Part shown: positions 1 through 64,000 of the stretch, piece after piece
Layout of the letters: the number at the start of each line of letters is the position of its first letter
Position numbering within the stretch: position 1 is the stretch's first letter
From: Candidatus Levyibacteriota bacterium
GTDB taxonomy: Bacteria > Patescibacteriota > Microgenomatia > Levybacterales > UBA12049
NCBI GenBank assembly: GCA_963716145.1
Contig: OY970292.1
Location: forward strand, 661,171 to 725,170
Direction: 5' to 3'
DNA: 64,000 nucleotides
Made by a program: the position numbers and the translations under genes
Notes under the pieces: generated by a model
Told to the model about the DNA's origin: nothing
The model's database searches: none
Seen by the model: only the letters and a program-made list of their open reading frames with translations

Positions 1-2
1 AG

Positions 3-1880
3 GCTACAAGTCAGGCTCGAATTGGCTCTGTGACCATCGGAGCATTGGATGCAACAAATAACAGTCTCCTTGTACACGCAGACGGCGCAGGAGTAGGGAT
101 TATAAGAAATATAAAAATAAACGGAAGCCTTACCCTCTCAGGAGATAACGTAGACAACGGAGGATTGATAGTCCTATATGGACGGGCGGACACAGGCGGA
201 TCTGGTTTTAGCATGGCCGGAGGACAAGTAAATTCAGACATTGCCACCAGAAACTCAACTATTACAGGCGTTCACGCATACGCTAGCGCGGTTACCAATG
301 TAAATGGCGGTAACATTATATTCAATGGGGGTGCCAAGACATCGGGTAGTGGTGGGACAGATGGGAATGTTATTTTGGCTAACACCCGTGGCAACGTGGG
401 CATCGGCACCACAGCGCCTGATGTCTATTCTCTTGGTCTCACAAAACAAGTAACTATCTCAACCAACGGCGCGAGCGTCTCCTCAGCATCTATTGCAATT
501 GCGGGAGGAACTACCGGATCGGCACGTATTGATCTGGGTAATGAAAGTATTCTCAGAAGCGCTATACAAGGCATAAATGGATCCCATTTAACGCTTAGCA
601 CTAATGCTGCCAATTCAGGCACTACTCTGACAGAAAGATTGCGGATCCAATCAGACGGCAACGTGGGTATTGGGACAACTGCGCCTAGTACAAAATTTGA
701 AGTCGCAGGATACACTACCATCAGTGGGTCTGCATCTCATCTTGGATTTAATAACCCCACAACTCAACAAATATTTGGTCCTTATGGTTCAACTGCTGCT
801 GGGGGATATAGCTTTAATAACGATGCGGATACTGGATTCTCCAGATTTGCCGCGGATACCGTAGGGATAGTGACAGGAGGGTCAGAAAGACTCCGCGTTG
901 ACTCCACCGGCAACGTGGGGATCGGCACCTCTGCCCCTGGAAAAACCTTGGAAGTCGCAGGTAACAATACCACCAGCGCTTACACACCTCTCCGGTTAAG
1001 GAATACAAATGGAACAATAGGTGTGACCTGGGACTTTAACTTGGGTACCGACAAAGGACTAAATCTAAGTTCTAGTTCTGGAAATTCTTCTTTCTCGATT
1101 TCTCCGTCATCTGCAGCACTGAATGCTTTTTATATAAATAACGCTGGAAACGTGGGGATTGGGACAACAGGGCCGAATAATAATTTACATATAATCGGAG
1201 CAAGCAATACAAATTCTGGGATATTTGTAGAAGATGTCGCGGGGAGTAGGATATTAATATCTGGCTCACGGAGCACCACGGGCGTACCTTATATAGGAAC
1301 TTTTTCTTCAAGTACTCCACTTACACTTGGAACAAACGGAAACGAAACAATGCGTTTAACCACCGCTGGAAACGTGGGGATCGGGACGACTGCGCCAACC
1401 TTTAATCTGGATATCCAGAATGCAACCGGTACGACTCTACTTCGTGCCAAGAACACGGGAAGCAGCAATGCCGGTATCATCCTAGCATCTGACAATAACG
1501 GAGGATATATTACCAATAATGCCAGTCTTCTGACCAGTGAGGCAATCTACTTCCAGAACTCCACAAACTTAATGCGGCTGTATGCTGCAGGAGCTGAAAA
1601 AGCAAGACTGAGCAGTACTGGACTACAACTCTTTGGTACTGGCTCCGTTCTGGTAGTTGATGGTACCGGTAATAGCTCATTTGCTGGCAACGTGGGGATT
1701 GGGACGACCGCGCCGGGATCAAAATTTGAAATAAGCGGTAGTAACTCAGACCCATCAGGCGCATTGAGTAATGTAGGGGTAGTTCGGATAGGTACAGCCG
1801 CTACCAATGGTCTGGATATTGGCGCGAGTAGTTCGAGTCCATTTGGGGTCTGGCTTCCAGTCCAAAACAACCAGCATTAA
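3..1880 (+). CDS. Giant secreted repeat protein, N-terminal part (5' partial at window edge); six copies of a ~45-aa repeat carrying GNVGIGTT[AS]P
   Basis: Open frame runs from window start (no stop in frame before Met at 30). Repeated motif GNVGIGTTAP / GNVGIGTSAP / GNVGIGTTGP at regular spacing; Gly/Thr/Asn/Ser-rich composition typical of beta-helical fibre or adhesin repeats. Confidence 0.7.
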   Translation, partial: ATSQARIGSVTIGALDATNNSLLVHADGAGVGIIRNIKINGSLTLSGDNVDNGGLIVLYGRADTGGSGFSMAGGQVNSDIATRNSTITGVHAYASAVTNVNGGNIIFNGGAKTSGSGGTDGNVILANTRGNVGIGTTAPDVYSLGLTKQVTISTNGASVSSASIAIAGGTTGSARIDLGNESILRSAIQGINGSHLTLSTNAANSGTTLTERLRIQSDGNVGIGTTAPSTKFEVAGYTTISGSASHLGFNNPTTQQIFGPYGSTAAGGYSFNNDADTGFSRFAADTVGIVTGGSERLRVDSTGNVGIGTSAPGKTLEVAGNNTTSAYTPLRLRNTNGTIGVTWDFNLGTDKGLNLSSSSGNSSFSISPSSAALNAFYINNAGNVGIGTTGPNNNLHIIGASNTNSGIFVEDVAGSRILISGSRSTTGVPYIGTFSSSTPLTLGTNGNETMRLTTAGNVGIGTTAPTFNLDIQNATGTTLLRAKNTGSSNAGIILASDNNGGYITNNASLLTSEAIYFQNSTNLMRLYAAGAEKARLSSTGLQLFGTGSVLVVDGTGNSSFAGNVGIGTTAPGSKFEISGSNSDPSGALSNVGVVRIGTAATNGLDIGASSSSPFGVWLPVQNNQH

Positions 1881-3876
1881 TGCGAGCGCAGTATATCCTC
1901 TACTCCTAAACCCAGTCGGCGGCAACGTGGGCATCGGGACTACGAATCCTGGTACAACACTTGATATTGTCGGAACATTGAGAGTCTCAAGTTCTATAGT
2001 ACAAGGTGGAGCGGCAAATAATGGTATTGGAGAAGCCCAAATATCAGGCGTTCAACTCGCGCTATCTACAGCAGGTGCTGCGAGAAATGCACTCGCTCTC
2101 CGTGGATCCGCTTCTCAAACTGCGGATCTTCAGCAATGGCAGGACAGTGCGGGTGATATCGCGGCAAGCATGGGGCCAATCGCTGCCGGCAATCAGCGCC
2201 AACAATTTTTACTCTATAACACCCTTGAAACAACGCCTACCAATTATGAACGATTAGGTCTCTATGCTGACTCAACGAACAATATATTCAGAATTGATGC
2301 ACAAAATGGAGGAACGGGAACCCTTCGTAATTTAACCCTTCAAACAACCGGCGGCAATGTGGGGATTGGGACCACTGCGCCAACCTATAAATTATCTACC
2401 CTCAACTCTATTTCAACTGCCGGATCTGCTGTCTCTGCCATTACCAACACAAATACTACAGACAGTGCCAACACTGTAACTTTGAGGCTGAATACAGGTG
2501 CTACCTCCACCACAACTAATGCTCGTTTCATGACCTTCTATGCAGGCTGTACAACCGAAAACTGTGCAGGGACAGCGGTTGGAAATCTTCAGCTTAACAA
2601 CAATGCGGTACAACTAAATTCAGGAACCGCTGATTTTGCCGAGCGCTTCCCAGTAAGTGAATCAACAGAACCAGGAGACATCATAGGTATTGGTACCGCT
2701 GGTAACAGAAAAGCCCAAGCAGGAGATAGTTTGCTGGGAGTTGTCTCAGATACTGCCATAGTTGTAGGAAATTCTCCGGAAGGCGTTGATAAGTCAACTA
2801 ATCCTGTTGTCGGCCTTGTCGGTCAGGTCAAGACCAAAGTCTCAACAGTAAATGGTGAAATCAAAGCCGGTGATTTAATTACAGCAAGCGGCACACCGGG
2901 AGTTGGTATGAAAGCAACCCGCCCGGGAGCTATTATCGGTAAAGCGCTTGAATCATTCTCAAATGATGGAATCGGAAAAATACTAATCTACGTCAACTCC
3001 TCCTACGCTGATCCGCAAGGAGCTCTCGCTAATCTTTTCCTTGATGAAGGCGGAAACTTAGTTCTTCCAGCCAACACCAAAAGCGCAAACGCTGATCTGG
3101 GCCTGCCTCTTATTGCTTCTCCCGCAAATAATAATCCTGCCTCCCCCATCCTAAGTAAAACCGAAGGGTTTAATCCGGAGGAGTTTAATCAAAGAATTGC
3201 AACCAGTTCAGCGCACTTAGATGTCAGCAGTCAGTTGTCAGAAATCAGCAGCCAAACAGATAACCTTAATTCTAAAGTGGCTTCCGTAGAAGCTGAGCTT
3301 AAACTTTTAACTTTAAACTTTGGACTTTTAGCTAATCCTGCCTCCAGCTCTGCTCAATTAGGCTTAGACCCTGGCAACGCTACTTTCTCAGGAGATCTAA
3401 GTGTAGGAGGACGTACAACGCTTTCAGACGTTGGAATCACAGGAAAGATGAATATTGGCCTACTTGCAATTGAGGGACTATCAGAGAACGGTTTCGCGAC
3501 CATTAACACCACTTCTGGTCCTTTGAAAATCCAATCAGATGGACTCAACGGCATAGATATTCTTGATGGAAAGATTGTGATCGAACCCTCAGGCAACATG
3601 AAAGTTAATGGCGAGATTACTGTTAAGAAGGTAAATGTTGATACTGCTGAGGTAGCTTCAGCCTCGCTTGGTACAGCTATTCTTCCAACCGGCGAAAACC
3701 AAGTTGTAATTAATTCAACAGCTATAACTGATAAATCCAAAGTGTTTGTCACCTCAGAAACAGATATAGACTTACCGCTTAACGTAGTAAGTAAAACTGA
3801 TAAAAAATCCTTTACTGTAAAAATCAAGAACTCCCAGCAGGAAGATGTTAAGTTCAATTGGTGGATCGTTAATTAA
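1807..3876 (+). CDS. Giant repeat protein, C-terminal part (probably continuation of 3-1880 across a frameshift); carries a conserved ~150-aa domain (..FYAGCTTENCAGTA..ADFAERF..GDIIGIG..) and ends NWWIVN
   Basis: Overlaps the previous ORF by 74 nt in another frame and has no signal peptide of its own. Shares the GNVGIGTTxP repeat and a central domain with ORFs 9325-12009 and 17001-19646. Its C-terminus (NWWIVN) matches 9325-12009 (NWWIIN). Confidence 0.65.
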   Translation: MVWILARVVRVHLGSGFQSKTTSINASAVYPLLLNPVGGNVGIGTTNPGTTLDIVGTLRVSSSIVQGGAANNGIGEAQISGVQLALSTAGAARNALALRGSASQTADLQQWQDSAGDIAASMGPIAAGNQRQQFLLYNTLETTPTNYERLGLYADSTNNIFRIDAQNGGTGTLRNLTLQTTGGNVGIGTTAPTYKLSTLNSISTAGSAVSAITNTNTTDSANTVTLRLNTGATSTTTNARFMTFYAGCTTENCAGTAVGNLQLNNNAVQLNSGTADFAERFPVSESTEPGDIIGIGTAGNRKAQAGDSLLGVVSDTAIVVGNSPEGVDKSTNPVVGLVGQVKTKVSTVNGEIKAGDLITASGTPGVGMKATRPGAIIGKALESFSNDGIGKILIYVNSSYADPQGALANLFLDEGGNLVLPANTKSANADLGLPLIASPANNNPASPILSKTEGFNPEEFNQRIATSSAHLDVSSQLSEISSQTDNLNSKVASVEAELKLLTLNFGLLANPASSSAQLGLDPGNATFSGDLSVGGRTTLSDVGITGKMNIGLLAIEGLSENGFATINTTSGPLKIQSDGLNGIDILDGKIVIEPSGNMKVNGEITVKKVNVDTAEVASASLGTAILPTGENQVVINSTAITDKSKVFVTSETDIDLPLNVVSKTDKKSFTVKIKNSQQEDVKFNWWIVN

Positions 3877-3989
3877 TTTTCAATTTTTAATTTAAAATTT
3901 GAAATGAATAATTAATGTTTTAAATTTAAATTTTTAAACTTTTGGAGTTGATTGAAAATTGAAAACTTCAAATTGAAAATTGTCTGATT
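3877..3989. repeat. AT-rich imperfect palindromic element built from gaaaattgaaaa / ttttcaattttc units; terminator-like, between convergent gene ends
   Basis: Core ttaaaatttgaaatgaat...tgttttaaatttaaatttttaaac is almost identical to the copy at 42515-42580. Inverted symmetry (tttcaattt ... aaattgaaaa) would form a long hairpin. Confidence 0.55.
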
Positions 3990-5756
3990 TCACTCCACTG
4001 CATCGGCTACCACCTGCCAATATCTTGCTTCCTGGAAAACAATCTTGCCGGTCTTACTATCGCTAAACTTAAGCGGTCCTATTTCGTAAAACTCCGGCCA
4101 AACCTGGGGGAAATGCAGATTATAGCTCAATTTATAAGTATCCCCTTTCTTCAAATCAACATTCCATTTGATAATTTGGTTATTATGCTTATAGTTTCTG
4201 AAAACTATTCCTCTGTCTGAAATCATTGAAGCTGTTATACCTTTGGGCAAATTTTCCATAATTTGTCCTTTAAAATCTCTATTTGCATTTATAGTAATTG
4301 CTACAGGATAGGTTGAGAGCGGATAAACCCTTGTCGGATACGATGATCTTTCTACGCCAAAAACTGAATTATCCGCGACTATCAACTTCTCATCAAACTG
4401 CTTTTCGCCATCATAGGTCACGGCTTTTACATGGAGTTTGTAAACCCCTGCTTTTTCAAAAGACAATGCGTCCGCTATGTAATCAGGCATATTGGTCACG
4501 CTTCTTATTGAACATTCCCCGCTTCGCCTTACTCTACCATTTTCCGATGACAATACACCGGTTCTGACGCCTGCCGGATTAAATATTTCAAGTGATATGT
4601 CTGCATTACAAATTGTGTTGCCTGCATGATCTATAATTCCAAAGCCTAAGCTTACATCCGATCCTACGTTATTAGGGCTCCTGGGACTATTCATGGCGAG
4701 TGCGCCCCATTTAAAATCCTGCTGTGTCCCGCTCTGCTGGGGTTCTGTTCTGTCCAAGCTAGAATTCGGTTTACCGGCAGCTGTTTTTTTACCGTCTTGT
4801 TTTTGCGGAGGCTGCTGATTAGTATTTATATTTGTTAAATTAGGTAAGGGTAGTTTTGAGGGATTATTAATTACAAACAAAATAGAAAATAGCCCAAAGA
4901 GTATAATCGTACAGAGCACCGCGAATTGCCGCGCGTTAGCAAACTGCCTCCTCCGACTGATAACAGGACCGACCGATAATGAGTAAGCTAAACGGGCTTC
5001 GTAACTATTAAGCTCCATTCGTTTTAACATGTAATACAGGCCTGATCTACTTATGGTTTGACCCTTGCTTCTTACTATTATAGTAATTTGGGCTAGAGAA
5101 AATTGAGGGTTTTGCGCAACAATTTCCAATACCGTATTTTTAAGTTCCGGCACAAAGCGCCAATGCTTATCTCCCTTGGGACGATTACTTTCCAGTGCAA
5201 CTTCCTTTCTTTTTGAATGCTGATATTGACTTATCCAACGGTAGAAAATAGTTCTCGATACACCGACTTCTCTTGTCAGCTTAGTTATGGATTCACCTTT
5301 TTCATGTCTGGATATAAGCTCGATTTTTTGTGCTCCGGAAAAAAATTCATAACTTTTTTTTACCTTTCTCTTTAAACTTTTAATACCTGCGCTGGCAGTT
5401 CTTTCTTTGTAATCCTTAAGTACATTCCATGCCCCTCCCACGCTGACATGCGCACGTTTTGCAACTTTTCTTATGGAAAAATCCGGATTATTTAGCCATA
5501 AATTTATTATCTCCCGCTCTTTTTTTCTATCAAGTTTTCTCCAATGCGATTTTCCTTTGGGATACTTTTCGGAAAGAGCATCAGCTGGATTATTTTTTCT
5601 AGTATGCTTATATTCTTTTAACCAATGATAGAAAATAGTCCGTGAAATGCCGTACTCTTTACATATTTTGCTGACACTTTCACCTCTTAATGAGCGGGAC
5701 AGGAGCTCCATTTTGATTTCCGGAGATAATCTTTTGTAGTTTTTTGAAGTGTTCAT
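3990..5756 (-). CDS. Membrane-anchored protein with four N-terminal transposase-type helix-turn-helix modules, one TM helix and a ~300-aa extracytoplasmic domain
   Basis: Four repeats of a pattern like ..LSxxxKxEL..R...GES..KI.KEYG.SRTIFY.W...Y.. (IS3/IS630-type HTH). Hydrophobic segment FAVLCTIILFGLFSILFVINN. C-terminal domain of unknown function. Confidence 0.6.
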   Translation of the reverse strand: MNTSKNYKRLSPEIKMELLSRSLRGESVSKICKEYGISRTIFYHWLKEYKHTRKNNPADALSEKYPKGKSHWRKLDRKKEREIINLWLNNPDFSIRKVAKRAHVSVGGAWNVLKDYKERTASAGIKSLKRKVKKSYEFFSGAQKIELISRHEKGESITKLTREVGVSRTIFYRWISQYQHSKRKEVALESNRPKGDKHWRFVPELKNTVLEIVAQNPQFSLAQITIIVRSKGQTISRSGLYYMLKRMELNSYEARLAYSLSVGPVISRRRQFANARQFAVLCTIILFGLFSILFVINNPSKLPLPNLTNINTNQQPPQKQDGKKTAAGKPNSSLDRTEPQQSGTQQDFKWGALAMNSPRSPNNVGSDVSLGFGIIDHAGNTICNADISLEIFNPAGVRTGVLSSENGRVRRSGECSIRSVTNMPDYIADALSFEKAGVYKLHVKAVTYDGEKQFDEKLIVADNSVFGVERSSYPTRVYPLSTYPVAITINANRDFKGQIMENLPKGITASMISDRGIVFRNYKHNNQIIKWNVDLKKGDTYKLSYNLHFPQVWPEFYEIGPLKFSDSKTGKIVFQEARYWQVVADAVE

Positions 5757-5876
5757 GATTGAAAAAATGTTAACAATAATGTGAACACACAGTCAATTAG
5801 AAATTACTACATCAAAGCATAGCCCCATAAGAATTATCTAGCTTCAATTAAATTATTTCATTGTTTACTACAAGAC

Positions 5877-5898
5877 TTTAAAAATATCGTGAAAAACA
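5877..5898. repeat. Left arm of a ~20-nt inverted repeat (taaaaatatcgtgaaaaacatt) bounding a 1.34 kb AT-rich non-coding tract
   Basis: Its reverse complement (atgtttttcacgatattttta) recurs at 7219-7243 with 1-2 mismatches. Confidence 0.5.
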
Positions 5899-7218
5899 TT
5901 AACTATAATTTGCTTATTTACTATATTCACGTCTGTGAAATCATACTTTCCATACTATTTGGTAAATTAATACTAATAATTCTATTAATTACAAGACAAA
6001 TTTTGAATATTAAAACTTTATAACTAAATTTAAGTAGAATCCTAAAAAAGATAATTATTTATACCCCTGGAGAAATATATTTAGTCATGACAATTGGTAT
6101 CCAAACTTTTGCTAAGTTAAATGATCCAAACTAAAGTAAACTGGATCAATTTTACTTAAACAGACGCTTGCATGGCTAATATTAAAAACTTATATAATTA
6201 ATTTTGAGAATATTTAAAAGTTTACAAAATATTCAAAAACAAATACTAGAATTTAAATCTTAAGATAAATAGTAGCTTTAATGAGCCTAAGATATTTAGT
6301 AACAGTCATGAAAATGGCTGTTCACGAATGATCGGATGTTTTTGAAGACGATAAGTTGCAGATTAGCCTATTATAACAATCATTTCATATCTTAGCACCC
6401 AAATTATATTTCTGCTAAAAAATTTACCTTATACTTGATCTTATCTCATTTTACGCACCCGGTCGTATAAAGCGTTTTAAGGCTCTTGAAATTTAACTAA
6501 GCATCAAACCTTCATTGATCATTTTGATCTAACATGCAGATTATTACAAACCGATGTTACTCTAAAAGTCAGTTTTTGTTCAAGGAAATCTATTTTAATA
6601 ATTTGAGAATATCTCCGACCAGTAAATTCAATAAATTGCCTAGCAAGATATAAATACAGTTTTAATTAAGAATAGCGTAAAGCTCTACCGTATTTTTAGC
6701 GTATCTAGCTAAATCAAATTTTGAAGCTAAGTCTTTTTATAAATCAGCTTTAAAGTCTCATAGTTTGATTAATTTTACTACTATGAGTTTACTAAAAAAA
6801 TATTAGCTAGTCAACCAGTTGCAAACTATAATCAACAACATTAATATAAGAAATTGATACTAAGACTGATTTGTAAGTCCAAAGTGAATTATAAAAAACC
6901 TAGCACTACAACTTATCAATTGACAACAATAAAATTAACATGCTCAAAATACATTTTCTTCAATTTTAGCTATTGTCCTATTAATAAAATTCTACCCAAG
7001 TCTCATATTATTGATATACAACATTATCGTAGAGAGATTTATCTTGTCAGAGATTTAGTTAGTCATTTTTGGCTATTTTGTTTACCAAATAACCAAAATT
7101 AGGGAGCAAAAATAAAATCTAAATTGTAATAATATCCTATATATCAGAAAATTATATGAAAATATCCATTTCACAGCCTTATTTAATTTTCGTTTAATTT
7201 TTCACAGATTTTTTGATG

Positions 7219-7243
7219 TTTTCACGATATTTTTTATATATGT
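7219..7243. repeat. Right arm of the inverted repeat (gatgttttcacgatattttttata)
   Basis: Reverse-complement match to 5877-5898. Confidence 0.5.
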
Positions 7244-7285
7244 CTTAATAGTTCATTTAATATCAATATTGCTTATTTTTACCTA

Positions 7286-7365
7286 TTGACAAGATGGTGA
7301 AAACTTTTCTATTCTAGATATACTATTATTAATATATAGTTAATAATCGGTATAATTCGTATAAT
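7286..7365 (+). promoter_or_regulatory. Putative sigma70-type promoter region for the 7383 gene (TTGACA at 7286-7291; two TATAAT boxes at 7351-7356 and 7360-7365; GAGG Shine-Dalgarno at 7371-7374)
   Basis: Consensus hexamers read directly; spacing to the -35 box is ambiguous in AT-rich context. Confidence 0.3.
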
Positions 7366-7382
7366 CTCGAGGCTGTGTAGAT

Positions 7383-9416
7383 ATGGATATCATAAATCAA
7401 TTTAAAAAAACATTATTAGAAAATGGAGACTCGGCCCGTCTCGCCGAAGATGGCGAATCGAGGCGGGCAAGCAAGGTTACTGTTAAGAACTATATTGCTG
7501 ATGTTAAGAGATTTGTATTCTGGTTTGAAAATAATTATAAACGGTCATTTCCTCCTCCTGCACTAACTCTGGAACTGGTTGAGACATATCTTACACCTCT
7601 TAGAGCAGCATCTCCCAGATCAGCAAAGCGCTATCAGTCCTCTTTAAGAAAGTTCTTCGGGTATCTAACTGCTGAAGGCAAGCTTTCATACAACCCTCTT
7701 GAGAACAGCAAAGTGAAGCAACTTAAAACCGACCCATTGTATCTAAAAGAGTTCGGTAACTATCTTTACTCCTCCAACGCAAGCCCTGTGACCATCAAAA
7801 ATTATATTCTTGACGTACGCCAATTTCTTAACTGGGCTAGCGAAGTGACAGAAGATAGTTATAAAAAGGTACAGCCAGAAGAGGGTTCGCCATCACTATT
7901 CGACAATTCACTTACCCCCGCAAAACAGCTTCAATTTAGCAATCAGGCCTATCCGTTTGCCAATATTGATACCTTTATACTTGATGAATATAAGAACCGC
8001 CTTGTCAATGAAACCCGGCTTTCCCCTCTGTCGGTCAACAGAAAGCTCTCCTCGCTTAGAAAATACATCTCGTGGGCAAGTGCTAAAGGAATTCTTAAAA
8101 ATGGGGCGAATGTAGGTTCCAGCATTTTAAACTCCGCAGATGAAAACCTGGCTAGTGCGCCTGATGCTGTTCAGGTCGGCTTGGATCCGAATGTCTTAAA
8201 AGAAATTCAAACCATTCCGGCAAAGCCGGAATCACCTCTTGAAGCTGAGTACTCAAGATTCGGTCCATTGAGACTGTTTCAGAAAAGTAAACGGGCCGTC
8301 AATTTTATGCTTGATAGCCTGATAATATTATCCATTTTAAAAACAATTGAGGCCACAAAGTATAATCTTTGGAAAGCAACCGGTAAAGAAATCTTTACTC
8401 CGCTTCCAAGCGTTATAAAGTCACTGGGTCATGCTGTTAATACAACTTCCGCTGGGATTTCCGGAATAGACCCGATTAAATCAACTTCCCTCACTGCGAT
8501 AGATAAATTTGTAACCGCTTCAAACGCAGCATGGGGCAAGGGTAAAATTCGCTCAATTCCCAAATCTATATATGCGCCTTTTAGGATCTCGACAGATGCT
8601 CTACCGTTTTGGAGGAAGATATTGTTTAATGTTAAATATAGACGACCTAAATGGTACAAAAAGTATCATTCATATTCATTTGTACACTATGTGCACTTTG
8701 CAATTGTTTTGATCTTTGCAACTTTTGCCGGATTTAGCATCTATCAAAGATTCGCAAGTCCTGCGCCTATTAAAAATGTTCTTGCCAGTAAAGTAGTATC
8801 ACCCGGCAGACTTCTTTCCTTTCAGGGACGTTTGAATGACTCACAGGACTCTCCTATAACCCGCGAAAGTATTATTAAGTTTGCAATATATAATAGCCAA
8901 ACAGCCTCAGGCTCCGCACTTCTTTGGCAGGAGATTCAAACTATTCAACCGGATGGCACAGGCGCCTTCTCAACTACCCTTGGTAAGGTAAATAAAATTG
9001 AGCAAGATATATTTAATGATAATCCCAATCTGTATCTGGGGATTAGCGTAGGATCAGATGCGGAACTTATCCCGCGTCAAGAGCTTGCAAATGTGGGTTT
9101 AACCAAAAATGCAGAAGAACTACAGGGCTTAAAACCTATTACGGTAAATAATGCGGGTGCAAGTAATGTTATCCTTGCACTTGATTCTTCGGGAAATCTG
9201 ACTATAGGGGGGTCTGCGACCCCAATATTTCAAGCAACCGGCGGTGAATTTAAGTTATCCGGCCAGCAGCTCACTCTTGCTACAAATCAAGGCTCAAATA
9301 CCAATATTGTGATTAATCCTGACGGTGCGGGAATTATTGATATTCAAAGACCACTGCAAAATACATCAAACAATAACAATCTACAATCAGCCTTGGGAAG
9401 CCGTGGAAGTGGATGA
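7383..9416 (+). CDS. Membrane protein with three N-terminal tyrosine-recombinase core-binding (SAM-like) domain repeats, a TM helix, and an extracellular region leading into GNVGIGTT-type repeats
   Basis: Repeat 1 (..KVTVKNYIADVKRFVFWFENN..LELVETYLTPL..SPRSAKRYQSSLRKFFGYLTAEGKLSYNPLE) has the classic integrase N-terminal domain pattern. Two further copies follow (PVTIKNYILDVRQFLNWA.. ; LSPLSVNRKLSSLRKYISWASAKGIL). No catalytic recombinase domain. TM = VHFAIVLIFATFAGFSIY. Confidence 0.6.
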   Translation: MDIINQFKKTLLENGDSARLAEDGESRRASKVTVKNYIADVKRFVFWFENNYKRSFPPPALTLELVETYLTPLRAASPRSAKRYQSSLRKFFGYLTAEGKLSYNPLENSKVKQLKTDPLYLKEFGNYLYSSNASPVTIKNYILDVRQFLNWASEVTEDSYKKVQPEEGSPSLFDNSLTPAKQLQFSNQAYPFANIDTFILDEYKNRLVNETRLSPLSVNRKLSSLRKYISWASAKGILKNGANVGSSILNSADENLASAPDAVQVGLDPNVLKEIQTIPAKPESPLEAEYSRFGPLRLFQKSKRAVNFMLDSLIILSILKTIEATKYNLWKATGKEIFTPLPSVIKSLGHAVNTTSAGISGIDPIKSTSLTAIDKFVTASNAAWGKGKIRSIPKSIYAPFRISTDALPFWRKILFNVKYRRPKWYKKYHSYSFVHYVHFAIVLIFATFAGFSIYQRFASPAPIKNVLASKVVSPGRLLSFQGRLNDSQDSPITRESIIKFAIYNSQTASGSALLWQEIQTIQPDGTGAFSTTLGKVNKIEQDIFNDNPNLYLGISVGSDAELIPRQELANVGLTKNAEELQGLKPITVNNAGASNVILALDSSGNLTIGGSATPIFQATGGEFKLSGQQLTLATNQGSNTNIVINPDGAGIIDIQRPLQNTSNNNNLQSALGSRGSG

Positions 9417-12009
9417 TAACCTTGCTATCCTTGCTAGCACAAGTGATCAATCGGCTCTTGTAATCAACCAAAACTCCACAGGTGATTTAATTAGCGCAAC
9501 TACTGGGCAAACTGCTAAATTCACTGTGAGTAACAGTGGCTCAGGCATCTTTGCCGGAGACCTTAGTATTCTCGGGAATAACTTATCAACCGTGACGGGC
9601 ACATTCAACCTTGCCAATACAAATACCACCACTCTTAACATAGGAGGTGCCGCAACTAATATTTCTATCGGTGCCGCAACCGGTACTACAACTGTCAATA
9701 ATAATCTGAAGGTCAATGGTCTTCTGAACCTACCAAGCATAGCAGTTGGTTCAGTACCATTTATTAATACCAGCAATCAATTGGCTCAGGACACTGCAAA
9801 CTTCTTCTGGGACCAGGGCAATAAACGCCTTGGCCTTGGGACTTCAACTCCAAGTTATAGATTGTCAGTTACTGATAACGTTTCTCAGGCTGGAAGAGCA
9901 ACTGCAGCTATCACAAATATCAATGCAACAGACAGTATAAATTCTGTTGCTTTAAGATTAAATATTGGAGCTCCAGCAGCAAGCACCCAGTCACGGTTTG
10001 CAACTTTTTATGCTAATTGTAGTAGCGAGGATTGTGCGGGAACCGCTAAGGGGAATATAGCAGTTACTACGACCGGAGTGGCCTACAATACAGGTAGTGC
10101 TGACTTTGCGGAATACTTCAGCGCTGATGATAACACAATTAATCAAGGCGATATTGTTGGCCTTGATTCGAACGGAAAAGTCGTTAAAGCAACATCAAAT
10201 ACTCCTCTTGTTGGCGTTCTATCAACAACGGCCGGTTTTGTTGGGAATGATACAAGTGATCGTGACTCCAATGCAAATAAAGTGCTTGTTGGCCTTATGG
10301 GGCAATTGCCGGTTAAAGTTTCAAATGAAAATGGGATAATAAAAGCCGGCGACCCGCTAACAGTATCATCGATCCCGGGGGTTGCCAGCAAAGCAGTGGG
10401 TGCAGGGCAAATTGTAGGCCGAGCTCTTGAAACCTTTGATCCTCTAGTTAATACATCCAATAAAATCAAAATAGCTCTTAATGTATCTTGGTACGATCCA
10501 AGAGCCATACTAATGAATGATGGAAGCCTGGCTACCGCATTTGAGACTAATAAGTCAAAGCCCTCGGAACTTAGCTTTGGGGATTACGAAAAGTACATGA
10601 TATCAATCCGGGATTTTGTTAACACTCTAAACACCGGAGTACTTGAGGTTGCTAATATATCCACCAATTCCCTATCTATTGCAACTGAGGATATAACAAT
10701 TGGAGGACAAACGCTTCGGAACTACATAGCATCCATTGTTAATGAGATACTGGACAAAAGACTTGCTGAAGAAAAACCAAAGAATATTGTTGTTTTAAGT
10801 CCATTGGCTCAAGCTCCAAGTTCTGCAACTGTAAGTGCAGATATGCAAACCGCGAATCCTCCAGCAGCTACTGCTGCTGCTTCACTAACTCCTACCCCCA
10901 CTAACCCAATTCCTAGTCCAACTGCCACTCAATCTGCTACTTACGTAACCAATATATATAACAATGTATCATCAACTAGCGCTGGGTTGGCATCAACCAG
11001 CGCTTCTCTAAGCCCGACACCGGAATTATCTATCTCCCCTACGCCTTCACCTGAAATTACAGCAAGTCCCTCAGCACAACCAACACCTATTGCTACAGAG
11101 TCTGCACAAATCCAGAACACTCAGACAACTCAGCAAAACAGTAAATCTGAAATTCAGGACATCAGAGAGTCTGAAATTACTGATACACTGAGTATTCCGA
11201 GTTTTCCGAACCTTCAAACTAATCATGCTAATATCGCAACTTTCTCCGCCGAACTCTCTTATATTCCCAATCTCAAATCAGACTATGCGACTTTTAATCA
11301 TGGATTAATCGCTCTTGGCCCAACCAGCCTTGCTGAAACATCAATTAGTACTCAGCTCTCGATTGGACAAAGTATGGTAATTACCGAAAATTCAATAAAC
11401 ACTCTTGGAACAGATCTTAATCTTCAACCTCTAAAGCAAGGAAATCTTTTGATAATGGGAGGACTTGTGGCAGTAGACACACAGGGCAATTTGAGTGTCA
11501 CCGGAAACGCGGCTTTTGCTAAAGATGTTACGGTAAAAGGCAAACTTGCAGCAGGCATTATCGTACCTGTTCCCGATCAGGATCTGATCTTTCAGCTTGG
11601 AGAAAATACACCAGGCAATAAGATAGAAGTCAAAAATGCTTCAGGCAGCGGAGTATTGAGTATAAATAAGTTTGGCGACATTATCTCTTCAGGAAGCGCG
11701 CAATTTTCAAATTTCAAAATCGTGAGAGGAGCCCAAGCAGACACTTCATTCACAGAGACAGTTGCGAAAGGCTCTGCCGGAACGGCCGTGATCACAGCCA
11801 ATGAAACCGAACGAACAATAGTCACACCTTTTGTTACAAAAGATTCATTAATATATATAACTCCTGTTTCATCAACTAGCGGGACAACTCCATATATCGC
11901 AAGACAAATAGAAGAAAGCTCCGAAACCGCAAGTAAAGGCTCTTTCACTATCCAAATCTCAAGTCCAGTCTCAAGTGACATTAAATTGAATTGGTGGATT
12001 ATAAACTAA
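9325..12009 (+). CDS. Giant repeat surface protein, C-terminal part (probable frameshift continuation of 7383-9416); carries the same conserved central domain and ends NWWIIN
   Basis: Overlaps the upstream ORF by 92 nt in another frame and lacks its own signal peptide. Contains ..FYANCSSEDCAGTA..ADFAEYF..GDIVGLD..VSWYDPR.. as in 1807-3876 and 17001-19646. Pro/Thr/Ser-rich linker (PTPTNPIPSPTATQS..). Confidence 0.65.
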   Translation: MRELLIFKDHCKIHQTITIYNQPWEAVEVDDNLAILASTSDQSALVINQNSTGDLISATTGQTAKFTVSNSGSGIFAGDLSILGNNLSTVTGTFNLANTNTTTLNIGGAATNISIGAATGTTTVNNNLKVNGLLNLPSIAVGSVPFINTSNQLAQDTANFFWDQGNKRLGLGTSTPSYRLSVTDNVSQAGRATAAITNINATDSINSVALRLNIGAPAASTQSRFATFYANCSSEDCAGTAKGNIAVTTTGVAYNTGSADFAEYFSADDNTINQGDIVGLDSNGKVVKATSNTPLVGVLSTTAGFVGNDTSDRDSNANKVLVGLMGQLPVKVSNENGIIKAGDPLTVSSIPGVASKAVGAGQIVGRALETFDPLVNTSNKIKIALNVSWYDPRAILMNDGSLATAFETNKSKPSELSFGDYEKYMISIRDFVNTLNTGVLEVANISTNSLSIATEDITIGGQTLRNYIASIVNEILDKRLAEEKPKNIVVLSPLAQAPSSATVSADMQTANPPAATAAASLTPTPTNPIPSPTATQSATYVTNIYNNVSSTSAGLASTSASLSPTPELSISPTPSPEITASPSAQPTPIATESAQIQNTQTTQQNSKSEIQDIRESEITDTLSIPSFPNLQTNHANIATFSAELSYIPNLKSDYATFNHGLIALGPTSLAETSISTQLSIGQSMVITENSINTLGTDLNLQPLKQGNLLIMGGLVAVDTQGNLSVTGNAAFAKDVTVKGKLAAGIIVPVPDQDLIFQLGENTPGNKIEVKNASGSGVLSINKFGDIISSGSAQFSNFKIVRGAQADTSFTETVAKGSAGTAVITANETERTIVTPFVTKDSLIYITPVSSTSGTTPYIARQIEESSETASKGSFTIQISSPVSSDIKLNWWIIN

Positions 12010-12124
12010 TTTTCAATTTTAAATTATCAATTTTCATTGAATATTCAGTGACCTAATTTTCAAACATTGAGGCATTGATATTTGATTGAAAATTAAAAAT
12101 TGTAAATTGAAAATTATCTTGGCG
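12010..12124. repeat. AT-rich palindromic terminator-like element (gaaaattgaaaa family, subfamily shared with 36063-36174)
   Basis: caattttcattgaat ... tttgattgaaaattaaaaattgtaaattgaaaatta; lies between the convergent stops at 12009 (+) and 12125 (-). Confidence 0.55.
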
Positions 12125-12544
12125 CTAGTAGTCCTTCAAAGAAATGAATTTAATTCCCGAAGTCAATAAATTCCTATCTATATTTTCTGTCACCATGAAG
12201 GCATCTTTTTGCTCACTCAGCGCCAAAAAAACGCTCTCATAATAGCTAATTCCGTAGGCCGAGGCTATAGCATGCGCCTCTTTGGAAAGCATTTCCGATT
12301 GCGGGATAAATTGAATAGGCAAATCAGAAAGCACTGCAAGGGGAATTTTTGACTCTAACTGAGAAAGTTTCTTATTCATTATTAATACATTACCAATCTC
12401 GTATTTTGCAAGTTCAGGAGCAAATAAGCCTACCTTACCTTTAATAGCATCTTTTAAGATATTGTCTGCCTGCTCAATATGATCCTCTTTATTTTTGTTG
12501 AGCCATTTTACAATTACTGATGAATCAAGTACAAGTTTTTTCAT
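12125..12544 (-). CDS. vapC: PIN-domain toxin (VapC family)
   Basis: N-terminal MKKLVLDSSVIVKWL.., acidic residues at PIN catalytic positions; 139 aa; 12-nt gap to the upstream antitoxin-like gene. Confidence 0.75.
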   Translation of the reverse strand: MKKLVLDSSVIVKWLNKNKEDHIEQADNILKDAIKGKVGLFAPELAKYEIGNVLIMNKKLSQLESKIPLAVLSDLPIQFIPQSEMLSKEAHAIASAYGISYYESVFLALSEQKDAFMVTENIDRNLLTSGIKFISLKDY

Positions 12545-12556
12545 ATAAAATAATTT

Positions 12557-12823
12557 TTAATATTTAATATTCCTATCCCTGGTTATAAATTCAGAAGCAC
12601 TGGTTGTTGGCTTTCCTTTAATATCTCTTGATTTTTTAATAAGTTCAAACAATTTCTCCCATTCTGCTTCTTTAGCTGCTTGATGAGGAGTAATTATTAT
12701 CTCGTCAGGTTTTTCGATTGTTATTGAAACAACAGATGAAGTCCCTGTCCATCTGGTCAACTTTCGAATAGATTCAGGCAGTGTCAATTGTCCTCTTTCA
12801 CGAATTATTCCTACTGTCGTCAT
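12557..12823 (-). CDS. vapB: AbrB/MazE/SpoVT-type antitoxin (VapB-like)
   Basis: ..GIIRERGQLTLPESIRK.. swapped-hairpin motif; 88 aa; sits immediately upstream of the PIN gene. Confidence 0.7.
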   Translation of the reverse strand: MTTVGIIRERGQLTLPESIRKLTRWTGTSSVVSITIEKPDEIIITPHQAAKEAEWEKLFELIKKSRDIKGKPTTSASEFITRDRNIKY

Positions 12824-12929
12824 ACTAATCAGATTATCAGAAAATCAGAATTATGTCAATATCTTGATATAGTATTTTTGCTGTCTTGACAATATATATT
12901 TTGGTTTGATAACGTGGAAATATACCAAC

Positions 12930-12994
12930 TAATAACTCATAACAAATAACGATAACAACATGTGTTATAAGTAATCAGTCATAAGTTATTAGTC
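12930..12994. promoter_or_regulatory. ATAAC heptad array followed by inverted GTTAT heptads (ataactc ataacaa ataacg ataacaa ... gttataa gtaatca gtcataa gttatta), directly upstream of the 13004 start codon
   Basis: Same composite element recurs at 35081-35179 and 39071-39132. Confidence 0.5.
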
Positions 12995-13003
12995 GGAAAA
13001 ATC

Positions 13004-15163
13004 ATGAATACAGCCAAAAGAGAAATAACAGCATACCTCGAAAACATAAGTCTATTTGTAATAGGCGCTTTCCTCGTCCTCCTGCCTATTCTTTTTCTAA
13101 CAAATACTACTGATGCTTTTGTATTCCCCAAACAAATTGCTTTAAGTATTGCTATTGGCTTATTCAGTCTTTTCTTCGCTGTCAAAACAGTAAGCGAAGG
13201 AAAATTAAAATTCAGAACTTCTTCTTTTGATGCGCCTGTTGCACTATTTATAGTTGTCGCATTTCTCTCAGCTATTCTCAGCCGTAACCGTTATGACTCC
13301 TTGATTGCTTTTGTCCCCCTTTTCTTTACAGGTATTTTGTACTTTGCAATTGTTAACCTCGTAAAACGTGAAAAACAGTTACTTTTTGTTCTCTCCAGCC
13401 TTATCTTGGGGGCTGTTTTGTCTTCAGTTGTCAGTATCTTTTCATTTTTAAAAGTATATCCCCTGCCCTTTCCAAACACCCAAGTTCAACAATTTACAAC
13501 TTTGGGTTCACCGCTTGATCAGGCCCTCTATCTTGCCCTAGTCCTTCCTATAACAGGATATTTTATCTATGCATTTTCTTCCTCAATCAGATCAGGAAAA
13601 GAGTCTGCTCACACTCCATTTGCCAAACACGAAAAAAGGAATTCAACTCCTGTAATCGGCTTTAGCATAGCTTTTCTGATAATTGCCCTGTCATTGGGAA
13701 TAACTATATATATGCTTACCACTTCACAAAAACCTCTTATCCTTCCTTTTGAAACTGGAATTCAGACTGGCTTCGCAGCTATTTCACAAGATACGGGATC
13801 AGTCATAAAAAGCATCTTCCTGGGATCTGGTTTTGGCACATACTTGTCAGACTTTACCAGATTCAAACCAGCTGCTTACAATGCCAATCCAAATCTGTGG
13901 TCCTTTATATTCTTCCGTTCATCAAGCTTTGTGCTTGAGCTTTTAGCAACCACCGGATTACTTGGACTTGGTTCGTTTCTTTTCCTGGTCTTCAAGATCG
14001 TAAAGGCTCGCAACGCATTCCTACCACTTATTGTTGCTGTGATTGCCGCATTCCTCCTTCCCTTCTCTTTTACCCTTGTGGCTCTTTTCTTTGTTCTTCT
14101 GGCAATTTTTGCAGTCGTACTGATTCACGGTAATCCTGAAAAGTTTGCGGAAAGCGAATTCTACCTTGTGACCTTAAAACATGGACTCTTCGCCTTCAGA
14201 CCAGAGGGAGAAAACATCAGATTAAACGACTCAGAAAAGAAATTCAGCTTGATACTGCCTATTCTTTTCTTTATTGTAACTCTAATAATTGTTGGTTATC
14301 CACTATTCCTGACAGGAAGCTTTCTGATTTCTGATCTTACTTTTCAGAGATCGTTGGTGGCTGCATCCAAAAATAACGGACTTGAAACATACAATCTTCA
14401 GAATGCTGCGATTCAGCAATTCCCATACCGTGATATATACTATAGAAGCTTCTCGCAAACCAACATTGCGCTTGCGAACTCTTTGGCCAGCAATCAGCGC
14501 GAAAGCAAGGCAAGTCCTTCCGCACAACTTCAGCAAAATATCACAACTCTTATCCAACAATCAATTAATGGAGGCAGAACAGCAGTCGCTATATCTCCTA
14601 TGACCGCATTTAACTGGAACAATTTATCATCAATCTATCGGAGTCTGATCGGCTTTGGGGAAAATGCAGACCGCTTTACACTTGTTACGGCACAGCAGGC
14701 AATCGCACTGGACCCAAACAACCCTCAGCAATATCTTGATCTTGGAGGCGTATACTTCCAATTAGGGCAATATGATGAAGCCATAAGACAATTTCAATTC
14801 GCAATCAACTTAAAGCAGGACTATGCAAATGCCTACTATAACTTGGGTCATGCTCTTGAGGCTAAGAAAGACTATAAGAACGCGGTCGCAGCCTACCAAG
14901 TAGTCCAAAACATTGTAGCTAAGGACAAAACCAATGCTGACAAAATCAAAGCTGAGATAGAGGCACTCCAGAAAAAAATAGCCAGTGGTGATACCGAAAC
15001 AGCAACAGATACTGCCACAGCAACTCCAAGCGCCGATCTAAATGTAAAAGATAAAGCTAGCACTACTCTTCCTGAGACTGATCCACAAGTTAAAATCCCA
15101 GGTCCTAGCGACAGCCCAACTCCAGCTCCTTCTAAAGCGGTCTCACCTACCCCATCCCTGTAA
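13004..15163 (+). CDS. Polytopic membrane protein, O-antigen ligase/polymerase-like with C-terminal TPR repeats
   Basis: ~12 predicted TM helices in the N-terminal 450 aa; TPR-like ..YLDLGGVYFQLGQYDEAIRQFQFAINLKQDYANAYYNLGHALEAKKDYKNAVAAY..; Pro/Thr/Ser-rich tail. Confidence 0.55.
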   Translation: MNTAKREITAYLENISLFVIGAFLVLLPILFLTNTTDAFVFPKQIALSIAIGLFSLFFAVKTVSEGKLKFRTSSFDAPVALFIVVAFLSAILSRNRYDSLIAFVPLFFTGILYFAIVNLVKREKQLLFVLSSLILGAVLSSVVSIFSFLKVYPLPFPNTQVQQFTTLGSPLDQALYLALVLPITGYFIYAFSSSIRSGKESAHTPFAKHEKRNSTPVIGFSIAFLIIALSLGITIYMLTTSQKPLILPFETGIQTGFAAISQDTGSVIKSIFLGSGFGTYLSDFTRFKPAAYNANPNLWSFIFFRSSSFVLELLATTGLLGLGSFLFLVFKIVKARNAFLPLIVAVIAAFLLPFSFTLVALFFVLLAIFAVVLIHGNPEKFAESEFYLVTLKHGLFAFRPEGENIRLNDSEKKFSLILPILFFIVTLIIVGYPLFLTGSFLISDLTFQRSLVAASKNNGLETYNLQNAAIQQFPYRDIYYRSFSQTNIALANSLASNQRESKASPSAQLQQNITTLIQQSINGGRTAVAISPMTAFNWNNLSSIYRSLIGFGENADRFTLVTAQQAIALDPNNPQQYLDLGGVYFQLGQYDEAIRQFQFAINLKQDYANAYYNLGHALEAKKDYKNAVAAYQVVQNIVAKDKTNADKIKAEIEALQKKIASGDTETATDTATATPSADLNVKDKASTTLPETDPQVKIPGPSDSPTPAPSKAVSPTPSL

Positions 15164-15440
15164 TAAAGCTAAAATAAGCTAACTTTGCTTAACCGAAGGT
15201 TGAAATAATAATAGAGATTATAGTCTGCTTATGGATTGCTACAGTGATATTGCTCCTGCAATAAGTTACATTGATCCAGCTAAAAAACTTAGAGCTGATA
15301 TAACTGATGATGGGAACGTGAATCAGTTTGACTACAATCTTTTCCTCAGGGAGTTGACCAATATAAGCGGAGAGTAACTGAAAAAGAATAGAGACATGAT
15401 TTGCATCATATCTCTATATCAAAATATATACTAGTATATA

Positions 15441-15743
15441 CTATTGTCTATTTTGTCTAAAACAGTCTCGACAAAGAACTGGTTTATCGCCTCTTGGTTC
15501 AAAAGGTACAGTGTCGTCTTTTCCACAGTTTGAACACTTTATTGGGAAAGATTGTCTTGGTCCTCGGTCACCACCGCCGCCTCCGCCTCCACCGTTGAAG
15601 TTTGCACGAGCTTTTGCCCGGCAATCTTTACAGCGAAGTGGTGCGTTGAAGCCTTTTTCCTGGTAAAATTCCTGTTCTTCGGCTGTCCAAGTAAACTCGG
15701 CGCCGCAGTCTTTACATTGAATTGTTTGGTTTGTAAATGCCAC
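15441..15743 (-). CDS. Tandem zinc-ribbon protein (two CxxC..CxxC units with a poly-Gly linker)
   Basis: CKDCGAEFTWTAEEQEFYQEKGFNAPLRCKDCR and CSNCGKDDTVPF..CRDCF; GGGGGGGG linker. Confidence 0.6.
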   Translation of the reverse strand: MAFTNQTIQCKDCGAEFTWTAEEQEFYQEKGFNAPLRCKDCRAKARANFNGGGGGGGGDRGPRQSFPIKCSNCGKDDTVPFEPRGDKPVLCRDCFRQNRQ

Positions 15744-16018
15744 TTAAGATTCACCCCCTTTTTGTTTCATATTTTCTGTAATCCTAAGTGACTAAAGTGA
15801 AGAAATTTCTTGCAAGCCTTAGATTCTCTGGAATACTGATTGCTAACAGATTATGAGCATCAATAAATATTGATAATCAAAATCTATCTGCATTATACCA
15901 CAGTATATTTGCCAATGTCCATTTGTCATTTGCCATTGATTTCCGATTTAACAATTTGGTAATTGAAAATAAAATATAAATGGAAAATGGAACCTGGAGA
16001 ATGGAAAATAAAGCGCAT

Positions 16019-16684
16019 CTACTGGCTTGGAAGTGCCGTAGGAGCAGTTGTGGCCTCAGGAGCAGCAGTTGGTGCCTCCCCAGTTGGTCCGCTTGGTGTT
16101 GGACTTGGGCCAATATTGATCGGCGCTACATTGATAATCTTATTTTTGGATGGGCTGTAAAGAATTGCCTTTTTTGACTGGGTATAAATAAGTACCTTAT
16201 CGCCATTTACAGCTTTTGCGAAAAATGCCTGATTCTTGAGTTTGGCATTATCAGTGACAGTTGCAATTGTCGGGGTTTCGCTGGCAGGAAGATCAATTAG
16301 CTTCCCGACTTTATCAACAAGCTGTTTTATTTCAGTTTTGGATACTTCCTGAGGATTTTTGAAGTTTTTTAACTGCTCTTGTGACTGCCTATAAAGGAAA
16401 AAACTGTATGCAGATGCACCAATAGCAATAATCAATAAAATAATCACTATCCGCCCTCCTACACCCTTTAATTTGCCGGTCTTTTTATTGTTACCAACTG
16501 AGACTTCTTTGTCAACTATTTCTGTCATAATTTCAGATTTAGGAATACTTTCTTCAACCGGTTTAGAAAATGCGCTTTCTTTAACTCCTGCTTCGGACGC
16601 GTCTGACGTAGCTGGAGAATCTGTGAAAGTCTTCTCGGGGATTGATTTTTTTCCAAATTTTGCTGAGGGTGCTCGCTTTGCCAT
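16019..16684 (-). CDS. Single-pass membrane protein, hypothetical (low-complexity cytoplasmic N-terminus, TM, Pro/Thr-rich C-terminus)
   Basis: TM IVIILLIIAIGASAYSFFLY; no recognisable catalytic motifs. Confidence 0.45.
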   Translation of the reverse strand: MAKRAPSAKFGKKSIPEKTFTDSPATSDASEAGVKESAFSKPVEESIPKSEIMTEIVDKEVSVGNNKKTGKLKGVGGRIVIILLIIAIGASAYSFFLYRQSQEQLKNFKNPQEVSKTEIKQLVDKVGKLIDLPASETPTIATVTDNAKLKNQAFFAKAVNGDKVLIYTQSKKAILYSPSKNKIINVAPINIGPSPTPSGPTGEAPTAAPEATTAPTALPSQ

Positions 16685-17000
16685 AAAATCTCTCCTATAT
16701 TCAGGTTAGCTAATTAATAATCGAGTGTCAAGCTCTAGCAAGCTCAGCTATAACTTGTTTTTTATGCAAAGAACAAATACCGTGAGTATATTGCTGTCGT
16801 TTTTTTAAAGGTATACGAGCTTTTGATCCGCACCATGCGCAAACCCAGATAAGTTTTGTTAATTTATTTTGCATATTTGCTTTCATGTTTTTAATTTGGC
16901 TTTTGGCAAAATTAAATAACTACTTTGAATAGCAGCAAAACGTTATGTATATTTACTTTTATGCTCCGCCAAAGTTTCATACTTCTTACCTCCTTTCTCT

Positions 17001-19646
17001 TTAAGGTGTCGGGCTGGGCGATATTATCAACCCATCCCCCACTTGGATAGCAGTCCAGGAAAAATTCATATCGCTATCCGCATTCTTGTTAAGAACAATT
17101 GAAAAGCCTTTGCTGCTGCGCTTAGTCAGAATGAATTGAATATTTTTAGAAAAGAGATCTTTATCAAGTTTTTCCTCGCAAGCGCTTATTCCGGCAGATG
17201 CATTACAATCTCCATTACTTACCTGCTGATCAAACTCAGATTGATTTAACTTAACTCCGATAAGACTTGCATTGATAACCGGATCAAACTGATATTCTTT
17301 ACCAAACAGAACATCAACATGATCTCTATCCTTTTTGACAACTACATATCCGGCTGTATCCTTATTAAAAGTAGTAGTTCCTTCTATAACAACGTCTTTA
17401 TGGAAAGTAGCATTGTCTAGGAATTCGGCAAGCTTGGTAACTATCAAATTCTTGGTCATTACAGTATCAATAACATTTAGAATTCCCTCAACCAAACCAT
17501 TACCTTTGACACGAAGGTCAGCTGACACAGTCGCTGATCCATCAACCCTCAATCCTTCTAATACCATAAGCCCGGACGAGGAAGAAGTCGGGCTAGTACT
17601 TGATCCCAAGACAGATAGATTGGCAGAGTTTGATGCGTTAAGGTAAGGATCTGCTGCAAATATAATAAGACTTGCTTCAAGTGATGCAACTTTTGACTTA
17701 AGATCTGAAAACTGAGAGCTAATATCAGTTAACTTGCTATCTAATCCATCAACTTTTCCCGATACAGACACATGGGCTGAAGAACTGGAAACTTGTTGGC
17801 TAAAGCTAGCAGAATCAAATCCAACTAATCCGCTCAGGCCAGGTTGAGCAGAAGAGGTAGCTGAAGGAGTCGCATTTTCCAGCTTAGTTAAGCGTCTGAC
17901 TATGTCTCCAAGTGTCCAGGCGAGATCCTTTTTGGGAGCCGCAGGGGGAGTACCACCAAGAGCCACAACTTCAGCAGCAGGATCAGTGTTTGGCAGAACT
18001 AAGTTTCCGCTAGCATCAAGCGTAAGATTAGCCAGGAGATTGTTGGGGTCATACCAGATTGGATGCACTAAGACTTTTATAGTACCTATCCCTGAACCAT
18101 TATAAGCTTCAAGTGCCCGCCCGACTATCTCACCGGCTTGAGTAGTTTTTGCACCAACTCCGGGGATATCTGAAAGACTAATTGGGTCACCGGGTTGGAT
18201 CGAGCCATTCTGAGTAGATACTTTGGTTATAATCTGACCACTCAAACCAACAAGACTATTGGTTTGGGCGTAATCATTATCACAGTTGTTGTCATCTGTC
18301 TGGCAAAGCGGACCGTTACCGATAAATCCAGGATTTCTGGAAACAACCCCAACCAGAGCAGTTGAACCGGTTGCCCTGATCACAGAATTTGCATGTGTTG
18401 TATCAAGCATCACAATATCACCCTCAGCTGGTTTGGCGCTGGCATTTCCGTCGAGAAAATACTCGGCATAATCAGCAGCTGTTGTGGTATAGGCTACTGC
18501 ACTGGCGCCACCCTGGATTTTTCCGGCCACTGTGCCTGCTCCGGCAAAAGCGACAAAGTAGTTACCCGTAGTACGTGAAGTATTGGCTGTACCAATGTTA
18601 ATCAATAGACCATCAGAACTACTACCTGGTGCTCCGGCTGAGGTTGCTGTTGATAAGTTTTTGATCTGGGCGATGTAACCGGTACCATTGGTTCCCTGGA
18701 CATCTAGCAGGAAGCCTGGATTGGTCACGCCAATCCCCACATTGCCAGATGAGTTAATTATCAATCTTTCGGTGGCATCTAAAGCTGAGGCATTGGCTAT
18801 TACAAAATTACCGGTACTTCCGCGGTAGCCGATTGAATATCTTGCTGTACCGTTTTCACGGAAGTTAACAAAAGACTGGTCACCGCTGGCAGAATCAATC
18901 CGAACAGCAGCAGCAGCAGCACTTGATATATGAAGTTGCGCTCCTGGCGCTGTGGTCCCGATGCCCACGTTGCCACCTACATAGGCATCAGAGTTAACTC
19001 TCAAGTTGCCATAGACGCGGGCAGTACTTGCGCCGTCATCAAGAATATCAATAGAGCCAAGCCTAAATGAATTAACATGTGCAGTGCCATTAATCTCAAG
19101 TAGATATCCAGGATTGGTGAGACCGATGCCGACATTGCCGGCACTAGTTACACGTACCCGTTCTGTTGTTCCGCTGAAGATGCCAAGATCCATTGCTCCA
19201 CTGGTTGCCGGTGCAATTCCAGCCAGAGATATGGTAGAAGTAGCTGCTAAACTGTTGAATTTTAGTTGACCATAGCGAATGATCGAAACGTCATCAGTAT
19301 TATTGATACTAATTGTGGGTGCATTTCCAACAGTGCTGCCATTTGCTCCAGCAACAGCAAGTTTGTCTGTCGGACCCGTAGTGCCGATGCCCACGTTGCC
19401 GGATCCCAGAATTGTCATTGCATCTACAGGTGTACCTGCTGTTCTGAGGCGGAAGTTAATGCTTGTTGCCGCACTATCAAACCTGTTATCTATGAATGAT
19501 TGTCCGGTTGTGGTTTTATGCCATATATCAGTACCATTTGAAGCATCAGAACCGCTTCTAAGCAGAATGCCTGCGTCGCGTGAAGAAGATGAAGAATTAA
19601 TCTCGAGTATTCTACTCCCATTCGCGCTAACAAAGTTGTTTGGCAA
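17001..19646 (-). CDS. Giant repeat surface protein, C-terminal part (GNVGIGTTxP repeats plus the shared conserved domain ..ADYAEYF..GDIVMLD..VHPIWYDPNN..)
   Basis: Overlaps the 3' end of 19490-23635 by 157 nt in a different frame. The upstream ORF's last ~60 aa look like out-of-frame translation, so this is probably one gene broken by a frameshift. Confidence 0.6.
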   Translation of the reverse strand: MPNNFVSANGSRILEINSSSSSRDAGILLRSGSDASNGTDIWHKTTTGQSFIDNRFDSAATSINFRLRTAGTPVDAMTILGSGNVGIGTTGPTDKLAVAGANGSTVGNAPTISINNTDDVSIIRYGQLKFNSLAATSTISLAGIAPATSGAMDLGIFSGTTERVRVTSAGNVGIGLTNPGYLLEINGTAHVNSFRLGSIDILDDGASTARVYGNLRVNSDAYVGGNVGIGTTAPGAQLHISSAAAAAVRIDSASGDQSFVNFRENGTARYSIGYRGSTGNFVIANASALDATERLIINSSGNVGIGVTNPGFLLDVQGTNGTGYIAQIKNLSTATSAGAPGSSSDGLLINIGTANTSRTTGNYFVAFAGAGTVAGKIQGGASAVAYTTTAADYAEYFLDGNASAKPAEGDIVMLDTTHANSVIRATGSTALVGVVSRNPGFIGNGPLCQTDDNNCDNDYAQTNSLVGLSGQIITKVSTQNGSIQPGDPISLSDIPGVGAKTTQAGEIVGRALEAYNGSGIGTIKVLVHPIWYDPNNLLANLTLDASGNLVLPNTDPAAEVVALGGTPPAAPKKDLAWTLGDIVRRLTKLENATPSATSSAQPGLSGLVGFDSASFSQQVSSSSAHVSVSGKVDGLDSKLTDISSQFSDLKSKVASLEASLIIFAADPYLNASNSANLSVLGSSTSPTSSSSGLMVLEGLRVDGSATVSADLRVKGNGLVEGILNVIDTVMTKNLIVTKLAEFLDNATFHKDVVIEGTTTFNKDTAGYVVVKKDRDHVDVLFGKEYQFDPVINASLIGVKLNQSEFDQQVSNGDCNASAGISACEEKLDKDLFSKNIQFILTKRSSKGFSIVLNKNADSDMNFSWTAIQVGDGLIISPSPTP

Positions 19647-22600
19647 AGTCGCTCCAGGAGTGGTTGTGCTGATACCAACGTGGCCCCTTGGAAAATAGCT
19701 GCATAAGTAGTATCAGCCGTGTTGGCGGTAGTAGCGTCTACATATAGTCCGGTTACTGTGTTAGCCAGTGATCCTGCATCGGTGAATGAGATATGCTGAC
19801 CATAAAGAGTATTGGCATTGGTTGTTTGACTATTGGTAATTGCCAGTTTATTACCATAGTATGTTTGAGATGCTGCAGTACCGGCAATAGTATATGTTCC
19901 CAAAAGTCCATAGGCACCTGAAGTTGTGAGGTTATTTGTGCTCAAAGAGAGCCCACCGGTACTTGGAGTCTGAAGATCTGCAAACACACTGCCATCGGTC
20001 TGGGTCAAACGGAGTTGAGGATTTGAAGCATCCAGGACATCAAGCTTCCGGTCAGGCCCAGTGGTCCCGATGCCCACGTTGCCGTTTGAGAGTATGGTCA
20101 TTCTTGTATTAAATCCATCTGCTGCCCTGGTATTAAAAAGTAAATCTCCATAATTATTGGCTAGATCAATCATCTTACCTACGATGCTTGCCGCTGTAAC
20201 TCCAGCCTCCTGAAACCGCAAGCTGGCATATCCATTTGCCGATCCTGCTGCTTGATCAATCTCCAAAGCAGCTGTTGTAGATTCGCCAAGATTGGAAGTC
20301 GCTCCGGATGTATTAGTTGATCGGACCGCTGTAGTGCCTAAAGCATTGACTGTAAAGCGATTGGAGCTAGATTCCTGAAGAGTTATTAAATTAGAGCCTG
20401 TGCTTGATAACGTATTGGTTATATTAAGTTTTATGGCGGAAGGATTGGCTGAACTGACATTCCATGTTCCCGAAAGATCAAGTAGAGGCTGGGTATTTGC
20501 TGAGCCGGTTAAAGAGTAACCAGATACAGTGATTCCTGTTTGATTAGCAGTAGATTGGACCAAATGTAAAAGGCTGGTTGGATTAGTAATCCCAATCCCC
20601 ACGTTGCCCGCAGAGTTTATGCGCATACGCTCGTTGGTGTGGCCATTGGTAGCAAACATAATTGGTGCGTTCGCTCTTGTGATAATCCCAAGGCCTCCCG
20701 ATAAGCCGCTGTCTGCGGAAAGATACCCGGCATCCTGGACAAATACTCCGGTTGTGGTAAATCCTGTACCGAGTGCACCAATGCGAAGTGAGTCTGTTAC
20801 TGTAGTGCCATTTCTGACTTGAAAGACAGCTTGAGCACCTGTACCTGCACTTACATTTTCGATAACACCAGACGTAGCAGTATTCTGATCCAGCTTAACG
20901 TGGAGCAACTCGGCTGGCGCTGTTGTCCCAATACCCACATTACCTGAGGAGTTGATGCGCAGTGATTCCACTCCTCCGTTTGCAAACGCTATAGTTGACG
21001 CAGCTGGTCTCCACATACCGGTTGTAAGGTCCGAGGTCCAGGCATAGGAAGGAGCAGTTACCGTATCTGATGCTTGACCCAAGAATTGAGTATCAGTATC
21101 TATGCTTGTTGTTGCTTTAATGTTTCCTACAATATGAAGTTTATTTGTAGGGTTGGTGATGCCAATCCCCACGTTGCCATTAGCCAGGATAGTTAATTTC
21201 TCAGTAGGTGCGTTATCCGCAGTACCTGATCCTCCTGCTGTGGCTGTAAAGAAATGAAGAGCAGATGAGCCTGTGCCCGTGGAGGTACCTGATTTGAGGG
21301 TCAAATCTCCACCGGCCAGGTTGGCTGTACCTGCTATTGCTCCACCTGATGAGATGGTAAATCCCTGTCCTGCGGTAGCAGCAGTGGTATTCCTATCCAT
21401 ACCAAATGTTCTCGCTGCGGTACCGCCCAGAGCAAGTATCGAGCCTGGCGCAGTCGTCCCAATCCCCACGTTGCCATTAGCCAGAATCCTCATAACTTCA
21501 CTGTAGGCTCCTCCTGCAGCCCGGAGCTGAAATGCAAAATTGGAGTCTGCAGAGCCATTGGTCGGTTGAATCAGGTTGAGTACGCCTATCGCGTTATTAC
21601 TTCCGTTATCATTTGATGCCTGTAGCCGCAGACTACTAATAGCTCCGTTACTACCGCCATTGGCTTTGTTGTAAAAGAATGAGGTACCCGTTGTTATGGC
21701 AGTGGTACTATACGCAGTCGCGTCTGCGGTATCAATTTCCAATTTAGACGCCGGAGCCGTGGTCCCGATGCCCACATTACCTCCTTGGAAAAGGGCTGAG
21801 TAAAAGGTAGTATTGGCGAGTGTCCCGGGATCAGCGATATTAAGACCTACCCAGGTACATGCTCCCCCGGTACAGGCTGTTTTGGTAGGTATTGCAATAT
21901 TGAGGGCATTGATCGCTTTTGTGCCGGTTGCACCGGAGGTGCTTATAGTTGAGGCAATGTTAATACCATTTACTATGCTGTTTCCACTTGTATTTGAGGC
22001 GCCATCAATGACAGACAAATTAACAAGGCTTCCCGTATTACCTGCACCAGGATCATATGTTCCTGTATTTGCGATGTTTAATAAGCTGCCTGTTGTGATA
22101 CCTGTTTTGGTAGAGGTAATATTGACGGCTTTACCGCTTGTTAAGGCATTGGTTTCAATATTCAAGAAGTTGCCCGTGGTCAACGAAGTAGATTGCAGGT
22201 CCAAGACACCAAGCGTATTGGCTCCATTGCCGATCGTTGTTGCCGAATTGTTGGTGAGACTCAATGTCGCTGCAGTATTTGAGCTACCAATCAAATCCAA
22301 AAGCCCGCCGGGCGCAGTCGTGCCAATGCCTACGTTGCCAGAGAAATATTTATCACCTGCGCCCAGTGACTGATTGGCGAGACTGACAATACCAGGTACG
22401 GTTGCAGAAGCTACCTCCAGATTGCGGCTTGAGGATTCGGTAAATACTAGATCGCTCCAACGGACATTATTATCAGCGGCACCATGATAATTAACTAGAA
22501 ACAGTAATTTTACATACGCTGTACCATAAGAGAATAAGCTAGCTGTACCTACACCCGCAGTATCAAGACTACCAATATAACCTTCATAGCGAGTCCATGC

Positions 22601-23635
22601 ATTTGGCACCGTAGTATTCGCGGTCGTAATATATTTATAAGTACCACCCGACTGATTGTTCCTCACTGCTGTACCGGCAGCAATGGTAGGACCAGCCCAC
22701 GGAACACGCAACGTAATGACATTACCGCTAATGCCGGTAGTATCCCAAGCCCCAAGGCTGCCGTTACTGCTATAGTTACTCGAGTAAGTACGCGAATAAG
22801 TATAGTTTGGATAAGTATATCCTTTAGCATTTGTATACCCATACCAGATAAAATTACGAGTATGACCAGTACCACTGGTACTCCAGCCTGTTGCGTCTGT
22901 CAGGGTTATGGTGTTATCTCCAGGGTTGAGTTGAGCAGCCAGGGTTGTATCAGTTGAGCCGCTATACTTCAAATATGATTCTGGAGCAATTGAATTACCA
23001 TCAATATCATATTGTGCTACGCCAAGATATTGTTTGTTGGCTGCATTGAAGTTGGCCCCGCCGGTATCTCCAGACTTCCCCCAGCCAATCAAACGATAAT
23101 ACTTCTCAGGATCTACAGGTATGAGTTCATCGTTGAGTCTTGCTTGTTGACTAACATTGACCCGGAATGATCCTGCACCTCCATGTGTTTCCACAGAATC
23201 AAAGGTAAAGGTCGAGAAGTTATAGTTATTAAGAAGCAGTCCTGACCCGTTGGTAATAAGGTTTTCCGTACGGGACTGGACATAGTTGGTGGTCGCCAGT
23301 AGGTTAGTCCCCACGCCGGCCGCGCCGCCGGCAGTTGTAGTAGCCGCACCGGAAAAGTTGGCTGTACCGCTTACATCCAGTTTGTAGACCGGAGCAGTCG
23401 TCCCAATCCCCACATTCCCATTAGCCAAGACTGTAAGTGCCTCAACTCCTGCTGCTGAAACATGGAAAGGCTTGAGAGTTGAACTGGCTGCTGTTGTTAG
23501 ATTCAACAGATAGCCTGTTCCGCTGTTGGAAGCTGTGTCTGTCAGGTTAAATAGATTGGTTGTAGATGTAGCATTTCCGTAGGTAAAAGTTGTACTGAAG
23601 CTCGTTCCGACGCTTTGGTACATGTTGAAAGCCAA
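19490..23635 (-). CDS. Giant repeat protein (1381 aa), central part; >12 GNVGIGTT[AG]P / GNVGIGITNP repeats
   Basis: Highly regular ~45-aa repeat. No signal peptide; starts 18 nt after the stop of the signal-peptide-bearing ORF 23653-24798. Confidence 0.65.
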   Translation of the reverse strand: MAFNMYQSVGTSFSTTFTYGNATSTTNLFNLTDTASNSGTGYLLNLTTAASSTLKPFHVSAAGVEALTVLANGNVGIGTTAPVYKLDVSGTANFSGAATTTAGGAAGVGTNLLATTNYVQSRTENLITNGSGLLLNNYNFSTFTFDSVETHGGAGSFRVNVSQQARLNDELIPVDPEKYYRLIGWGKSGDTGGANFNAANKQYLGVAQYDIDGNSIAPESYLKYSGSTDTTLAAQLNPGDNTITLTDATGWSTSGTGHTRNFIWYGYTNAKGYTYPNYTYSRTYSSNYSSNGSLGAWDTTGISGNVITLRVPWAGPTIAAGTAVRNNQSGGTYKYITTANTTVPNAWTRYEGYIGSLDTAGVGTASLFSYGTAYVKLLFLVNYHGAADNNVRWSDLVFTESSSRNLEVASATVPGIVSLANQSLGAGDKYFSGNVGIGTTAPGGLLDLIGSSNTAATLSLTNNSATTIGNGANTLGVLDLQSTSLTTGNFLNIETNALTSGKAVNITSTKTGITTGSLLNIANTGTYDPGAGNTGSLVNLSVIDGASNTSGNSIVNGINIASTISTSGATGTKAINALNIAIPTKTACTGGACTWVGLNIADPGTLANTTFYSALFQGGNVGIGTTAPASKLEIDTADATAYSTTAITTGTSFFYNKANGGSNGAISSLRLQASNDNGSNNAIGVLNLIQPTNGSADSNFAFQLRAAGGAYSEVMRILANGNVGIGTTAPGSILALGGTAARTFGMDRNTTAATAGQGFTISSGGAIAGTANLAGGDLTLKSGTSTGTGSSALHFFTATAGGSGTADNAPTEKLTILANGNVGIGITNPTNKLHIVGNIKATTSIDTDTQFLGQASDTVTAPSYAWTSDLTTGMWRPAASTIAFANGGVESLRINSSGNVGIGTTAPAELLHVKLDQNTATSGVIENVSAGTGAQAVFQVRNGTTVTDSLRIGALGTGFTTTGVFVQDAGYLSADSGLSGGLGIITRANAPIMFATNGHTNERMRINSAGNVGIGITNPTSLLHLVQSTANQTGITVSGYSLTGSANTQPLLDLSGTWNVSSANPSAIKLNITNTLSSTGSNLITLQESSSNRFTVNALGTTAVRSTNTSGATSNLGESTTAALEIDQAAGSANGYASLRFQEAGVTAASIVGKMIDLANNYGDLLFNTRAADGFNTRMTILSNGNVGIGTTGPDRKLDVLDASNPQLRLTQTDGSVFADLQTPSTGGLSLSTNNLTTSGAYGLLGTYTIAGTAASQTYYGNKLAITNSQTTNANTLYGQHISFTDAGSLANTVTGLYVDATTANTADTTYAAIFQGATLVSAQPLLERLCQTTLLARMGVEYSRLILHLLHATQAFCLEAVLMLQMVLIYGIKPQPDNHS

Positions 23636-23652
23636 ATTCGCAGTTGGGGCAA

Positions 23653-24798
23653 TCAGCGATGACCAAGAACCCCACCACTAATACAACCTGAACACGATGC
23701 AACTGTCAGCGCACCTGCCTTTGACACCTTCCACGAACTTGCTGTTCCGACAATATCGTTTAAATTGCTACCAGAGGCGTTAGACAAGTTGAACTTAAGT
23801 CCGGTTTGATCCTGTACTCCTGTACCTGAAAGTGTAATCGATTGGCCGACAATCGCGCCCGTCAGAGCGGTTGAATCTGTAATTCCAAGTATGGTTCCAG
23901 TTGTTTGGGTTGAAGCCATAGTCTGTGCAACTGATGAGGTATTTGTCAGAAGGGTTCCGCCTGTTGGCAAGGTAACACTGGTAGTACCTGTTGTTGTCAA
24001 GGTCAAAGGATTGGTGCCTGATGTAGTGAATGCATCAGCAAATGAAACATTTTTGGCGGCAGTAAGCGTAAGCGTTTCCCCTCCCCCAAAGGTAATGACA
24101 TTATCAGCCAAGGTTGTTGAACCGTTTAAGGTCAGGGTTTTACCGTCAGTTCCGGTAATAGTCGCGCTGCTATTTGCTGTCAATGTTTTCCCGTTGGCAA
24201 TTGTCAAAGTGCCTGTTGTGTCAGTCACGGTTAAGCCATGAATCTTATCAGCATTAAAAGCATACGGAACAGCTGTGAATCTAACTCTTGGAGTCATTTC
24301 GCTAGCTTCCGTGCTTATCTTTATCCCCAGATACAAATTATCTGTATTGAAGTCAACACTTCCGGGAAGTGCGGTAACAGCACCTAAGGGCACTTGGAAA
24401 ATGCCGTCACCATTTGCTATGACCACAGAATCAGTTTCTGTCCAAATAGCTGTTCCTCCTGATGAAGCAGAGTAAAGAGAAAAAATAATCGAGTATGTTC
24501 CATTGGCGACATTAAGTCCGTTGGCATCAACAAGCTTTCCCTGAAAATTTATCTGCTTATTTATTCCAGCTGCTGCATTTGCGGGAGTAACTAAAAGCGA
24601 AAAGGTGATGACAGAAAATAAAAGCAATAATGCAATTGGCAAAAGGGGGCTGATGAAGTTTTTTGAAAAAAAATATTTAATCCCTATTTTTTTCTCTATC
24701 CGGATTGCAGGAATTATCCCGATCTTTAATCTTCTGGATTTTTGAGATTTGATTTCTTGTCCTGAGTTTTTCGAATGGATTGATATTTGATTTTTCAT
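23653..24798 (-). CDS. N-terminal, signal-anchor-bearing segment of the giant repeat protein (probably same gene as 19490-23635)
   Basis: N-terminal TM/signal ISPLLPIALLLLFSVITFSLLVTPANA; Thr/Gly-rich beta-strand repeats (TLTxxG...); ends 18 nt before the next ORF in another frame. Confidence 0.55.
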   Translation of the reverse strand: MKNQISIHSKNSGQEIKSQKSRRLKIGIIPAIRIEKKIGIKYFFSKNFISPLLPIALLLLFSVITFSLLVTPANAAAGINKQINFQGKLVDANGLNVANGTYSIIFSLYSASSGGTAIWTETDSVVIANGDGIFQVPLGAVTALPGSVDFNTDNLYLGIKISTEASEMTPRVRFTAVPYAFNADKIHGLTVTDTTGTLTIANGKTLTANSSATITGTDGKTLTLNGSTTLADNVITFGGGETLTLTAAKNVSFADAFTTSGTNPLTLTTTGTTSVTLPTGGTLLTNTSSVAQTMASTQTTGTILGITDSTALTGAIVGQSITLSGTGVQDQTGLKFNLSNASGSNLNDIVGTASSWKVSKAGALTVASCSGCISGGVLGHR

Positions 24799-24935
24799 GC
24801 TGAGAATACTAGTATTAATATGTGCCTCTGTTATTAATAATAGGAGAGCCTGAAAATACTAGTCAATAATTTGAAAACTTTGTATAAAATTGTATATTAT
24901 TGTTATAAATTGTATACTGTTTAGGAAACCAAAAT

Positions 24936-25223
24936 ATGAGTGAAAATAATCTTTTATCAGTCAAGCAAGTAGCCTTTATTTTGAAAGTTCATCCCTTGAC
25001 AATACGCCGTTATATTAACGACAAAAGACTAAAAGCTATTAAAGTCGGGGGCAATGTCCGGATAGATGAAAACGAGTTACAGAATTTTCACAAAGATATA
25101 AACCCATCAGATAAATCAAAAAACAGGATTTTTAAATCAACAAAACAAGCAGCCAAACAATTTGGTCCCGATGATCCCCTCTTTCATTTGATGGGCCGGG
25201 GTGCCAGTTTAAAATTAAGCTGA
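24936..25223 (+). CDS. Excisionase/MerR-type helix-turn-helix DNA-binding protein (putative antitoxin/regulator)
   Basis: ..LLSVKQVAFILKVHPLTIRRYINDKRLKAIKVGGNVRIDENEL.. (HTH_17-like). Confidence 0.55.
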   Translation: MSENNLLSVKQVAFILKVHPLTIRRYINDKRLKAIKVGGNVRIDENELQNFHKDINPSDKSKNRIFKSTKQAAKQFGPDDPLFHLMGRGASLKLS

Positions 25224-25245
25224 TAAGAGCTGAAAGGAAATAAAT

Positions 25246-25668
25246 ATGACTATTAGCAAAAAAGTATATATCGCATCCGATGGATTTGTTGCATTTATTG
25301 ATAGAGGTCACCCTAAGCATGTCAATGCGAGTGCGTATTTCCGCTATTTTTCTCAGGAAGGTTTTCAGCTTTATACCAGTTTTGTTACAATTAATGCTGC
25401 CTACGAGGAGCTTTACCAAAGTATTAGTCCTTCTATTGCCAAGGATTTTCTACGAGCCATGTACTTAAGCTCTATCAATGTAATTTACCCCGAACCATCT
25501 GATATAAAATCAGCCATAAAAACAGTTGCCACAAGCAGTTCTATTGAGTTGACCTTTTCCAAGTCTCTGATGTACGTACTTTGCAACAAAAGAAGCATTC
25601 CGCAGATTTACACCTTTGAATTTTTACATTCGCTTTTTGGATTACAGTCGTTTTATTTACCGGTATAA
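25246..25668 (+). CDS. PIN-like domain protein (putative toxin partner of the upstream HTH gene)
   Basis: N-terminal ..KKVYIASDGFVAFIDRGHPKH.. resembles the VapC consensus (..LLDTNVLIALL..PEH); size 140 aa; 22-nt gap to the HTH gene. Confidence 0.4.
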   Translation: MTISKKVYIASDGFVAFIDRGHPKHVNASAYFRYFSQEGFQLYTSFVTINAAYEELYQSISPSIAKDFLRAMYLSSINVIYPEPSDIKSAIKTVATSSSIELTFSKSLMYVLCNKRSIPQIYTFEFLHSLFGLQSFYLPV

Positions 25669-25732
25669 CATTGCTATGAATACTACCAATAACCCAATAA
25701 ACAAATACTACCAATCAATTACCAATGAGCAA

Positions 25733-26827
25733 ATGAAAAAGCCATTAAATTATTTTTTATTGATTTGTTTATTTGTAGTATTGGATTATTTGCTTATTTG
25801 CTTATTCTCGCCTATGGCGATTGCTGCTTCTCTACCCTCTTCTACCAACTACAAACTCCAAAACTACACTTTTGGCGCAGGCGGAGTAAAAGATGCCTCA
25901 TCGACCAATTTCAAACTTAATGGCATTGCAGGCGAAGTGGAGTTTGGCAGACCCTCATCGACCAATTTTAAGGCGGGCTCCGGCCTAACCTTCTTGATGA
26001 AATCAAATGTACCGGGTGCTCCTACTTTTACCAATCCATCATCCAATTACGACCGCTTACAATTCATTATCAATACGAGCAACAATCCAACAGATACGAC
26101 TTATGCTCTTCAAATCAGCACTGACAGCTCATTTGCAACCAATATCAATTATGTAAAAAGCGATAATACAATCGGCTCAACACTCATCCTCACTGACTTC
26201 AAAAGCTATACAGCTTGGGGAGGCGGAAGCGGTAACTATGTAACAGGGCTTGTACAAGGCACAACTTACTATTTGAGAGTCAAAGCCAGACAGGGAAACT
26301 ACACTGAAAGCGAGTATGGACCATCCGCTTCAGCAACTACCTCCAATGCATCCTTAACCTTTAGCGTTAATTCATCAACCCTTACTTTCAATAACCTCAA
26401 CGCAGGAAATTCTTTCACAGACAGCAGCAAAAGCACAATCCTGACTACTTCAACTAATGCGTATAATGGCTATGTTGTGAATGCCCGCGAGTCGGCTGTC
26501 CTGACTGCTGCCGGGTTTGGGACAATTGCCAATTATGCAGGCACCAACTCTGCTCCGACTACTTGGTCTGGAACAGGTTTTGGATATACGACAGATGACA
26601 GTAACTTGACAGGTGGAACAGCTGACAGATTTACCAATGGAGGACCGAAATACGCAGGCTTTACGACTTCCTCCCCCGGAGATCCTGTGGCTGATCACCC
26701 GGGGCCTATCCTGACAGCCATATCAAGTGAGGTCTTTAATATCGGTTACCGGGTAACTGTGAGCAATACACAACCCGCAGCCAAATACACAAATACAGTT
26801 TTATATATCGTAGTGCCGAGTTATTAA
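25733..26827 (+). CDS. Secreted surface protein, WxL-domain-like (paralog of 27910-29040)
   Basis: Signal peptide MKKPLNYFLLICLFVVL..AIAA; Thr/Ser/Gly-rich beta-rich body; C-terminus ..GYRVTVSNTQPAAKYTNTVLYIVVPSY parallels ..GWELQVNGVQPPGAYTGTVILIATPTY in the paralog. Confidence 0.45.
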   Translation: MKKPLNYFLLICLFVVLDYLLICLFSPMAIAASLPSSTNYKLQNYTFGAGGVKDASSTNFKLNGIAGEVEFGRPSSTNFKAGSGLTFLMKSNVPGAPTFTNPSSNYDRLQFIINTSNNPTDTTYALQISTDSSFATNINYVKSDNTIGSTLILTDFKSYTAWGGGSGNYVTGLVQGTTYYLRVKARQGNYTESEYGPSASATTSNASLTFSVNSSTLTFNNLNAGNSFTDSSKSTILTTSTNAYNGYVVNARESAVLTAAGFGTIANYAGTNSAPTTWSGTGFGYTTDDSNLTGGTADRFTNGGPKYAGFTTSSPGDPVADHPGPILTAISSEVFNIGYRVTVSNTQPAAKYTNTVLYIVVPSY

Positions 26828-26841
26828 AAATCAAAATAATT

Positions 26842-27813
26842 ATGAGTAGCAAATTTAATATATCAATATACAAATTAATATCTCGATATGTATCACTTAT
26901 GGCTTTTTTATTGGCCTTTCTGTTTTCTGTTTTCTGTTTTCTGTTTAATCCTCCATCAGTTCATGCTTCGCCTCAAGGATTGAGTATAAGTCCTATTATT
27001 ATTAATGTTCCTCTTTCTCCGGGTAAGGTTTATAACTATGAAATAACTATTGAAAATTTAACAGATTCACCTCTTCCGCTTAAGACAAACCTTAATGATT
27101 TTCAGACAACCGGTGAAGAAGGAGGCTATATTTTTGAAGATAGCAAAAGTAATCCTTTACTTTCCTGGATCAAACTAAGCAATACTGATTTTATTTTGGA
27201 GGCTGACCAGAAAAAAACTATTCTTCTAACGATCACTACTCCCAACACTGTCCCACTTGGGGGCTACTATGGAATGCTATTTTTTGAGCCGGTCTTACAA
27301 ACAACCGATGCTAATTCTTCGCGTGTCGCATCAAAAATAGGCGTTTTGCTTCTTGCCAATATCGGCGTTGGTGATAAGAATGCCAAGAAGGCTGAGGTCC
27401 CGACTTTCACAACCGGATTTTTTCATCAAGAAAGTAAAATCCCAATTCTTCTCAGAGTAAAAAATATATCACTGCATTATTTTACAGCCAAGCCGATTTT
27501 GACGGTCTCTCCTCTCTTGAGTTTTTCAAAGGCCGATCAAAAACCAATCTATCTTGAAGAAAAGATTGTTTTTCAGGGCAAAATTAGAAGGTGGGAACAA
27601 ATGATTGACTTACCAGATCTCAAACCAAATATATATAAGGCCCATATGGCAGTCTCTTCCGGAAATGGTGAGCATATAGATGCTGATAGGTATTTTGTTA
27701 TTTTGCCATTTGGAAAACCTATTTTAGTCATTCTTTCTGTAGTTATAGTTCTATTTCTTATTAGGAAAAGAAAAAGATTAAAAAAAGCATTTCGTGCCCT
27801 ACTTACTGCCTAA
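26842..27813 (+). CDS. Cell-surface protein with N-terminal signal peptide and C-terminal TM anchor plus basic tail (DUF916-like)
   Basis: ..ASPQGLSISPIIINVPLSPGKVYNYEITIENLTDSPLPLKTNLNDF.. ; C-terminal ILVILSVVIVLFLIRKRKRLKK; paralog of 29040-29981. Confidence 0.5.
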   Translation: MSSKFNISIYKLISRYVSLMAFLLAFLFSVFCFLFNPPSVHASPQGLSISPIIINVPLSPGKVYNYEITIENLTDSPLPLKTNLNDFQTTGEEGGYIFEDSKSNPLLSWIKLSNTDFILEADQKKTILLTITTPNTVPLGGYYGMLFFEPVLQTTDANSSRVASKIGVLLLANIGVGDKNAKKAEVPTFTTGFFHQESKIPILLRVKNISLHYFTAKPILTVSPLLSFSKADQKPIYLEEKIVFQGKIRRWEQMIDLPDLKPNIYKAHMAVSSGNGEHIDADRYFVILPFGKPILVILSVVIVLFLIRKRKRLKKAFRALLTA

Positions 27814-27909
27814 CTATGTTGCAATTTGCAATATATAGACTTATTCAAGGCTTCAAAACTGTATTTTACGCATTGACATTGCGTAAAGATACAAACTATT
27901 ATTAATATA

Positions 27910-29040
27910 ATGTTAACTCTACAAAAATATCACCCTAAGCACAAAATTGTAGTAGCTCTTCTATTGGCTGTTTTGCTTACTCTTCCACCTCTGGCCAATA
28001 TTTTTATAGGCCGGGCATATGCCGGAGTACTTAGCAGTTACAAGGTTCAGATCAATAATTCACAAGCTGCTGCAAGTGCTGTTACTTACAGCTTCTTCTG
28101 GACAACATCAGCAACAACTTCTATTAAGCAGATTGATATTCAGGTATGTACAACAGCGTCAGGTGCTTGTAGTGCTCCATCTGGTTTCTCATCAGGTACT
28201 CCAACTCTGGCAAGTGATAACATCGCAGGAACAGGTAGGACAACCAGTGCTCCAACTGCAAATGCATTCCGTGTGGTTGTGACAACTCCTGCTTCTCAGG
28301 CAACTCAAGCAATGTTTCTTAACTTCACAGGTATCACCAATCCTTCAGGCATTAATTCAACCTACTATGTAAGATCAACAACTTACTCAGATACTGGTAG
28401 TACAATCATTGATGGAACAACTGTTGCGGCTTTTGCAGTGCTTGATACAACCTCAATTGCTGTTTCAGCAAGTGTTGATCCAACCTTTAGTTTCAGCGTT
28501 GCCGGAGTCTCAACAGGTGGTAACTTTAATGGAGGAACTGGAAATATTAACGTAACCTCAACCGCAACAACTATTCCTTTTGGAACAGTGGTGGTAGGTA
28601 CTCCAAAAATCGCATCGCATGATGTTACTCTATCAACAAATGCCTTGAGTGGATATACCGTCACTGCATCAACCTCCGCAACAATTAGTGGTAACCCGCC
28701 TCTTGTTTCAGGAGCTGTCAACAACATTGATACATTTACAGGGACAAATGCAACACCTACTACCTGGTCTGCTCCGGCAGGTACTGTCGCCAGTGTCAAT
28801 ACCGGCTTTTTCGGTTACTCAACAGAGGACTCTGCATTGTGTACCGGAACTGCTAACCGCTTTACATCAGGTGGTGCCAAATGGGCCGGTCCTACAACCA
28901 CAGGCGCGGAGATTACCTGTAATGCCACAGGAATCAGCACTATCACAACGCGACTTGGCTGGGAACTTCAGGTAAACGGAGTTCAGCCCCCGGGAGCCTA
29001 TACTGGAACAGTTATACTTATAGCAACCCCGACTTACTAA
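27910..29040 (+). CDS. Secreted surface protein, WxL-domain-like (paralog of 25733-26827)
   Basis: Signal peptide; ..TTWSAPAGT.. and C-terminal ..LGWELQVNGVQPPGAYTGTVILIATPTY resembling the second WxL motif and terminal YTGTLTWTL-type ending of Firmicutes WxL proteins. Confidence 0.45.
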   Translation: MLTLQKYHPKHKIVVALLLAVLLTLPPLANIFIGRAYAGVLSSYKVQINNSQAAASAVTYSFFWTTSATTSIKQIDIQVCTTASGACSAPSGFSSGTPTLASDNIAGTGRTTSAPTANAFRVVVTTPASQATQAMFLNFTGITNPSGINSTYYVRSTTYSDTGSTIIDGTTVAAFAVLDTTSIAVSASVDPTFSFSVAGVSTGGNFNGGTGNINVTSTATTIPFGTVVVGTPKIASHDVTLSTNALSGYTVTASTSATISGNPPLVSGAVNNIDTFTGTNATPTTWSAPAGTVASVNTGFFGYSTEDSALCTGTANRFTSGGAKWAGPTTTGAEITCNATGISTITTRLGWELQVNGVQPPGAYTGTVILIATPTY

Positions 29041-29981
29041 TGATGAATCATCCAAATCGAAATAAAAAACCAATAAAAAAGGTTATACTACCCCTTTTTC
29101 TACTCCTGATCGTTGTTGCAGTAGCTTTTAGCTATAAAGAGTTTGTTACAGCTCAAGGTGCCGGACAAGGACTTGAAGTTTCTCCCCCATCTCAGGAAAT
29201 AACTATTGATCCAGGCAAAACTACAACCGTTAAAGCAAAGCTTCGCAATAGAAGCAATAACACTCTTCCTATAAAAGTTCATATTGAAGACTTTACAGCC
29301 AAAGGGGAAGAAGGACAAGTCGAGCTTAACGCAACAAGCCCTTACAGTATTGCTTCCTGGACTACGGTTTCTCCGGAGAGCTTTCAGCTTGCTCCAGGCG
29401 ACGAGCAAGAAGTAACTGCTACGATTAAGGCTCCGCAGGATGCGGCTGGAGGACACTTTGGGTCGTTTGTTTTTGGAGTTGAAGTAGAAAAACCACAAGG
29501 CAGCAATATAGCAGCTTTGTCCCAGGAAATAGCCTCCCTATTCTTGGTCCGTGTAACAGGTCCAGTTAGTGAAAAACTGGATATAAAATCCTTTTCCGCA
29601 CCAAGTTATTCTGAATTTGGACCTATTCCTTTTAAAATAAAGTTTGCAAACAGCGGAAATGTTTATGTTAAGACATTTGGACTTATTAATGTAACAGACA
29701 TGTTTGGAAAAAAGGTTGCGGACATTGTAGTTCCGGGAGTCAACATATTCCCCGATGCAAATAGGATCGTGGAATCTCAACTCAAAAACAGATTCCTTTT
29801 TGGTAAATATACCGCAACCGCCCTTATGTATTATGGTTCCGTTCAAAGCCAAAGTTTGAATGCCACAACCACTTTTATTGTCTTCCCAACTAGAATTGTT
29901 ATTGCTCTAATAGTTATAATTTTCATCCTCTTCATGCTTCGCAAGAGGCTTAAAAAATCACTTAAAGCGTTGATGGGATAA
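29040..29981 (+). CDS. Cell-surface protein, signal peptide plus C-terminal TM anchor/basic tail (DUF916-like; paralog of 26842-27813)
   Basis: ..AQGAGQGLEVSPPSQEITIDPGKTTTVKAKLRNRSNNTLPIKVHIEDF.. ; C-terminal IVIALIVIIFILFMLRKRLKK. Confidence 0.5.
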   Translation: MMNHPNRNKKPIKKVILPLFLLLIVVAVAFSYKEFVTAQGAGQGLEVSPPSQEITIDPGKTTTVKAKLRNRSNNTLPIKVHIEDFTAKGEEGQVELNATSPYSIASWTTVSPESFQLAPGDEQEVTATIKAPQDAAGGHFGSFVFGVEVEKPQGSNIAALSQEIASLFLVRVTGPVSEKLDIKSFSAPSYSEFGPIPFKIKFANSGNVYVKTFGLINVTDMFGKKVADIVVPGVNIFPDANRIVESQLKNRFLFGKYTATALMYYGSVQSQSLNATTTFIVFPTRIVIALIVIIFILFMLRKRLKKSLKALMG

Positions 29982-30397
29982 TGAAAAAGAAAAAATTGCT
30001 GCTCTTTATAACTATATTTATAGTAGGTTTTCTTACTCATGCTTTGTTGTTTCCAAATTTTTTGAGATATACTATTACTGATGTTTCCCAGAAGATTCTA
30101 CCTGACAATAATCAGGCAGAATCAGATAACCCACTTGATCCATTAATTACAAGAATTTACTTTGATGGTAAAAGTTTTTCAAGAAAAAATGTTAATATCG
30201 GATTTACAAGATATATACAAATAATAAACAAAAGCAAGGACTCCTTAATGTCGCTTGAGTCTAATAATCCTGATCTCAGAACTCCCAGAGGATACGGCTT
30301 AGGAGAAGCACTGCAAGCACAGTTTAATAAAAAGGGTGAATTTATAGTTGCTGATAAAAATAATCCTCAAGAAAAACTAATAATCACAGTTAAGTAA
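29981..30397 (+). CDS. Small membrane-anchored protein of the surface-protein locus, hypothetical
   Basis: N-terminal TM LLLFITIFIVGFLTHALLF; 138 aa; start overlaps the upstream stop codon (ATGA). Confidence 0.4.
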   Translation: MKKKKLLLFITIFIVGFLTHALLFPNFLRYTITDVSQKILPDNNQAESDNPLDPLITRIYFDGKSFSRKNVNIGFTRYIQIINKSKDSLMSLESNNPDLRTPRGYGLGEALQAQFNKKGEFIVADKNNPQEKLIITVK

Positions 30398-30457
30398 GGC
30401 TTAACGTTTGCCAAAAAAAACTCCTTCTTGTATAATTCTGGCTACTGCCCCTCATGA

Positions 30458-31072
30458 ATGAAATTTTTATTTGGGGCGAAAATCCCGGCATTAATACTGG
30501 CATTTCTTGCAATTACACAGCTATCTTTTATAAGTGCTTCTTCTGTTTTTGCGGATCAAATACAAAACATGACTGTTTCAGCAGTTGTTCCTCCACGCGT
30601 TTCTGATTTCCAGTTCAGTCTCGATAAGACAGGTGCAAGTAATCCTTCTACAGAAAATGAGCTTTCATATCAAATAACTTATGGTGCATTGGAATCAGCC
30701 GGTATGCCAACAGATACAACTATTGCTGTTTACTTTGGCGATAATATGGATTATGTGGACTATTCAGCAACTGAGGCTTACCGAAGCACCTCACCAATTA
30801 TTGATAAAACTAATAAAACAATTAGCTGGTTAATCCCTTCTTTGCCTAATGGAATGATTAATCAGAAGGTTAAATTCCAGCTCAAACCAAAAACGATCCT
30901 CAATCAGCCAGAAAACTCACTCATTACAGTGAGTGCCAAAATGAATAATCAGTATATAAAGATGCCCGAGCAAACTCTAACAAACCTTTTGGTGATATAT
31001 CTATCAAATTTGAACTATGGTAAGAATAGGAATGAGGTTTTGATATCTGAGCTTTCCCCGCTTTTGAAATAA
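30458..31072 (+). CDS. Secreted protein, hypothetical (last gene of the surface-protein locus)
   Basis: Signal peptide ALILAFLAITQLSFISASSVFA; 204 aa. Confidence 0.4.
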   Translation: MKFLFGAKIPALILAFLAITQLSFISASSVFADQIQNMTVSAVVPPRVSDFQFSLDKTGASNPSTENELSYQITYGALESAGMPTDTTIAVYFGDNMDYVDYSATEAYRSTSPIIDKTNKTISWLIPSLPNGMINQKVKFQLKPKTILNQPENSLITVSAKMNNQYIKMPEQTLTNLLVIYLSNLNYGKNRNEVLISELSPLLK

Positions 31073-31087
31073 TCGCCTACCATTTTG

Positions 31088-31158
31088 TGGACCCGAGGGG
31101 AGTCGAACCCCTGACCCATCCATGCCATGGATGTATGTTACCACTATACCACGGGCCC
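31088..31158 (-). tRNA. tRNA-Ala (anticodon GGC)
   Basis: Minus-strand sequence GGGCCCG-TG-GTAT..; anticodon stem CATCC/GGATG with loop AUGGCAU (anticodon GGC); T-arm AGGGGTTCGACTCCCCT; G3:U70 identity pair present; discriminator A; no encoded CCA. Confidence 0.75.
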
Positions 31159-31278
31159 TTTTTGCGAAGCAAAAAACTGAGAATTTAGAACTAAGAATAA
31201 TATTATACTATAAATTATTCTTTTCTGTTCTTAGTTCAGGGTTCTATGTTCCAAGTTAGTTTCGCACCTTGCGCGAAA

Positions 31279-32415
31279 CTACTGGACGTACCCAAGTGGA
31301 TTTACAGCTCCTCCGTTTTGTCTTATTTCAAAATGAACGTGGGGCCCGGTAGTTCTTCCCGTCATACCAATCTGGCCGATAACTGTTCTTCCTCCTGTCA
31401 CTTGCTGCCCAACTGAAACATTAACTCCGCTCATATGAGCATAATGGCTGACAATCCCAGCACCATTGCTTACGTATATATTATTTCCATATCCACCATC
31501 ATATGTACCTAAATGAACTTCTGTTACCGTACCGCTGTGTGCTGCGACAATTGGAGTTCCAACAGGGGATGTTATATCAACTCCGGGATGATAAAAACTG
31601 AAAAATGTGCTTATTCCACCTCTTACAGGATAAGTAAAACCGCCGCTTGCAACAGGAATAGGGCCTTGTGCTATATATACTTGGCGCTTGATAAATGGCT
31701 GTTCAGACGGCTTAATACCCTCAGGCACTATAAGCATTTGTCCTGACACAAGTGTAAATGTTTCAGCATTGGCAAACTCATTAAAAGGCCAATCTACGAT
31801 GTTCTGCGGATTTGTGTCATATTTTTTGGCGATTGAATATACCGTATCCCCTGGCTCAACTTTATGAGCAACACCGGCAACCGGCAATATTTTGAGAGTG
31901 TCCCCTACATTGAGATAGTCCCCCCTCAAGTCATTGGCCCAGCGGATAGTATTCTCGGATAGCTGATTGTCTTTGGTTGAGAACTTCTTCGCAACCGTTG
32001 ATACTGTGTCCCCTTTCTCAACCGTATAATCAATTACCTTGTCTCTTGGCTTTTCCGAAACCTGGGTTTGAAATACTTCCTCGCCATTTAAAACTGACTG
32101 CTTAGCGCTCGTGGTGCTGGAAAGATCCAAGGCAACAGCTCTTTGCGCAAAAATAGGATATGTGTCAGACAAAAAAGGAGCAATTATAACTCCAGCACCC
32201 AAGAAACCTATTGTGGTTAAATGCAAAAAAGGCCGGTTATAACGGCCTCTTTTCATCAGAAAAAGCTTTACAAGCCTATTCTTATTCTTCTCAAAAGTGA
32301 CAGAAAAGGCGATGAGTTTTTTCCTAAGATAATAAAAGAAAAACTCCAAAAAGTCAGACAGTTCTTTGGAGATTATTTTTCGCAGATGCGTAAAAGGAGA
32401 CAACAATTTTTTCAT
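31279..32415 (-). CDS. LysM-domain M23 family metallopeptidase (cell-wall hydrolase)
   Basis: Two LysM-like segments (YTVEKGDTVSTVAKKF.. ; HKVEPGDTVYSIAKKY..) and a C-terminal M23 signature ..HPGVDITSPVGTPIVAAHSGTV..YAHMS..GQIGMTGRTTGPHVHFEIR..; N-terminal TM. Confidence 0.8.
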   Translation of the reverse strand: MKKLLSPFTHLRKIISKELSDFLEFFFYYLRKKLIAFSVTFEKNKNRLVKLFLMKRGRYNRPFLHLTTIGFLGAGVIIAPFLSDTYPIFAQRAVALDLSSTTSAKQSVLNGEEVFQTQVSEKPRDKVIDYTVEKGDTVSTVAKKFSTKDNQLSENTIRWANDLRGDYLNVGDTLKILPVAGVAHKVEPGDTVYSIAKKYDTNPQNIVDWPFNEFANAETFTLVSGQMLIVPEGIKPSEQPFIKRQVYIAQGPIPVASGGFTYPVRGGISTFFSFYHPGVDITSPVGTPIVAAHSGTVTEVHLGTYDGGYGNNIYVSNGAGIVSHYAHMSGVNVSVGQQVTGGRTVIGQIGMTGRTTGPHVHFEIRQNGGAVNPLGYVQ

Positions 32416-32566
32416 GGGTAAGATGTAACTTTAACAAAAAACTGAGGCCGATGTCAAATCCCCAACCTGAAAATTGGTCAGCAAAGTTAATAAAAATTAA
32501 TCCTCAAACAATTCCCAAATCAATTCTAAATTATATGTAGACTATTGACGTTATTACCTGTTAGTA

Positions 32567-32586
32567 TATGTTAGTATACTAACATA
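32567..32586. promoter_or_regulatory. Perfect 20-nt palindrome TATGTTAGTATACTAACATA (with an adjacent TTAGTATA direct repeat) in the rho-peptidase intergenic region; operator-like
   Basis: Exact inverted symmetry read directly; overlaps a TTGACG-N16-TATGTT promoter-like arrangement on the + strand. Confidence 0.35.
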
Positions 32587-32643
32587 TCGAGGCTGGGGAA
32601 TGATAATATATGAAAAATTAATTGGGAGTTCTTGGAAGTATGA

Positions 32644-34257
32644 TTACTCTCCTTTACCTAGGGTTTCGAGGAATTCGTCGTTTGTCTCTACTTTACCAAG
32701 CCGTTCAACCAAAATTGATGTCCGCTCATTGCCATCTAGCATATCCATCATTCTTCGCATTGTGACTATCTTGTTAAGCTTTTCTGAATCCAGAATTTTT
32801 TCTTCTCCTCTTGTTCCTGAACGCTCGATTCCAATTGCCGGGAAAATGCGTTTTTCGGCAAGGGAACGAACCAGATGAAGCTCCATGTTACCAGTTCCCT
32901 TAAACTCTTCATAAATCAGATCATCCATGCGTGATCCTGTCTCAACCAGTGCTGTGCCGATAATAGTCAAACTACCACCCTCTTGCGCGTTTCTGGCTGC
33001 GCCAAAGAATTTCTTCGCAGGCCATAAAGCCGCCGGATCAAAACCTCCTGAAAGAGTTCTACCGCTTGGATCAACAACCAAATTATACGCACGTGCCAGA
33101 CGTGTGATCGAGTCAAGAAGAACTATAACGTCTTTTCCCAGCTCAACCATTCTTTTGGCACGGTCCAATGTGATCTCGGCCACCCGCGTTTGATTTTCAG
33201 GCGGTTCATCAAAATTACTTGCAACGACCTCACCCTTAACAGACATGCTGATATCAGTTACTTCCTCAGGTCTCTCGCCTATGAGCGCTGCCATCAGATG
33301 AGCGTCAGGAAAATTGGCTGAAATCCCTGCTGCAATTTCTTTAAGAATTGTTGTTTTACCTGCTTTTGGAGGAGAAACGATCATGCCTCGCTGGCCAAAC
33401 CCGATTGGTGCGATCAAATCAATCACACGGGTTGAAAGAGGAGTTTTACCTGTTGAAAGAACTATTTGCCTATCAGGATAAATCGCAGTTAAATCATCAA
33501 AGTGCGGACGCTTCATGGACTCATCTGCCGGGATTTCGTTAACCTTCTCAACCTTTAAAAGTCCATAATAACGCTCTGTATCTTTTGGAGGACGGGCTAC
33601 TCCTTCAACTCTATCTCCAGGTCGCAGCATAAATCTTCTGATTTGAGATTGGGAGATGTAGATATCCCGAGCAGATGGAATGAACTTAGGTCTTAGGAAT
33701 CCATGACCTTCAGGCTGAATATCAAGAAAACCAACAACTACTTCTGTCGGACCCGCTTCGCCGAACCCGCCTTGCCGCGAGGCAGGTCGAGGCGAGCCAT
33801 TCTGAACTTCTCTTTGTGGTGTAAAACGGTTAAAACGGCTTTGTCCATCATTTGTGCGGGGACTTGAGGATTGTTGCGATGAATCATCTCCGCCTATATG
33901 TATACGCCTACCTGCAGAACTGCTGTTCTGCTCTTCTGAAGGTTGTTGAGACTCAACTGGCTCTTTTGAGGAAGAAACTTCTTCCTTAAGAACAGCCACC
34001 TCTTCTACCGCTTCGTCTTGGGTCTCTTGGGCTTTTTCCTTCGGCGTAGTTTTAACCTCTTGTGTTTCTTCAGGTCTAGCGGAGCTAGATCCGGCTTCGC
34101 CGGACTCCATCAAAACCACTTCTTTCTTTTTAGTAGCGGGAGTTTTCTTCTTAGCGGGTTTACCAATAAGTTCATCTACTGCAATTTCCTCGGATTTAAC
34201 CTCGGTTTTGTCTGAGGCTTTTGCTACGGTTTTGTCTTGGGTTTTTTTAGTCGCCAT
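32644..34257 (-). CDS. rho: Transcription termination factor Rho (with extended low-complexity N-terminal region)
   Basis: Walker A ..PPKAGKTTILKEIA.., ..IGERPEEVTD.., ..VIVLLDSITRLARAYN.. and a C-terminus typical of Rho; N-terminal Lys/Glu/Ser-rich insertion. Confidence 0.9.
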   Translation of the reverse strand: MATKKTQDKTVAKASDKTEVKSEEIAVDELIGKPAKKKTPATKKKEVVLMESGEAGSSSARPEETQEVKTTPKEKAQETQDEAVEEVAVLKEEVSSSKEPVESQQPSEEQNSSSAGRRIHIGGDDSSQQSSSPRTNDGQSRFNRFTPQREVQNGSPRPASRQGGFGEAGPTEVVVGFLDIQPEGHGFLRPKFIPSARDIYISQSQIRRFMLRPGDRVEGVARPPKDTERYYGLLKVEKVNEIPADESMKRPHFDDLTAIYPDRQIVLSTGKTPLSTRVIDLIAPIGFGQRGMIVSPPKAGKTTILKEIAAGISANFPDAHLMAALIGERPEEVTDISMSVKGEVVASNFDEPPENQTRVAEITLDRAKRMVELGKDVIVLLDSITRLARAYNLVVDPSGRTLSGGFDPAALWPAKKFFGAARNAQEGGSLTIIGTALVETGSRMDDLIYEEFKGTGNMELHLVRSLAEKRIFPAIGIERSGTRGEEKILDSEKLNKIVTMRRMMDMLDGNERTSILVERLGKVETNDEFLETLGKGE

Positions 34258-34496
34258 AAAATATATGAATTAAATTAATTAAGGAATTCTTTGTTGTTGG
34301 CATTTAAGATAAGTTTTCGATATTATTTTACAGTAGAATTTTGAAACGCGAATCTACGGGATTGGTTACAGAAGATAATCACTTGTAACCAGACGTATTA
34401 CACCATATATTCGCCGCTTTGTCAACAATCAAAACTGTTTCAACACTCTTACATTGGCGTAGTTTTGCGTACGATTTTGCGTAGTTCTGCGATTTA

Positions 34497-34895
34497 CTAG
34501 TCAAGGAGTGTAGGGAGAGAAAATTTGGTAATAGATTCTCCCAGAAATACATACGTCACAGCATTTAAAATTATAAATGCGGAAAGCGATATCACAAGGC
34601 CGATGATAGCGGCACGTATATGAGCCCTCGCTGCGTCGATCTTGGCCTTATCTCCACCCGAAGAAATATACCTAATTCCCCCATACACAAGATAAATGAG
34701 GGTCAGAGATATAGCCAATATAATTAGAACGGAGACAATATTGCCAACCACTCCCCCTGCCTTGTCTGCTTTTAGCGCGCAGAGACTGGAAAATTCCGTT
34801 CCCGTAGGACACAGGTCTGCATAAGCTATCCGTGTTTGGAATAATAAAACTAAAAAAGTACTTAATGATAAAAATGAGCGGTATAGTTTTTTCAT
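34497..34895 (-). CDS. Small secreted two-TM protein, TrbC/VirB2-type conjugative pilin-like
   Basis: Signal peptide followed by two hydrophobic helices separated by a short polar loop (..VSVLIILAISLTLIYLVYGGIRYISSGGDKAK..AAIIGLVISLSAFIILNAV..); 132 aa; architecture of T4SS pilins. Confidence 0.4.
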   Translation of the reverse strand: MKKLYRSFLSLSTFLVLLFQTRIAYADLCPTGTEFSSLCALKADKAGGVVGNIVSVLIILAISLTLIYLVYGGIRYISSGGDKAKIDAARAHIRAAIIGLVISLSAFIILNAVTYVFLGESITKFSLPTLLD

Positions 34896-35045
34896 TGTCT
34901 ATATCTATAGTAGCCTTATAAAAAACCACTTGTCAAGGAGTCCAACTAACTTTATGACGAAGACCCGCCGATAATCGCAGCATGAACCGCGCTACGAATA
35001 GTAGGTAAGACGAATGCTAAGATATGGCTGGGTCAATGTCCCTCT

Positions 35046-35075
35046 TGACAAGGTCCTATAATGTATGCTATAGTT
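35046..35075 (+). promoter_or_regulatory. Putative promoter TTGACA-N18-TATAGT upstream of the ATAAC element and the 35190 gene
   Basis: Hexamers read directly. Confidence 0.3.
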
Positions 35076-35080
35076 CTCCA

Positions 35081-35179
35081 ACTGATAACTAATAACAGAT
35101 AACAAGTTATGACGACTGATAACTCATAACAAATAACAATAACGAAATGTTATCAGTTATAAGTAATCAGTTATAAGTT
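35081..35179. promoter_or_regulatory. ATAAC/GTTAT heptad-array element (two tandem units) immediately upstream of the 35190 start codon
   Basis: actgataactaataacagataac...ctgataactcataacaaataacaataac...gttatcagttataagtaatcagttataagtt; homologous to 12930-12994 and 39071-39132. Confidence 0.5.
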
Positions 35180-35189
35180 TAACCAACCT

Positions 35190-36062
35190 ATGAATAAATC
35201 AATACTTAAAGTCTCAGTAACAGCTCTTACTCTTCTTGCTCTTTCAGCAGGAGTCTCTTTTGCAGCTTCTACTAACTATGGTACAAATCAATGCCAGCCT
35301 ATCTATGGTGGTGGAGAATCATGTGTTAAGACTCCTCAGTTTGAGATCAATAAAACTGTAAAGAATCCTCAAAGCGGTGCTTTTGTTGATAACCTTGGAG
35401 TATCTGACGCAAAGTACAGAAGTGGTGAAACAGTTATCTTTAAGATCACTGTCAGAAATACAACAGGTGATACCCTTAAAAATGTTGTAGTTAAAGATAT
35501 CCTGCCTGATTTTGTAGACTTTGTTGAAGGTATGGGTGGAACATTTGATCAGAATTCAAAAACCTTAACAATCAAGATTGACTCCCTGGCAAAGGATGAA
35601 TCACGCGACTTTTTCGTTAAAGTTAAAGTAAGAGGAAATGATAAGCTCCCAAGTGACCAGAACATAGTCTGTGTTGTTAACCAATCTATTATTACAGTAG
35701 ACAACAAAACAGGACAAGATAATGCATCAGTTTGTATTGAGAAAGGTGTTCCAACACCTACTCCTACAAACCCTGGTAACCCTAACAATCCGGATCAGCC
35801 AAGCAATCCTAGCAACCCTAGCAACCCAACACAGCCTGGTAATCCAAGCAATCCAACAAATCCTGGTAATCCAACTACAACTAAAGGTGGATTCCCAACC
35901 AATCCCGCTACAGTTAACCCACCAACAACTAAAGGAGGATTGCCTGTCTATCCACCAACCAAAGCAACAAAAACACCTGATACAGGACCAGAAAGCTTAG
36001 CTTTGTTTGGACTGATACCTAGTGCAATTGGGGGAATGTTCCTCAGACGGAAGAGTAAATAA
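35190..36062 (+). CDS. Secreted surface protein with Pro-rich wall-spanning linker and C-terminal sorting-signal-like tripartite motif
   Basis: Signal peptide; PTPTPTNPGNPNNPDQPSNPSNPSNPTQPGNPSNPTNPGNP linker; C-terminal ..KTPDTGPESLALFGLIPSAIGGMFLRRKSK (polar motif, hydrophobic segment, basic tail) as in sortase or archaeosortase substrates, but the motif is not canonical LPXTG. Confidence 0.5.
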   Translation: MNKSILKVSVTALTLLALSAGVSFAASTNYGTNQCQPIYGGGESCVKTPQFEINKTVKNPQSGAFVDNLGVSDAKYRSGETVIFKITVRNTTGDTLKNVVVKDILPDFVDFVEGMGGTFDQNSKTLTIKIDSLAKDESRDFFVKVKVRGNDKLPSDQNIVCVVNQSIITVDNKTGQDNASVCIEKGVPTPTPTNPGNPNNPDQPSNPSNPSNPTQPGNPSNPTNPGNPTTTKGGFPTNPATVNPPTTKGGLPVYPPTKATKTPDTGPESLALFGLIPSAIGGMFLRRKSK

Positions 36063-36174
36063 GCTCCGAATTCTCAATTCTCAATTTACAATTTTCATTG
36101 AATGCTTCAATGTTTAAATTTTCAAAATCGTGTCATTGTAATTTGATTGAAAACTGAAAATTAAAAATTGAAAA
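36063..36174. repeat. AT-rich palindromic terminator-like element (gaaaattgaaaa family) between convergent stops
   Basis: caattttcattgaat...tttgattgaaaactgaaaattaaaaattgaaaatta; same subfamily as 12010-12124. Confidence 0.55.
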
Positions 36175-38484
36175 TTAGCCTTCCACCTTCTTCATATACC
36201 TAGTCCGTGAATTCTGTATCACCTTTTCCCTGTTCTGGGTTACTGACTGAGGCAATGGAAGCGTATATGCAAGGAAAGGAGCCTGGGTGATACTATCAAT
36301 CGCCAGCTTCACAATAGCCTGATAATTTCCAAGTGCGAGCAAATCTTCCTCTTTGAATCTCTCGGTAAATTCCCTTGCCATATAGCCTGCATCCTCAGCC
36401 CCCACCAAAAATGAAGCCATTGTGCCCGCGTTTCCGAAGATCGCGCCTCTGACCTCCTGCGGAATTTGGGAAATATATTGGTTGGCCAGAATCAGGTTCA
36501 AACGGTATTTACGGGCTTCCGACAGAATTTTGATAAAACTGGTAGTTGCGAAATTCTGGAACTCATCAACATATAGATAAAAATCCCGCCGGTCTTTTTC
36601 GGCCAAAGAAACCCTATTCATGGCAGCAAGTTGGATTTTGGTGATAAACATCGCGCCCAAGAGGGCTGAGTTGTCCTCCCCTAGCCTCCCCTGCGAAAGG
36701 TTTAATAAAAGAATCTTCCCTTCATTCATGATTTTTTCGATATCGATTGTGGATTTGGGATTTTGGATAATGTTTCTGATAAAACGGCTAGATATAAACT
36801 GCCCTACTTTATTTAGAATTGGTGAGATCGACTCAGCTCTGAGCTTGTCGGTCATATTGGCAAACTCATTTTCCCAAAAGCTTTTCAAAATCGCGTCATC
36901 TATGTGAGTCATCGCGTTTTTGCGAAAAGCTTCATTCGTCAGCATTTCAGGCACCATCAGAAGTGTTGGATTGGGCAGCCTGACAACAGTCATAAGTGTA
37001 TTACGCAAAATATACTCAAGTCTAGGTCCCCATGACTCTCCATATATCTTATGGAAAGTGGCCACAATTCCCGATACAACAAGTTCCATTTGATATGAAT
37101 CTGTCACCTCAATCGGGTTGAGAGAGAACGCATGGGTCAAATCCGATGGGTCAAGATAGATCACATCGTTAATCCTATAGGACGGTATGTAGTCCAAAAT
37201 CGTCTCACATAAATCTCCGTGCGGATCTATGATACACATCCCCTTGCGGTTACGAATATCGCTTATCGCGAGATTGGCAATAAGGGTGGACTTACCTGTT
37301 CCTGTTTTTCCGATTATGTACATATGGCGTCTTCTGTCTGATGCTTTGATCCCAAAGGTTGTCATTCTGTTCTTGAACTCAGTCCTGGCAAAAAAATTGA
37401 TTTCCGATTTCTCATCAGTTGATAAGCCTTCACTGATCGGAAGCTTTTCAGGAGGCTCGGAAAGTATAGTCTTGTGCCAAGAAATGTTGTGGATTTTGGC
37501 AAGCTTGTCGGTTGGGAAATGAAACATTGTGGCTATTTCCTGAATGTTGAAGATCTGTCTAGGCATGAAAAAACGTGACCTTTTAAGCATGGCCTTGATC
37601 AGCCTCTCCCTCTGCCAGAGAAAAACACGCCTGAAAATGAGGCTGTTGCCGGTCGGGTTGTTGTATGAAGAAAAGCTGTTGGCTATTTGGCGTATCAGAT
37701 GCTCTGAGCGTTCTGGTGTTTCTGAGTTGACGGCGATTCTTATGGCTGTTTTAAAGCCATTTGCCGCTATCTTTTCCATAATCACCTTGGAATATGGGTT
37801 GGCGTGCTCAACGCCTGCCGCATCGGCTCGCTTGCCAGCCGCACGCTCTCCCTTTGCCTGCCAGCCGTTATCAATCGGTCTGAGTAAAAATTGTATACTA
37901 ATTTTATCGGTTGGCTGGGACTTAGAAAGCAGACCCAGAACTGAGGCTAGGGAGTCAACATCCTTAAATTCGGTGAAAGTACGGATCGGATAAAGCGGAT
38001 CCGCGGTAAGTTTCATCTGTCCGACATAGAGCGTGTTCTTCGATGCTGGATCTTGGGTCTTGGTTCTTGGAATACCGCTCTCCGAAGATCCATGATCTAA
38101 GACCCTTGATCTGGCAAGGTTCTCCGAAGAACTAAAATCTAAGACCTTTAATCCAAGCACTTCCGGCAGATAATCCTTCACCTTGGTGATCAGAGCCTTG
38201 GGATAAACAGCCACGATTTGCCCTTCTATAAAGGTCTGGTACTTGCTGGGAACTGAGACGAAAAAATGAATAGCCTGATCAATCACGCCCAACTCAAGGC
38301 TGATAGGAACTCCCAAGCCCCAAAAGGGCAAAATCAGCCTCTTCAGGCTGGCAATTGAGGCCAGGAACTGCACCATGGACTCAGGCGTCTCCTCGCCTGT
38401 CCGGGAAGTCCGGACATCCAAAAGGACACGGTCCGAGACTAAATCCCCAGATTTAGATTTCTTATTTAACAATTTATTGACCAT
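36175..38484 (-). CDS. P-loop ATPase of the TrwB/TraD/VirD4-VirB4 (type IV secretion, AAA_10/DUF87-like) superfamily
   Basis: ..MYIIGKTGTGKSTLIANLAISDIRNRKGMCIIDPHGDL.. closely parallels TrwB-type GATGTGKS...IVDPNGD. Walker B ..FYLYVDEFQNF.. and ..ARKYRLNLILANQ.. are also present. No N-terminal TM helices are seen, which is unusual for a T4SS coupling protein. Confidence 0.55.
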   Translation of the reverse strand: MVNKLLNKKSKSGDLVSDRVLLDVRTSRTGEETPESMVQFLASIASLKRLILPFWGLGVPISLELGVIDQAIHFFVSVPSKYQTFIEGQIVAVYPKALITKVKDYLPEVLGLKVLDFSSSENLARSRVLDHGSSESGIPRTKTQDPASKNTLYVGQMKLTADPLYPIRTFTEFKDVDSLASVLGLLSKSQPTDKISIQFLLRPIDNGWQAKGERAAGKRADAAGVEHANPYSKVIMEKIAANGFKTAIRIAVNSETPERSEHLIRQIANSFSSYNNPTGNSLIFRRVFLWQRERLIKAMLKRSRFFMPRQIFNIQEIATMFHFPTDKLAKIHNISWHKTILSEPPEKLPISEGLSTDEKSEINFFARTEFKNRMTTFGIKASDRRRHMYIIGKTGTGKSTLIANLAISDIRNRKGMCIIDPHGDLCETILDYIPSYRINDVIYLDPSDLTHAFSLNPIEVTDSYQMELVVSGIVATFHKIYGESWGPRLEYILRNTLMTVVRLPNPTLLMVPEMLTNEAFRKNAMTHIDDAILKSFWENEFANMTDKLRAESISPILNKVGQFISSRFIRNIIQNPKSTIDIEKIMNEGKILLLNLSQGRLGEDNSALLGAMFITKIQLAAMNRVSLAEKDRRDFYLYVDEFQNFATTSFIKILSEARKYRLNLILANQYISQIPQEVRGAIFGNAGTMASFLVGAEDAGYMAREFTERFKEEDLLALGNYQAIVKLAIDSITQAPFLAYTLPLPQSVTQNREKVIQNSRTRYMKKVEG

Positions 38485-38884
38485 ATTTATATATTATCAT
38501 TGTTCTTTGTCTGCACAAAGAACCAAAAACTAAGCGGTATCCCGCCCGTTCGCTGCGTAATGCATGAAAAATCTTATGAGCGCATCAGGGGGATTCCTCG
38601 GCAGAGCAAAGCTATGATCGAGGAGGGGGTGAAATCACCCGATAAGTGAAGAAGATTTCGAAAGCATGGAGCGAGACTAGGGCGCAGTTTTGCTGCCAAA
38701 AGTGTGAAAAAAGAGTTTGTCTCCGCAAAAGAACAGAGAAAAAATTATTAAAAAAATTTTGCATTTTGACTTTTAAGTTTTGAATTGAAGCTCGAATTTT
38801 GCGTTGTATACAAATATAGTACCAGAGTCGGGAATTTTCTCCAAGTGATTAAATTATTTATACGCTATAGGCTGAAATTGCCAC

Positions 38885-38913
38885 TTGACAAATGTAATAA
38901 AATTTGATACTAT
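38885..38913 (+). promoter_or_regulatory. Strong sigma70-like promoter TTGACA-N17-TACTAT with extended -10 TG, reading into non-coding sequence
   Basis: ttgaca aatgtaataaaatttga tactat read directly; no ORF follows for >300 nt. Confidence 0.4.
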
Positions 38914-39070
38914 AAGTCGCTTTCTTTTTAAAAGCCCGTTTTGTGCCCGTAAGCCAAAACCAGCTCAAAAAGTCAGCACGTATCTGTAAGGTATAGTTCG
39001 GATTTTACTGAACTCTGCTTTGCAGAGGCACTTTAACAAGGCACACAAGAATTTAGTCGCAGACGCTCAG

Positions 39071-39132
39071 ACTGATAACTAATGACAAATAACAGATAAC
39101 TGTTATGAGTTATAAGTAATAAGTTATGAGTT
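39071..39132. promoter_or_regulatory. Third copy of the ATAAC/GTTAT heptad-array element, at the left edge of the high-GC island
   Basis: actgataactaatgacaaataacagataactgttatgagttataagtaataagttatgagtt. Confidence 0.45.
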
Positions 39133-39254
39133 CCGCGGCTATCTTAGCTTAGAAGAAATAAACAAAACATCTTCTTTTTAGTTGGTCGGAATTTTGCAAA
39201 CAAGGGTAAATCTTTGTTTTCAGAACTCCGATCAACGGAAGGAGGTGAAGCACA

Positions 39255-39404
39255 TTGGCCAACGGAGTCTTTCCGGCCAATCACCAACCAGGAAAACGGC
39301 GGAAGAGCAAGAAGCGCAAGAAGCGCGAATTGAAGGGAACCAATAAGGGCCAGAAAAAGGTCTACGTGGTCGAATCCGGAAAGGTAATTAGCTTCAAGCC
39401 TTAA
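39255..39404 (+). CDS. Small highly basic protein (49 aa, TTG start) with strong Shine-Dalgarno
   Basis: ggaaggaggtg 6 nt upstream of TTG; translation (M)ANGVFPANHQPGKRRKSKKRKKRELKGTNKGQKKVYVVESGKVISFKP; not in the ORF track because it is under 60 aa and has a non-ATG start. Confidence 0.3.
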   Translation: MANGVFPANHQPGKRRKSKKRKKRELKGTNKGQKKVYVVESGKVISFKP

Positions 39405-39533
39405 CGGCGGAAACGATTTTTGCATGAGGCAATACAAACAGGCGCCCCGAACAATCAGCAGGAGCTGAGCGTCTGAGCCTACAGGGCAAAATGGGAATAT
39501 GCGTAAACCAACGAGAAACGAGGACACACAGTC

Positions 39534-40607
39534 ATGGCAACACTCGAAGAAGTACGGCAGTGGACCAACAATCAGGCTCGCAGTCTGCAGGAACTGCAGG
39601 ACGCGGTTGCCGGATTCAGGAACCTCGGCTTCACCATTCCCGCCGGCGCGCAGACCATCGACGGACAGCGCGACAGCCTGTACCGTTTCATCATGGCGCA
39701 GCCCAACCTGCACGCAGCCTCGCCCTGGACGCCGCCCGGAATGAACCCCGGACTGCCCCAGACGCAGACCACGCAGCAGCAGGGTTCGCCGGCTCCGGCT
39801 CCCGTGGACGACCACGACGAGCCCCGCAGGAAGTTCAACCCTTGGGCCATCGCCGGAATCGCGGCGGGAGTCATTGCGTTGCTCTTCGGGGCCTACCTGC
39901 TCGGAAACCGTGACACCAAGGTGGTGACCGGTGTACCGGCAGCAGCCCCCGCCCCGGCACCCGCGGCTCAGCAGCCGATCGTTGTCGTCGCTCCTCCCTC
40001 GGGGGGTGCGCCGGCCGGCGCTTCGGCGGCTACGGCAGCAGGCTCGCCCCAGGTCCAGTCCGTGGTTTCGGCTTCCGGCACCCCCGCTTCGGCGGCGGTC
40101 GTGACGGCTCCGTCGGCTTCCTGGGGCCGTGCGACGTCAAGTCGCTGGGTGGCAACTGGGTCCCCGCGGAAGCCAACATGTGGAAGTACGCCGGTCCGGC
40201 GAGCACCATCACGGTGCCCGCTTCGGGTCCGACGTGGGTCATCGACCACGCGCTCGGCTCGATCACCAACGGCATGTCCGTGACCACGGGTGTGGCCACG
40301 GCCTACTGCCTCGGTGGCGGTACGGCCACGGCGGCTCTCGGCCTCCGGCACCATCGCGGCCACGACCACGGCCACGGCGGCTCCGGCCTCGGCTTGCCCC
40401 GGCACCTCGGACCAGGCGGCCAGCCTGCTCGGCGGCAACGCCAGCAGCTGGACGACCCTCCCCGGCAACGGGTGGCACTACAGCGGTACGAGCACCACGG
40501 TGAAGCACCCCGGCTTCGGGCGTGTCGACTACGACGGTGGGAACCTTTCCACCGCCGGGACGACGAGCCCCGCCGGGATCCAGTTCACCTTCTGGTGCAA
40601 CGCCTAG
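39534..40607 (+). pseudogene. High-GC membrane/secreted Ala-Pro-rich protein gene, apparently disrupted by two compensating frameshifts (frames 0 -> 2 -> 0)
   Basis: ORFs 39534-40283, 40178-40627 and 40290-40607 form one continuous sensible reading only if frames are switched near ~40120 and ~40290. TM segment WAIAGIAAGVIALLFGAYLL. Confidence 0.45.
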
Positions 40608-40722
40608 CTCCGCAGTTCCAACCATGAGGTGTGTGACGGTGGATCCGTACAAGAGTTGCGCCCCCCTGGGCCAACTGTGCGGTGAAGCCGTCACGCTCTC
40701 ACAAACGAGGAAAGAAGGAAAG

Positions 40723-41259
40723 ATGCAGAGAAGGACAGTCCTAACCACAGTCATGCTCGCCCTCGCGATCTTCGCGGGAGCTTGCGGTGACTCCGATGAC
40801 AAGTCCACGACGGACAACACTGTGCCCAGTGCCGTCGTCCAACCCGTCCCGACCATCGTGCAGCAGGCACCGACGAGCCCCGCGCCCACCGGCGCCACCA
40901 GCTCGGCCTGCATCAGCACCACGGAGGTTAACTCGCTCACTCAGAGCGACCTCCACCGTGTGGGGGGTGAGGCTTGCGCCTACACCCTTCGGGTCGCCGC
41001 TGTGGGCAACACGCCCGTCGTCTGCGCTTCCGTTCTGATCTGCACCCTGTCCTTCCAGGATGGGATTCGGGTCTACATCGGCGATGGCACGCAGTACACG
41101 GGCGTCCTGGCAGGAACGGTGCGATTCGTCGCTGCCTATCCCGCTTGGGACACCCCGCACAACGCGTGCGCGCAGACCGCGGCAGAGGACCTGTTCGGTC
41201 AGCAGCAAGTTCCACCCTTCCACGTCGTGGCAGGGAACTTCAGCTGCACTCGCGCCTGA
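40723..41259 (+). CDS. High-GC lipoprotein (lipobox LAIFAGAC-G), actinobacterial type
   Basis: MQRRTVLTTVMLALAIFAGACGDSDDK.. with SD aggaaagaaggaaag upstream; flanked by ~42-nt direct repeats. Confidence 0.5.
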   Translation: MQRRTVLTTVMLALAIFAGACGDSDDKSTTDNTVPSAVVQPVPTIVQQAPTSPAPTGATSSACISTTEVNSLTQSDLHRVGGEACAYTLRVAAVGNTPVVCASVLICTLSFQDGIRVYIGDGTQYTGVLAGTVRFVAAYPAWDTPHNACAQTAAEDLFGQQQVPPFHVVAGNFSCTRA

Positions 41260-41549
41260 CCTGAGAACCAGGAGAGTGACGGTGATCCGTACAAGAGTTG
41301 CGCCAGGTGGCCAACTAGTACGGTGATCCGTCGCTCTCCCCTCAGGATTCTTCTGAGCAAAATGACACAAGTCGTCAGACTTGGAAATTCTCGTCGAATG
41401 CGATGGGAAAAGAAGAGGCTGACACGAGTGTCATGGAGATGTGAGAGCATCAAGGGTACGGTTAGTACAGAAGATTTGCAGCATGCGCTGCGCTTATATT
41501 TTCTGGCTTTGCCTTCCCTTGGAGTTTTCCATTTTCCCACTTGTGTGCC

Positions 41550-41618
41550 TGTTTTCGTTTACCGGTCAAACCGGTACTGATGAGTCCTTCGGCTAACGCT
41601 CAGGACGAAACGAAAGTA
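41550..41618 (+). ncRNA. Candidate type III hammerhead ribozyme
   Basis: 5'-UGUUUUC-GUU|-[stem I hairpin UACCGG ucaaa CCGGUA]-CUGAUGA-[stem II G UCC uucggcuaacgcuca GGA C]-GAAA-C-GAAAGUA-3'. Both conserved core strands (CUGAUGA and GAAA) are present, three stems close correctly, and a GUH cleavage triplet (GUU) sits before stem I. Confidence 0.55.
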
Positions 41619-41694
41619 CTTGAAATTAAAGAGAATATGTTATAGGATACAAGGTAATTAATTAAACTTAGTACTTATAATAATTAAATAAAAT

Positions 41695-42478
41695 ATGAAA
41701 ACAATATCATTTATCATACCTGTATATAACGAGGAAAAAAGACTGTATAAAACTCAGGAGGCTCTGATGAAGCTGAAGCTTCCCCGTGGTCTTAAGCTTG
41801 ATGAAATCATCTTTGTGGATGATGGCTCAAAAGATAAGACTGTAAAAAGTATCCGCTACTTTATTCATGTTATGAAAAAGTACAAAATCCAAAAAGGTGC
41901 CAACTATAGAGTTATTAAATATTCTCAAAACCAGGGCAAAGGTTACGCAATAAGACGCGGTATGCTTGCGGCCCGCTCTGACTACGCTCTCTTTTTTGAT
42001 GCCGATATGTCAACTCCTCTTAAAGAGCTTAATCATTTCATGGAGTATATTAAGCAGGATGTTGATGTGGTGATCGGGTACCAGAAAACACAAAGACTCC
42101 AAGGTTATAAGAAGCCAATCAGTGTTTCGTGCCAAATTGGGTCAGGGATTTACGCTAATGACAGGAACATTGCTTGGAATGGATTTGACTGATTACACCT
42201 GCGGATTTAAAGCCTTCTCAAAAAACGCCAGGATTGCTATATTTGCCAATTGTCAAATCAACAGATGGGCATTTGATGCTGAGATACTTTATCTTGCGCA
42301 CAGATATAAAATGTCTATCGCGGAAGTACCTGTTGTCTGGAGAAATGACGAATACACCAAAGTTAAATTGCACAAAGATGTGCTCTTAACACTTCTTGAC
42401 CTTTCAAGAATAATCGGCTTGCACATAATTGCTCCCGCTCTTTCCTTTCCCAAAAGGCAGGTTGCCCTATCCGCCTAG
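41695..42478 (+). pseudogene. Family 2 glycosyltransferase (dolichyl-phosphate mannose synthase-like), split by a frameshift near 42120-42190
   Basis: ORF 41695-42192 carries ..IIPVYNEE..VDDGSKDKT..GKGYAIRRGM..FFDADMS..; ORF 42122-42478 in another frame continues with ..DYTCGFKAF..FDAEILYLA..; together they make a typical GT2. Could be an assembly indel. Confidence 0.6.
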
Positions 42479-42660
42479 CCGGCGAGGCTGGCAATATAAT
42501 TCCTAAAGTTAGAATTTTCAATTTGAAATTTAAAATTTGAAATGAATTTTGATTGTTTTAAATTTAAATTTTTAAACATTTACCTGCCTGCCGGCAGGCA
42601 GGGATTTCAATGAAAATTGAAAACTGAAAATTGAAAATTCAGCACAACTAAAGCTTACTA
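42479..42660. repeat. AT-rich palindromic element (gaaaattgaaaa family, same subfamily as 3877-3989) with an embedded exact GC palindrome CCTGCCTGCCGGCAGGCAGG (42583-42602)
   Basis: ttaaaatttgaaatgaattttgattgttttaaatttaaatttttaaac matches 3905-3950; GC palindrome identical to 51965-51984. Confidence 0.55.
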
Positions 42661-42689
42661 AAAATTCATAAGTCTAGTACAATAATACT

Positions 42690-43940
42690 ATGCCAAGCTT
42701 AGTTGTCATCTCTAGTTACCCACCTCGTGGGACGACCCATCATAAAAGTGTTATTGGGGGAGCGTCCTACACCAAAAATACCCTGATTGCCCTCGAAAAA
42801 GAAATTCGCGCGCGAGGTGAAACTCCTGACATAACAGTACTTGCTCAAAAAATAGATGGCTCTGAGGCATCTTATGATGACGAAGGCATCGGAGTAAAAA
42901 GGATCTGGGAACGCAACTCTCTTCTTACCTTTAGCAGGCTTTACAAAGAAATTATTAGCAACCACAGGCAGACAAAAGAAATCCTTATTGAGCTGGAACT
43001 GAATATTTTTGGAAAAAGCGGAATATTTCTCATCCTGCTTATTAACTTTATTTACTCCCTGAAATTGCTGAACAAAAAAGTAATTTTGGTAATTCACGAG
43101 GTTATTTTTGATATGGACAAATTCGGGCCTCACATAAATCTTAAACAGAAAAGTCTCAAGACAGCATTTTATAATTCCGGACTAAGCATGTTCTATAAAT
43201 CAATATTGAAACCAGTGGACAAAGTTATTGTTTTTGAGCAAAGCCTAAAGGAAAAGCTGGCAGAAATAACGGGCCAAAAAAATAAAATTAGTGTCATCCC
43301 GATTGCTGTTGAGAATATCAAAAATGTTATTTCCAAAGCTGAAGCAAGAACCAAGTTGGCAATTCCAAAAAATGATTTTGTAGTTATGACTTTTGGGTTC
43401 TTGGCATGGTACAAAGGAACCGATTGGATAGCTGAAGTATGGCCCAATAGCGCAGCGCCCTTGCGCTTAATTATAGCGGGAGGTGCCAATCCCAACCGCA
43501 TGGAACTTCCCTACTATAAAAAGTATTTGGAAGAGCTTGAAACTATTGCACGGGAAAAAGACATAACTTTAACAGGATTTATTCCTGAAGAAAAAATGCA
43601 ATTATACTTTGCTGCAAGCGATATTGTAGTCTTCCCCTACCGAACCATGATGTCATCAAGCGCTGTCCTGTCAATGGCTTTTAGCTTTGAAAAACCATTC
43701 CTGCTTTCCGAAAACATGAGACAAATCTTCCTGGGACAAGATATGAAAGAAGAATTGTTATCTTCAAATCTCAAAGAAGAAGACGTGCTTTTCCCGCTTG
43801 ATAACTCATTTGGTAAAAAAATTAAAAAGGTAAAATATGACTTAGAGCTGCTTAAAAAATTGGAACTTTTTTCCAAAAAAATGAAGGACAAGAGATCATG
43901 GAATTTAATCGGCGGACAATATTATGAAACATTTTTTTAA
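42690..43940 (+). CDS. Family 1 (GT-B, GT4-like) glycosyltransferase
   Basis: C-terminal half ..FVVMTFGFLAWYKGTDW..LIIAGGAN..ITLTGFIPEEK..ASDIVVFPYRTMMSSSAVLSMAFSFEKPFLLSE.. fits the GT-B sugar-donor domain. Confidence 0.6.
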   Translation: MPSLVVISSYPPRGTTHHKSVIGGASYTKNTLIALEKEIRARGETPDITVLAQKIDGSEASYDDEGIGVKRIWERNSLLTFSRLYKEIISNHRQTKEILIELELNIFGKSGIFLILLINFIYSLKLLNKKVILVIHEVIFDMDKFGPHINLKQKSLKTAFYNSGLSMFYKSILKPVDKVIVFEQSLKEKLAEITGQKNKISVIPIAVENIKNVISKAEARTKLAIPKNDFVVMTFGFLAWYKGTDWIAEVWPNSAAPLRLIIAGGANPNRMELPYYKKYLEELETIAREKDITLTGFIPEEKMQLYFAASDIVVFPYRTMMSSSAVLSMAFSFEKPFLLSENMRQIFLGQDMKEELLSSNLKEEDVLFPLDNSFGKKIKKVKYDLELLKKLELFSKKMKDKRSWNLIGGQYYETFF

Positions 43941-46900
43941 AAAATATTGGGCAATTTTAATACTTTTGGGCTTTGTGGTCTTGCTTTTTGTGACCAATTA
44001 CCGCCCGGGTACTATTTTAAGCGGCTGGGACAATCTCCATCCTGAATTTGATTTTGGTCTTAATATCAAGCGCTCAATTTTTGCAGTCTGGCAGGAATAT
44101 CAAGGGCTTGGTCTTCTTGGCGGCATGGCACACAGCACTGATCTTTTAAGACAAATCTTTTTATTCATTCTTTCACTATTTTTACCAAATGATTCCCTGC
44201 GCTACATCTGGACATTCCTGATGCTTTTCACTGGATCTGTTGGTTCGTATTTTTTAATAAAGTACGTCCTAAATTTCAGAACCCTCAGAAAACTCGGTGA
44301 ACCGGAAAATCAGACCCGTCAGACTGTCAGACATTCTGATAGTCCGGCTTCTGAGTATTCTGAGTTTTCCGGAAAAGAAAATGCCAACAAACTGATTCCT
44401 TTTTTGGGTGCTTCCTTCTACCTTCTCAACCTTGCAACTATCCAGATGTTTTATGTGCCTTTCGAATCATTTATCGGGTTTTTTGGATTTCTGCCATGGG
44501 TGCTATTATCATCCATTATATTTTTCCGGAAACCGGTCAAAAAAAATCTGCTTTTTCTTGTTTTAATTCTACTAATAGCAACTCCCGCCTGGTATCTGCA
44601 AACGGTATTTATCGTTTTTATAATCGCATTAAGTATCATACTTCTCCCCTCCTTACTAAATAATTTCAAACCCGGATCAATTATAAAATTGGTAAAACTT
44701 TATGGCATAATTTTTCTTGTAAATAGCTTCTGGCTACTCCCAGCTACGTATTTTACACTCACTAATTCTGACGTAAATCTCAATTCCAAAATTAATCAGA
44801 TGGCAACCGAGACAATTTTTCTTCAAAATAAGGAATTTGGGACGCTGCCTGATGTAATGCTCCTCAAGGGATTTATGTTCAAAGGCGTTGATCCCAATGC
44901 GCAGGGAAACATTACATATATGTTAAAGCCTTGGAGTGATCACTTGAACAATCCTTTTGTCGCGGTTGCGGGTCTTTTACTTTTTGCAGTTGTATTTATA
45001 GGCTTTATCAAAGCTATTCGAACTAAGAACCCTGCTTTGCAGGGCTTTGCGCTGCTTTTCATATTTTCATTTATTGCGTTAGCTGTTGATACTCCGCCAT
45101 TTTCTTTTATAAATAGTCTTCTGAGGAATAATATCCGCGTACTTAATCAAATCTTCCGTTTTCCTTTCACAAAATTCGCTACACTCGCAAGCCTTGTATA
45201 TGCAATTTTATTTGCAGTTGGAATACAGACGGTAGTCAAAAAATTAGAATTAAGAATTAAGAATCAAGAATTGAGGTTTAGTAACCGAAAATATCCCTTC
45301 TTGCTTCTTACTTCTTGCTTCTTACTTCTGATCATCTTTGCGCTTCCCGTCTTTCAGGGTCACTTATTTTATGATAAAGAAAGGGTTATAATTCCCACTG
45401 AATACAAACAACTGTTTGCTTTTTTCAAATCAAAAGATCCGAATACCAGAATTGCCAATTTTCCCCAATCCAACTTCTGGGGATGGAGTTTTTATAACTG
45501 GCTTTCCTCACCTAATCAAGGCAGGCCCGGAGGAGACTATGGCGGCTCAGGATTCCTCTGGTATGGAATAAAACAACCGATTCTTGATAGAGCATTTGAT
45601 GTTTGGTCAACAAATAATGAAAATTATTATTTTGAAATTACACAAGCATTGTACAGCAAAAATAATGCACTTTTTGAAAAAGTTTTGAATAAGTACCAAA
45701 TTAATTGGCTGCTGGTTGATAAAAATATTTTTGACTCTTCATCAAGTAAGGCACTATTTATTCCGGAGCTTGAAGAACTATTGGCGAATTCTTCTTTGGC
45801 CAAAAAAGAAGCATCTTTCGGAAAGCTTCAAGTATACAAGATAAACCTGACAGACAAGCCCAAAAACTATGTATATATGACCAAAAATCTGCCTGTTGTG
45901 AATGAATACAAATGGAACAACTTTGATCAAGCCTATTTTGACAATGGAAATTACATTTCAAGAAACGGGCAGGAAGCAAAATCCAATAGCCAAACTTATC
46001 CCTTCCGCTCCCTCTTCACATTAAAAACTCAGAACGAAAAAGAGTTTGAAATAAAAGAAGAACCCGCGTCTATTGCGTTTATAAACAAACTTCCCGTTAA
46101 ATCAGGAAGCACACTTATACTTCCCTCTTTTACCCAAAAAGAAAAAATAATCCCAATCCACATAAAAACACTAAGAACCGCAAGTGGCACCCCGAAAATC
46201 GAGGCACAAGTCCTACTTCCTCAAATAATAGTTGGCAACCGGGAGCTGCAAAAAAATACAGGTCCGGTTTTTCAAGCTCAACTTCCGCCTTTTAAAAATG
46301 ACCAATATCCTCTCACCTTGAATATAAATGGAGCGAGCTACTCACCCATTTCAAATACTGATAAGGATATAGGTGTTGCATTCTTCACTCTTAATTCATC
46401 AAATACCATAACGGTCTCAGATAAGACCAAAAGAGGTATAAGTAACGTTGTTTTTCCTTTGGAGACTATCTCCCGCCTTCAGACAAGTCCGTTATTTATC
46501 AATGTGGGAAATACATCAAATCAGTACATAACAGTAAGGTTTCCCAAAATAGATGCAAATTACTTGACCTTCCGCCCGCTTCTTAACAGTGCTGACAGCG
46601 TCAGAAACTGTGACAATTTCAATGGAAAAAGTTTTTCATCCAAAATCATAGACGACAGCTCTTTGACCCTAAGCTCGCTCGGGGCTACTGCATGTACTTC
46701 ATTTTTCGCTCAAAATCTGCCTCATGATCAATCTTTTGCAATTTTTATAAATAGTAAAAATATACAAGGCCAGGGACTTCGCTTCTGGGTGGAAAACACC
46801 AACCAGCAATCCGTACCGATTGATACATACCTTTCAAAAGAAAAAAATCTAGTTACAAGTTCATTTATCCTACCTGCAATGGAGCAATTCGGAAGTTCAT

Positions 46901-47445
46901 ACGCGTTTCACTTCTATAATTCGTCCATCGGACGGGATAAAACAGTAAATGAAATAGGAAGATTTGCCGCTTACCCGGTATTCTATAATTACTTAAAATC
47001 AATAAAGATAACTGCCGGCCAAAATACTGCAGGCAGTTTGACTGACACTTCCAAGATGGATGTCTCACATCCAAACGAAAGTAAGTACGTTATTTCAATG
47101 GAAAATGGAAAATGGCCAGTGGGAAATAATACAACCCTTGTCCTCTCTCAATCTTTTAATCCCGGCTGGAAAGCCTACGCAATTTCAAATTTCAAATGTC
47201 AAATGTCAAATTTCAAATGCGCGGTAGCCCAAGCCTTTCCTTTTATTTTTGGGAAGGAAATCAAAAATCACGTTATGGTAAATAACTGGGAAAATGGATG
47301 GGTTCTCAGTGATCCGCAAATGGCAAATGGCAAATGGCAAATGGTAATTGTTTACACCCCCCAGTACCTTGAATATCTTGGATTTGGATTGTTGATTTTG
47401 ACACTATTTGGCATAATTATCCGATCAAAGTTTTCGAAAACTTGA
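43924..47445 (+). CDS. Large polytopic membrane protein (1173 aa), putative GT-C-fold / YfhO-like envelope glycosyltransferase; contains in-frame short tandem DNA repeats
   Basis: ~13 TM helices in the N-terminal 500 aa then a large extracytoplasmic domain. DNA tandem repeats at 45244-45275, 45296-45330, 47186-47221 (ttcaaatgtcaaatg..) and 47318-47345 (caaatggcaaatgg x3). Confidence 0.4.
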   Translation: MKHFFKKYWAILILLGFVVLLFVTNYRPGTILSGWDNLHPEFDFGLNIKRSIFAVWQEYQGLGLLGGMAHSTDLLRQIFLFILSLFLPNDSLRYIWTFLMLFTGSVGSYFLIKYVLNFRTLRKLGEPENQTRQTVRHSDSPASEYSEFSGKENANKLIPFLGASFYLLNLATIQMFYVPFESFIGFFGFLPWVLLSSIIFFRKPVKKNLLFLVLILLIATPAWYLQTVFIVFIIALSIILLPSLLNNFKPGSIIKLVKLYGIIFLVNSFWLLPATYFTLTNSDVNLNSKINQMATETIFLQNKEFGTLPDVMLLKGFMFKGVDPNAQGNITYMLKPWSDHLNNPFVAVAGLLLFAVVFIGFIKAIRTKNPALQGFALLFIFSFIALAVDTPPFSFINSLLRNNIRVLNQIFRFPFTKFATLASLVYAILFAVGIQTVVKKLELRIKNQELRFSNRKYPFLLLTSCFLLLIIFALPVFQGHLFYDKERVIIPTEYKQLFAFFKSKDPNTRIANFPQSNFWGWSFYNWLSSPNQGRPGGDYGGSGFLWYGIKQPILDRAFDVWSTNNENYYFEITQALYSKNNALFEKVLNKYQINWLLVDKNIFDSSSSKALFIPELEELLANSSLAKKEASFGKLQVYKINLTDKPKNYVYMTKNLPVVNEYKWNNFDQAYFDNGNYISRNGQEAKSNSQTYPFRSLFTLKTQNEKEFEIKEEPASIAFINKLPVKSGSTLILPSFTQKEKIIPIHIKTLRTASGTPKIEAQVLLPQIIVGNRELQKNTGPVFQAQLPPFKNDQYPLTLNINGASYSPISNTDKDIGVAFFTLNSSNTITVSDKTKRGISNVVFPLETISRLQTSPLFINVGNTSNQYITVRFPKIDANYLTFRPLLNSADSVRNCDNFNGKSFSSKIIDDSSLTLSSLGATACTSFFAQNLPHDQSFAIFINSKNIQGQGLRFWVENTNQQSVPIDTYLSKEKNLVTSSFILPAMEQFGSSYAFHFYNSSIGRDKTVNEIGRFAAYPVFYNYLKSIKITAGQNTAGSLTDTSKMDVSHPNESKYVISMENGKWPVGNNTTLVLSQSFNPGWKAYAISNFKCQMSNFKCAVAQAFPFIFGKEIKNHVMVNNWENGWVLSDPQMANGKWQMVIVYTPQYLEYLGFGLLILTLFGIIIRSKFSKT

Positions 47446-47477
47446 CACGAAAGTAGTAGTAGTAGTAGTATTGAGGC

Positions 47478-48701
47478 ATGGCTGAGCCAGGTGGACACGA
47501 CCAACAAGAAAAACCTACAACTGAATCTCAAGATAAACCGCAAAGTCCTCACAGAGTCAAAAAATTAGTAAGAAGGGGTGTAGCCGCTGCAGCAGGAGCA
47601 GCAACGCTTGCAGCCGCAGGTATGGGGGTCGGAATTGTACCCCGCCCTGGGTCATGGAATGAGAGTGGGTCTAGTACGCCTTCTGCCGAAATACAAAAGG
47701 GATATAAGGAAGCTTCGCTTGAGAGTTTATTACTAAAGCCCGGTGAAGGCTCGACAAAATGGGATAGTGTAACAGAAAAAATAGCAGTTGAGGGGTATCT
47801 CACTCTCATTAATACCCCAGATAAACCGCATCTGGCGGGTATATATACTTATGGTTTGTACCCAAATGCACCTGAATCTTTAGATCAAACTATGTCTGAT
47901 GCAGAATTTAGGAATGGAACCAACGAGGGTAAATTTTTACCCGTTTATGTTGTTGCAGACAACCCTCTAGGTGAGGCAATCAAACCTCCTGAATATCACA
48001 ATCCTAGTTTGAATCCTTTAAAACTTTTGCGCCGTGACAAAAAAGCTGAAGAAAGACATGGTCCTCCTGCCGATGGATGGGTTAGTATAAGAGGAGATTT
48101 TTCAGCGCAATCAACTGACACGGGTGATCGACAAGCAAAATTGGAGGTCAGCGTGGGAAAAGACAATCCCGAATTTCCGGATCGTACAAATATGCCTACT
48201 TTTGACGAACTGCTCCAAAACCGGGAAGCATTTTATATGAAAACTGTTGCAACAGAAGGATATCTTCAATTTGTCGGTCTCTTAGATTCAAGTTATCCTG
48301 CCATCGACAAACATGGCCAACGAATTACTCATACAAGAATTGATGCGGTATACGCTCTATATGACCATACTGCAGATCAAGCTGACATACCAAAAAATAT
48401 AGATGAGCTTGAGGAAGCTGCCGGAAACAGAAAACTGGTAATTGTGACACAAACTACAGAACGTGATTCCGCGCCTGATGATGAAATGAGAAATCGAATC
48501 ACAACAGATGCCAGAAAAAATAATGGATGGGCACACGTTCAAGGTGAGATGGGCAGATGGCTGACTAACGGTCTTGCGGAGGATAATCCCCCTCCTGTAG
48601 ACCATACTGATGTCATAAGGCGCAGTTCTGCCTCAATTGAAATACGTGGTAGCGATAAAGATGGTAGCATCAAACCAATCCCAGCACCTGCTGGGAAATA
48701 A
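47478..48701 (+). CDS. Hypothetical protein, N-terminal low-complexity segment plus one TM, large C-terminal domain
   Basis: ..GVAAAAGAATLAAAGMGVGIV.. hydrophobic segment; no recognisable motifs. Confidence 0.4.
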   Translation: MAEPGGHDQQEKPTTESQDKPQSPHRVKKLVRRGVAAAAGAATLAAAGMGVGIVPRPGSWNESGSSTPSAEIQKGYKEASLESLLLKPGEGSTKWDSVTEKIAVEGYLTLINTPDKPHLAGIYTYGLYPNAPESLDQTMSDAEFRNGTNEGKFLPVYVVADNPLGEAIKPPEYHNPSLNPLKLLRRDKKAEERHGPPADGWVSIRGDFSAQSTDTGDRQAKLEVSVGKDNPEFPDRTNMPTFDELLQNREAFYMKTVATEGYLQFVGLLDSSYPAIDKHGQRITHTRIDAVYALYDHTADQADIPKNIDELEEAAGNRKLVIVTQTTERDSAPDDEMRNRITTDARKNNGWAHVQGEMGRWLTNGLAEDNPPPVDHTDVIRRSSASIEIRGSDKDGSIKPIPAPAGK

Positions 48702-48736
48702 TAATCCTCACCAGATTTGACAAAAACACTCCTAAC

Positions 48737-48994
48737 TTACTTCTTCCCCAATCCCTCATCGTGGGGACCGACTGTGTGCAGAATTATCTCATCTTTATGT
48801 TTTTCAAAAGTGAAACGGTAGGACCTGTCAATTCTTCCTTCCCACAAATCAGCGCTATCCATTTTTTTGGTATTTAAACCAGGATAGAAAAAGTCCTTTT
48901 TTAGCTGCTCTAGAGATTTCTTCGTCTTCTTTTGTAAATGCTGAGGCAGCTTATCATAAGCCTTTTTAAACTTTTTTGAAGCGATAACTTTCAT
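48737..48994 (-). CDS. RelE/ParE-family type II toxin (mRNA interferase)
   Basis: MKVIASKKFKKAYDKLPQHLQKKTKKSLEQLKKDFFYPGLNTKKM..WEGRIDRSYRFTFEKHKDEIILHTVGPHDE matches the RelE/YoeB pattern; 85 aa. Confidence 0.7.
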   Translation of the reverse strand: MKVIASKKFKKAYDKLPQHLQKKTKKSLEQLKKDFFYPGLNTKKMDSADLWEGRIDRSYRFTFEKHKDEIILHTVGPHDEGLGKK

Positions 48995-49233
48995 CGGAAA
49001 AGTTCTTTAAGAGGCTTGTCCAGATCATCAATGGATTTGAGCTCTGCAACCCTACCCTTTTTAATATCCTCCGTTGCTTCAAGCTCTGATTTTTCCCACC
49101 ACAATTTACTCCCGTATGGAATTAATTCTTCGGGAAGCAGCATCAAAACATGCTTTTTGAACTCTTCAAAATGTTCAAGTTCTTTTACAAGCTTTTTCGC
49201 TGTATTAGTATCAATTGTTACTGCTTTTGCCAT
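48991..49233 (-). CDS. Putative antitoxin partner of the RelE-like toxin (start at internal Met MAKAVTID..)
   Basis: Small acidic protein overlapping the toxin start by 4 nt; the tracked ORF's N-terminal extension is probably not translated. Confidence 0.4.
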   Translation of the reverse strand: MAKAVTIDTNTAKKLVKELEHFEEFKKHVLMLLPEELIPYGSKLWWEKSELEATEDIKKGRVAELKSIDDLDKPLKELFR

Positions 49234-49402
49234 ATGGCAATAGTTTAGCACACAGCATCGGATTTGACAAAAGGCGCTCAGTTTGATAATATTTACCTCT
49301 TCTGTCCTAAGGAGGCTCCCGGATTTTATGATCGGGATCAAAGAAGTACATCTGCTCGTAAGATAACTGCCGAATAACTGCTAATTACTTCAAAATAATT
49401 TT

Positions 49403-50188
49403 TTGCCTATGATTATTCTTAAAGAAAATGTTGTATCTATTATTTTACCCGTATACAACGCAGGCCGATTTCTAGCAGAATGTCTGGAAAGCCTGAGTGC
49501 CCAAACTCATGAAAACCTCCAAATAATCGCTATTGATGACAAATCTACCGATAATTCATGGTCAATTCTTAAAAAGTATCAAAGAAAAGTAAAAGGCCTG
49601 CAAGTTTACAAAAATAAGAAGCATTACGGCATGAGCATCTGTTATAACAGAGGGCTCAAGCGGGCTTCCGGCCAGTTCCTCGCCTTTAGCAACCCCAACG
49701 ACCTCAATAGTCCTATCAGAATTAAGCGCCAGGTAAACTTTCTCTTATCAAATCCCAAAACAGTAGCAGTTGGAACACAATACACTAGAATTAACGACGA
49801 AAATGTAAAAATCGAGCGGATCAGCCTCCCACAGGAACATGAGACAATTTATGATAATCTGCTCCACACCAAATCACTCTACCCTGAAACAGTAATGATC
49901 AATAGGCTCTTAATTCCAAAAGATCTGCTCTATTTCAAATCAAATAGATATCCTTTTATCTTTAATGAGGTTTTTACTAAGCTTTTTCAGTACGGCTTGG
50001 TTGCAAATATTGGTCACGCGCTTTACTTTCACCGTGTCGGAATAAAACGCAACAAAAAGCGAGTTTCAAAAGTTAATCACCTAACAGCAATGGTTAAAGT
50101 CTGGATCAAATCGCGCTCAGACCACGACTATCGCCCATCCATAAGATCTGCTGTTCTTCCTCCTCTTTTGAATAAATTCAACCTCTAA
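49403..50188 (+). CDS. Family 2 glycosyltransferase
   Basis: ..VSIILPVYNAGRFLAECLESLSAQTHENLQIIAIDDKSTDNS.. GT2 N-terminal signature. Confidence 0.7.
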   Translation: MPMIILKENVVSIILPVYNAGRFLAECLESLSAQTHENLQIIAIDDKSTDNSWSILKKYQRKVKGLQVYKNKKHYGMSICYNRGLKRASGQFLAFSNPNDLNSPIRIKRQVNFLLSNPKTVAVGTQYTRINDENVKIERISLPQEHETIYDNLLHTKSLYPETVMINRLLIPKDLLYFKSNRYPFIFNEVFTKLFQYGLVANIGHALYFHRVGIKRNKKRVSKVNHLTAMVKVWIKSRSDHDYRPSIRSAVLPPLLNKFNL

Positions 50189-51097
50189 TCAAGAAAATGG
50201 CAAATGGAACTTGGAAAATGGAAAATATTATCCTCCCCAACTTATCCACATATTTGTGTATAAATAAATTAGCTTGAAATATCAATCTATTTTGCATATA
50301 TTTTACTCTAGGACATATGATATCTTATGTACTATTTATTATAGGTTGACAGACTGGAAATTTTGTGTTATATTTCTATTAAATATGAAATCTTTGATGA
50401 GCAAAACATTTAAAAAACTGCTGACACAGGCGCGCTATGATAACAATTCCCTTAAAACTATTGCAGAATACAATCGTGAAGTTTTGGTGAAGCAAGGGGC
50501 CGATCAATTTAAGCAGCTTGTTGAAAAAGGTTTAAGTATACCGGTTGCACTTTTATAAAATTCACGAGGCAACGTAAAATAAAGGTAAATTTGCGTTGTT
50601 TAGGCTCGTTAATCTGAAAATTGCGCAAAAAAAGAGCATCGCTTTCGTTACACAAATGATAAAGTCAGGTACGATAAGCAATGCTCTTAAGGTAAACGGC
50701 ATTTAGTCCTTCAGGCAGGAATAAAACTAATTGCCGATAAGTAACAAATATAGCAAAATCGGAAAGTTTGTCAAGAAAAATAGACGAAGCTAAAAATAGA
50801 TTTTTTAATTGACAGATCAAGATTTTTCACAGTGTAATAAATTCTTACAATTGAGGTCAAAAGAAATCGTAATAGTTAAAAGTGGTTCTTTATTTGCAAT
50901 GAGGTAGGAATCTTGCGAAGTCTTGATTGAATCTGGACGGAGTCCGCCGAAGATCGCTCTTTGAGCCGCAGTTCAAATGAACTAAGGCGAAAAGTAAAAT
51001 CAGGAGGAGGCAGGGATAGCAAAATTGGAGTTTTGAATGAGGTAGGAATCTTGGGCAGGGATTCTTACCTCTTTCAAGGCTTTAAACCACCCTCCAG

Positions 51098-51874
51098 CTA
51101 GATTTTCTTTGCAAACAATATTCTTCCGGTGGCGGTTTGAATGACTCTTGAAACAACTACATCAAAACTCTTCCCTATTCCGTCTCTTCCCTCTTCAACA
51201 ACAATCATTGTCCCGTCATCCAGATATCCAACACCTTGAGTTGCTTCCTTCCCTTGATGTGAAACTTTTACATGAAGTGCTTCACCCGGAACGGCAATAA
51301 CTTTAAGAGCATTTGCCAAAGCATTTAAGTTAACAGCTGCGACATTATCAATACTTGCTTTCTTTTCGAGGTTATAATCACAAGTTATCAGTTTGCCTTT
51401 ATGATTTTTTGCTGATCTGATCAACTGCTCATCCACCTCTATTCTGTTTTCTGTTTCAGCTTCTTCGTTGAGAATCATCACTTTTAGTTTCTTAGATTTT
51501 TTTAACTTCTCAAGAGCAACGAGCCCTTTTCTTCCCCGTTCACGCTTAACAGTGTCCTGTGAATCAGCCAAATGCTTGAGCTCTAAAAGAATGCTTGAAG
51601 TTATTACAATTGTTCCTGTGAGAAGATCCAAATAAATTACATCAAATATCCGCCCATCAATAATTGCTGAGGTGTCAAGGAAAATCCCGTTTTCAATTTT
51701 CTTGGGTTTTGATAGTTTGGATTTTCGGCGGGGACGCCTTATCATACCTGGCAAGCGGGTCATAAGCGACTTGGAAACTTCATCGGCAATTGCCCCAATC
51801 ATGCTGGGTGAAAAAACAGCTGGCCTTTTGGCGCTGTTTTTATTTTTTTTGGTTTTGGTTTTTTCTTTTGCCAT
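51098..51874 (-). CDS. PIN/TRAM domain protein (YacL-like)
   Basis: ..IFLDTSAIIDGRIFDV.. PIN N-terminus; C-terminal TRAM-like ..GEALHVKVSHQGKEATQGVGYLDDGTMIVVEEG..; sits downstream of radA as in Firmicutes. Confidence 0.65.
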   Translation of the reverse strand: MAKEKTKTKKNKNSAKRPAVFSPSMIGAIADEVSKSLMTRLPGMIRRPRRKSKLSKPKKIENGIFLDTSAIIDGRIFDVIYLDLLTGTIVITSSILLELKHLADSQDTVKRERGRKGLVALEKLKKSKKLKVMILNEEAETENRIEVDEQLIRSAKNHKGKLITCDYNLEKKASIDNVAAVNLNALANALKVIAVPGEALHVKVSHQGKEATQGVGYLDDGTMIVVEEGRDGIGKSFDVVVSRVIQTATGRILFAKKI

Positions 51875-51964
51875 AATTTCGGAAAACTCAGATGATACTC
51901 AGTAAGCCAGATATTCTGACCGTCTGGGTATCTGATAATTCAGACATTCCGGAACACCGAGTTT

Positions 51965-51984
51965 CCTGCCTGCCGGCAGGCAGG
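51965..51984. repeat. Exact 20-nt GC palindrome CCTGCCTGCCGGCAGGCAGG (second copy)
   Basis: Identical to 42583-42602; lies between radA and the PIN/TRAM gene. Confidence 0.6.
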
Positions 51985-52000
51985 TCTGAGTGTTCTGAAG

Positions 52001-53353
52001 TTACTTACCTAAACCATCAATTACCTCTTTCAAACTCCTGTGCGTCTTGGCTGTAATAACGTTTTTGTATCCCAATTTCTGCGCCTCTCTGCTTCTTTTA
52101 TCACTTCCGGCAACTGTACGCAACTCTCCAAGAAGACCAACTTCGGCAATTCCAACTGTCTTTGTCAGGGAAATATTTTTAAGACTTGAGTAGACTGCAA
52201 GACAAATTCCCAGATCAATTCCCGGGTCATTCAGTTTAAGTCCTCCCGCAACGTTGACAAAAACGTCCATTGTTTCAACCGGTAATTTAACATGTTTTTG
52301 TAAAACCGCCAAAAGCAATTCTACCCGTCTCGGATCAATTCCTGATACCACTCGTCGTGGCATAGGAAGCTTTGAGAACACAACCAATGCTTGCAGCTCG
52401 ACTAGAAATGCTCTTGACCCTTCAAGTGTCACTACAAGGACACTGCCCGGGCTGTTAACTCTTTTGTCGTTGAGAAAAAGTTGCTCCGGATTTGCTGCTT
52501 CTTTCATTCCCGTATCTTCCATCAAAAAAATACCGACTTCATCAACCGGACCAAACCGGTTTTTGAGAGATCTCAAAATTCTGGTCTTTGAAAATTTTTC
52601 TCCTTCCAGAAAAAGTACCGTATCCACCATGTGAGAAAGAACCATAGGCCCTGCAACCATTCCCTCTTTTGTAACATGCCCCACAAGAATAATTGGTATG
52701 TTATTCTGCTTCGCACATCGAACAAACTGCAATGCGGAATACCTTACCTGACCAACGCTACCTGCTAATCCTGATACATTTTCTGACTCTATTGTTTGAA
52801 TAGAATCAATAATAACCAAATCAGGTTTTGACTCTTCAATTTGGGCAATAATTTCCTCAGTATCTGTTTGGGCCAATAAAAATAAATTATCATTTTTTCC
52901 TTGATTCTTAATTCTTAATTCTGAACTCTGAATTCGTGTTGCTCTCATTTTCACCTGATCAACTGATTCTTCTCCTGATACGTACAAGACTTTATTATCT
53001 CTGGATAAACTTAGAGCAAGCTGAAGAAGGAGTGTCGACTTTCCAACTCCCGGATCGCCTGCAACCAACGTTACTGATCCATGAACAATCCCTCCACCCA
53101 AAACTGTATTCAGTTCTGTAAAATTAGTTTGAATCCTTGAGGTTTGCTTATATACAATTTCACTAAGTTTCTGTGGTTTAGCGGACTCCAAACTAACTCC
53201 GGAGTTCTTTGTTCTTTGTTCTTTGTTCTTTGTTGTGTGGAATTCCTTTAATGTATTCCACATTCCACACTCCGGGCATTTTCCAAGCCAAGACGTTGTA
53301 TCATATCCGCATTCCTGGCAAACAAAATTGGTGGTAATTTTTGCTTTTTTCAT
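52001..53353 (-). CDS. radA: DNA repair protein RadA/Sms
   Basis: N-terminal zinc finger CQECGY..CPECG; Walker A ..LVAGDPGVGKSTLLLQ..; KNRFG motif (..SLKNRFGPVDEVGIF..); Lon-like C-terminal domain. Confidence 0.9.
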   Translation of the reverse strand: MKKAKITTNFVCQECGYDTTSWLGKCPECGMWNTLKEFHTTKNKEQRTKNSGVSLESAKPQKLSEIVYKQTSRIQTNFTELNTVLGGGIVHGSVTLVAGDPGVGKSTLLLQLALSLSRDNKVLYVSGEESVDQVKMRATRIQSSELRIKNQGKNDNLFLLAQTDTEEIIAQIEESKPDLVIIDSIQTIESENVSGLAGSVGQVRYSALQFVRCAKQNNIPIILVGHVTKEGMVAGPMVLSHMVDTVLFLEGEKFSKTRILRSLKNRFGPVDEVGIFLMEDTGMKEAANPEQLFLNDKRVNSPGSVLVVTLEGSRAFLVELQALVVFSKLPMPRRVVSGIDPRRVELLLAVLQKHVKLPVETMDVFVNVAGGLKLNDPGIDLGICLAVYSSLKNISLTKTVGIAEVGLLGELRTVAGSDKRSREAQKLGYKNVITAKTHRSLKEVIDGLGK

Positions 53354-53454
53354 ATTAAGTTAATTATATCACCGCGAGGCAGAATTGATGCCTTATGAAG
53401 ATTTAAGAAGTAAGATTTAGGATTTAAGAATTTCTTTAATCTTATCTCTTTAAT

Positions 53455-54525
53455 CTATCTATATCCTATTGGTTTCTCTTTAAGAACTGGGGTCAGAATA
53501 ACTCTGTGCCTTTTTTTATCAAATTCAGAAACAGTCAGATCTATCTCCTGCCCTACAGTGTAAGTAGTGAGCGGAGGAATCTTTTCTTTTTTTACAAAAC
53601 CTTCCAAATCATCATCAAGTGTAAATGAAACTCCTGCACTTTCAACCTTTGCTACAGTTGCTTTCACTTTCTTATCAACCGGATAATTGGCAATCAGCTG
53701 TTCAAAAGGATCAGCAGTTAACTTTCTGATAGACAAATTAATTCTCTTGCTTTCTTTATCAAATCTTGTTACAACAGCCTCAATTTTCTGTCCCGCTGTA
53801 AATAGTCCGCTTAAATCCTCCTGCCTCTCCCATGAAACTTCTGAAATATGAATAAATCCTTCAACTTCTCCCATTGAGACAAATAATCCAAATGCTGTTA
53901 CATTTGATACCACGACTTCCACAGTCTGACCTACTTTATATTTTTTCATTGCTTTATCAAAATCCTCATCAGTCATCTTGGTTTTTTGGGAAAAAATTAC
54001 TTTATTATCAATTCTATTTATTTCAAGAACCGACGCGTTAATTTTCTGCCCGATGGCATTATCAGGTGAGGATGTATGAGATTGGGGAAGAAATCCTGAA
54101 ATACCAAAGCTAGTTGCGACGACATATCCAGCTTTGCCAACTTCTGTTATCGTGACTTCGATTTGCTTGTGATTTTTCTGCAGCTCTTCAAGTTTGACCC
54201 AGGCAATGTTGCCAAGATAGCGACGCAGTGAAACAATTGGCTGGCCTGTTTCGGATTCCGGATTGAGGACATTTACCTCAACAGTATCCCCCACTTTGAA
54301 CATCCCCAGAATTGTGCGGAGGATATTTTTATCTTTTTCCATGATTGAGGCTTCTGTTTTGGCACCGAGATCAACCAGAATTTCATTTGGGGTCAATTTG
54401 GTGAGTTTTCCTTTGACGCTTTCACCTTTTTTAAGCGAGACAACACTGCTTTTGTGCTTTGCCAGAAGCTGCCCCATGGCAGACTGAGCCTTTTCGGAAC
54501 TAAGTTGTGAGGAATTTTTTGCCAT
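53455..54525 (-). CDS. rpsA: S1 RNA-binding domain protein with four S1 repeats (short ribosomal protein S1-like)
   Basis: Four repeated ~70-aa S1-fold segments (..GESVKGKLTKL..ILVDLG.. ; ..VGDTVEVNVLN.. ; ..GQKINASVLEI.. ; ..VGQTVEVVVSNVTAFGLFVSMG..). Confidence 0.55.
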   Translation of the reverse strand: MAKNSSQLSSEKAQSAMGQLLAKHKSSVVSLKKGESVKGKLTKLTPNEILVDLGAKTEASIMEKDKNILRTILGMFKVGDTVEVNVLNPESETGQPIVSLRRYLGNIAWVKLEELQKNHKQIEVTITEVGKAGYVVATSFGISGFLPQSHTSSPDNAIGQKINASVLEINRIDNKVIFSQKTKMTDEDFDKAMKKYKVGQTVEVVVSNVTAFGLFVSMGEVEGFIHISEVSWERQEDLSGLFTAGQKIEAVVTRFDKESKRINLSIRKLTADPFEQLIANYPVDKKVKATVAKVESAGVSFTLDDDLEGFVKKEKIPPLTTYTVGQEIDLTVSEFDKKRHRVILTPVLKEKPIGYR

Positions 54526-54646
54526 GAATCATAATGCCTTTCATATCGGATGCACCCAGTATAACAGGTTAGTTTCATTACTGCAATGTGGCCCATCAAA
54601 AAACCGCTCTTGCGGGCAGTTTTGTATATTAATAAATTATTTTATC

Positions 54647-55144
54647 TTATGCTGCAAGATAATGCTCAAGTGATTTTAATCTAATTTCGACAGCTTTTCT
54701 ACTAACTAGAAATTTCTCCGACATCTTTTCTATATCATGATATTTCTCCCAATATTTTCTAAACCATCTCGCCGGCATAAGAAGACATGCAGCAAAATAT
54801 TCTGCTTTGCGCTCCTCAACCATACCTTCTTCAGTTTCCTTATTATAGCCAGGATTATTCTGAAGCATATGATAAAACTCGTGGAAAAGAGTAAATCTTT
54901 TTGCACCAACCGATAATCCTTGGTTTAAAAGTACATACCATTTTCCGTTTTTTGGAAAGGAGAATCCGAATGCGTCCGGATGGAAAGGTGTAACTTGTAT
55001 TTCAGAATCTGGAAATAATTTCTTAACAAGACTAGATGGTACTGGAGGCTCTTTGATATCAAACAACGCAAGAATATCTTCCGCATCATCTTCGGTCTTT
55101 ATATATTCAGCCGTTAAACTGTTTTTATAGCCTAAAGAACTCAT
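54647..55144 (-). CDS. ImmA/IrrE-family zinc metallopeptidase (HEXXH)
   Basis: ..FTLFHEFYHMLQN.. HExxH motif; 165 aa; translationally coupled (ATGA overlap) to the upstream XRE regulator. Confidence 0.6.
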   Translation of the reverse strand: MSSLGYKNSLTAEYIKTEDDAEDILALFDIKEPPVPSSLVKKLFPDSEIQVTPFHPDAFGFSFPKNGKWYVLLNQGLSVGAKRFTLFHEFYHMLQNNPGYNKETEEGMVEERKAEYFAACLLMPARWFRKYWEKYHDIEKMSEKFLVSRKAVEIRLKSLEHYLAA

Positions 55145-55491
55145 TTACGATTTTTATATTTTTTAATAATTAAATTTTTTATTATATCTATTTCTTTAAT
55201 TGCCTCTTCATTCAAATTTGGATGCTTTGTTCTTAAATATACATCGAAGGAAGGTAGATCTGTTTTATTTATCTCAGGCATATAACCAGCCACCTGAAAT
55301 ATGGCCTCATGAGAAACACCCAAGCCATTAGCCAACTTAATAAGAACCATTGCTGATGGTGATTTATAATCGTTATCTTCCAATCGGGAAATATAACTCC
55401 TGGCTAAATTACTTATGTCAGCTACTTGCTCTTGAGTCATTCTTTTTTCTACTCTAACTTTTTTTATAAATTCACCTAGGGTTAACATCAT
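55141..55491 (-). CDS. XRE-family helix-turn-helix transcriptional regulator
   Basis: ..LTLGEFIKKVRVEKRMTQEQVADISNLARSYISRLE.. Cro/C1-type HTH. Confidence 0.7.
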   Translation of the reverse strand: MMLTLGEFIKKVRVEKRMTQEQVADISNLARSYISRLEDNDYKSPSAMVLIKLANGLGVSHEAIFQVAGYMPEINKTDLPSFDVYLRTKHPNLNEEAIKEIDIIKNLIIKKYKNRK

Positions 55492-55623
55492 ATATATGTT
55501 ACCATAATGACAAAAATTGTCAATATTAGCAATCTGGTACTTGACAAAGCTTAAGAACTAATATATTATTGTTACTATTGTGACAATATATGTCTCAATA
55601 ATCTACAAGAAGGGAGGTGAAAA

Positions 55624-55881
55624 ATGAATACATATCTTATAACATACGACTTAAATAAGCCAGGCCAGGTTTACCAACAACTATATCAGGAAATAAAATC
55701 CCTTGGCGTAACAATTCACGGTATGCAAAATGTTTGGTTTTTGGAGTCTAACTATTCGGCCAAACAAATACGTGACTCTTTAAAACAGGTTGTTGATTCC
55801 AACGATAAAATTTTTGTCTGCGCTGTGGTTACTTGGGCAACATCTAACTTGCCCACTGTCGCTTCATGGCTGAACAGTTAA
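55624..55881 (+). CDS. Small hypothetical protein (85 aa) with a Cas2/VapD-like sequence pattern; divergent from the XRE/ImmA pair
   Basis: MNTYLITYDLNKPGQ..LYQEIKSLGVTIHGMQNVWFLES.. recalls the Cas2 N-terminus (M.VLVxYDV.....R..V.K.L..YG.RVQ.SVFEC). No cas genes or CRISPR nearby. Confidence 0.3.
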   Translation: MNTYLITYDLNKPGQVYQQLYQEIKSLGVTIHGMQNVWFLESNYSAKQIRDSLKQVVDSNDKIFVCAVVTWATSNLPTVASWLNS

Positions 55882-56113
55882 CTAAACTGAACTTATCTGC
55901 CCGCAAAGAAACCTTCTTAAAGGAGGTTTTTTTGTAGCGTATTTTTCCACCAAAAAACCGCCCTTGCTGGCGGTTTTATTGGATTCTTTTTTTGCCCAAA
56001 AGCTTTCACGAAGGACATGTCCTGTACAAAAAGCTGAAGATTTGAAAAAAGAAAATTCCTGGCGATGACTTATTGTCCCATAAATAAATACAGTATCGTA
56101 GGCGCTGGCATGT

Positions 56114-56144
<31 letters not shown>

Positions 56145-56235
56145 GTGCCACACCGCACAAATCACCAGAAAATTTCTTTTTTCAAAGTGCTAACTTAGCT
56201 TCTTAACAAGTGAAGAGAAACGTCTTAAAAATTTA

Positions 56236-59505
<3,270 letters not shown>

Positions 59506-59786
59506 TTTTACCCCGTTAGATAATTTTCATATCTAATGGGGTGTTTAAGACGTTTTTAAATCCCGTACAGTCCGCCGGTTTGACGGAACATACAGGATCT
59601 TCTCTTCACTTGTAAAAGAGCCAAATCATCCATTCATAACTCTCGTATAACCCTCTCTTACTAGAGGGTTGTACCAAAGTACGAATCGCGCTTCGCGCTC
59701 AACTTAGAACTGAGAACTTAAAACTTAGAATTTTTCCTTTTTGTTCCTAGTTCTTTGTTCAAAGTTGTTCGCCCGCTGGCGAACAG

Positions 59787-59860
59787 TGGACCTGAGGAGA
59801 TTCGAACTCCTGACCTCCTCATTGCAAATGAGGCGCAATAACCAGCTATGCTACAGGCCC
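59787..59860 (-). tRNA. tRNA-Ala (anticodon UGC), upstream of 23S in the same orientation
   Basis: GGGCCTG acceptor with G3:U70; anticodon stem CCTCA/TGAGG, loop UUUGCAA (anticodon UGC); T-arm AGGAGTTCGAATCTCCT. Confidence 0.8.
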
Positions 59861-60012
59861 ATTAAGGAATTCCTGCGCCAAGCAGGCTAGAATCCAGAAA
59901 ATTGTTAAACGAAACGAGGGAAAAGCGTGATTATGAAGAACAGACTACGAGCCCAGAATGGGTTTTAAAGAAATATGTTCAAAAGTTATCATAAACAAAC
60001 GCTTTCGCAAGT

Positions 60013-60047
60013 TCGTAAAAGCAATGATAACACAGGCTGGAAATAGT
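60013..60047 (-). promoter_or_regulatory. Putative sigma70 promoter (TTGACA-N17-TATCAT on the minus strand) for the tRNA-Ala/23S transcription unit
   Basis: Reverse complement of 60013-60047 reads ttgaca ctatttccagcctgtgt tatcat. Confidence 0.35.
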
Positions 60048-60126
60048 GTCAAGGGTTATTATAAATAACAAACTATAACAGTAAGTATTGCCTACCAAAT
60101 GCTGTTTACATATAATGGTACTGATT

Positions 60127-60690
60127 ATGATCCAGAATCTTGAGACCGCTACTCTTGCCAATGGGTGCTTCTGGTGCACAGAGGCGATATTTAAAAGACT
60201 AAAAGGTGTTGAATCTGTCAAATCAGGCTACGCAAATAGTAACGTCCCCAACCCGACTTATAAGCAGGTTTGTTCAAAGACTACTGGTGCGGCTGAAGCT
60301 CTGCAAATTAAATACGATCCCAAAATCGTTTCTTTTGAGACTCTCCTTGATGTCTTTTTTGCAACTCACGATCCGACAACTCTCAACCGTGATGGAATCA
60401 ATATAGGCACAGATTACCGCTCTGCAATCTTTTATCAAAATGACGACGAGAAGAAAATAGCAGAAGATAAAAAGAAAGAACTTGATAAATCGGGAAAATA
60501 TACAGATAAAATCGTGACTCACATTACTCCATTTGAAAATTTTTATGATGCCGAAGATTATCATCAGGATTTTTATGAGTCCGGCCAGCGGCCTGATTAT
60601 TGTATGTTCATAATCGATCCAAAAATAAGAAAACTTCTGACGCATTTTAATGATAAAGTAAAAGAGGAATATAAGGTAAAAGACTTATGA
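60127..60690 (+). CDS. msrA: Peptide methionine sulfoxide reductase MsrA
   Basis: ..ATLANGCFWCTEAIF..SGYANS..PTYKQVCS..TGAAEALQIKYDP..SFETLLDVFFATHDPTTLNRDG..GTDYRSAIFY..; likely start at MIQNL (60127) rather than the tracked 60088. Confidence 0.9.
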   Translation: MIQNLETATLANGCFWCTEAIFKRLKGVESVKSGYANSNVPNPTYKQVCSKTTGAAEALQIKYDPKIVSFETLLDVFFATHDPTTLNRDGINIGTDYRSAIFYQNDDEKKIAEDKKKELDKSGKYTDKIVTHITPFENFYDAEDYHQDFYESGQRPDYCMFIIDPKIRKLLTHFNDKVKEEYKVKDL

Positions 60691-60724
60691 TTTCATTGAG
60701 GCCCAAAAATATCGCCCCGGACTT

Positions 60725-61336
60725 ATGACGGGGCGGATCGAGTCCTTAAGCGACGGCGTTTTTGCTTTTGCTCTGACACTTCTGGTTCTGGCACTTGCAG
60801 TTCCCCAACTTACTCCAGTTGAATTACAACACGGAGGACTTACTACCAAACTTTTTGAACTCTGGCCCAAATTCCTGACATATATAATCTCAGCCTTAGT
60901 CATCATAATTTTCTGGATCGGACATGTGATGCTTTTCCATTTTGTGAACCGTTCAAATAGAACATTTATGTGGCTCAACAGCCTTTTTCTGATTATGATT
61001 GCCTTTTTCCCATTCCCAGTTGAGCTTTTGGGACAGTATCCGAGAGAAGTTGCGTCTCTTGCCTTATACGGACTAACTCTTAGTGTGACAGGAATTTTTT
61101 ATGCGGCAATGTGGTTTTACGCAACGACAGATAGGCATCTTATCAATAATAAATTGACAGACGCGCTAATTAAGAAGGGCAAATTGCTTGTGACAGTTGC
61201 GCCAATTGCCTATCTGGTCAGCATTGTTTTCGCGTTTATAAATATTAATATCACTCTTCTTTTATACATTTTTATCCCTCTAGCTTATACACTCCCCAGC
61301 CCGGTTGATGAATTTGTTGATGCTGCAATTGACTAA
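60725..61336 (+). CDS. DUF1211/TMEM175-family membrane protein (putative K+ channel-like)
   Basis: MTGRIESLSDGVFAFALTLLVL.. hallmark N-terminus; 6 TM helices. Confidence 0.7.
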   Translation: MTGRIESLSDGVFAFALTLLVLALAVPQLTPVELQHGGLTTKLFELWPKFLTYIISALVIIIFWIGHVMLFHFVNRSNRTFMWLNSLFLIMIAFFPFPVELLGQYPREVASLALYGLTLSVTGIFYAAMWFYATTDRHLINNKLTDALIKKGKLLVTVAPIAYLVSIVFAFININITLLLYIFIPLAYTLPSPVDEFVDAAID

Positions 61337-61339
61337 ATT

Positions 61340-61879
61340 ATGAAATACGTAGCTTTTTTACGGGGAATAAATGTCGGAGGGAATAAAAAAGTCAGCATGT
61401 CTGACTTGAAAAATATTTTTGAATCACTGGGATTTCAAAATGTCTCAACTTACATCAACAGCGGGAATGTGATTTTTGAAGCTGAGGCGACAACGGATAA
61501 AGTTTCAAAACAGATCAAAACAACTCTAGAGAAAAACTTTGAACCCGCACTCGGACCAATCAAAGTTCTGGTAGTTAGTCATACTCAGCTCAAAACCATT
61601 GCAAGAAAAGCACCCAAAGGTTTCGGGCAAGAACCCGCCAAATACTACTCTGACGTTATCTTTTTAATAGATGTTACTGCTGATGAAGCCTTTGGGACTT
61701 TCGAACCACATCCGGAAGTAGATGCTGTCTGGAAAGGACCGGGAGTTGTCTATTTCCGAAGGCTTAGTGCGGAGCGGACCCGCAGCCGCATGTCCAAAAT
61801 TGTTGGAAAACCTATTTATAAAAACATGACCATACGCAGCTGGAATACTACCACCAAACTTTTATCGTTGATGAACTAA
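61340..61879 (+). CDS. DUF1697 domain protein
   Basis: MKYVAFLRGINVGGNKKVSMSDLKNIFESLGFQNVSTYINSGNVIF.. characteristic DUF1697 N-terminus. Confidence 0.7.
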   Translation: MKYVAFLRGINVGGNKKVSMSDLKNIFESLGFQNVSTYINSGNVIFEAEATTDKVSKQIKTTLEKNFEPALGPIKVLVVSHTQLKTIARKAPKGFGQEPAKYYSDVIFLIDVTADEAFGTFEPHPEVDAVWKGPGVVYFRRLSAERTRSRMSKIVGKPIYKNMTIRSWNTTTKLLSLMN

Positions 61880-62016
61880 AAAGTAATTAAAGATTTTTCA
61901 ACAACTCTTTCCAGTAACTCCCCATATATCGGAACTGAAAATTATCTGGTTTGTATAGGTAATATCTCCCTATAGTTGCTTTGATTTGCTAAATAAACCC
62001 TGCTATAATCCTCTCT

Positions 62017-62736
62017 ATGTCAGCTGACACTATTGAACTACTGGTGCCTCCAACAGGGCATCCAACATGGGAAGAAATACTTGAAAGAGGATACATTGTA
62101 TCTGGAGCACCACGAACCGTTGAAGAAATTCAAAATCCTGATGAATTTGCAGCCATACAAGAATTAGGAGCAGGACTTAGGCTAGAGGGACATATCGATC
62201 TTAGGTCACCCCACGATAGCATACGATCAGGTTCAGCAAGGCTTGCTCCACCTCTTGTTCCAATCCTTGAAACAATCGCAAACGATGCATTAAAAATAAA
62301 TCCTAGTCTGATAGATGGATCACCTATGAATAACTCTTGGCAATTTCGAGTCCAAGTATCAGCAGAAGAACCTTCCGTACATATGGATTCTGTGCTTTTA
62401 AAATTAGGAAAAGAACCAAAAAGATTTGCGGAAAGACCAGAAGGCGCACTAACTTATACTGTTGGTACATCTGGAAGTCTTTTTTATCCTAAACGCTATG
62501 ACTTTCCTCCACTTTCAGGATTGCTAGTAGGACATTCTAGAGACGACTCTTTAAATCAAATAAATGCCTTAATTCGACAAATGGCGCAAAATGTAGAACC
62601 TCAACAAGCCAAACCTTTCATGATAGTTCAATTTAATGGAATAACGCAACATAGCGCTGATTTTAGGCCTAAACCTAAACCCGGAAGCCCTCCTCCTGGA
62701 AAACGCAGAGTACTCGTTGCTTCATTTGGTTATTGA
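62017..62736 (+). CDS. Hypothetical protein (239 aa)
   Basis: Long ORF with ordinary composition; no recognisable motifs. Confidence 0.4.
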   Translation: MSADTIELLVPPTGHPTWEEILERGYIVSGAPRTVEEIQNPDEFAAIQELGAGLRLEGHIDLRSPHDSIRSGSARLAPPLVPILETIANDALKINPSLIDGSPMNNSWQFRVQVSAEEPSVHMDSVLLKLGKEPKRFAERPEGALTYTVGTSGSLFYPKRYDFPPLSGLLVGHSRDDSLNQINALIRQMAQNVEPQQAKPFMIVQFNGITQHSADFRPKPKPGSPPPGKRRVLVASFGY

Positions 62737-62785
62737 TGAAGTGGAATACATTTCCATAACATTTAAGAAGCAGTAAGGCCTATGC

Positions 62786-63361
62786 TTAAAGTTTTCTCAA
62801 CAACTCTTTCCAATATTTTCTCCACGATTCTACAGCTTTTTTATCTTTCAGCTTATCAAGAGTTATTGATAGACTCGATTGGTTATCTCCTTTTGGACCG
62901 ATGTTTGCATATACTCTACTTCCATTTGCCAGATCCACTTTCCAATAACGCCATTCTTTTGTAATTGATGTTCTGAAATCCCCTTTTATTTTTACCTTGT
63001 TAAACTCTTTTTTATTTTTCACTAAATTTTCCCAAGTCTTAAATGCCTCATCTGGAGTACCGTCCAAACTTTTACCGATTGAAACCTCATAGTTCCCAGT
63101 TGTTTTTTGTCCCCAGACGCGGCGTCCTATCTTCTCTTCATAGCCGACAACTAGGCTTTGCGCCCACCAGCCTTCGTTAAAACTTCGGCCGGCAGGCCAG
63201 CCGGATTTAATTAAACCTTTATCCATAATCCAGAGAACAATATCTTTGTGAGGCATTTTTGAAGCTTTTATGCTAGCTAGTATTTTAAACCACTCCTCCC
63301 AGTTCTTCCCCGTCGCCTTCTTCACCGCTTCATCCGATTTCCCTGCAAATTTATCTGCCAT
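62786..63361 (-). CDS. Hypothetical Trp/Lys-rich protein (191 aa)
   Basis: ORF with basic, Trp-rich composition (..NWEEWFKILASIK..WIMDKGL..GWWAQSLVVGYEEK..); unknown function. Confidence 0.4.
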   Translation of the reverse strand: MADKFAGKSDEAVKKATGKNWEEWFKILASIKASKMPHKDIVLWIMDKGLIKSGWPAGRSFNEGWWAQSLVVGYEEKIGRRVWGQKTTGNYEVSIGKSLDGTPDEAFKTWENLVKNKKEFNKVKIKGDFRTSITKEWRYWKVDLANGSRVYANIGPKGDNQSSLSITLDKLKDKKAVESWRKYWKELLRKL

Positions 63362-63379
63362 ATTTAGAAGAAAACTAAT

Positions 63380-64000
63380 CTACAACAATCCCATTTTTTC
63401 TTTCACTTCTTTGATTGTTTGCTGCGCCCTAACTCGGCATTTTTCTGTATGTTCTTCAATAATCTCATCAACGATTTTTGGATTTTCTTCAAACTCTTTT
63501 CTCTTTTCCTGAAGAGGTTTCAGTTCTTTATAAATTGCACTCGCAAGAACCTCTTTCATATCACTATAGCGGATTTTTTTGTCCTGATAGTCCTGAACAA
63601 AATTACTGAACACTTCTTCAGATTCAAACAGTCTTAGCAAGTCAAAAAGATTGGCAACTCCACCCTCTCTTGGTAATTCTCCACCCTGCGTACCGCTGTC
63701 TGTTGGGGCTTTTGCGATGTGCGCTTTTATGTCCTCTAGGCTATCATTTAGGGTGATAAAACTCCCCTCAATTGACTTACTCATCTTGCCAATTCCTGTC
63801 AAAGACGGCACGTACTGACCGGGTGTCGCAAATCTTTTTGGCTCAGGAAAAGTAACTTGTCCTGAGCCCGCCGAAGGAAACATGCTGTTAAACTTCCTAG
63901 CAATTTCCCTAGTTACTTCAATATGCGGTTCCTGATCTATCCCAACCGGGACGAGTTCTGCTTTATACAATAAAATATCTGCCGCCATTTCAATCGGATA
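63380..64000 (-). CDS. trpS: Tryptophanyl-tRNA synthetase, C-terminal ~200 aa (5' end beyond window)
   Basis: ..ADILLYKAELVPVGIDQEPHIEVTREIARKFN.. and class I ..GKMSKS.. motif; frame stays open to the window end. Confidence 0.8.
   Translation of the reverse strand, partial: YPIEMAADILLYKAELVPVGIDQEPHIEVTREIARKFNSMFPSAGSGQVTFPEPKRFATPGQYVPSLTGIGKMSKSIEGSFITLNDSLEDIKAHIAKAPTDSGTQGGELPREGGVANLFDLLRLFESEEVFSNFVQDYQDKKIRYSDMKEVLASAIYKELKPLQEKRKEFEENPKIVDEIIEEHTEKCRVRAQQTIKEVKEKMGLL

Follow-up and report, generated by a model that had tools for sequence, protein, structure and literature searches.

Genes at the three loci

The window, by which we mean the whole 64,000-nucleotide stretch of a Candidatus Levyibacteriota genome that was analysed, carries near its start seven long open reading frames at three loci, termed here A (A1, 3-1880, and A2, 1807-3876), B (B1, 7383-9416, and B2, 9325-12009) and C (C1, 23653-24798, C2, 19490-23635, and C3, 17001-19646). 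An earlier sequence-only reading had placed the ORFs at these coordinates and in these frames, and had proposed that each pair or triplet is one interrupted gene. All seven were recovered as described, and one-base repairs convert every locus into a single ORF, which gives the following gene models:

1..3876, + strand: locus A, read as one fibre gene; at least 1,290 aa visible after one base is removed, with the 5′ end outside the window
7383..12009, + strand: locus B, read as one gene of 1,541 aa after one A is removed; an uninterrupted ORF on Logan contig L001
17001..24798, − strand: locus C, read as one gene; two one-base repairs give a length of 2,599 aa

The computed length of locus C agrees with the ~2,600 aa estimated earlier. 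The seven ORFs sum to 5,519 codons and not to the ~7,000 formerly ascribed to the repeat, and they include much non-repeat sequence in the form of N-domains, an inserted globular domain of ~290 aa, a Peptidase_G2-type (G2) module and C-terminal extensions. An export signal in the 5′ ORF, previously claimed for every locus, was found at B (a transmembrane helix at aa 431-454) and at C (a signal peptide at aa 1-75); at A the 5′ end lies outside the window, and no signal peptide opens the A1 protein annotated in the source genome (P0130, 928 aa). We interpret the seven ORFs, with a probability of roughly 0.7, as three very large phage-tail-fibre-like surface fibre genes that are split by one-base assembly errors and not by biology.

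Frame breaks and their cause

The junctions were compared with contigs assembled independently from run ERR11593400 (Logan), which are 99.7-100% identical to the window (99.96% for L001 and 99.73% for L003), and with homologous proteins. The breaks are located as follows:

1855..1856, + strand: A1/A2 break; TT in the window against a single T in L003 (GGCTTCCAG versus GGC-TCCAG in the alignment)
9398..9399, + strand: B1/B2 break; AA in the window against a single A in L001 (TTGGGAAGCC versus TTGGG-AGCC in the alignment)
19684..19687, − strand: C2/C3 break within a repeat motif; four C (read on the + strand) in the window against five in L001, which restores QGGHVGISTTTPGATL
23656..23677, − strand: C1/C2 break zone, open in both frames, with one base fewer than in homologues

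Three of the four junctions (A1/A2, B1/B2 and C2/C3) are continuous in the Logan contigs, where the junction of locus A reads PFGVWLQSKTTSINAS in both protein P0129 and contig L003, and the fourth, C1/C2, is continuous in the homologues P0002, P0010, P0026 and P0033 (64-81% identity). On the + strand the C1/C2 zone holds a run of two A (23668-23669) and a run of four C (23670-23673), and Logan contig L059 terminates exactly at 23668, inside these 22 nt. The Logan contigs bear four frame-breaking indels of their own that are absent from the window. Over the 23.5 kb compared, the two assemblies differ by seven one-base indels versus six substitutions; three of the indels break ORFs in the window and four break ORFs in Logan, all in runs of 2-5 identical bases. 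The damage extends beyond the fibre genes, to an unrelated GT2 glycosyltransferase gene at 41695-42478, which a fifth, similar break splits in the window (the repaired gene matches PF00535 over positions 1-163 of 168, E=2e-27), and to a WxLIP-like ORF at 29040-29981 that is broken in Logan contig L002.

Because the one-base run-length differences seen in one assembly do not recur in the other, although both represent the same strain, and because they go in both directions and also affect non-fibre genes, the four breaks are most likely run-length errors of assembly or basecalling, judged from assemblies and homologues together. They are most likely long-read homopolymer miscalls, and the reads may be of nanopore origin. 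Of the three explanations offered earlier, assembly indels, pseudogenisation, and regulated frameshifting or phase variation, the data thus favour the first, and the last fits poorly with tracts of 2-5 nt and continuous homologues.

It is unlikely, though still worth weighing, that the breaks are real mutations, with pseudogenes or decaying or variable alleles present in part of the population and the two assemblies sampling different strains. Some true strain variation is suggested by the six substitutions, four of which are transitions in locus A, so that the assemblies are not purely error-separated copies. Furthermore, six of the seven indels and four of the five window breaks fall in fibre genes, a marginal excess (P ~0.05-0.07 normalised to G/C runs, 0.017 by length), and redundant multi-copy adhesin families tolerate the loss of a single member, as in knockouts of mosaic adhesive trimer (MAT) fibres (PMC10769870). 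Strain divergence would however hardly yield an indel to substitution ratio above one with every indel frame-breaking and in a short homopolymer, nor is it expected that each assembly breaks genes intact in the other, the GT2 and WxLIP-like genes among them; old pseudogenes are further opposed by the frames downstream of every break, which are fully open for 690-1,380 codons. We consider it highly improbable that the breaks are functional, serving as an on/off switch of the fibres through slipped-strand phase variation or programmed ribosomal frameshifting, and the latter is in itself very unlikely at these junctions. Surface adhesins are the classic substrate of contingency loci, in which the frame state is likewise set by the length of a mononucleotide run in a surface-protein gene; the sites here are homopolymer runs, their state varies between two assemblies of one strain, and L059 ends precisely at the C1/C2 site. 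Known contingency tracts, however, are ~7 nt or longer, whereas the present ones (T2, A2, C4 and A2/C4) are far shorter, unconserved in position and privately broken in both assemblies, and housekeeping-type genes suffer equally from the same kind of indel. The required shifts are also mixed in sign (+1 at the A and B breaks, −1 at the two in C), a search of the break sites for a common slippery heptamer or motif found none shared, and homologues, whether close or distant, run through the break positions without interruption.

It seems to us scarcely credible that each ORF is a gene in its own right, the products with and without an export signal assembling after translation, even though the annotation of the source genome lists separate proteins (P0001, P0124, P0125, P0128 and P0130). 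The breaks fall inside domains and even inside the repeat motif (QGG|HVGISTT), and the downstream ORFs start either at mechanically assigned TTG or GTG codons or at an ATG within the motif (MGIGTT). Separate promoters, which the sequence-only reading had named as evidence that would speak for independent genes, were sought upstream of the internal ORF starts and none was found, the sole promoter-like site of locus C being that upstream of 24798. Intact single chains of 1,000-6,800 aa are moreover the rule among homologues. The split-ORF pattern is therefore best attributed to one-base errors and should not be taken as frameshifting or phase variation; since errors of this type disrupt roughly one gene in every 13 kb of the window, other split genes in this genome are equally suspect.

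Domain architecture of the fibre proteins

From the N-terminus onward, the following parts were delimited in the repaired proteins:

24574..24798, − strand: locus C signal peptide, with a hydrophobic core and a likely cleavage site ...TPANA|AAG, by sequence inspection only
24226..24573, − strand: locus C MAT-type N-domain, beta-rich (NF053851, Bdello_MAT_N)
22415..23290, − strand: globular insertion of ~290 aa that separates fibre modules in locus C; P0004 has the same domain beside its S74 end
18045..18473, − strand: locus C Peptidase_G2-type domain, with the D of ADYAEYF as first residue; PF11962 score of 23.6 bits, slightly under the cut-off
7467..8105, + strand: two tyrosine-recombinase SAM-like (core-binding) domains of locus B, with matches to PF02899, PF13495 and PF13102 only
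8673..8744, + strand: locus B candidate transmembrane helix (aa 431-454) from a crude hydrophobicity scan, preceded by a basic RRPKWYKKYH
8799..9146, + strand: locus B MAT-type N-domain; phmmer match to the C1 N-domain, E=1.5e-11
10102..10500, + strand: locus B Peptidase_G2-type domain, with the D of ADFAEYF as first residue; PF11962 at 38.6 bits; phrog_4775, pre-neck appendage
2632..3015, + strand: locus A Peptidase_G2-type domain, with the D of ADFAERF as first residue; PF11962 at 30.3 bits
3016..3873, + strand: locus A C-terminal extension, a coiled-coil-like linker and a beta-rich end domain that ends in NWWIVN; related to the extensions of B and C

The N-domain begins 2-3 aa after the A-x-A site in homologues. 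C1 matches NF053851 with E=3e-8 (2e-9 for the domain alone) at 33.5 bits, below the curated NCBIfam cut-off of 60, and B1 does so with E=0.0019, also below it; all 24 of the 24 aligned N-domains match the same model (best 1.4e-10) and likewise stay under 60 bits. B1 scores 5e-38 against the family profile, an alignment of which B1 is itself a member. An AF2 model of the C N-domain is beta-rich with a pLDDT of 82. The inserted globular domain of locus C returned no match in a Pfam search.

The stalk is characterised by the GNVGIGTT motif, which proved real: the window holds 20 in-frame copies of G[NA]VG[IV][GS], all of them inside these ORFs, and the reverse complement of this motif accounts for the antisense motif as had been supposed, GAVVP[IM]PT[LF]P being found 19 times opposite the copies. 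Two details of the earlier description did not hold. The motif is confined to loci A (eight copies, starting at nt 390, 657, 909, 1146, 1368, 1686, 1921 and 2353) and C (12 intact copies and one disrupted at the C2/C3 junction), locus B having one degenerate NKRLGLGTSTP at 9820-9870 and no GNVGIGTT copy; and the period is not ~45 aa, as neighbouring copies in the window lie 55-360 aa apart, typically about 74-112, and the median in 247 homologues is 86 aa (interquartile range 74-106). No DNA-level tandem repeat was found when sought in these loci, from which it follows that the protein repeats are old and diverged. The anticipated affinity to phage tail fibres and beta-helices was borne out. 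A profile of the last module matched the Bd2133 fragment 8OND in the PDB (E=8e-17), with three stretches aligned on GN[VL]G[IL]GT..P...L, as well as four other entries of Bdellovibrio MAT fibres, 8OML, 8OJN, 8ON4 and 8OL4; PHROG tail-fibre families were matched at 1e-15 to 1e-28, and phi29 gp12 provides a further phage relative. By sequence comparison, the stalk modules of A and C (~75-110 aa), which all begin with a GNVGIGTTxPxxxL loop, are homologous to the trimeric beta-helix modules of Bd2133. Monomer AF2 predictions of the stalk reach a pLDDT of 50-68, as expected for an obligate trimer.

The domain of ~150 aa that had been noticed as common to three ORFs is indeed present in 1807-3876, 9325-12009 and 17001-19646, and it resembles the C-terminal part of phi29 gp12 in sequence (PF11962 and phrog_4775), in fold and in its position C-terminal to a trimeric fibre of beta-helices, the trimer being a prediction in the present case. 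The PF11962 matches are partial, covering profile positions ~30-105 of 228, and are to be read against a gathering cut-off of 25 bits. In the AF2 model of the locus A domain, residues 95-240 have a pLDDT above 90, and the top Foldseek matches in the PDB are 3SUC (E=3e-5) and 3GQH (E=6e-5, TM 0.56 on the target). The gp12 C-terminal fragment in 3GQH starts with DFAEYFE, and its residue 1 aligns to D95 of the window domain; D95 and E98, a D-x-x-E at the gp12 cleavage position, are invariant in 26 of 26 aligned sequences. Work by Xiang and colleagues from 2009 is said to assign a catalytic role to the D and E residues of the gp12 cleavage site, and reportedly also found gp12 processing to depend on ATP. 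By analogy, the window proteins are probably cut by autocleavage immediately ahead of the invariant D in A-D-[FY]-A-E; the ATP dependence of gp12 would count against such a model, as an exported protein would find no ATP outside the cell. The mature form of gp12, gp12*, ends at residue 691 (PMC6542822).

The chaperone forms the end of gp12, whereas the window proteins continue beyond it, and two of them terminate in NWWIVN and NWWIIN as the NWWI[VI]N pattern reported earlier had specified. An extension of 100-600 aa follows the G2 domain in 137 of the 147 best family representatives examined. It is odd that so long and conserved an extension without a counterpart in gp12 would be discarded if cleavage occurs, and this too counts against the model. 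A further difference is that gp12 folds in the cytoplasm, while the window proteins are predicted to be exported. Peptidase_S74 (PF13884), the self-removing C-terminal trimerisation chaperone of endosialidases and phage tail fibres, has the same role with an unrelated fold and catalytic motif (SDxxxK); it was sought in all three window genes without a match, and no known adhesin tip was seen in them, yet many homologues have it in the corresponding place (P0004, P0013, P0017, P0086, P0144 and others).

Candidate role and the cytoplasmic region of locus B

Attachment to other microbes is the way of life of CPR bacteria, and to our knowledge little has been learnt of how they recognise their hosts. 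The closest known parallel is provided by the MAT fibres of Bdellovibrio bacteriovorus, including Bd2133 and Bd3182 (Caulton et al., 2024, PMC10769870). In both, an export signal comes immediately before a conserved beta-rich domain (in the window proteins a putative MAT N-domain, matching NF053851 below the cut-off), the stalk consists of beta-helix modules that open with a GN[VL]G[IL]G...P...L loop (8OND), the C-terminal end is mosaic, several paralogues occur per genome, and the producer lives by attachment to other cells. The differences are that the producer here is a CPR (Levybacteria) cell without an outer membrane, that the N-domain is too diverged for the NCBIfam cut-off, that lengths reach 2,599 aa in the window and 6,844 aa among relatives, that in locus B the stalk is of a non-GNVGIGTT type and the N-terminus carries a cytoplasmic extension, and that the C-terminal module is of Peptidase_G2 type and not an S74 or adhesin tip, with 290-500 aa more after it. 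Bdellovibrio MATs use a Peptidase_S74 chaperone (PMC10769870); the MAT family is mosaic by definition, and the Peptidase_G2 module represents a variant of its end module. CPR are absent from the main text and supplements of Caulton et al. (2024) as far as these were accessible, with part of Table S3 included (PMC10769870), and our literature search for MAT fibres or Peptidase_G2 linked to CPR found no paper in the library that it covered.

We propose, by analogy with these systems, that the window proteins are probably host-attachment fibres of a tiny symbiotic CPR bacterium of Levybacteria type, a placement that agrees with a RadA 83% identical to that of a Candidatus Levyibacteriota MAG. Three chains would be exported by way of a cleavable signal peptide in C, or of an uncleaved transmembrane helix after a cytoplasmic domain in B, and the beta-rich N-domain, putatively homologous to that of MAT fibres, may hold the fibre on the surface of the producer. 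The C-terminal phi29-gp12-type chaperone would nucleate and check the folding of the trimer and then probably cleave itself off, leaving a long trimeric fibre through which the epibiotic cell could contact its host. A Levybacteria genome would thus encode several giant fibres that combine an N-domain and beta-helix modules as in the prey-recognition MAT fibres of Bdellovibrio with a phage phi29-type, putatively self-removing chaperone. The G2-type domain is represented by 10,439 cluster representatives at E<=1e-3, and a MAT-type N-domain is also present in 66 of the best 147 of these; the counts point to a family of candidate host-attachment organelles that is very large and has hardly been studied.

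Locus B differs in what precedes the fibre. In ORF 7383-9416 the SAM-like domains are followed by the transmembrane helix and the MAT N-domain in place of a catalytic domain (Phage_integrase, R-H-R-Y), which was sought in this ORF and is absent, and this N-terminal architecture is conserved in CPR homologues. The basic stretch and the helix suggest a topology with the N-terminus inside and the C-terminus outside. One polypeptide may then combine fibre, membrane helix and ~430 cytoplasmic residues that include the two DNA-binding SAM-like domains, coupling host contact outside to DNA binding inside, a notion that we hold to be distinctly doubtful; if true, proteins of the locus B class would serve as regulators or DNA-handling devices that are tethered to the membrane and driven by a phage-like fibre.

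Relatives of ORF 7383-9416 carry the NCBI label of tyrosine recombinase, an assignment that we rejected, as the XerC/XerD models reach 45-57 bits against cut-offs of ~330. Other relatives possess MerR or HTH domains in the place of the SAM-like domains of locus B.

Each fibre locus is one gene

The fibre genes of the window fall into three loci, and the seven open reading frames (ORFs) predicted from sequence were all present:

1-3876, + strand, locus A: ORFs A1 (3-1880) and A2 (1807-3876)
7383-12009, + strand, locus B: ORFs B1 (7383-9416) and B2 (9325-12009)
17001-24798, - strand, locus C: ORFs C1 (23653-24798), C2 (19490-23635) and C3 (17001-19646)

Translation in all frames revealed that at each junction one protein carries on from the upstream frame into the downstream one, the two sharing an overlap of a few codons. 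The C2/C3 break interrupts what would be the 13th copy of the repeat motif in locus C, with ...AIFQG before the break and HVGISTTTPGATL after it. Adding or removing one base per junction yields single ORFs of at least 1,290 aa (A), 1,541 aa (B) and 2,599 aa (C). Decisive is that independently assembled Logan contigs of the same strain (run ERR11593400) are continuous across three of the four junctions, and homologues across the fourth; the sequence-only reading was right in taking each locus as a single gene. The seven ORFs add up to 5,519 codons, fewer than the ~7,000 it had estimated.

Logan contigs compared with the window (contig, window positions, identity)
L001, 8965-21683, 99.96%
L002, 26917-35070, 99.99%
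L003, 1-2607, 99.73%
L059, 23668-26946, 100%

At B1/B2 the AA of the window is a single A in L001, whose ORF is uninterrupted; at C2/C3 it has C4 where L001 has C5, restoring QGGHVGISTTTP; and at A1/A2 it has TT where L003 has T, the Logan protein of locus A (P0129) reading through as PFGVWLQSKTTSINAS. The C1/C2 junction lies beyond Logan coverage, L059 terminating exactly at 23668 within the 22-nt zone of the shift (23656-23677), as would be expected of a k-mer graph at an ambiguous run. Here the homologous proteins P0002 (81% identical locally), P0010, P0026 and P0033 are continuous.

Origin of the frame breaks

We consider the splitting of the fibre ORFs most likely an artefact, with a probability of roughly three in four. 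When the rest of the window was scanned for overlapping same-strand frames, a fifth break was found in a family-2 glycosyltransferase gene (41695-42192/42122-42478, + strand), a one-base insertion at 42076-42078 giving GGG for GG in ATCGGGTACC; with one G removed, the protein matches PF00535 over positions 1-163 of 168 (E=2e-27). The window carries ~1 break per 13 kb. Conversely, four frame-breaking indels are private to the Logan contigs, the window being intact there, and one of them lies outside the fibre genes.

Frame-breaking indels private to Logan contigs (position, run)
327, G5/G4
2172, G4/G3
18957, C3/C4
~29185, 5/4 run, disrupting a WxLIP-like gene

Neither assembly is free of breaks, which go in both directions, sit in runs of 2-5 identical bases and affect unrelated genes too, and indels between window and Logan (7) outnumber substitutions (6); this pattern is the signature of homopolymer miscalls and not of evolution or regulation. 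Only two of the seven indel sites lie within the repeat motif, and the excess of indels in fibre genes is marginal once normalised to G/C runs (P ~0.05-0.07). In locus A, four transitions between window and Logan reveal some genuine variation between strains, which leaves room for real heterogeneity at the break sites.

Biological explanations of the split fare less well. An alternative genetic code was ruled out because the ORFs differ in frame, with no in-frame stops interrupting them. Programmed frameshifting and phase variation are without support: the signs of the shifts are mixed, the tracts are short, no slippery site is shared and homologues are continuous. Nor would the internal ORFs be expressed from separate promoters, as no internal promoter-like sites were seen on the coding strand near 23640-23800 or 19650-19800.

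Two Logan contig ends (2607/2608 and 21683/21684) fall exactly one base before GTAC, and the glycosyltransferase frame break (42076-42081) abuts GGTACC. With 166 GTAC sites per 64 kb, the chance of two such contig ends is ~1e-4; methylated GTAC causing basecalling errors, or variation at restriction-modification sites, may account for the coincidence.

Domain architecture of the fibres

The motif G[NA]VG[IV][GS] occurs 20 times in the 64-kb window, every copy in frame within fibre ORFs by six-frame scan, with eight in locus A (3-3876) and 12 in locus C (17001-24798). The GNVGIGTT repeat had been assigned to all three loci, which held for A and C only; locus B (7383-12009) has no copy and carries a single degenerate NKRLGLGTSTPSYRL ahead of the shared domain. 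Motifs are 55-360 aa apart, mostly 74-112, with a median of 86 aa (interquartile range 74-106) among 247 homologues, so the real unit is about twice the proposed ~45 aa. The antisense motif GAVVP[IM]PT[LF]P (19 copies) is, as suggested, the repeat read in reverse complement, and the NWWI[VI]N protein ends and shared ~150-aa domain are also real. At the DNA level, Tandem Repeats Finder detected no tandem repeat in the three loci.

The locus C protein begins with a signal peptide (predicted ...TPANA/AAG), and directly behind it lies a beta-rich domain of ~120 aa, which holds the same position in 119 of 247 homologues. The NCBIfam model Bdello_MAT_N (NF053851), named for the mosaic adhesive trimer (MAT) fibres of Bdellovibrio, matches C1 (E=3e-8), B1 (E=2e-3) and 24 of 24 aligned members (best 1.4e-10), all below the curated cut-off. 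The AF2 model of the domain is beta-rich and confident (pLDDT 82). A profile search of this N-domain against the PDB gave nothing significant, in agreement with the statement that the MAT N-domain has no PDB homologue (PMC10769870). A profile covering the shared domain and the final stalk module, in turn, matched the crystal-structure sequence of Bd2133 (8OND, E=8e-17) in three stretches aligned on GN[VL]G[IL]GT..P...L, together with four more Bdellovibrio fibre entries. All belong to the MAT fibres described by Caulton et al. 2024 (PMC10769870), in which a signal peptide and conserved ~130-aa N-domain precede a stalk of beta-helix modules, trimeric, intertwined and provided with capping loops; the C-terminal ends are mosaic, being S74 chaperones or adhesin tips. 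Helix modules G683-E813 and N814-A907 of Bd2133 come close in size to the spacing of 75-110 aa in the window fibres. The repeats also match tail-fibre families of PHROG (1e-15 to 1e-28), bearing out the phage tail-fibre or beta-helix affinity anticipated from sequence.

The shared domain is Pfam Peptidase_G2 (G2), an intramolecular-chaperone autoproteolytic cleavage domain, with 10,439 representatives at E<=1e-3 in proteins of up to 6,844 aa. Its AF2 model exceeds pLDDT 90 over residues 95-240, and the top Foldseek matches, 3SUC and 3GQH, have the phi29 gp12 fold. The profile of stalk module and shared domain also matched 3GQH, the C-terminal fragment of gp12, whose chain starts DFAEYFE...; its first D corresponds in the alignment to the invariant D of A-D-[FY]-A-E (26/26 aligned sequences), and the E three residues later is likewise invariant (26/26), an acidic pair conserved by alignment. 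A length of 854 aa for full-length gp12 fits the 163-aa 3GQH chain. Mature gp12* ends at residue 691 (PMC6542822), and since 3GQH starts at the aligned D, the match marks the predicted cleavage position. Many homologues have Peptidase_S74 at the equivalent place, which supports the view of this position as a swappable trimerisation-chaperone slot. Unlike phi29 gp12, which has nothing comparable after its chaperone, the window proteins continue for 290-500 aa as a coiled-coil-like linker and a beta-rich end domain, partly related between loci; of the best 147 of the 10,439 representatives, 137 extend 100-600 residues past G2.

Locus B differs in its beginning (7383-8744, + strand), where two tyrosine-recombinase SAM-like domains and then a stretch of ~190 aa precede a TM helix, the MAT N-domain and the fibre. 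This layout is kept in 28 homologues, all from CPR (including P0248-P0274), and in every one of sufficient length the MAT N-domain comes after the TM helix. Their NCBI name is 'site-specific integrase, partial', and all lack the catalytic domain. Other fibre homologues (P0024, P0136, P0145) have MerR/HTH_17 at the place of the SAM domains. Adjoining locus A, the protein at 3990-5756 (- strand) has two HTH domains of transposase type (HTH_28/HTH_23/HTH_Tnp_1), followed by a TM segment and some 280 aa of extracellular, beta-rich sequence. Similar to locus B in layout, it is another membrane-tethered protein with DNA-binding domains, here as the neighbour of a fibre gene. Within locus C, a ~290-aa globular domain without Pfam match lies between stalk modules (22415-23290, - strand) and recurs in P0004 (59% identical) adjoining the S74 end; it may be a receptor-binding module moving between fibres.

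This kind of fibre is already known, from MAT fibres, the tail fibres of phages and the G2 chaperone, and in NCBI relatives already bear the names 'tail fiber domain-containing' or 'beta strand repeat-containing' protein. Searches with GNVGIGT, Peptidase_G2 plus Patescibacteria and ERR11593400 found no publication. The joining of a MAT-type N-domain and stalk to a gp12-type chaperone and extension appears undescribed in the searchable literature, as do the abundance and size of these fibres in CPR and the locus B subclass with two recombinase-type SAM domains, predicted to be cytoplasmic, before the TM helix.

Predicted function and genomic surroundings

The fibre proteins would be exported and retained on the surface by the N-domain, or in locus B by the TM helix; the C-terminal chaperone would then drive and check trimer assembly before cutting ahead of the D. 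By analogy with MAT fibres and phage tailspikes, the fibre may serve attachment of the epibiont to its host cell. Processing of gp12 is reported to be ATP-dependent, and such a need would be hard to meet extracellularly. The extension might serve as a further aid to trimerisation and then be discarded; alternatively, there may be no cleavage, and the extension would form the distal tip.

The window is part of one 1,142,061-bp contig whose source is a Levybacteria-type CPR bacterium, RadA being 83% identical to that of a Candidatus Levyibacteriota MAG and 56-65% to many others. The 23S rRNA gene (56227-59503, - strand) has 3,277 nt against a 2,925-position model, an insertion of ~350 nt; rRNA introns and insertions are common in CPR. 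No 16S gene adjoins tRNA-Ala (59786-59860) in the window. A ~2-kb island at 39400-41400 has a GC content of ~0.58-0.65 against ~40% for the genome, and overlapping ORFs without Pfam match crowd all six frames, one resembling a membrane protein rich in Pro and Ala, as from an organism of high GC; the island could be of foreign origin or a chimera produced in assembly. Other genes with roles at the cell surface or in DNA transfer lie near the fibre loci, between 31279 and 38484:

31279-32415, LysM and M23 peptidase
34497-34895, small gene, T4SS-pilin-like
35190-36062, DUF11 surface protein
36175-38484, TrwB/VirD4-like coupling ATPase

Follow-up and report, generated by a model that had tools for sequence, protein, structure and literature searches.

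Two divergent genes flank an AT-rich spacer (Table 1) in the window, the whole stretch of 64,000 nucleotides that was analysed. Gene 1 (the HTH gene) encodes a membrane protein headed by transposase-type helix-turn-helix (HTH) modules. Gene 2 (the fibre gene, 7383-12009(+)) encodes a fibre of about 1540 aa headed by integrase core-binding domains, and is split in the window by a one-base indel.

Table 1. Features of the divergent gene pair and its spacer (positions in the window)
Feature	Position	Strand	Basis or remark
Gene 1, 588-aa protein	3990..5756	-	ORF call, Pfam, NCBIfam, AF2 model, orthologues
Gene 1 ectodomain, two tandem beta-sandwich (Ig/MG/FnIII-like) domains	4005..4706	-	AF2 pLDDT 80-93
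Gene 1 membrane helix, hydrophobic core about residues 277-297	4866..4928	-	Kyte-Doolittle peak; RRR ahead; model helix 263-297
Second bipartite HTH unit, residues 141-246 (modules 3 + 4)	5019..5336	-	HTH_28 at 143-183, HTH_32 at 172-241
First bipartite HTH unit, residues 12-123 (modules 1 + 2)	5388..5723	-	HTH_23/HTH_29 at 12-53; helices 12-51, 77-123
Spacer, 1626 bp, 25.6% GC	5757..7382	.
Promoter-like site TTGACT-18-TAACAT with TG	5767..5796	-	Block conserved in relatives; putative function
16-nt exact repeat TTTTCACGATATTTTT, left copy (minus-strand letters)	5880..5895	-	124-139 nt upstream of HTH gene
Tandem TATAGT-N12-TATAGT	5902..5925	-	About 150-170 nt upstream of HTH gene; equivalent place in L002, L003, L006
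Palindrome TTAGCA-N15-TGCTAA, spacer centre	6392..6418	.	GTGCTAA invariant in four loci; copy in L007
Conserved block AAAACGC(A/T)(A/T)TA(C/T)ACG	6464..6478	-	About 45 nt from central palindrome; in four loci
TTTCAC/GTGAAA-type site cluster	7155..7234	+	150-230 nt upstream of fibre gene
Two promoter-like sites, TTGACA-18-TATTCT and TTAATA-16-TATAAT	7286..7356	+	Block conserved in relatives
Gene 2, first reading frame, residues 1 to about 672	7383..9401	+	ORF call; homologue alignment
Core-binding (SAM-like) domain 1, residues 1-110	7383..7712	+	Phage_int_SAM_1 at 27-99; four helices; XerC model 10-97
Core-binding domain 2, residues 117-245	7731..8117	+	Phage_int_SAM_1 and _5; repeat of domain 1, E 4e-8
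Conserved cytoplasmic juxtamembrane region (predicted), residues 289-432	8247..8678	+
Gene 2 membrane helix, residues 433-458, KYRRPKWYKKYHSYS just ahead	8679..8756	+	Structure model and hydropathy
First extracellular beta domain (predicted), residues 478-568	8814..9086	+	pLDDT 83-90
Frameshift point, one extra base (..SALG / AVEVDDN..)	9396..9401	+	Frame kept in all relatives
Gene 2, second reading frame, about 870 aa	9400..12009	+	ORF call; homologue alignment
Segment resembling the autoproteolytic intramolecular-chaperone (IMC) domain of phage appendages (partial)	10042..10260	+

Domain composition of the two proteins

The product of gene 1 contains, in this order, four transposase-type HTH modules (IS481/IS3/IS630-like), one membrane helix, a linker and two Ig-like ectodomains. 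The earlier note had proposed four such modules, one helix and an external domain, and Pfam, NCBIfam and the AF2 model agree on them. In Pfam, the protein matches HTH_28 (9e-16), HTH_23, HTH_Tnp_1, HTH_29 and HTH_32, in two stretches each. The NCBIfam matches are to the N-termini of IS481, IS3 and IS630 transposases, with scores far under the whole-protein cut-offs because the DDE domain is absent; profile searches with both libraries found no DDE catalytic domain in this product. The AF2 model (pLDDT 77) shows four three-helix modules (residues 12-51, 77-123, 141-180 and 205-246), a long helix (263-297) with the hydrophobic segment inside it, a disordered linker and beta-sandwich domains at 351-460 and 466-584. 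Of the two bipartite units, the second matches the N-terminus of IS481 transposases best (residues 144-253 against model positions 2-111, E 1.7e-25). Invariant residues are S38, R39, T40, Y43 and W45 in the first unit and S167, R168, T169 and Y172 in the second. We found 11 full-length orthologues (39-53% identity), and the membrane helix is present in every family member checked. Foldseek related the ectodomain to RbmA, to MG domains of bacterial alpha-2-macroglobulin and to integrin calf domains (E 6e-9 to 1e-7). It has two invariant cysteines (C383 and C415), and the same ectodomain type occurs in secreted or giant proteins (P0018; L008 and L012).

The ORF at 7383-9416(+) encodes 677 aa with two integrase core-binding domains, a conserved juxtamembrane region and one membrane helix. 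It matches Phage_int_SAM_1, _4 and _5 (4e-15 to 4e-10) and the N-termini only of XerC, XerD and XerA; Pfam and NCBIfam profile searches found no tyrosine-recombinase catalytic domain in it. Of the array of three core-binding domains proposed earlier, the domain type, the missing catalytic domain and the following membrane helix are borne out, and the count is corrected to two. The HMM searches thus matched HTH and SAM-like families and upheld the proposed domain order in both proteins. Core-binding domain 2 is interrupted by an insertion of about 35 aa (at about 158-189) and resembles XerA and lambda Int in Foldseek with a probability of 0.98-1.0 but E of 0.06-0.1. No Pfam family matched residues 250-432, where the juxtamembrane region shows a long amphipathic helix (294-333), an invariant S403 and an invariant R421 P422 .. 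Y425 .. Y428. The single strong hydrophobic segment lies at 433-451 with six K/R directly ahead, and the beta domain that follows weakly matches the N-terminal domain of Bdellovibrio mosaic adhesive trimer fibres (NF053851, E 0.0019).

As had been noted, this ORF leads into the next one: homologues of 1368-1521 aa follow one frame over 7383-9401 and the next over 9400-12006, and the extra base is located in TTGGGAAGCC. The earlier reading of this ORF as a one-component protein is not supported, as the ORF is the N-terminal part of the fibre gene and does not stand alone. The second frame encodes fibre repeats, the IMC-like segment, a Pro/Thr/Ser-rich linker and a C-terminal domain. The IMC-like segment matches Peptidase_G2 (E 1e-9, model positions 31-102 of 228) and a PHROG pre-neck appendage family (E 1.4e-5).

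Hydropathy, the positive-inside rule and net charge predict that the N-terminus is inside in both proteins. The N-terminal part is strongly basic in both, with 60 K+R against 25 D+E (net +35) in gene 1 and 63 against 39 (net +24) in gene 2. A further moderately hydrophobic helix at 305-323 of the gene 2 product leaves some doubt about its topology.

The spacer and its sites

The 1.6 kb spacer is indeed gene-free and AT-rich, as the earlier note described it: it contains no credible ORF (the longest has 82 aa and none is conserved), no tRNA, no meaningful Rfam match and no supported RNA fold. The promoter-like sites of both divergent genes sit in spacer blocks that are conserved in the alignment with relatives. 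The promoter-like site facing the HTH gene stops about 10 nt short of the ATG, before which no Shine-Dalgarno sequence is visible, so that this mRNA may be leaderless. Those facing the fibre gene are followed by GAGG 10 nt ahead of its ATG.

The palindrome at the spacer centre may serve as an operator or, alternatively, as a sigma-70-type promoter that has an extended -10 and is directed towards the HTH gene. Within the site cluster near the fibre gene lies an imperfect palindrome, ATGAAAAT-N5-ATTTCACAG, which spans about 7157-7176; the 16-nt repeat has its right copy in this cluster too. Some 215-250 nt ahead of the fibre gene lie GTGAAA..TTTCAC palindromes, which recur at the equivalent place in loci L001, L002, L003 and L006. 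Across 7 x 400 nt, 22 hexamer sites of the TTTCAC/GTGAAA type were counted where 2.7 would be expected. None of 15 HTH-family paralogue genes has the GTGAAA motif upstream, which rules it out as a site of autoregulation common to this family. The four closest loci are mutually related, and motif conservation in the spacer is therefore partly inherited.

The tract had been described as bounded by 20-nt inverted repeats. The perfect repeat is 16 nt long (5880-5895 / 7219-7234), with its right copy oriented to the fibre gene as the left copy is to the HTH gene. Perfect inverted repeats of at least 16 nt appeared in 14% of first-order Markov simulations of the spacer, and the repeat is absent at the aligned positions in relatives, being specific to this genome; alone, it is thus not beyond chance. 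No second copy was found elsewhere in the window. We rejected the repeat as a mobile-element boundary, since it is at chance level and not conserved.

Conservation of the pair and spread of its heads

A search of other genomes recovered the same fusions and the divergent pair, with an AT-rich spacer of 1.5-2.3 kb (23-29% GC), in six other Microgenomates genomes. Because the orthologues there (39-66% protein identity) keep the same divergent arrangement, both genes are, judged by sequence comparison, conserved chromosomal genes and not mobile-element debris. The distant core-binding fibre genes L023, L024 and L026 have no HTH partner and upstream gaps of only 0.5-0.8 kb, so the pairing is clade-specific.

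The core-binding module was detected at the head of at least 169 protein clusters, mostly of 1300-6000 aa. The head of four HTH modules is also fused to LysM proteins and GT2 membrane synthases, and MerR/HTH_17 heads are found on neighbouring fibres. In envelope proteins of these genomes, the predicted cytoplasmic N-terminal slot ahead of the membrane helix may hold a transposase HTH, an integrase core-binding domain or MerR/HTH_17. That three unrelated DNA-binding folds occupy one slot argues that DNA binding itself is selected. An HTH module on GT2 synthases and LysM proteins, which are enzymes or structural components and not sensors, is a poorer fit to a pure sensor-regulator picture.

Known systems and possible function

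Transmembrane transcription regulators are widespread, and their DNA-binding domains come from over 100 families (Demey et al. 2023, PMC10269533). Counts in that survey are 231 for HTH_23, 45 for HTH_Tnp_1, 10 each for HTH_28 and HTH_32, 386 for MerR and 151 for HTH_17, several of the HTH_Tnp entries being real transposases with an rve domain; the Phage_int domain is absent from its tables, and Patescibacteria are unmentioned in its main text (PMC10269533). Since this class is known, the earlier statement that the architecture is undescribed is true of the specific domain combination and not of the principle. We found no description of these specific architectures in the literature.

The proteins resemble ToxR, TcpP, CadC and VtrA in their predicted cytoplasmic N-terminal DNA-binding domain, single membrane helix and extracytoplasmic domain, and in that a regulator gene adjoins envelope or virulence-type genes. 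ToxR-type regulators carry one OmpR-type winged helix (Trans_reg_C), whereas four transposase-type HTH modules or two core-binding domains are found here, and the second protein, unlike ToxR-class sensors, is a fibre. The ToxR/TcpP-like logic proposed earlier suits the gene 1 product. RodZ, whose HTH binds MreB rather than DNA, has the same overall order of HTH, membrane helix and (periplasmic) outer domain; it has one Xre-type HTH (HTH_25) and DUF4115, and a Pfam search found neither here.

Each half of the gene 1 head resembles the first 110 or so residues of IS481 transposases, with HTH_28 followed by HTH_32. In contrast to IS481, IS3 and IS630 elements, gene 1 lacks DDE, has the DNA-binding region duplicated and followed by a membrane helix and ectodomain, and is single-copy and syntenic, without terminal repeats around it. 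The two four-helix core-binding domains of gene 2 are like those of XerC/XerD/XerA and lambda Int in Pfam, NCBIfam and fold, but they are in tandem, lack the catalytic domain and are joined to some 190 conserved residues, after which come a membrane helix and about 1000 aa of fibre. The extracellular part recalls phage appendages with IMC domains and Bdellovibrio trimer fibres (partial Peptidase_G2, PHROG pre-neck appendage, weak Bdello_MAT_N), although the IMC-like segment, unlike that of phage appendages, is internal and covers only a third of the model. We know of no phage appendage, tail fibre or Bdellovibrio trimer fibre with a cytoplasmic DNA-binding head or an N-terminal membrane anchor.

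We tentatively read the pair as a conserved two-gene envelope cassette of a Microgenomates-type CPR bacterium, in which a ToxR-like transmembrane regulator accompanies a fibre with its own DNA-binding head, and consider this reading a little short of probable. The gene 1 product would be a single-pass, N-terminus-inside membrane protein, most likely a transmembrane one-component regulator following ToxR/TcpP/CadC logic, whose basic head carries the bipartite DNA-binding region of an IS481/IS3-type transposase in duplicate. Its ectodomain may sense a cell-surface cue, and the head, tethered to the membrane, would bind repeated or palindromic sites in the long AT-rich spacer, controlling the divergent fibre gene, gene 1 itself or both; any pairing of a motif with a protein is putative. 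The gene 2 product would be a phage-appendage-like surface fibre, anchored by its single membrane helix and probably serving host or substrate attachment. Its head (two core-binding domains and juxtamembrane region) may also bind DNA, giving either feedback or a physical link between fibre and nucleoid. The frameshift of the fibre gene in this genome counts against the cassette reading. The cassette suggests that DNA-binding heads borrowed from a transposase and an integrase may wire cell-surface events directly to DNA.

It is possible, but unlikely, that DNA plays no part and that the DNA-binding folds have become cytoplasmic protein-interaction or assembly modules, which anchor, sort or organise fibres, Ig-like and LysM proteins and GT2 synthases via a common cytoplasmic partner; the MreB-binding HTH of RodZ is a precedent. 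The same four-HTH head on an Ig-like ectodomain, LysM proteins and GT2 synthases of 1100-2900 aa would fit such a role, as would the long, strongly conserved juxtamembrane region of gene 2, which lacks a DNA-binding signature. Paralogues vary very little in the recognition-helix motif G(I/V)SRTIFY.W, which suits a common ligand better than diversified operators, but S-R-T..Y.W is a general signature of the HTH_28 and HTH_23 families and its invariance is thus weak evidence. Three unrelated DNA-binding folds would have to have switched to protein binding in the same position. The heads still show the signatures that these families have in their DNA-contacting helices, their net charge is strongly positive, and the conserved spacer palindromes need some binding protein.

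Less likely again, DNA binding by the heads would be of low specificity and would tie the nucleoid to the envelope, with no signal-dependent gene regulation. Since the heads occupy the far N-terminal end of very long proteins (1300-6000 aa), they would be the first part to leave the ribosome and fold when transcription and translation are coupled; several DNA-binding folds are interchangeable there, and one study reports that genes associate with the membrane in another bacterium while envelope machines are being made (PMC9977878). However, the gene 1 product is not long and still has four HTH modules, and conserved palindromes at fixed promoter distances point to site-specific binding.

Relatives are publicly annotated as "transposase" or "site-specific integrase, partial", which together with the frameshift and the 16-nt repeat near both spacer ends would suit a decayed IS transposase and integrase flanking a non-autonomous inverted-repeat element, mis-joined to neighbouring ORFs and of no cellular function, but this is very improbable given the chance-level, unconserved repeat with its lack of a second copy in the window, the absence of both catalytic domains, the intact membrane helix and ectodomain of full-length orthologues in the same arrangement in six other genomes, and the many clusters of long proteins that share the core-binding head.

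The heads and membrane segments of the two proteins

The protein encoded by the HTH gene (protein 1; Table) matches the Pfam families HTH_28, HTH_23, HTH_Tnp_1, HTH_29, HTH_7 and HTH_32, over two stretches each, and the NCBIfam transposase models for IS481 (E 1.7e-25), IS3 (4.5e-14) and IS630 (2.5e-13). The transposase matches are confined to the N-terminal ~110 model positions and score 50-90 bits against whole-protein cut-offs of 100-224, and the Pfam search found no DDE catalytic domain (rve or DDE_3). An AlphaFold2 model, made with 14 relatives as input (mean pLDDT 77), contains four three-helix modules (residues 12-51, 77-123, 141-180 and 205-246), a long helix (263-297) that holds the hydrophobic segment (about 272-297), a disordered linker (298-335) and two beta-sandwich domains. 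Using Foldseek, the beta-sandwich pair was found to resemble RbmA, the MG domains of bacterial alpha-2-macroglobulin, integrin calf domains and other folds of the Ig-like kind. Since the model and Foldseek recover the four modules, the helix and the beta-sandwich pair, in agreement with Pfam and NCBIfam, the layout proposed in the earlier note (four HTH modules, one membrane helix and an outside domain of ~300 aa) is correct, with the outside position a prediction.

Protein 2 matches Phage_int_SAM_1, _4 and _5 and the N-termini of XerC, XerD and XerA (Pfam and NCBIfam), reaching 45-57 bits for XerC and XerD, whose cut-offs are about 330. It thus shares with tyrosine recombinases the core-binding (SAM-like) domain only; the C-terminal Phage_integrase catalytic domain with the active-site tyrosine is theirs alone and was found by neither search, as had been claimed. 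Pfam and internal alignment give two core-binding domains (residues 1-110 and 117-245) rather than the three first counted; the second is split by an insertion of ~35 residues, and the two align with each other (E 4e-8). Residues 250-432 have no Pfam match. In Foldseek, the helical part retrieves XerA and lambda Int with high probability and weak E-values, and comparison of both heads (the N-terminal parts that precede the membrane helices) with solved structures by sequence gave nothing below E 0.04.

Hydropathy identifies one clear membrane segment per protein, at residues 433-451 in protein 2, and both segments are modelled as helices; protein 2 has in addition a weaker hydrophobic, amphipathic helix (305-323). 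Both proteins therefore combine a recognised DNA-binding domain and at least one membrane helix in one polypeptide, according to Pfam, hydropathy and the models. The part before the segment is basic (60 K+R versus 25 D+E in protein 1, 63 versus 39 in protein 2), with K/R clustered directly ahead of the segment, six of them in a run in protein 2, while the charge after it is near neutral; two cysteines are invariant in the ectodomain of protein 1. Because of these basic N-terminal parts, the K/R clusters and the ectodomain cysteines, hydropathy and the positive-inside rule point to an N-terminus inside and a C-terminus outside the cell for both proteins.

Three homologous proteins from related genomes (1368-1521 aa) align to 7383-9401 and then to 9400-12006 in the next frame, so that protein 2 is the front of a single fibre gene of about 1540 aa that is broken in this window, consistent with the earlier proposal that it leads into the following giant-repeat protein. 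The shift from ..SALG to ..AVEVDDN.. results from one additional base in TTGGGAAGCC and is either an assembly error or a genuine mutation. The outer part of the fibre has a match to the PHROG pre-neck-appendage, a weak one to Bdellovibrio adhesive trimer fibres (their N-terminal domain), and a partial match (E 1e-9, model positions 31-102 of 228) to Peptidase_G2, of the autoproteolytic intramolecular chaperone type. Peptidase_S74/G2 chaperone fibres have a complete C-terminal chaperone with a cleavage site; the match here is internal and is followed by about 580 residues.

Other fibre-type genes with GNVGIGTT-type repeats and partial Peptidase_G2 matches are seemingly split into overlapping ORFs (Table) much as the fibre gene at 7383-12009 is, which suggests either assembly indel errors or fibre genes that decay or vary in phase. 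An 88-aa ORF and, after it, a PIN-domain protein of 139 aa lie just downstream of the fibre gene and resemble a toxin-antitoxin pair of the VapBC type.

Table. Positions of the features in the window and, where a locus is named, in related genomes
Feature	Position	Strand	Remark
HTH gene (protein 1)	3990-5756	minus	ORF, 588 aa
Block with -10-like box of HTH gene	5757-5770		
Spacer	5757-7382		
Central palindrome TTAGCA-N15-TGCTAA	6392-6418		invariant in four-spacer alignment
Conserved block AAAACGC..TA.ACG	6464-6478		central block, four-spacer alignment
Imperfect GTGAAA/TTTCAC-type palindrome	7157-7176		upstream of fibre gene
Protein 2	7383-9416	plus	ORF, 677 aa
Whole fibre gene	7383-12009	plus	
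Putative VapBC-type pair	12125-12823	minus	
Apparently split fibre-type gene	30-3876 (30-1880/1807-3876)	plus	
Apparently split fibre-type gene	17001-24798 (23653-24798/19490-23635/17001-19646)	minus	
GC-rich island	38500-41650		
Sub-threshold type III hammerhead ribozyme match	41552-41616	plus	
Region with 23S rRNA, 5S rRNA and tRNA-Ala(TGC)	56057-59860	minus	
HTH x4 with GT2	L007:11528-14878		
HTH x4 with GT2	L018:9977-13408		
HTH x4 with GT2	L008:904-9504		
MerR/HTH_17-headed fibre	L001:12298-20469	minus	2723 aa
Presumed MerR/HTH_17-headed fibre	L001:1-3352	minus	7506 aa
MerR/HTH_17 protein	L002:3115-3891	minus	258 aa

Distribution of the heads in related genomes

Relatives of both proteins are found in Microgenomates-type CPR genomes (Levybacteria and Woesebacteria), where public sources label them 'transposase' or 'site-specific integrase, partial'. 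A search of other CPR genomes for the same fusions, as the earlier note had advised, found the divergent pair in six (L001, L002, L003, L006, L007 and L017; protein identity 39-66%), in all of which the genes flank a gene-free spacer of 1.5-2.3 kb with 23-29% GC. In L023, L024 and L026, whose core-binding fibre genes are more distant, the HTH partner is missing and the upstream gaps are 0.5-0.8 kb, so this cassette of HTH gene, spacer and fibre gene is confined to one subclade.

An exhaustive search with the predicted cytoplasmic 470 residues of protein 2 (clusters at 50% identity, E <= 1e-30) gave at least 169 clusters; the module begins within the first ~40 residues in nearly all matches listed, and the protein length is mostly 1300-6000 aa. 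A profile census of the HTH head gave at least 29 matches, and this fourfold head also precedes LysM domains and is fused to multi-pass GT2 synthases (1116-2866 aa). The three GT2 fusions in the Table resemble processive synthases, and that of L008 joins the four HTH modules, GT2, an MG2 domain and an ectodomain of the protein 1 type in one protein of 2866 aa.

Neighbouring giant fibres in L001 begin with a MerR/HTH_17 domain (the 2723-aa protein and, presumably, that of 7506 aa), which brings the types of DNA-binding head among envelope proteins to three. A membrane helix follows the domain in the 2723-aa protein of L001 and the 258-aa protein of L002; the 7506-aa protein has its N-terminus beyond the L001 locus.

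The spacer between the divergent genes

The 1.6 kb gene-free AT-rich tract described previously was recovered as 1626 bp with 25.6% GC. Its ORFs are at most 82 aa long and none is conserved in any frame of the central conserved block, which rules out a hidden gene. It contains no tRNA, its sole Rfam match (a snoRNA, E 0.98) is at chance level, and a replication origin is ruled out by the lack of DnaA boxes and the unchanged GC skew.

The 20-nt inverted repeats thought to bound the tract are 16 nt long (TTTTCACGATATTTTT, the same in either gene's orientation). Repeats of at least 16 nt arose in 14% of simulated spacers, and this one is not at aligned positions in the relatives, has no further copies within the window and sits in the spacer rather than around the HTH gene. 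Mobile-element ends are thereby ruled out. Because the repeat contains the TTTCAC core common to the conserved sites, it may be an additional operator copy.

Conserved features were read from an alignment of four spacers, in which promoter-like hexamers lie in conserved blocks beside both start codons. The -10-like box of the HTH gene stops ~10 nt short of the ATG, in a block kept in L001 and L003; since no Shine-Dalgarno sequence is visible before this ATG, the mRNA may be leaderless. In four loci, a TATAGT-N12-TATAGT tandem precedes the HTH gene by ~150 nt. Folding of the central block as a possible structured RNA with RNAalifold gave -4 to -5 kcal/mol on both strands, essentially from the palindrome alone, and little covariation from the four sequences. 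The central palindrome, in which GTGCTAA does not vary among four genomes, can alternatively be read as a -35 box and an extended -10 directed towards the HTH gene; a ~630-nt leader or an RNA that is not annotated could begin at such a site.

The stretch 150-350 nt ahead of the fibre gene is rich in GTGAAA/TTTCAC sites, and these form clear palindromes, e.g. CGTGAAAT-N5-ATTTCACG at -215 to -250, in L001, L002, L003 and L006. Across seven loci, 22 hexamers were found in 2.8 kb against 2.7 expected from the AT-rich background, an excess inflated by the close relationship of several loci. GTGAAA is missing upstream of 15 HTH-family paralogue genes, which excludes a common autoregulatory site of that family. 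The spacer palindromes are candidate operators.

Possible roles of the heads and comparison with known systems

According to a survey (PMC10269533), transmembrane transcription regulators occur in most bacteria and archaea with more than 100 DNA-binding families, among them a few cases of transposase-type HTH; integrase core-binding domains are not on its list, and Patescibacteria do not come up in its main text. The ToxR/TcpP-like one-component logic proposed earlier holds in part: protein 1 fits this class by its predicted architecture, whereas protein 2 is part of a fibre. The ToxR/CadC family proper has Trans_reg_C, an OmpR-type winged helix, which gave no match here at E up to 0.1. The claim that the architecture is undescribed likewise needs narrowing, since the membrane-tethered DNA-binding protein is known as a principle (PMC10269533). 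In the literature searched, with limited coverage of subscription journals, we found no account of membrane proteins that carry transposase-HTH or core-binding heads; the apparently new elements are membrane proteins with a duplicated head of the IS481 type, giant fibres that start with tandem integrase core-binding domains, and a conserved cassette with a long spacer rich in candidate operators.

We tentatively read protein 1 as a transmembrane regulator acting on the spacer and protein 2 as a surface fibre whose head also binds DNA, a reading to which we give somewhat less than an even chance. DNA binding is favoured most strongly by the fact that, in these genomes, envelope proteins have one of three unrelated DNA-binding folds at the same position. 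What argues most against a simple sensor-regulator is the presence of HTH heads on synthases and LysM proteins and the lack of GTGAAA upstream of the paralogues. The heads might instead have turned into protein-interaction modules by analogy with RodZ, which seems unlikely; RodZ has an Xre-type HTH_25 and a DUF4115, neither of which is among the Pfam matches here. That they tether the nucleoid, or aid coupled synthesis and insertion, is more doubtful still. Both genes as mobile-element debris can practically be dismissed: protein 1 shares the N-terminal HTH region with IS481, IS3 and IS630 transposases and lacks their DDE domain, terminal inverted repeats and multiple copies, and debris is contradicted by the conserved synteny and the family size.

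The tiny cells of CPR bacteria are commonly considered to depend on hosts; their genomes have few recognisable regulators, and their surface proteins are mostly unexplained. A bolder extension of DNA binding by the heads, possible if on the unlikely side, is that Microgenomates-type CPR routinely place mobile-element DNA-binding heads on surface structures, so that the state of a fibre (its contact, tension or assembly) would be relayed directly to DNA. Transposase HTH, integrase core-binding or excisionase/MerR HTH heads would be borne by fibres of 1300-6000 aa, wall-binding proteins and polysaccharide synthases, and the structural protein itself would be the signalling or tethering device, read out in place or upon release of the head. 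This would be a bacterial surface-to-genome coupling of an undescribed kind, suited to cells small enough for the nucleoid to touch the membrane everywhere.

If the heads bind DNA, a sizeable set of proteins, to which the core-binding head by itself contributes at least 169 clusters and of which many are annotated 'integrase' or 'transposase', would gain a function, several thousand database entries would be due for re-annotation, and the lineage would have its own coupling of the cell surface to gene expression or the nucleoid. The heads are also a clean example of mobile-element DNA-binding domains domesticated three times into one structural position. The cassette lends itself to direct testing, since it provides two heads, a spacer of 1.6 kb and a few palindromes that are conserved.

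Elsewhere in the window, a GC-rich island (49-58% versus about 40% elsewhere) has ORFs that overlap on both strands and have no Pfam matches. The hammerhead ribozyme match inside this island has an E-value of 3.5e-5 and reaches 35.8 bits, short of the gathering score of 48.5. The 16S rRNA is absent from the window; the 23S rRNA, adjoined by 5S rRNA and tRNA-Ala(TGC), spans 3277 nt against a model of 2925 nt, indicating an insertion of about 350 nt.

Follow-up and report, generated by a model that had tools for sequence, protein, structure and literature searches.

The window, i.e., the whole 64-kb stretch of DNA that was analysed, contains three loci at which an array of ATAAC units is followed by an inverted array, giving an imperfect NNATAAC-then-GTTATNN palindrome (12926-12994, 35081-35179 and 39069-39132). 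Copy 1 (12926..12994, + strand), in the leader of a TPR membrane-protein gene, has four NNATAAC units, a loop and four GTTATNN units, and reads ACTAATAAC-TCATAAC-AAATAAC-GATAAC / loop / GTTATAA-GTAATCA-GTCATAA-GTTATTAGT. The second locus is composed of a partial left arm, in which one GTTAT accompanies three ATAAC units (copy 2a, 35081..35114, + strand) and of a full palindrome (copy 2b, 35115..35179, + strand) that ends 10 nt 5' of the ATG at 35190. Copy 3 (39069..39132, + strand) fills a slot for variable hairpins; the leader around it, of ~340 nt, is conserved and lies upstream of a high-GC island. The pattern ATAACNNATAACNNATAAC, with at most one mismatch allowed, has 9 matches in the window, every one within these loci, compared to 0 matches in 100 dinucleotide-preserving shuffles, and repeat-finding sorts both arms into families (D14 and D16). 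The sequences read as the earlier note had described them, and its view that the three arrays form a dispersed family is borne out.

The elements are 60-100 nt long, with three to four NNATAAC units, a short loop and three to five GTTATNN units; the units stand in tandem at exactly 7 nt, as in SSR and STRR repeats with at least three copies, apart from one unit of 6 nt. They are not near-identical, as recent slippage would leave them: the two spacer positions vary, and sometimes the core does too (ATGAC, GTAAT, GTCAT). In an alignment of six copies from three genomes the mean column identity was 76%, and irregularities are held in common, namely a fourth unit of 6 nt and GTAAT in the right arm. 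Conservation is higher in the 5-nt core than in the 2-nt spacers, and copies have some of their mismatches in common; such a pattern would also be compatible with recognition by a protein. Some copies have a central 7-1-7 dyad, e.g., AGATAAC-T-GTTATGA in copy 3, and the termini ACTRATAAC...GTTATYAGT occur in two of the three window copies and in the relative L128. Similarity is greater among the copies of one genome than between those that occupy orthologous sites in different genomes.

Transcription start sites were inferred from consensus and conservation, and on this basis the elements lie in predicted 5' leaders, with promoter-like sites upstream. Copy 1 ends at 12994, shortly before the ATG (13004) of a gene (13004..15163, + strand) for a membrane protein of 719 aa whose C-terminal part has TPR repeats (Pfam TPR matches) and whose orthologues are 60-78% identical in Levybacteria-like CPR genomes. 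Its putative promoter (12886..12915, + strand) consists of TTGACA (12886-12891), an 18-nt spacer and a TG-extended TAACGT (12907-12915); it was not called by the consensus promoter scan and is proposed from conservation: the window shares the block TTGACA..TTTGATAACGTG with L127 and L128, and L126 has a variant form of it. Copy 1 begins ~10 nt past this conserved -10 box. Copy 2 begins 7 nt past a promoter-like site with 11/12 consensus matches (TTGACA-18-TATAGT with TG extension, 35045..35074, + strand), the block TTGACAArrTCCTATAAT of which is kept in nine related genomes. The gene downstream (35190..36062, + strand) encodes a 290-aa DUF11 surface-repeat protein (Pfam PF01345, E 3.6e-14) and stands in a conserved gene order (Rho, T4SS pilin, DUF11, TrwB-like). 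Copy 3 lies ~150 nt into the leader behind a TG-extended TTGACA-17-TACTAT (38885..38913, + strand), which L125 and L250 retain; the alignment with L123 begins inside the -10 box.

Copies 1 and 2 are in forward orientation and lack a GGAG-type motif; they end ~10 nt 5' of the ATG of envelope-type genes, in keeping with the earlier note. Unlike them, copy 3 is ~120 nt from its ORF, a basic one of 49 codons with a TTG start and an AAGGAGG Shine-Dalgarno (SD) sequence (39237..39404, + strand), which opens the high-GC island; L123, L125 and L250 keep the SD block, and the arrangement of a third copy preceding the island, which had also been pointed out, recurs in relatives. It should be noted that only 4 of the 37 genes here have an SD sequence, and that most have very short leaders, whereas the elements occupy the leader from the promoter to ~10 nt before the start codon. 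The earlier placement in the 5' UTR is thus supported, and the elements would not carry the promoters, since the promoter-like sites are upstream of them.

By its own terms the earlier note would have been refuted if only three copies existed, with no conserved spacing to start codons across related genomes; this is not the case, since further copies are found in related genomes, at a similar gap of 10-14 nt to the ATG. The TPR leader carries the element in L128 and is empty in L126 and L127. Among the DUF11 leaders of nine genomes, ranging from 0 to 8 units, four have ATAAC palindromes, one a direct-only array, three other heptad-like or TAAC-containing sequences, and one nothing; ATAAC cores persist in five of the nine. 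Promoters are conserved at the empty orthologous sites (L126, L127, L252) despite the missing element. At the copy-3 site, L123 has two TAATAAC units more than the window, yet the right arm and 30 nt downstream are 100% identical between the two, compared to ~76% identity in neighbouring genes; the hairpin of L125 is a diverged heptad one and that of L250 is short and not built from heptads, and in these four genomes conserved flanks bracket a hairpin slot of differing sequence. Whole-unit variation in copy number between relatives is a mark of SSR and STRR repeats, and the alignments show that the elements evidently change by gain or loss of whole 7-nt units and are themselves gained and lost between close relatives. 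Element loss in orthologues suits a neutral repeat as well as a tuning role.

A hairpin in the 5' leader had been raised earlier as a possibility, and folding of the copies is consistent with it. The predicted folds of the window elements have -14 to -22 kcal/mol, with z from -3.5 to -4.5 and none of 200 shuffles equally stable: copy 1 -14.0 kcal/mol (z -3.5), copy 2b -17.5 kcal/mol (z -4.5) and copy 3 -19.2 kcal/mol (z -3.9), while the left arm of copy 2a pairs with the shared right arm in a 112-nt fold of -21.7 kcal/mol. Orthologous leaders of differing sequence are also predicted to fold (L125 -18.1, L122 -14.1, L250 -14.1, L128 -19.1 and -21.8 kcal/mol), and the DUF11 leader of L123, a direct array, forms no hairpin (-2.2 kcal/mol, z +0.6). 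There is no consistent advantage of the + strand among the copies, copies 1 and 2 having the more stable fold on the minus strand, since the A.C mismatches of the + strand turn into G.U pairs there; therefore, the folds do not amount to a sign of selection on the sense RNA. An intrinsic terminator or attenuator was considered and rejected: the stems are AU-rich and followed by A-rich sequence, and scans of the three loci found no terminator-like site overlapping the elements. A search of Rfam 15 gave no match at the gathering score, and only sub-threshold chance matches to miRNA-type hairpins.

The ATAAC family is one of several families with a 7-nt period in this Levybacteria-like CPR lineage. 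Self-similarity at lag 7 was found in 156 scanned windows, versus 0-10 for the other lags among 4-11 and 0 in shuffles, and the lag-7 excess was clear in five of seven related loci and marginal in two. At least five other families occur in the window; their sites follow stop codons or lie in the tRNA-23S spacer or within a conserved ORF. A sister family of 3' ends, the AATTTTC/GAAAATT heptad palindrome, lies between convergent genes at 3872..3985 and 12005..12117 (the latter with a fold of -30.3 kcal/mol, z -5.6) and between two + strand genes at 42509..42645, where it has a GC-rich inner hairpin (-42.2 kcal/mol, z -6.4). An AATTCTC/GAAAATT palindrome directly follows the DUF11 stop codon, again between convergent genes (36064..36178). 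The spacer from tRNA-Ala to 23S rRNA carries an AGAACTN/NAGTTCT hairpin (59699..59768, - strand; -26.7 kcal/mol, z -5.0), and a conserved ORF of 1173 aa contains both a hairpin of AAGAATT x4 and CTTCTTG x4 (45237..45333, + strand) and, in its 3' part, arrays of AAATGGA, AAATTTC and AAATGGC (47095..47355, + strand). Unlike the ATAAC family, some sister arrays (AAATGGC x4, TTTGTTC x4) are near-perfect. Arrays of ATAAC heptads are present in over 120 loci of many phyla, including other CPR lineages, cyanobacteria, Beggiatoaceae and Bacteroidota; Parabeggiatoa, Microcystis and Nostoc were among those returned by the scan.

The explanation that we prefer, at about an even chance, is that the elements are slippage-prone palindromes of heptanucleotide repeats in leaders, which probably tune expression via a 5'-UTR stem-loop. 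Upon transcription, an element would place near the 5' end of the mRNA an imperfect, AU-rich stem-loop that internal loops interrupt periodically, and this structure may quantitatively alter mRNA stability, processing or translation; changes in repeat number would thus let evolution tune the downstream genes, as in hmw1A, where this works through RNase III. The element would not be needed for expression and would not be a sequence-specific operator.

The main competitor, possible if somewhat unlikely, is a neutral or selfish repeat with no selected effect, produced by 7-nt slippage and a template-switch bias or by REP/MITE-like copying, and building up at any site that tolerates it. Presence/absence polymorphism with fast turnover, slippage by whole units, the mixture of G.U and A.C mismatches without strand preference, the occurrence of heptad arrays in all kinds of permissive site, even in frame within an ORF, and the same repeat type in distant phyla would all be expected of such a repeat, and stop codons in all frames of the units would alone restrict most of them to non-coding DNA (PMC4679880). 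It accounts less well for the perfect identity of the copy-3 right arm amid diverged neighbouring genes, for a copy-3 slot that keeps a hairpin in four genomes though its sequence is replaced, and for the constant gap to the ATG; moreover, a structured leader of 60-100 nt on an otherwise nearly leaderless mRNA is unlikely to be without effect.

We regard as improbable, and disfavour from the sequence comparisons, the proposal of the earlier note that these are iterons or operators. On such a model, a small multimeric regulator would bind the contiguous direct and inverted ATAAC heptads cooperatively just past the promoter and block RNA polymerase. The models would be a Fur-family protein on TGATAAT-type half-sites, which the ATAAC unit presumably resembles, or the RHH protein omega (ParB) of pSM19035 on WATCACW heptads. 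The omega operators/parS sites are contiguous, unspaced 7-bp repeats, of which at least four are needed, and may be direct and then inverted, e.g., AATCACA AATCACA AATCACT TGTGATT TGTGATT (PMC9499535). This architecture is matched here by four direct and then four inverted units, the core NATAACN differing from WATCACW at one position; the conserved 5-nt core with variable 2-nt spacers, the persistence of ATAAC cores in five of nine DUF11 leaders and the 7-1-7 dyad at the centre of some copies also fit, and other heptad operators are reported (ctx TTTTGAT and SARP sites). However, omega sites overlap plasmid promoters and have their cognate RHH gene nearby, whereas the arrays here are chromosomal, stand downstream of the -10 box and overlap no promoter, and a scan of 29 different ORFs of the window (64 kb of the 1.14-Mb genome) turned up no RHH, omega-like or Fur gene; a VapB-like antitoxin gene nearby has its own ATCAGA operator. 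An ATAAC-specific regulator is also difficult to reconcile with L126, L127 and L252, where the promoter is otherwise conserved and the element missing, with orthologous slots that are empty or that hold unrelated heptads, an array of direct units only or a hairpin not made of heptads, with whole-unit slippage in the arms, and with at least five other families of the same palindromic design, which occur at 3' ends, within the rRNA spacer and within coding sequence.

A broader reading, which we hold to be quite improbable, is that heptad-periodic imperfect palindromes are a distinct class across phyla, made or read by a dedicated mechanism in 7-nt register. If so, the class would be defined by 5-bp helices broken every 7 nt and would comprise 5'-leader (ATAAC), 3'-end (AATTTTC), rRNA-spacer and in-frame ORF types; the agent could be a nucleic-acid-binding protein that reads heptads (for instance, one of cold-shock, S1 or RHH type) or else a specific copying process, and leaders with the ATAAC type would constitute a post-transcriptional regulon in CPR bacteria.

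By analogy, single-stranded AUAAC repeats could recruit S1, a cold-shock protein or a CsrA-like factor to starts without SD sequences, as has been proposed for TAACTGA repeats (PMC4679880), a unit nearly equal to the present one (ATAACTG permuted). The forward orientation 10-14 nt before an SD-less ATG and the direct sense array of the L123 DUF11 leader would agree with this; we consider it highly improbable, given that the ATAAC arm is predicted to pair with the GTTAT arm in most copies, that SD-less starts are usual in this genome with or without arrays, that copy 3 is remote from an ORF that has an SD sequence, and that a binding protein is known from no organism. The suggestion that the element is a MITE carrying its own promoter has only the faintest probability: it is small, palindromic with inverted-repeat termini, dispersed (three or four copies in 64 kb) and polymorphic, with filled and empty sites, and the window contains a gene for an IS630-like transposase (3990-5756), but the promoters are upstream and conserved where the element is missing (L126, L127, L252), promoter scans found no sigma-70-like hexamer pair in the arrays, filled and empty sites give no recognisable target-site duplication within the limits that divergence sets to this comparison, and no related autonomous transposon and no sequence link to the IS630-like gene was seen.

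REP/BIME, MITE and Rickettsia palindromic elements (RPE) are likewise short, dispersed, imperfect palindromes at gene boundaries with presence/absence polymorphism. None of these families is known to be built from 7-nt tandem units. The sister heptad families, like RPE, can occur in frame inside ORFs, and no link to a RAYT or related transposase and no target duplications were found here. The ATAAC family is the counterpart of heptanucleotide long SSRs, cyanobacterial STRRs and the TAACTGA repeats of Beggiatoa, a class that is known, though poorly understood. The STRR repeats were reportedly described by Mazel and colleagues in 1990. Among long SSRs, 7-nt units are said to be the dominant class and mostly intergenic (Mrazek et al. 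2007, as cited in PMC4679880). In both, as here, there are several unit sequences per genome and copy number varies; classical arrays, however, are near-perfect tandems, whereas ours are short and degenerate, have inverted arms and keep fixed positions with respect to promoters and to the start and stop codons.

The direct TAACTGA heptamer repeats of marine Beggiatoaceae, cyanobacteria and Bacteroidetes sit just upstream of SD-less start codons (MacGregor 2015, PMC4679880). The units here (ATAACTC, ATAACTA, ATAACAA) are nearly the same, and the two systems share sets of two to six units split by related 7-mers, an intergenic and forward position a few nt before SD-less starts, stop codons in all frames and a scattered phylogenetic distribution; this siting directly before a start without an RBS applies to copies 1 and 2 and not to copy 3. 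Tandem exact TAACTGA is not present in any of the three window copies. Here, in contrast, two of the seven positions of a unit are degenerate, an inverted array follows and would make a hairpin (BOGUAY has one inverted set among 170), the copies are a dispersed family with shared irregularities in a CPR host, and other heptad families coexist, related heptamers being rare in BOGUAY.

The closest analogue of the leader elements may be hmw1A/hmw2A of Haemophilus influenzae, in which an (ATCTTTC)n hairpin in the 5' UTR modulates expression by repeat number, with RNase III dependence and phase variation shown by experiment (PMC12721329). There is no sequence homology, and the repeats of hmw, at least 10 and perfect, are confined to the left arm, the right arm being a G-rich region. 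The likeness would be that of a heptanucleotide SSR in the predicted 5' UTR of a gene for a surface protein, downstream of a promoter-like site and predicted to fold into a long imperfect hairpin.

Three palindromic arrays of ATAAC and GTTAT heptads are present in the window, with the layout that the earlier note had described at all three loci. Copy 1 (12926-12994) reads ACTAATAAC-TCATAAC-AAATAAC-GATAAC, a 7-nt loop, and GTTATAA-GTAATCA-GTCATAA-GTTATTAGT, and is followed by the ATG of a 719-aa TPR membrane protein at 13004. Copy 2 consists of a partial left arm (35081-35114) and a complete element (copy 2b, 35115-35179), followed by the ATG of a DUF11 surface protein at 35190, and copy 3 lies at 39069-39132. 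A search for ATAACNNATAACNNATAAC with at most one mismatch returned nine matches, all within these copies, and none in 100 shuffles; a repeat search of the window grouped the left and right arms each into repeat families (D14 and D16). An alignment of six copies, taken from three genomes, has 76% column identity, and the copies have irregularities in common, such as a fourth unit of only 6 nt and GTAAT as a unit of the right arm; thus, they are related by descent or conversion and are not independent chance arrays. Neither the three loci nor the copy-3 leader had a meaningful match in Rfam, at the gathering score or at permissive E-values.

We infer that all three copies lie within 5' leaders, downstream of promoters, and carry no promoter themselves. 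Copy 2 starts 7 nt past a TTGACA-18-TATAGT motif with a TG extension. Copy 1 starts about 10 nt past a TG-extended TAACGT box, which was not called by the consensus scan and is kept in relatives together with its TTGACA. Copy 3 is located about 150 nt inside a leader that begins at TTGACA-17-TACTAT and extends to an AAGGAGG site and a small basic ORF at 39255. Leaders of 70-110 nt with arrays are the exception in the window, where, for most genes, only 7-25 nt separate the -10 box from the ATG and there is no SD. Across the whole window, a GGAG, GAGG or AGGA motif was found at only 4 of 37 putative starts, and many genes have a TATAAT-like box, suggesting mostly leaderless or short-leader, SD-independent initiation. 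It should be noted that in the promoter region of the DUF11 gene (35050-35075) TTGACA is followed after just 6 nt by a conserved TCCTATAAT box, and that several relatives have a second copy of this box about 20 nt upstream (upstream regions of L123, L125 and L128 compared), which suggests tandem or overlapping promoters at this gene.

The conserved promoter, leader and SD that hold copy 3 are followed by a high-GC island of about 2 kb (39400-41500; 58-73% GC versus about 40% in the genome). The same syntenic place is also high-GC in relatives (14500-16000 in L123, 13500-15000 in L125). No similarity was found between these islands by tblastx, and Pfam scans of the ORFs of the window's island gave no match; the island has the appearance of hypervariable cargo downstream of a conserved leader.

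Folded as plus-strand RNA, copies 1, 2 and 3 have energies of -14.0, -21.7 (inner element -17.5) and -19.2 kcal/mol, with z-scores between -3.5 and -4.5. In copies 1 and 2b, different bases make up the complementary outer stems (ACTAAT/ATTAGT versus ACTGAT/ATCAGT), and the inner spacer mismatches are common to the copies. Because the arrays pair in several registers, alignment columns are not structurally homologous. The minus strand is the more stable one for copies 1 and 2, in which A.C mismatches become G.U pairs, whereas the reverse holds for copy 3; therefore, the comparison of G.U and A.C between strands gave no consistent sign of selection on the sense RNA in the three copies.

Using the synteny of Rho, pilin, DUF11 and TrwB-like genes, we recovered eight further DUF11 leaders and four TPR leaders from related genomes. 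The DUF11 promoter block is conserved in all nine genomes, including the window, and the leader is variable: ATAAC/GTTAT palindromes are found in four of the nine (the window, L128, L251 and L125), a direct ATAAC array with no inverted arm in L123, other heptad-like or TAAC-containing leaders in L122, L250 and L253, and a leader of only about 20 nt with no array in L252. Among the TPR leaders, those of the window and L128 have the element, those of L126 and L127 keep the promoter and lack the element, and that of L129 is different. The flanks of the copy-3 leader are conserved in four genomes around a variable slot, which contains the same element with two extra TAATAAC units in L123, a diverged heptad hairpin in L125, and a short non-heptad hairpin in L250. 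The replacement leaders fold too, except for the direct array of L123. The earlier note would have been refuted if only three copies existed and showed no conserved spacing to start codons in relatives; further copies do exist in relatives, and in the TPR and DUF11 leaders that carry the element the gap from the last unit to the ATG is 10-14 nt. Other orthologous leaders lack it or have replaced it.

These observations fit slippage-prone, copy-homogenised heptanucleotide palindromes in tolerated leader slots. A palindrome that settles in a leader would, as a consequence, add an imperfect 5' stem-loop to the transcript. The hairpin at the copy-3 slot is retained despite sequence replacement, and the right arm is 100% identical between the window and L123, the genes of which are only about 76% identical; this argues that structure matters at least at this slot. 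Conversely, the element is often lost or replaced at the copy-1 and copy-2 slots, which argues that its role there is dispensable, of a tuning type, or nearly neutral.

Other arrays in the window share the heptad period of the ATAAC arrays. Self-similarity at lag 7 was detected in 156 windows, compared to 0-10 for lags 4-11, and in none of the shuffles; it was found in all seven related loci, clearly in five and with only 2-4 windows in L126 and L129. The window, about 40% GC and part of a 1.14 Mb contig, encodes Rho, a T4SS pilin, a coupling protein and giant repeat proteins, with best homologues in Levybacteria or Microgenomates-type CPR genomes; genomes in this lineage are about 1.1 Mb in size, and their genes have very short leaders and seldom an SD. 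AATTTTC/GAAAATT palindromes of 110-140 nt each directly follow stop codons at 3872-3985, 12005-12117, 36064-36178 and 42509-42645, three of them between convergent genes, and similar elements are found at 3' ends in L128, L251 and L252; they may be AU-rich bidirectional terminators or 3' stabilisers. Further families are AAGAATT/CTTCTTG and AAATGGN arrays, and TTTGTTC/AGAACTN arrays, which include a hairpin in the tRNA-Ala to 23S spacer. Most of these families fold into similar hairpins, whose short helices are broken every 7 nt; that of the spacer (59699-59768) has -26.7 kcal/mol and a z-score of -5.0. The adjacent 23S rRNA match (56227-59503) is 3277 nt long versus a 2925-nt model, and the excess of about 350 nt implies insertions; 23S_rRNA_IVP genes are present in related loci, and no 16S gene adjoins the 23S gene in the window. 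Heptad arrays and a heptad hairpin (45237-45333 and 47095-47355) also occur in frame within the ORF 43924-47445, a conserved 1173-aa membrane protein, where they encode KLELRIKNQELR...FLLLTSCFLLL, SNFKCQMSNFKC and QMANGKWQM. Similar peptides occupy the same places in orthologues (KLELRIKNQELRLS... in L123, NSKFKIQNY and ENGKWKMENGK in L125), reminiscent of in-frame Rickettsia palindromic elements.

The earlier note correctly described where the elements lie and that they are dispersed; its view of the mechanism was mostly wrong. Its first proposal was an iteron or operator array; heptads in DNA are bound by omega/ParB of pSM19035, which recognizes 7-10 contiguous WATCACW units in direct and inverted orientation (PMC9499535). 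An ATAAC-specific operator is disfavoured by four points: other sequences replace the element in orthologues; sister heptad families are built alike outside promoters, even within coding sequence; the arrays are downstream of the -10 box; and no candidate regulator was found among the window ORFs scanned. For annotation, heptad arrays near start codons should not be taken as operator sites without more evidence. The second proposal, a promoter-carrying MITE, is rejected, since the inferred promoters are upstream of the arrays and not within them. Array units as -10-like pause sites were set aside because, on reading the sequence, the last hexamer position has no T.

A VapB-like/PIN pair (12125-12823) was also considered as the ATAAC binder and rejected, because it persists in genomes without the element and has its own conserved, putative operator. 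This pair comprises a PIN toxin and an 88-aa PrlF-like antitoxin, just upstream of whose gene are three ATCAGA repeats with an 8-nt period (12828-12849). In L126, L127 and L128 the corresponding sites terminate in inverted TCTGA(T), so the repeats are probably a toxin-antitoxin operator, distinct from the ATAAC element.

Several other features of the window were recorded. The gene of a 100-aa treble-clef zinc-finger protein (zf_Tbcl) and its flanks (15387-15793) are 85-93% identical at the DNA level to five relatives, an unusually strong conservation; the surrounding genes are 66-82% identical. The giant proteins at 30-3876 and 17001-23635 contain many copies of the GNVGIGT-encoding repeat GGCAACGTGGGnATyGGnAC (D1-D6), irregularly spaced (mostly 220-1100 nt) and in genes of both strands. 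In an IS630/Tc1-like transposase ORF (3990-5756) the N-terminal HTH domains are duplicated, and a 60-nt sequence occurs twice (5206-5265 and 5593-5652). After this ORF comes a region of about 30% GC (roughly 6000-7380), in which the only ORF of at least 80 aa is 82 aa long.

Scanning one genome per species for three ATAACNN units followed by GTTAT, we found at least 120 loci among the matches listed, many with the same palindromic build. Their sources, among these matches, include CPR bacteria (Falkow-, Wolfe-, Berkel-, Yanofsky- and Saccharibacteria) as well as cyanobacteria, Parabeggiatoa, Bacteroidota, Acidobacteria and others. An ORF starts within 20 nt in 26 of the 127 ATAAC-array matches listed, a suggestive raw count with no background model, and in the inspected subset of the listed matches with at least two right-arm units, 0 of 40 lie inside an ORF of at least 80 aa. 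When metagenomes were scanned for the conserved right arm GTTATAAGTAATNAGTNATNAGT, most matches were unrelated (AAGTWAT)n heptad arrays, spread over many organisms, indicating that heptad arrays are widespread; among these matches only L135 and L183 have the ATAAC left arm.

The repeat kind is already known. TAACTGA heptamers, a permutation of ATAACTG, have been described from Beggiatoaceae, cyanobacteria and Bacteroidetes as sets of 2-6 copies, most of them forward-oriented and within a few nucleotides of start codons that lack an SD; the study assigned them no function and suspected an RNA-binding protein (MacGregor, PMC4679880). Heptanucleotides are described as the dominant long SSR class (Mrazek et al. 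2007, as cited in PMC4679880). What is new here is palindromic, degenerate, leader-specific heptad repeats in a CPR lineage; the literature searched contained no account of heptad palindromes from CPR genomes. The repeats of this lineage are unusually ordered, with one family found only in 5' leaders and another only at 3' ends, and they turn over fast between close relatives while the slots are kept. To our knowledge, neither a cause for the 7-nt preference nor a general function of heptanucleotide repeats in bacteria has been established. The lineage offers a compact natural system for the origin of the 7-nt register, and for the question of whether such repeats tune mRNA fate, for which H. 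influenzae hmw is the single worked example: the (ATCTTTC)n repeat of hmw1A is transcribed in the 5' UTR and forms a long hairpin that is cleaved by RNase III, a system that sets adhesin expression and phase variation (PMC12721329).

Follow-up and report, generated by a model that had tools for sequence, protein, structure and literature searches.

Gene content of the locus

The DNA analysed here is a window of 64,000 nucleotides, within which a 7.2-kb stretch of ordinary chromosome of an ultra-small, Microgenomates-type Patescibacterium (CPR) carries five genes, encoding a LysM-M23 peptidase, Rho, a pilin, a DUF11-repeat protein and an ATPase (Table 1). A first-pass annotation had named four of these ORFs, and all four were found where it placed them, together with the motifs it described; rho, which separates the hydrolase from the pilin, had been missed. 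The DUF11 gene sits between the pilin and the ATPase on the strand opposite to both, and the M23, pilin and DUF11 genes are each preceded by a promoter-like site of their own. Because rho and the opposite-strand gene interrupt the series and the promoter-like sites are separate, the genes do not form a single operon. A Pfam scan of the ORFs gave no VirB4, VirB3, VirB6, VirB8 or relaxase within the 64-kb window, and this includes the VirB6-like and VirB8-like partners that the annotation had suggested looking for near the locus. Also, in a gene-neighbourhood sample of 80 loci that encode the ATPase across CPR phyla, only one has the pilin and the ATPase as neighbours. The proposal of a type IV secretion system (T4SS)-like module is thus upheld for the family assignments of the ATPase and the pilin and fails for a co-located system; the secretion-type genes present here are scattered, are of already described kinds, lie amid housekeeping genes and do not make up a self-contained machine. 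It may be added that a high-GC island gave no Pfam or PHROG match, no tblastn match in plasmids and no named cluster members.

Table 1. Genes, domains and promoter-like sites of the 7.2-kb stretch (positions in the window)
Feature	Position	Strand	Evidence and remarks
Membrane-anchored peptidoglycan endopeptidase, two LysM + M23	31279..32415	-	Pfam Peptidase_M23 91 bits, LysM 70 bits
Promoter-like site of the LysM-M23 peptidase	32457-32428
Transcription termination factor Rho	32644..34257	-	NCBIfam PRK09376 542.7 bits (cut-off 315); Pfam Rho_RNA_bind, ATP-synt_ab
VirB2-like pilin, T4SS_pilin family, 132 aa	34497..34895	-	Signal peptide, Cys pair, two hydrophobic helices around YGGIRYISSGGDKAK loop
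Promoter-like site upstream of the DUF11 gene	35045-35074		Strongest promoter-like site in the scanned stretch
DUF11-repeat cell-surface protein	35190..36062	+	Pfam DUF11 53.5 bits; Pro/Asn-rich stalk, C-terminal TPxTG sortase-type signal
Orphan T4CP-like ATPase, 769 aa	36175..38484	-	DUF8128 N-domain fused to TrwB/VirD4-type NTPase with all-alpha insertion
ATPase C-terminal P-loop translocase domain, aa 356-769	36175..37419	-	TrwB sequence and fold matches
ATPase DUF8128 N-domain, aa 1-355	37420..38484	-	VirB4-N-terminal-like fold, from predicted structure only

Rho is a housekeeping gene and stands outside any secretion system. The peptidase has intact HxxxD and HxH motifs in its M23 domain, and its best NCBIfam matches are wall enzymes of the DipM, MepM and ActS types, all under cut-off. 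It had been proposed to play a VirB1-like, wall-opening role; VirB1-type enzymes are lytic transglycosylase or CHAP proteins encoded next to virB4, whereas this one has LysM and M23 domains only and is separated from the pilin by rho. It resembles an ordinary wall hydrolase. The DUF11 protein ends in TPDTG (aa 262-266), 19 hydrophobic residues and RRKSK, that is, an LPXTG-type motif with a hydrophobic span and a basic tail, as the annotation had read it. The orthologues in two related loci (L001 and L004) carry TPSTG and TPETG at this point, which makes the motif a TPxTG variant of LPXTG that has been conserved. The NCBIfam matches included no LPXTG cell-wall-anchor model, and no plausible sortase was found in the window, where the few ORFs matching a relaxed [TS][LIV]x[TS]C pattern are unlike sortases.

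The pilin and the ATPase

The small protein scored 25.2 bits against PF18895 in our local Pfam copy, just under the cut-off of 26.6. PF18895.6 is, however, recorded for exactly this pilin and is carried by 36 of 39 homologues, and in an alignment of 37 sequences (36 CPR pilins and R388 TrwL) the family was matched by all except one, with a best E-value of 3.7e-14. The signal peptide and two-helix hydrophobic hairpin give it the topology of the aligned TrwL, which confirms the earlier suggestion of a pilin-like protein and places it in the T4SS_pilin/VirB2-like group. The arrayed pilins reported from Saccharibacteria and Microgenomatia (Wang et al. 2023; PF18895) are of the same Pfam family and topology, but the window pilin is a lone gene outside any array or T4SS cluster: it is the sole pilin gene in the 64 kb, which contain no T4SS genes. 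Four other loci have arrays of 5-7 pilin genes at a distance of 6-9 kb from the ATPase. VirB2-like pilins are common in these bacteria and often distant from virB4 (PMC12102498).

Within the FtsK/HerA translocases, the ATPase falls in the VirB4/VirD4 branch. Its C-terminal domain is a P-loop domain of that superfamily with Walker A at aa 392-400 (GKTGTGKST), Walker B at aa 636-643 and a helical insertion at about aa 463-573; DEFQNF (aa 640-645), ARKYRL (aa 657-662) and IIDPHGDL are also present, as had been noticed. The motif residues, GKTGTGKS (aa 392-399) and VDEFQ (aa 639-643) among them, do not vary across 43 homologues. Pfam TrwB_AAD_bind (PF10412) was matched at 38 bits (cut-off 20.5) and DUF87 (PF01935) at 36.8 bits (cut-off 23.2), while PF26449 (DUF8128) comes from precomputed annotation. 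The only significant sequence match in the PDB by phmmer was TrwB (1e9r, E 3.5e-8, aa 374-678). In Foldseek, the AlphaFold model (pLDDT 86) matched TrwB with a target-normalised TM of 0.62-0.67 and an rmsd of 4-5 A, with Cag-beta and HerA also among the matches. The annotation as a T4SS coupling or VirB4-like ATPase therefore holds; the protein did not classify as HerA/FtsK-type, and its small neighbour does have a pilin profile match.

With TrwB of R388, VirD4 and Cag-beta, the ATPase has in common the P-loop with its all-alpha insertion, the Walker motifs and the DEFQ and ARK motifs. It differs from them in having an extra N-terminal domain of 355 aa, no two-helix membrane domain and no relaxase or T4SS neighbours in the 64-kb window, with none recurring in the 80 loci, and it reaches 42 bits against a cut-off of 250 for the NCBIfam T4CP equivalog models. 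The single Kyte-Doolittle segment (aa 50-68) is modelled by AlphaFold as beta strands or short helices within the globular N-domain, so the protein has no membrane anchor, in agreement with the earlier remark that N-terminal transmembrane helices are lacking. VirB4 (TrwK of R388) has a similar length and two-domain layout and gave the best full-length Foldseek matches (E 5e-16), yet the ATPase lies well outside the VirB4 family models (TIGR00929 17.7 bits, cut-off 643.1; AAA_10 18.5 bits, cut-off 27.5) and no VirB3, VirB6 or VirB8 gene is nearby.

The model of the N-domain alone (pLDDT 85, pTM 0.81) was compared with the PDB, and TrwK/VirB4 chains made up 13 of the top 15 Foldseek matches (E 1e-6 to 2e-4, TM 0.38-0.46, probability 1.0). 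In BFVD it matched phage G gp156 (E 4e-18) and the VirB4-like gp155 of the same phage (E 3e-6). These comparisons of predicted structures suggest a VirB4-N-terminal-like fold, with TM values below 0.5; this likeness, as modelled, is a new observation here. A sequence-profile link between DUF8128 and VirB4 was also considered and dropped. An N-domain profile of 40 sequences gave nothing significant by hmmsearch against the PDB, Pfam scans of all 40 members gave no significant VirB4 link for this domain, and hhalign of the N-domain was not significant against TrwK alone (R388 sequence NC_028464) or against an 11-sequence MPF_T VirB4 alignment. In the DUF8128-VirB4 profile comparisons it was the ATPase part alone that matched (E 7.8e-5).

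Distribution of the ATPase and its phage relatives

The window ATPase is a member of the "orphan T4CP homologue" known across Patescibacteria since 2025 (PMC12102498), with the same set of PF26449, PF10412 and PF01935, and like it chromosomal, far from virB4 and of a kind nearly universal in CPR. There is no essential difference between them, the window gene being a fused Microgenomates sub-type that lacks the N-terminal membrane helix. In that survey, 5,713 VirD4-type homologues were found in 2,918 of 3,035 genomes (96%), with only 148 near virB4, which itself occurs in 2,417 genomes (80%) (Quinonero-Coronel et al. 2025, PMC12102498). Our searches gave over 7,000 homologues, and identity is at least 62% for the top 120; the name that NCBI gives to homologues is 'type IV secretion system DNA-binding domain-containing protein'. 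Among the 80 loci, we found no recurrent T4SS or relaxase neighbour, the recurrent ones being housekeeping genes (secDF, mnmA, tRNA synthetases, frr and tsf). The order ATPase-DUF11-pilin-rho is repeated in L001 alone; L004 (68% identical) has ATPase-DUF11-rho-M23 and no pilin, and L002 and L003 have none of the window's neighbour genes in common.

In other lineages the family takes other forms. Of 120 Woykebacteria/CPR3-type homologues, 112 have a single N-terminal membrane helix, as do the first ORFs of a two-gene version, in which a membrane-anchored DUF8128 protein precedes a separate ATPase. Directly upstream of this split pair, in 26 loci, lies a Sigma70_r4 + HARE-HTH gene (23 on the same strand, 0-400 nt off); it precedes most two-gene versions, whereas the window form has no HTH partner. 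The anchored and two-gene versions and the upstream gene are reported here for the first time. Programmed read-through of an in-frame stop in the split homologues was ruled out because many spacers hold 2-5 stop codons. The Microgenomates sub-type is fused and has lost the membrane anchor, and therefore the membrane would be reached through partners.

The nearest relatives outside CPR are phrog_5156 proteins of large Bacillus phages (HMM E 2.6e-77), namely phage G gp156 (tblastn E 1e-30 to the ATPase), SPO1 gp27.4 and 0305phi8-36 ORF201. They appear to have the N-domain fold in common with the ATPase (TM 0.59), at 20-24% identity, but are phage-borne and have other neighbours: gp156 comes directly after a TrbL/VirB6-like and a VirB4-like gene, while gp27.4 adjoins a Replic_Relax protein and also actin-like genes. 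This relationship, with a homologue beside VirB6-like and VirB4-like genes in phage G, is new here. A phage origin of the window ATPase was considered on account of the PHROG match; its context and conservation argue against it.

Possible roles of the pilin and the ATPase

Patescibacteria account for a large part of bacterial diversity and rely on host cells; theirs is the first T4SS for which an essential role in growth has been reported, and no coupling ATPase has so far been tied to it. The window brings no new system, as its ATPase and pilin are of already described kinds. What it offers are family-level leads on a near-universal orphan ATPase, namely the VirB4-like N-domain, the anchor loss and fusion in Microgenomates, the conserved HTH partner encoded ahead of most two-gene versions in other lineages, and the Bacillus-phage relatives beside VirB6/VirB4-like or Replic_Relax genes.

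On balance, we lean towards the pilin and ATPase being dispersed parts of a chromosomal, conjugation-derived patescibacterial T4SS, in a non-operonic stretch that is otherwise ordinary chromosome and in which synteny alone places the M23 peptidase, rho and the DUF11 protein next to them. The T4SS core (virB4, trsD, virB3, virB6) is assumed to lie in another part of the genome. This T4SS would polymerise the pilin, and the ATPase would serve it as a second, coupling-type motor, presumably a hexameric ring in which ATP hydrolysis moves or recruits a polymer substrate. The VirB4 N-domain docks its motor onto membrane partners, and DUF8128 would have the same fold. The position of phage G gp156 after VirB6-like and VirB4-like genes, and of SPO1 gp27.4 beside Replic_Relax, counts for a T4SS link. 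Counting against a T4SS role, the t4cp homologue of S. epibionticum is reported to be non-essential while its T4SS genes are essential, T4CP-like genes are found in more genomes than virB4 (PMC12102498), and Wang et al. could recognise no coupling protein within the T4SS cluster.

The same observations bear on the possibility, which we place on the unlikely side, that the ATPase was co-opted for housekeeping outside the T4SS, for example chromosomal or incoming DNA handling with a DNA-binding partner, and that the pilin is unrelated to it. Its wider distribution than VirB4 fits such a role, although the gap could partly reflect MAG incompleteness; so do its housekeeping neighbours, the 26 loci with the Sigma70_r4 + HARE-HTH gene, and its reported dispensability where the T4SS is essential, and exaptation was considered possible by the survey authors (PMC12102498). 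No known housekeeping ATPase has this architecture, though, the nearest non-CPR relatives lie in VirB6/VirB4-like or Replic_Relax contexts, and the HTH partner is absent from the window form. At 47-66% identity between CPR phyla, the C-domain behaves like that of a core gene, also as expected of a housekeeping role; plasmid coupling proteins in general diverge far more. It is unlikely, if conceivable, that the DUF8128 ATPase is a third VirB4/VirD4-family motor across CPR, acting outside the T4SS with a VirB4-type docking domain and having a common origin with the large-Bacillus-phage module. Such a motor may, as one possibility, be a DNA translocase that handles host-derived or chromosomal DNA with the Sigma70_r4/HARE-HTH partner.

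A minimal T4SS-like or pilus machine built locally from the pilin, the surface protein, the ATPase and the M23 hydrolase is improbable and largely refuted by the gene order of relatives. The genes do lie within 7.2 kb, L001 repeats part of the order, and some patescibacterial VirB1 homologues bear M23/LysM domains. Against this, the set is broken by rho and strand switches, the window has no channel component (VirB6, VirB3 or VirB8) and no VirB4, the one universal T4SS protein, L004 keeps the remaining gene order without the pilin, and pilin-ATPase adjacency stays at one locus in 80. We consider it very improbable that the ATPase is the HerA-type helicase of a system for repair or for defence against phages. 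The PADLOC mad8 match (56.7 bits), HerA models scoring up to 34 bits, the DUF87 match over cut-off and HerA among the Foldseek matches point that way. A defence origin is opposed, nevertheless, by context and conservation: no nuclease, Sir2 or other effector partner adjoins the ATPase in the window or the 80 loci, and its near-universal presence and vertical conservation are not those of a defence gene. The NCBIfam HerA models reach only 12-14 bits against cut-offs of at least 800, and outside the P-loop both sequence and fold are nearer to TrwB than to HerA.

Gene neighbourhood of the ATPase

The four ORFs which the first-pass annotation had grouped into a type IV secretion (T4SS)-like module, namely a pilin, a surface protein, an ATPase and a nearby M23/LysM hydrolase, were all recovered with the coordinates it had assigned to them, along with rho, which it had not mentioned and which lies between the hydrolase and the 132-aa pilin-like protein. 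The observation is confirmed, and its interpretation is partly supported. The idea of a local module did not survive, as rho and an opposite-strand gene (DUF11, which splits the pilin from the ATPase) interrupt the set and no T4SS partner families occur in the window; when its remaining large ORFs, across the 64 kb, were scanned with Pfam, no VirB4, VirB3, VirB6, VirB8, VirB11 or relaxase family came up. The pilin gene, the DUF11 gene and the M23 gene are each preceded by a separate promoter-like site, in each case a consensus match only.

Features around the ATPase gene (window positions)
Feature	Coordinates	Strand	Basis
tRNA-Ala gene	31087-31158		
LysM-M23 peptidase	31279-32415	-	ORF call; LysM-LysM-M23, membrane-anchored
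rho	32644-34257	-	543 bits to Rho model PRK09376
132-aa pilin-like protein	34497-34895	-	ORF call; T4SS_pilin
290-aa DUF11 surface protein	35190-36062	+	ORF call; DUF11
769-aa ATPase	36175-38484	-	ORF call; TrwB_AAD_bind, DUF87

A scan of genome contigs yielded over 578 ATPase relatives, and 80 loci across the phyla of the CPR (Patescibacteria) were examined. By BLAST and a purpose-built pilin HMM, a pilin was found within 10 kb of the ATPase in only 5 of the 80 loci. The arrangement in locus L001 matches that of the window, and four loci (L009, L010, L013 and L020) carry arrays of 5-7 pilins at 6-9 kb from the ATPase on the other strand. Locus L004 (ATPase 68% identical) keeps the order ATPase-DUF11-rho-M23 with only 210 nt at the pilin position, and loci L002 and L003 have none of the window's ATPase neighbours. 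Elsewhere the ATPase adjoins secDF, mnmA, alaS, pheT, frr, tsf/rpsB and pgk. The pilin, DUF11, ATPase and M23 genes form no module.

Taken singly, the proteins were largely read correctly. The 132-aa protein is of T4SS pilin type. In the alignment a signal peptide and a Cys pair are visible, together with a two-helix hairpin that resembles that of R388 TrwL. Against T4SS_pilin in the local copy of Pfam the protein scored 25.2 bits (cut-off 26.6); the identical protein has PF18895.6 on record, as do 36 of its 39 homologues, and PF18895 is matched by 36 of the 37 aligned sequences (36 CPR pilins and TrwL). The sorting motif reported for the DUF11 protein is real, and since its orthologues keep the C-terminal signal as TPxTG, it is an LPXTG variant. 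The hydrolase has intact metal-binding motifs and best matches wall enzymes of the DipM, MepM and ActS type.

Family and fold of the ATPase

The ATPase belongs to the VirB4/VirD4 clade with its catalytic motifs intact. It scored 38 bits for Pfam TrwB_AAD_bind (cut-off 20.5) and 36.8 bits for DUF87 (cut-off 23.2), narrowly missed the TraG-D_C cut-off and fell far under every cut-off of the NCBIfam T4CP, VirB4 and HerA equivalogs. The coupling-protein and VirB4-type motifs named in the first-pass annotation were all found and are invariant among 43 aligned homologues. TrwB is the sole significant PDB sequence match (E 3.5e-8, aa 374-678), and it superposes on an AlphaFold model built with 43 sequences (pLDDT 86) at a target-normalised TM of about 0.65 and an rmsd of 4-5 Å; the model also resembles Cag-beta, and the best E-values go to full-length VirB4/TrwK. 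As noted earlier, there is no N-terminal TM helix: in the models the sole hydrophobic segment (aa 50-68) forms beta strands or short helices within a globular domain, and therefore the ATPase lacks a membrane anchor. More than 7,000 homologues are detectable, with identities of 62% or higher across 97-100% of the length among the best 120, and C-domain identity between CPR phyla is 47-66%. Such conservation is core-gene behaviour.

The N-terminal 355 aa (DUF8128) were modelled separately (pLDDT 85, pTM 0.81). In a PDB structure search TrwK/VirB4 chains made up 13 of the top 15 matches (E 1e-6 to 2e-4, probability 1.0, TM 0.38-0.46) and no TrwB or HerA chain was among the matches, so the resemblance is to the VirB4 N-terminal domain. 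Sequence-profile tests linking DUF8128 to VirB4 were all negative, and the link is therefore one of structure only; the predicted model suggests a VirB4-N-terminal-like fold at TM below 0.5. In BFVD the domain matches gp156 and the VirB4-like gp155 of phage G, as well as proteins from phages JL and Slash. An exhaustive phmmer search with the N-domain gave 907 representative clusters; among the matches listed, the domain forms the N-terminus and protein lengths fit either split first ORFs or fused proteins, except for many shorter sequences, which look like fragments.

Architecture variants, partner gene and phage relatives

At 75 loci the ATPase is either one fused gene (44 cases) or two genes (31 cases). 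In the split type a first ORF of roughly 390-550 aa encodes a membrane helix and DUF8128, and the ATPase ORF follows it. An N-terminal membrane helix is present in 112 of 120 fused proteins of Woykebacteria/CPR3 type and absent from the window type. Among the 31 split loci (within L030-L080, e.g. L036:9851-12808), 22 have both halves in one frame against about 10 expected by chance, a count that may be inflated as the loci are related; the spacers are 3-186 nt, in multiples of three. Read-through across the spacers was considered and is unlikely because many of them contain several stop codons. Directly upstream of the split pair in 26 loci, none of them fused, lies a gene for a Sigma70_r4 plus HARE-HTH protein of about 350-430 aa (e.g. 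L038:8700-9749, L076:8665-9732), on the same strand at 0-400 nt in 23 of the 26. This gene, absent from the window, and the split TM-DUF8128/ATPase pair look like a conserved three-gene operon. Several split loci have secDF upstream and mnmA downstream.

The nearest non-CPR relatives are in large Bacillus phages (phrog_5156, E 2.6e-77 to the window ATPase; phage G gp156, tblastn E 1e-30). In phage G (L094, 86543-98114) gp156 directly follows the VirB4-like gp155 (P-loop_TraG, AAA_10), with the TrbL/VirB6-like gp153 (TrbL_4) two genes further upstream than gp155. In SPO1 (L093, 86981-100555) the homologue gp27.4 has a Replic_Relax protein beside it; an actin-like segregation protein is encoded a few genes before, on the upstream side. 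These phage loci are an uncharacterised T4SS-like or plasmid-like module. The family-level leads (N-domain fold, architecture variants, HTH partner, phage relatives) are modestly interesting.

Possible roles of the ATPase and other features of the window

The window ATPase has no anchor and no local partners. By inference it is a hexameric, ATP-driven translocase that would dock on membrane partners via its VirB4-like N-domain. We consider it most likely, at somewhat better than an even chance, that ATPase and pilin are dispersed parts of the chromosomal patescibacterial T4SS, which would be encoded elsewhere. Quinonero-Coronel et al. 2025 (PMC12102498) surveyed 3,035 Patescibacteria genomes and counted 5,713 VirD4-type T4CP homologues, spread over 2,918 of them, only 148 of the homologues being close to virB4; VirB4 occurs in 2,417 genomes. 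VirB2-like pilins (PF04956, PF18895) occur in 1,948 assemblies, near virB4 only in 1,135, and pilin arrays are especially frequent in Microgenomatia. The window's ATPase and pilin are therefore new members of kinds already described, and its genes are ordinary for a CPR genome. In the essential T4SS cluster Wang et al. 2023 recognised no coupling protein.

A T4SS-independent, DNA-related housekeeping role is possible at appreciably lower probability. It agrees with the ATPase being more widespread than VirB4, with its strong conservation, with the HTH gene beside its homologues and with the report that in S. epibionticum the T4CP homologue is not essential and the T4SS is; the survey authors write that exaptation of the T4CP homologue "cannot be ruled out" (PMC12102498). 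That pilin, surface protein, ATPase and hydrolase act as a local module is improbable and fits poorly with the interrupted gene order. Still less credible is a HerA role in defence or repair, for which PADLOC gives a mad8 match of 56.7 bits.

Directly upstream of the ATPase lies a high-GC segment of about 1.8 kb (39500-41300, flanks 38485-41700; 60-75% GC against about 40% for the genome). In an independent Logan assembly (L081) the edge of the segment nearest the ATPase recurs, along with the flank beside it, at 100% identity over 1,301 nt. Between homologous flanks, L001 carries another high-GC insert, about 2.2 kb long and non-homologous to this one; the site is possibly a hot spot for foreign DNA. 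The ORFs of the window's segment, a 249-aa Ala/Pro-rich membrane protein and a 178-aa lipoprotein-like protein, gave no Pfam, PHROG or plasmid match. A 36-nt direct repeat occurs at 40627-40662 and 41270-41304, its last 21 nt perfect. Beside the island, a family-2 glycosyltransferase (41695-42478, +) appears to be broken into two overlapping ORFs (165 and 118 aa); it may have suffered a frameshift or be a pseudogene. A 1173-aa polytopic protein downstream has glycosyltransferases as neighbours.

A run of six genes on one strand (25616-31072, +) encodes secreted or anchored proteins and resembles a WxL/WxLIP-type surface-protein locus: two products terminate with TPTY or VPSY, and a signal peptide is combined with a C-terminal membrane helix in two, one of which gives a weak WxLIP_PGBD match. 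Peptidase_G2 (intramolecular-chaperone autocleavage) domains occur in three large proteins (1807-3876, 9325-12009 and 17001-19646), among which lie an integrase-like gene (7383-9416), a multi-HTH transposase-like gene (3990-5756) and PIN genes, suggesting that this part of the window, distant from the ATPase, is variable or mobile. The 23S rRNA match (56227-59503, -) covers 3,277 nt against 2,925 positions in the Rfam model, so that the gene has about 350 nt of insertions; it is accompanied by 5S rRNA (56057-56169) and tRNA-Ala(TGC) (59786-59860).
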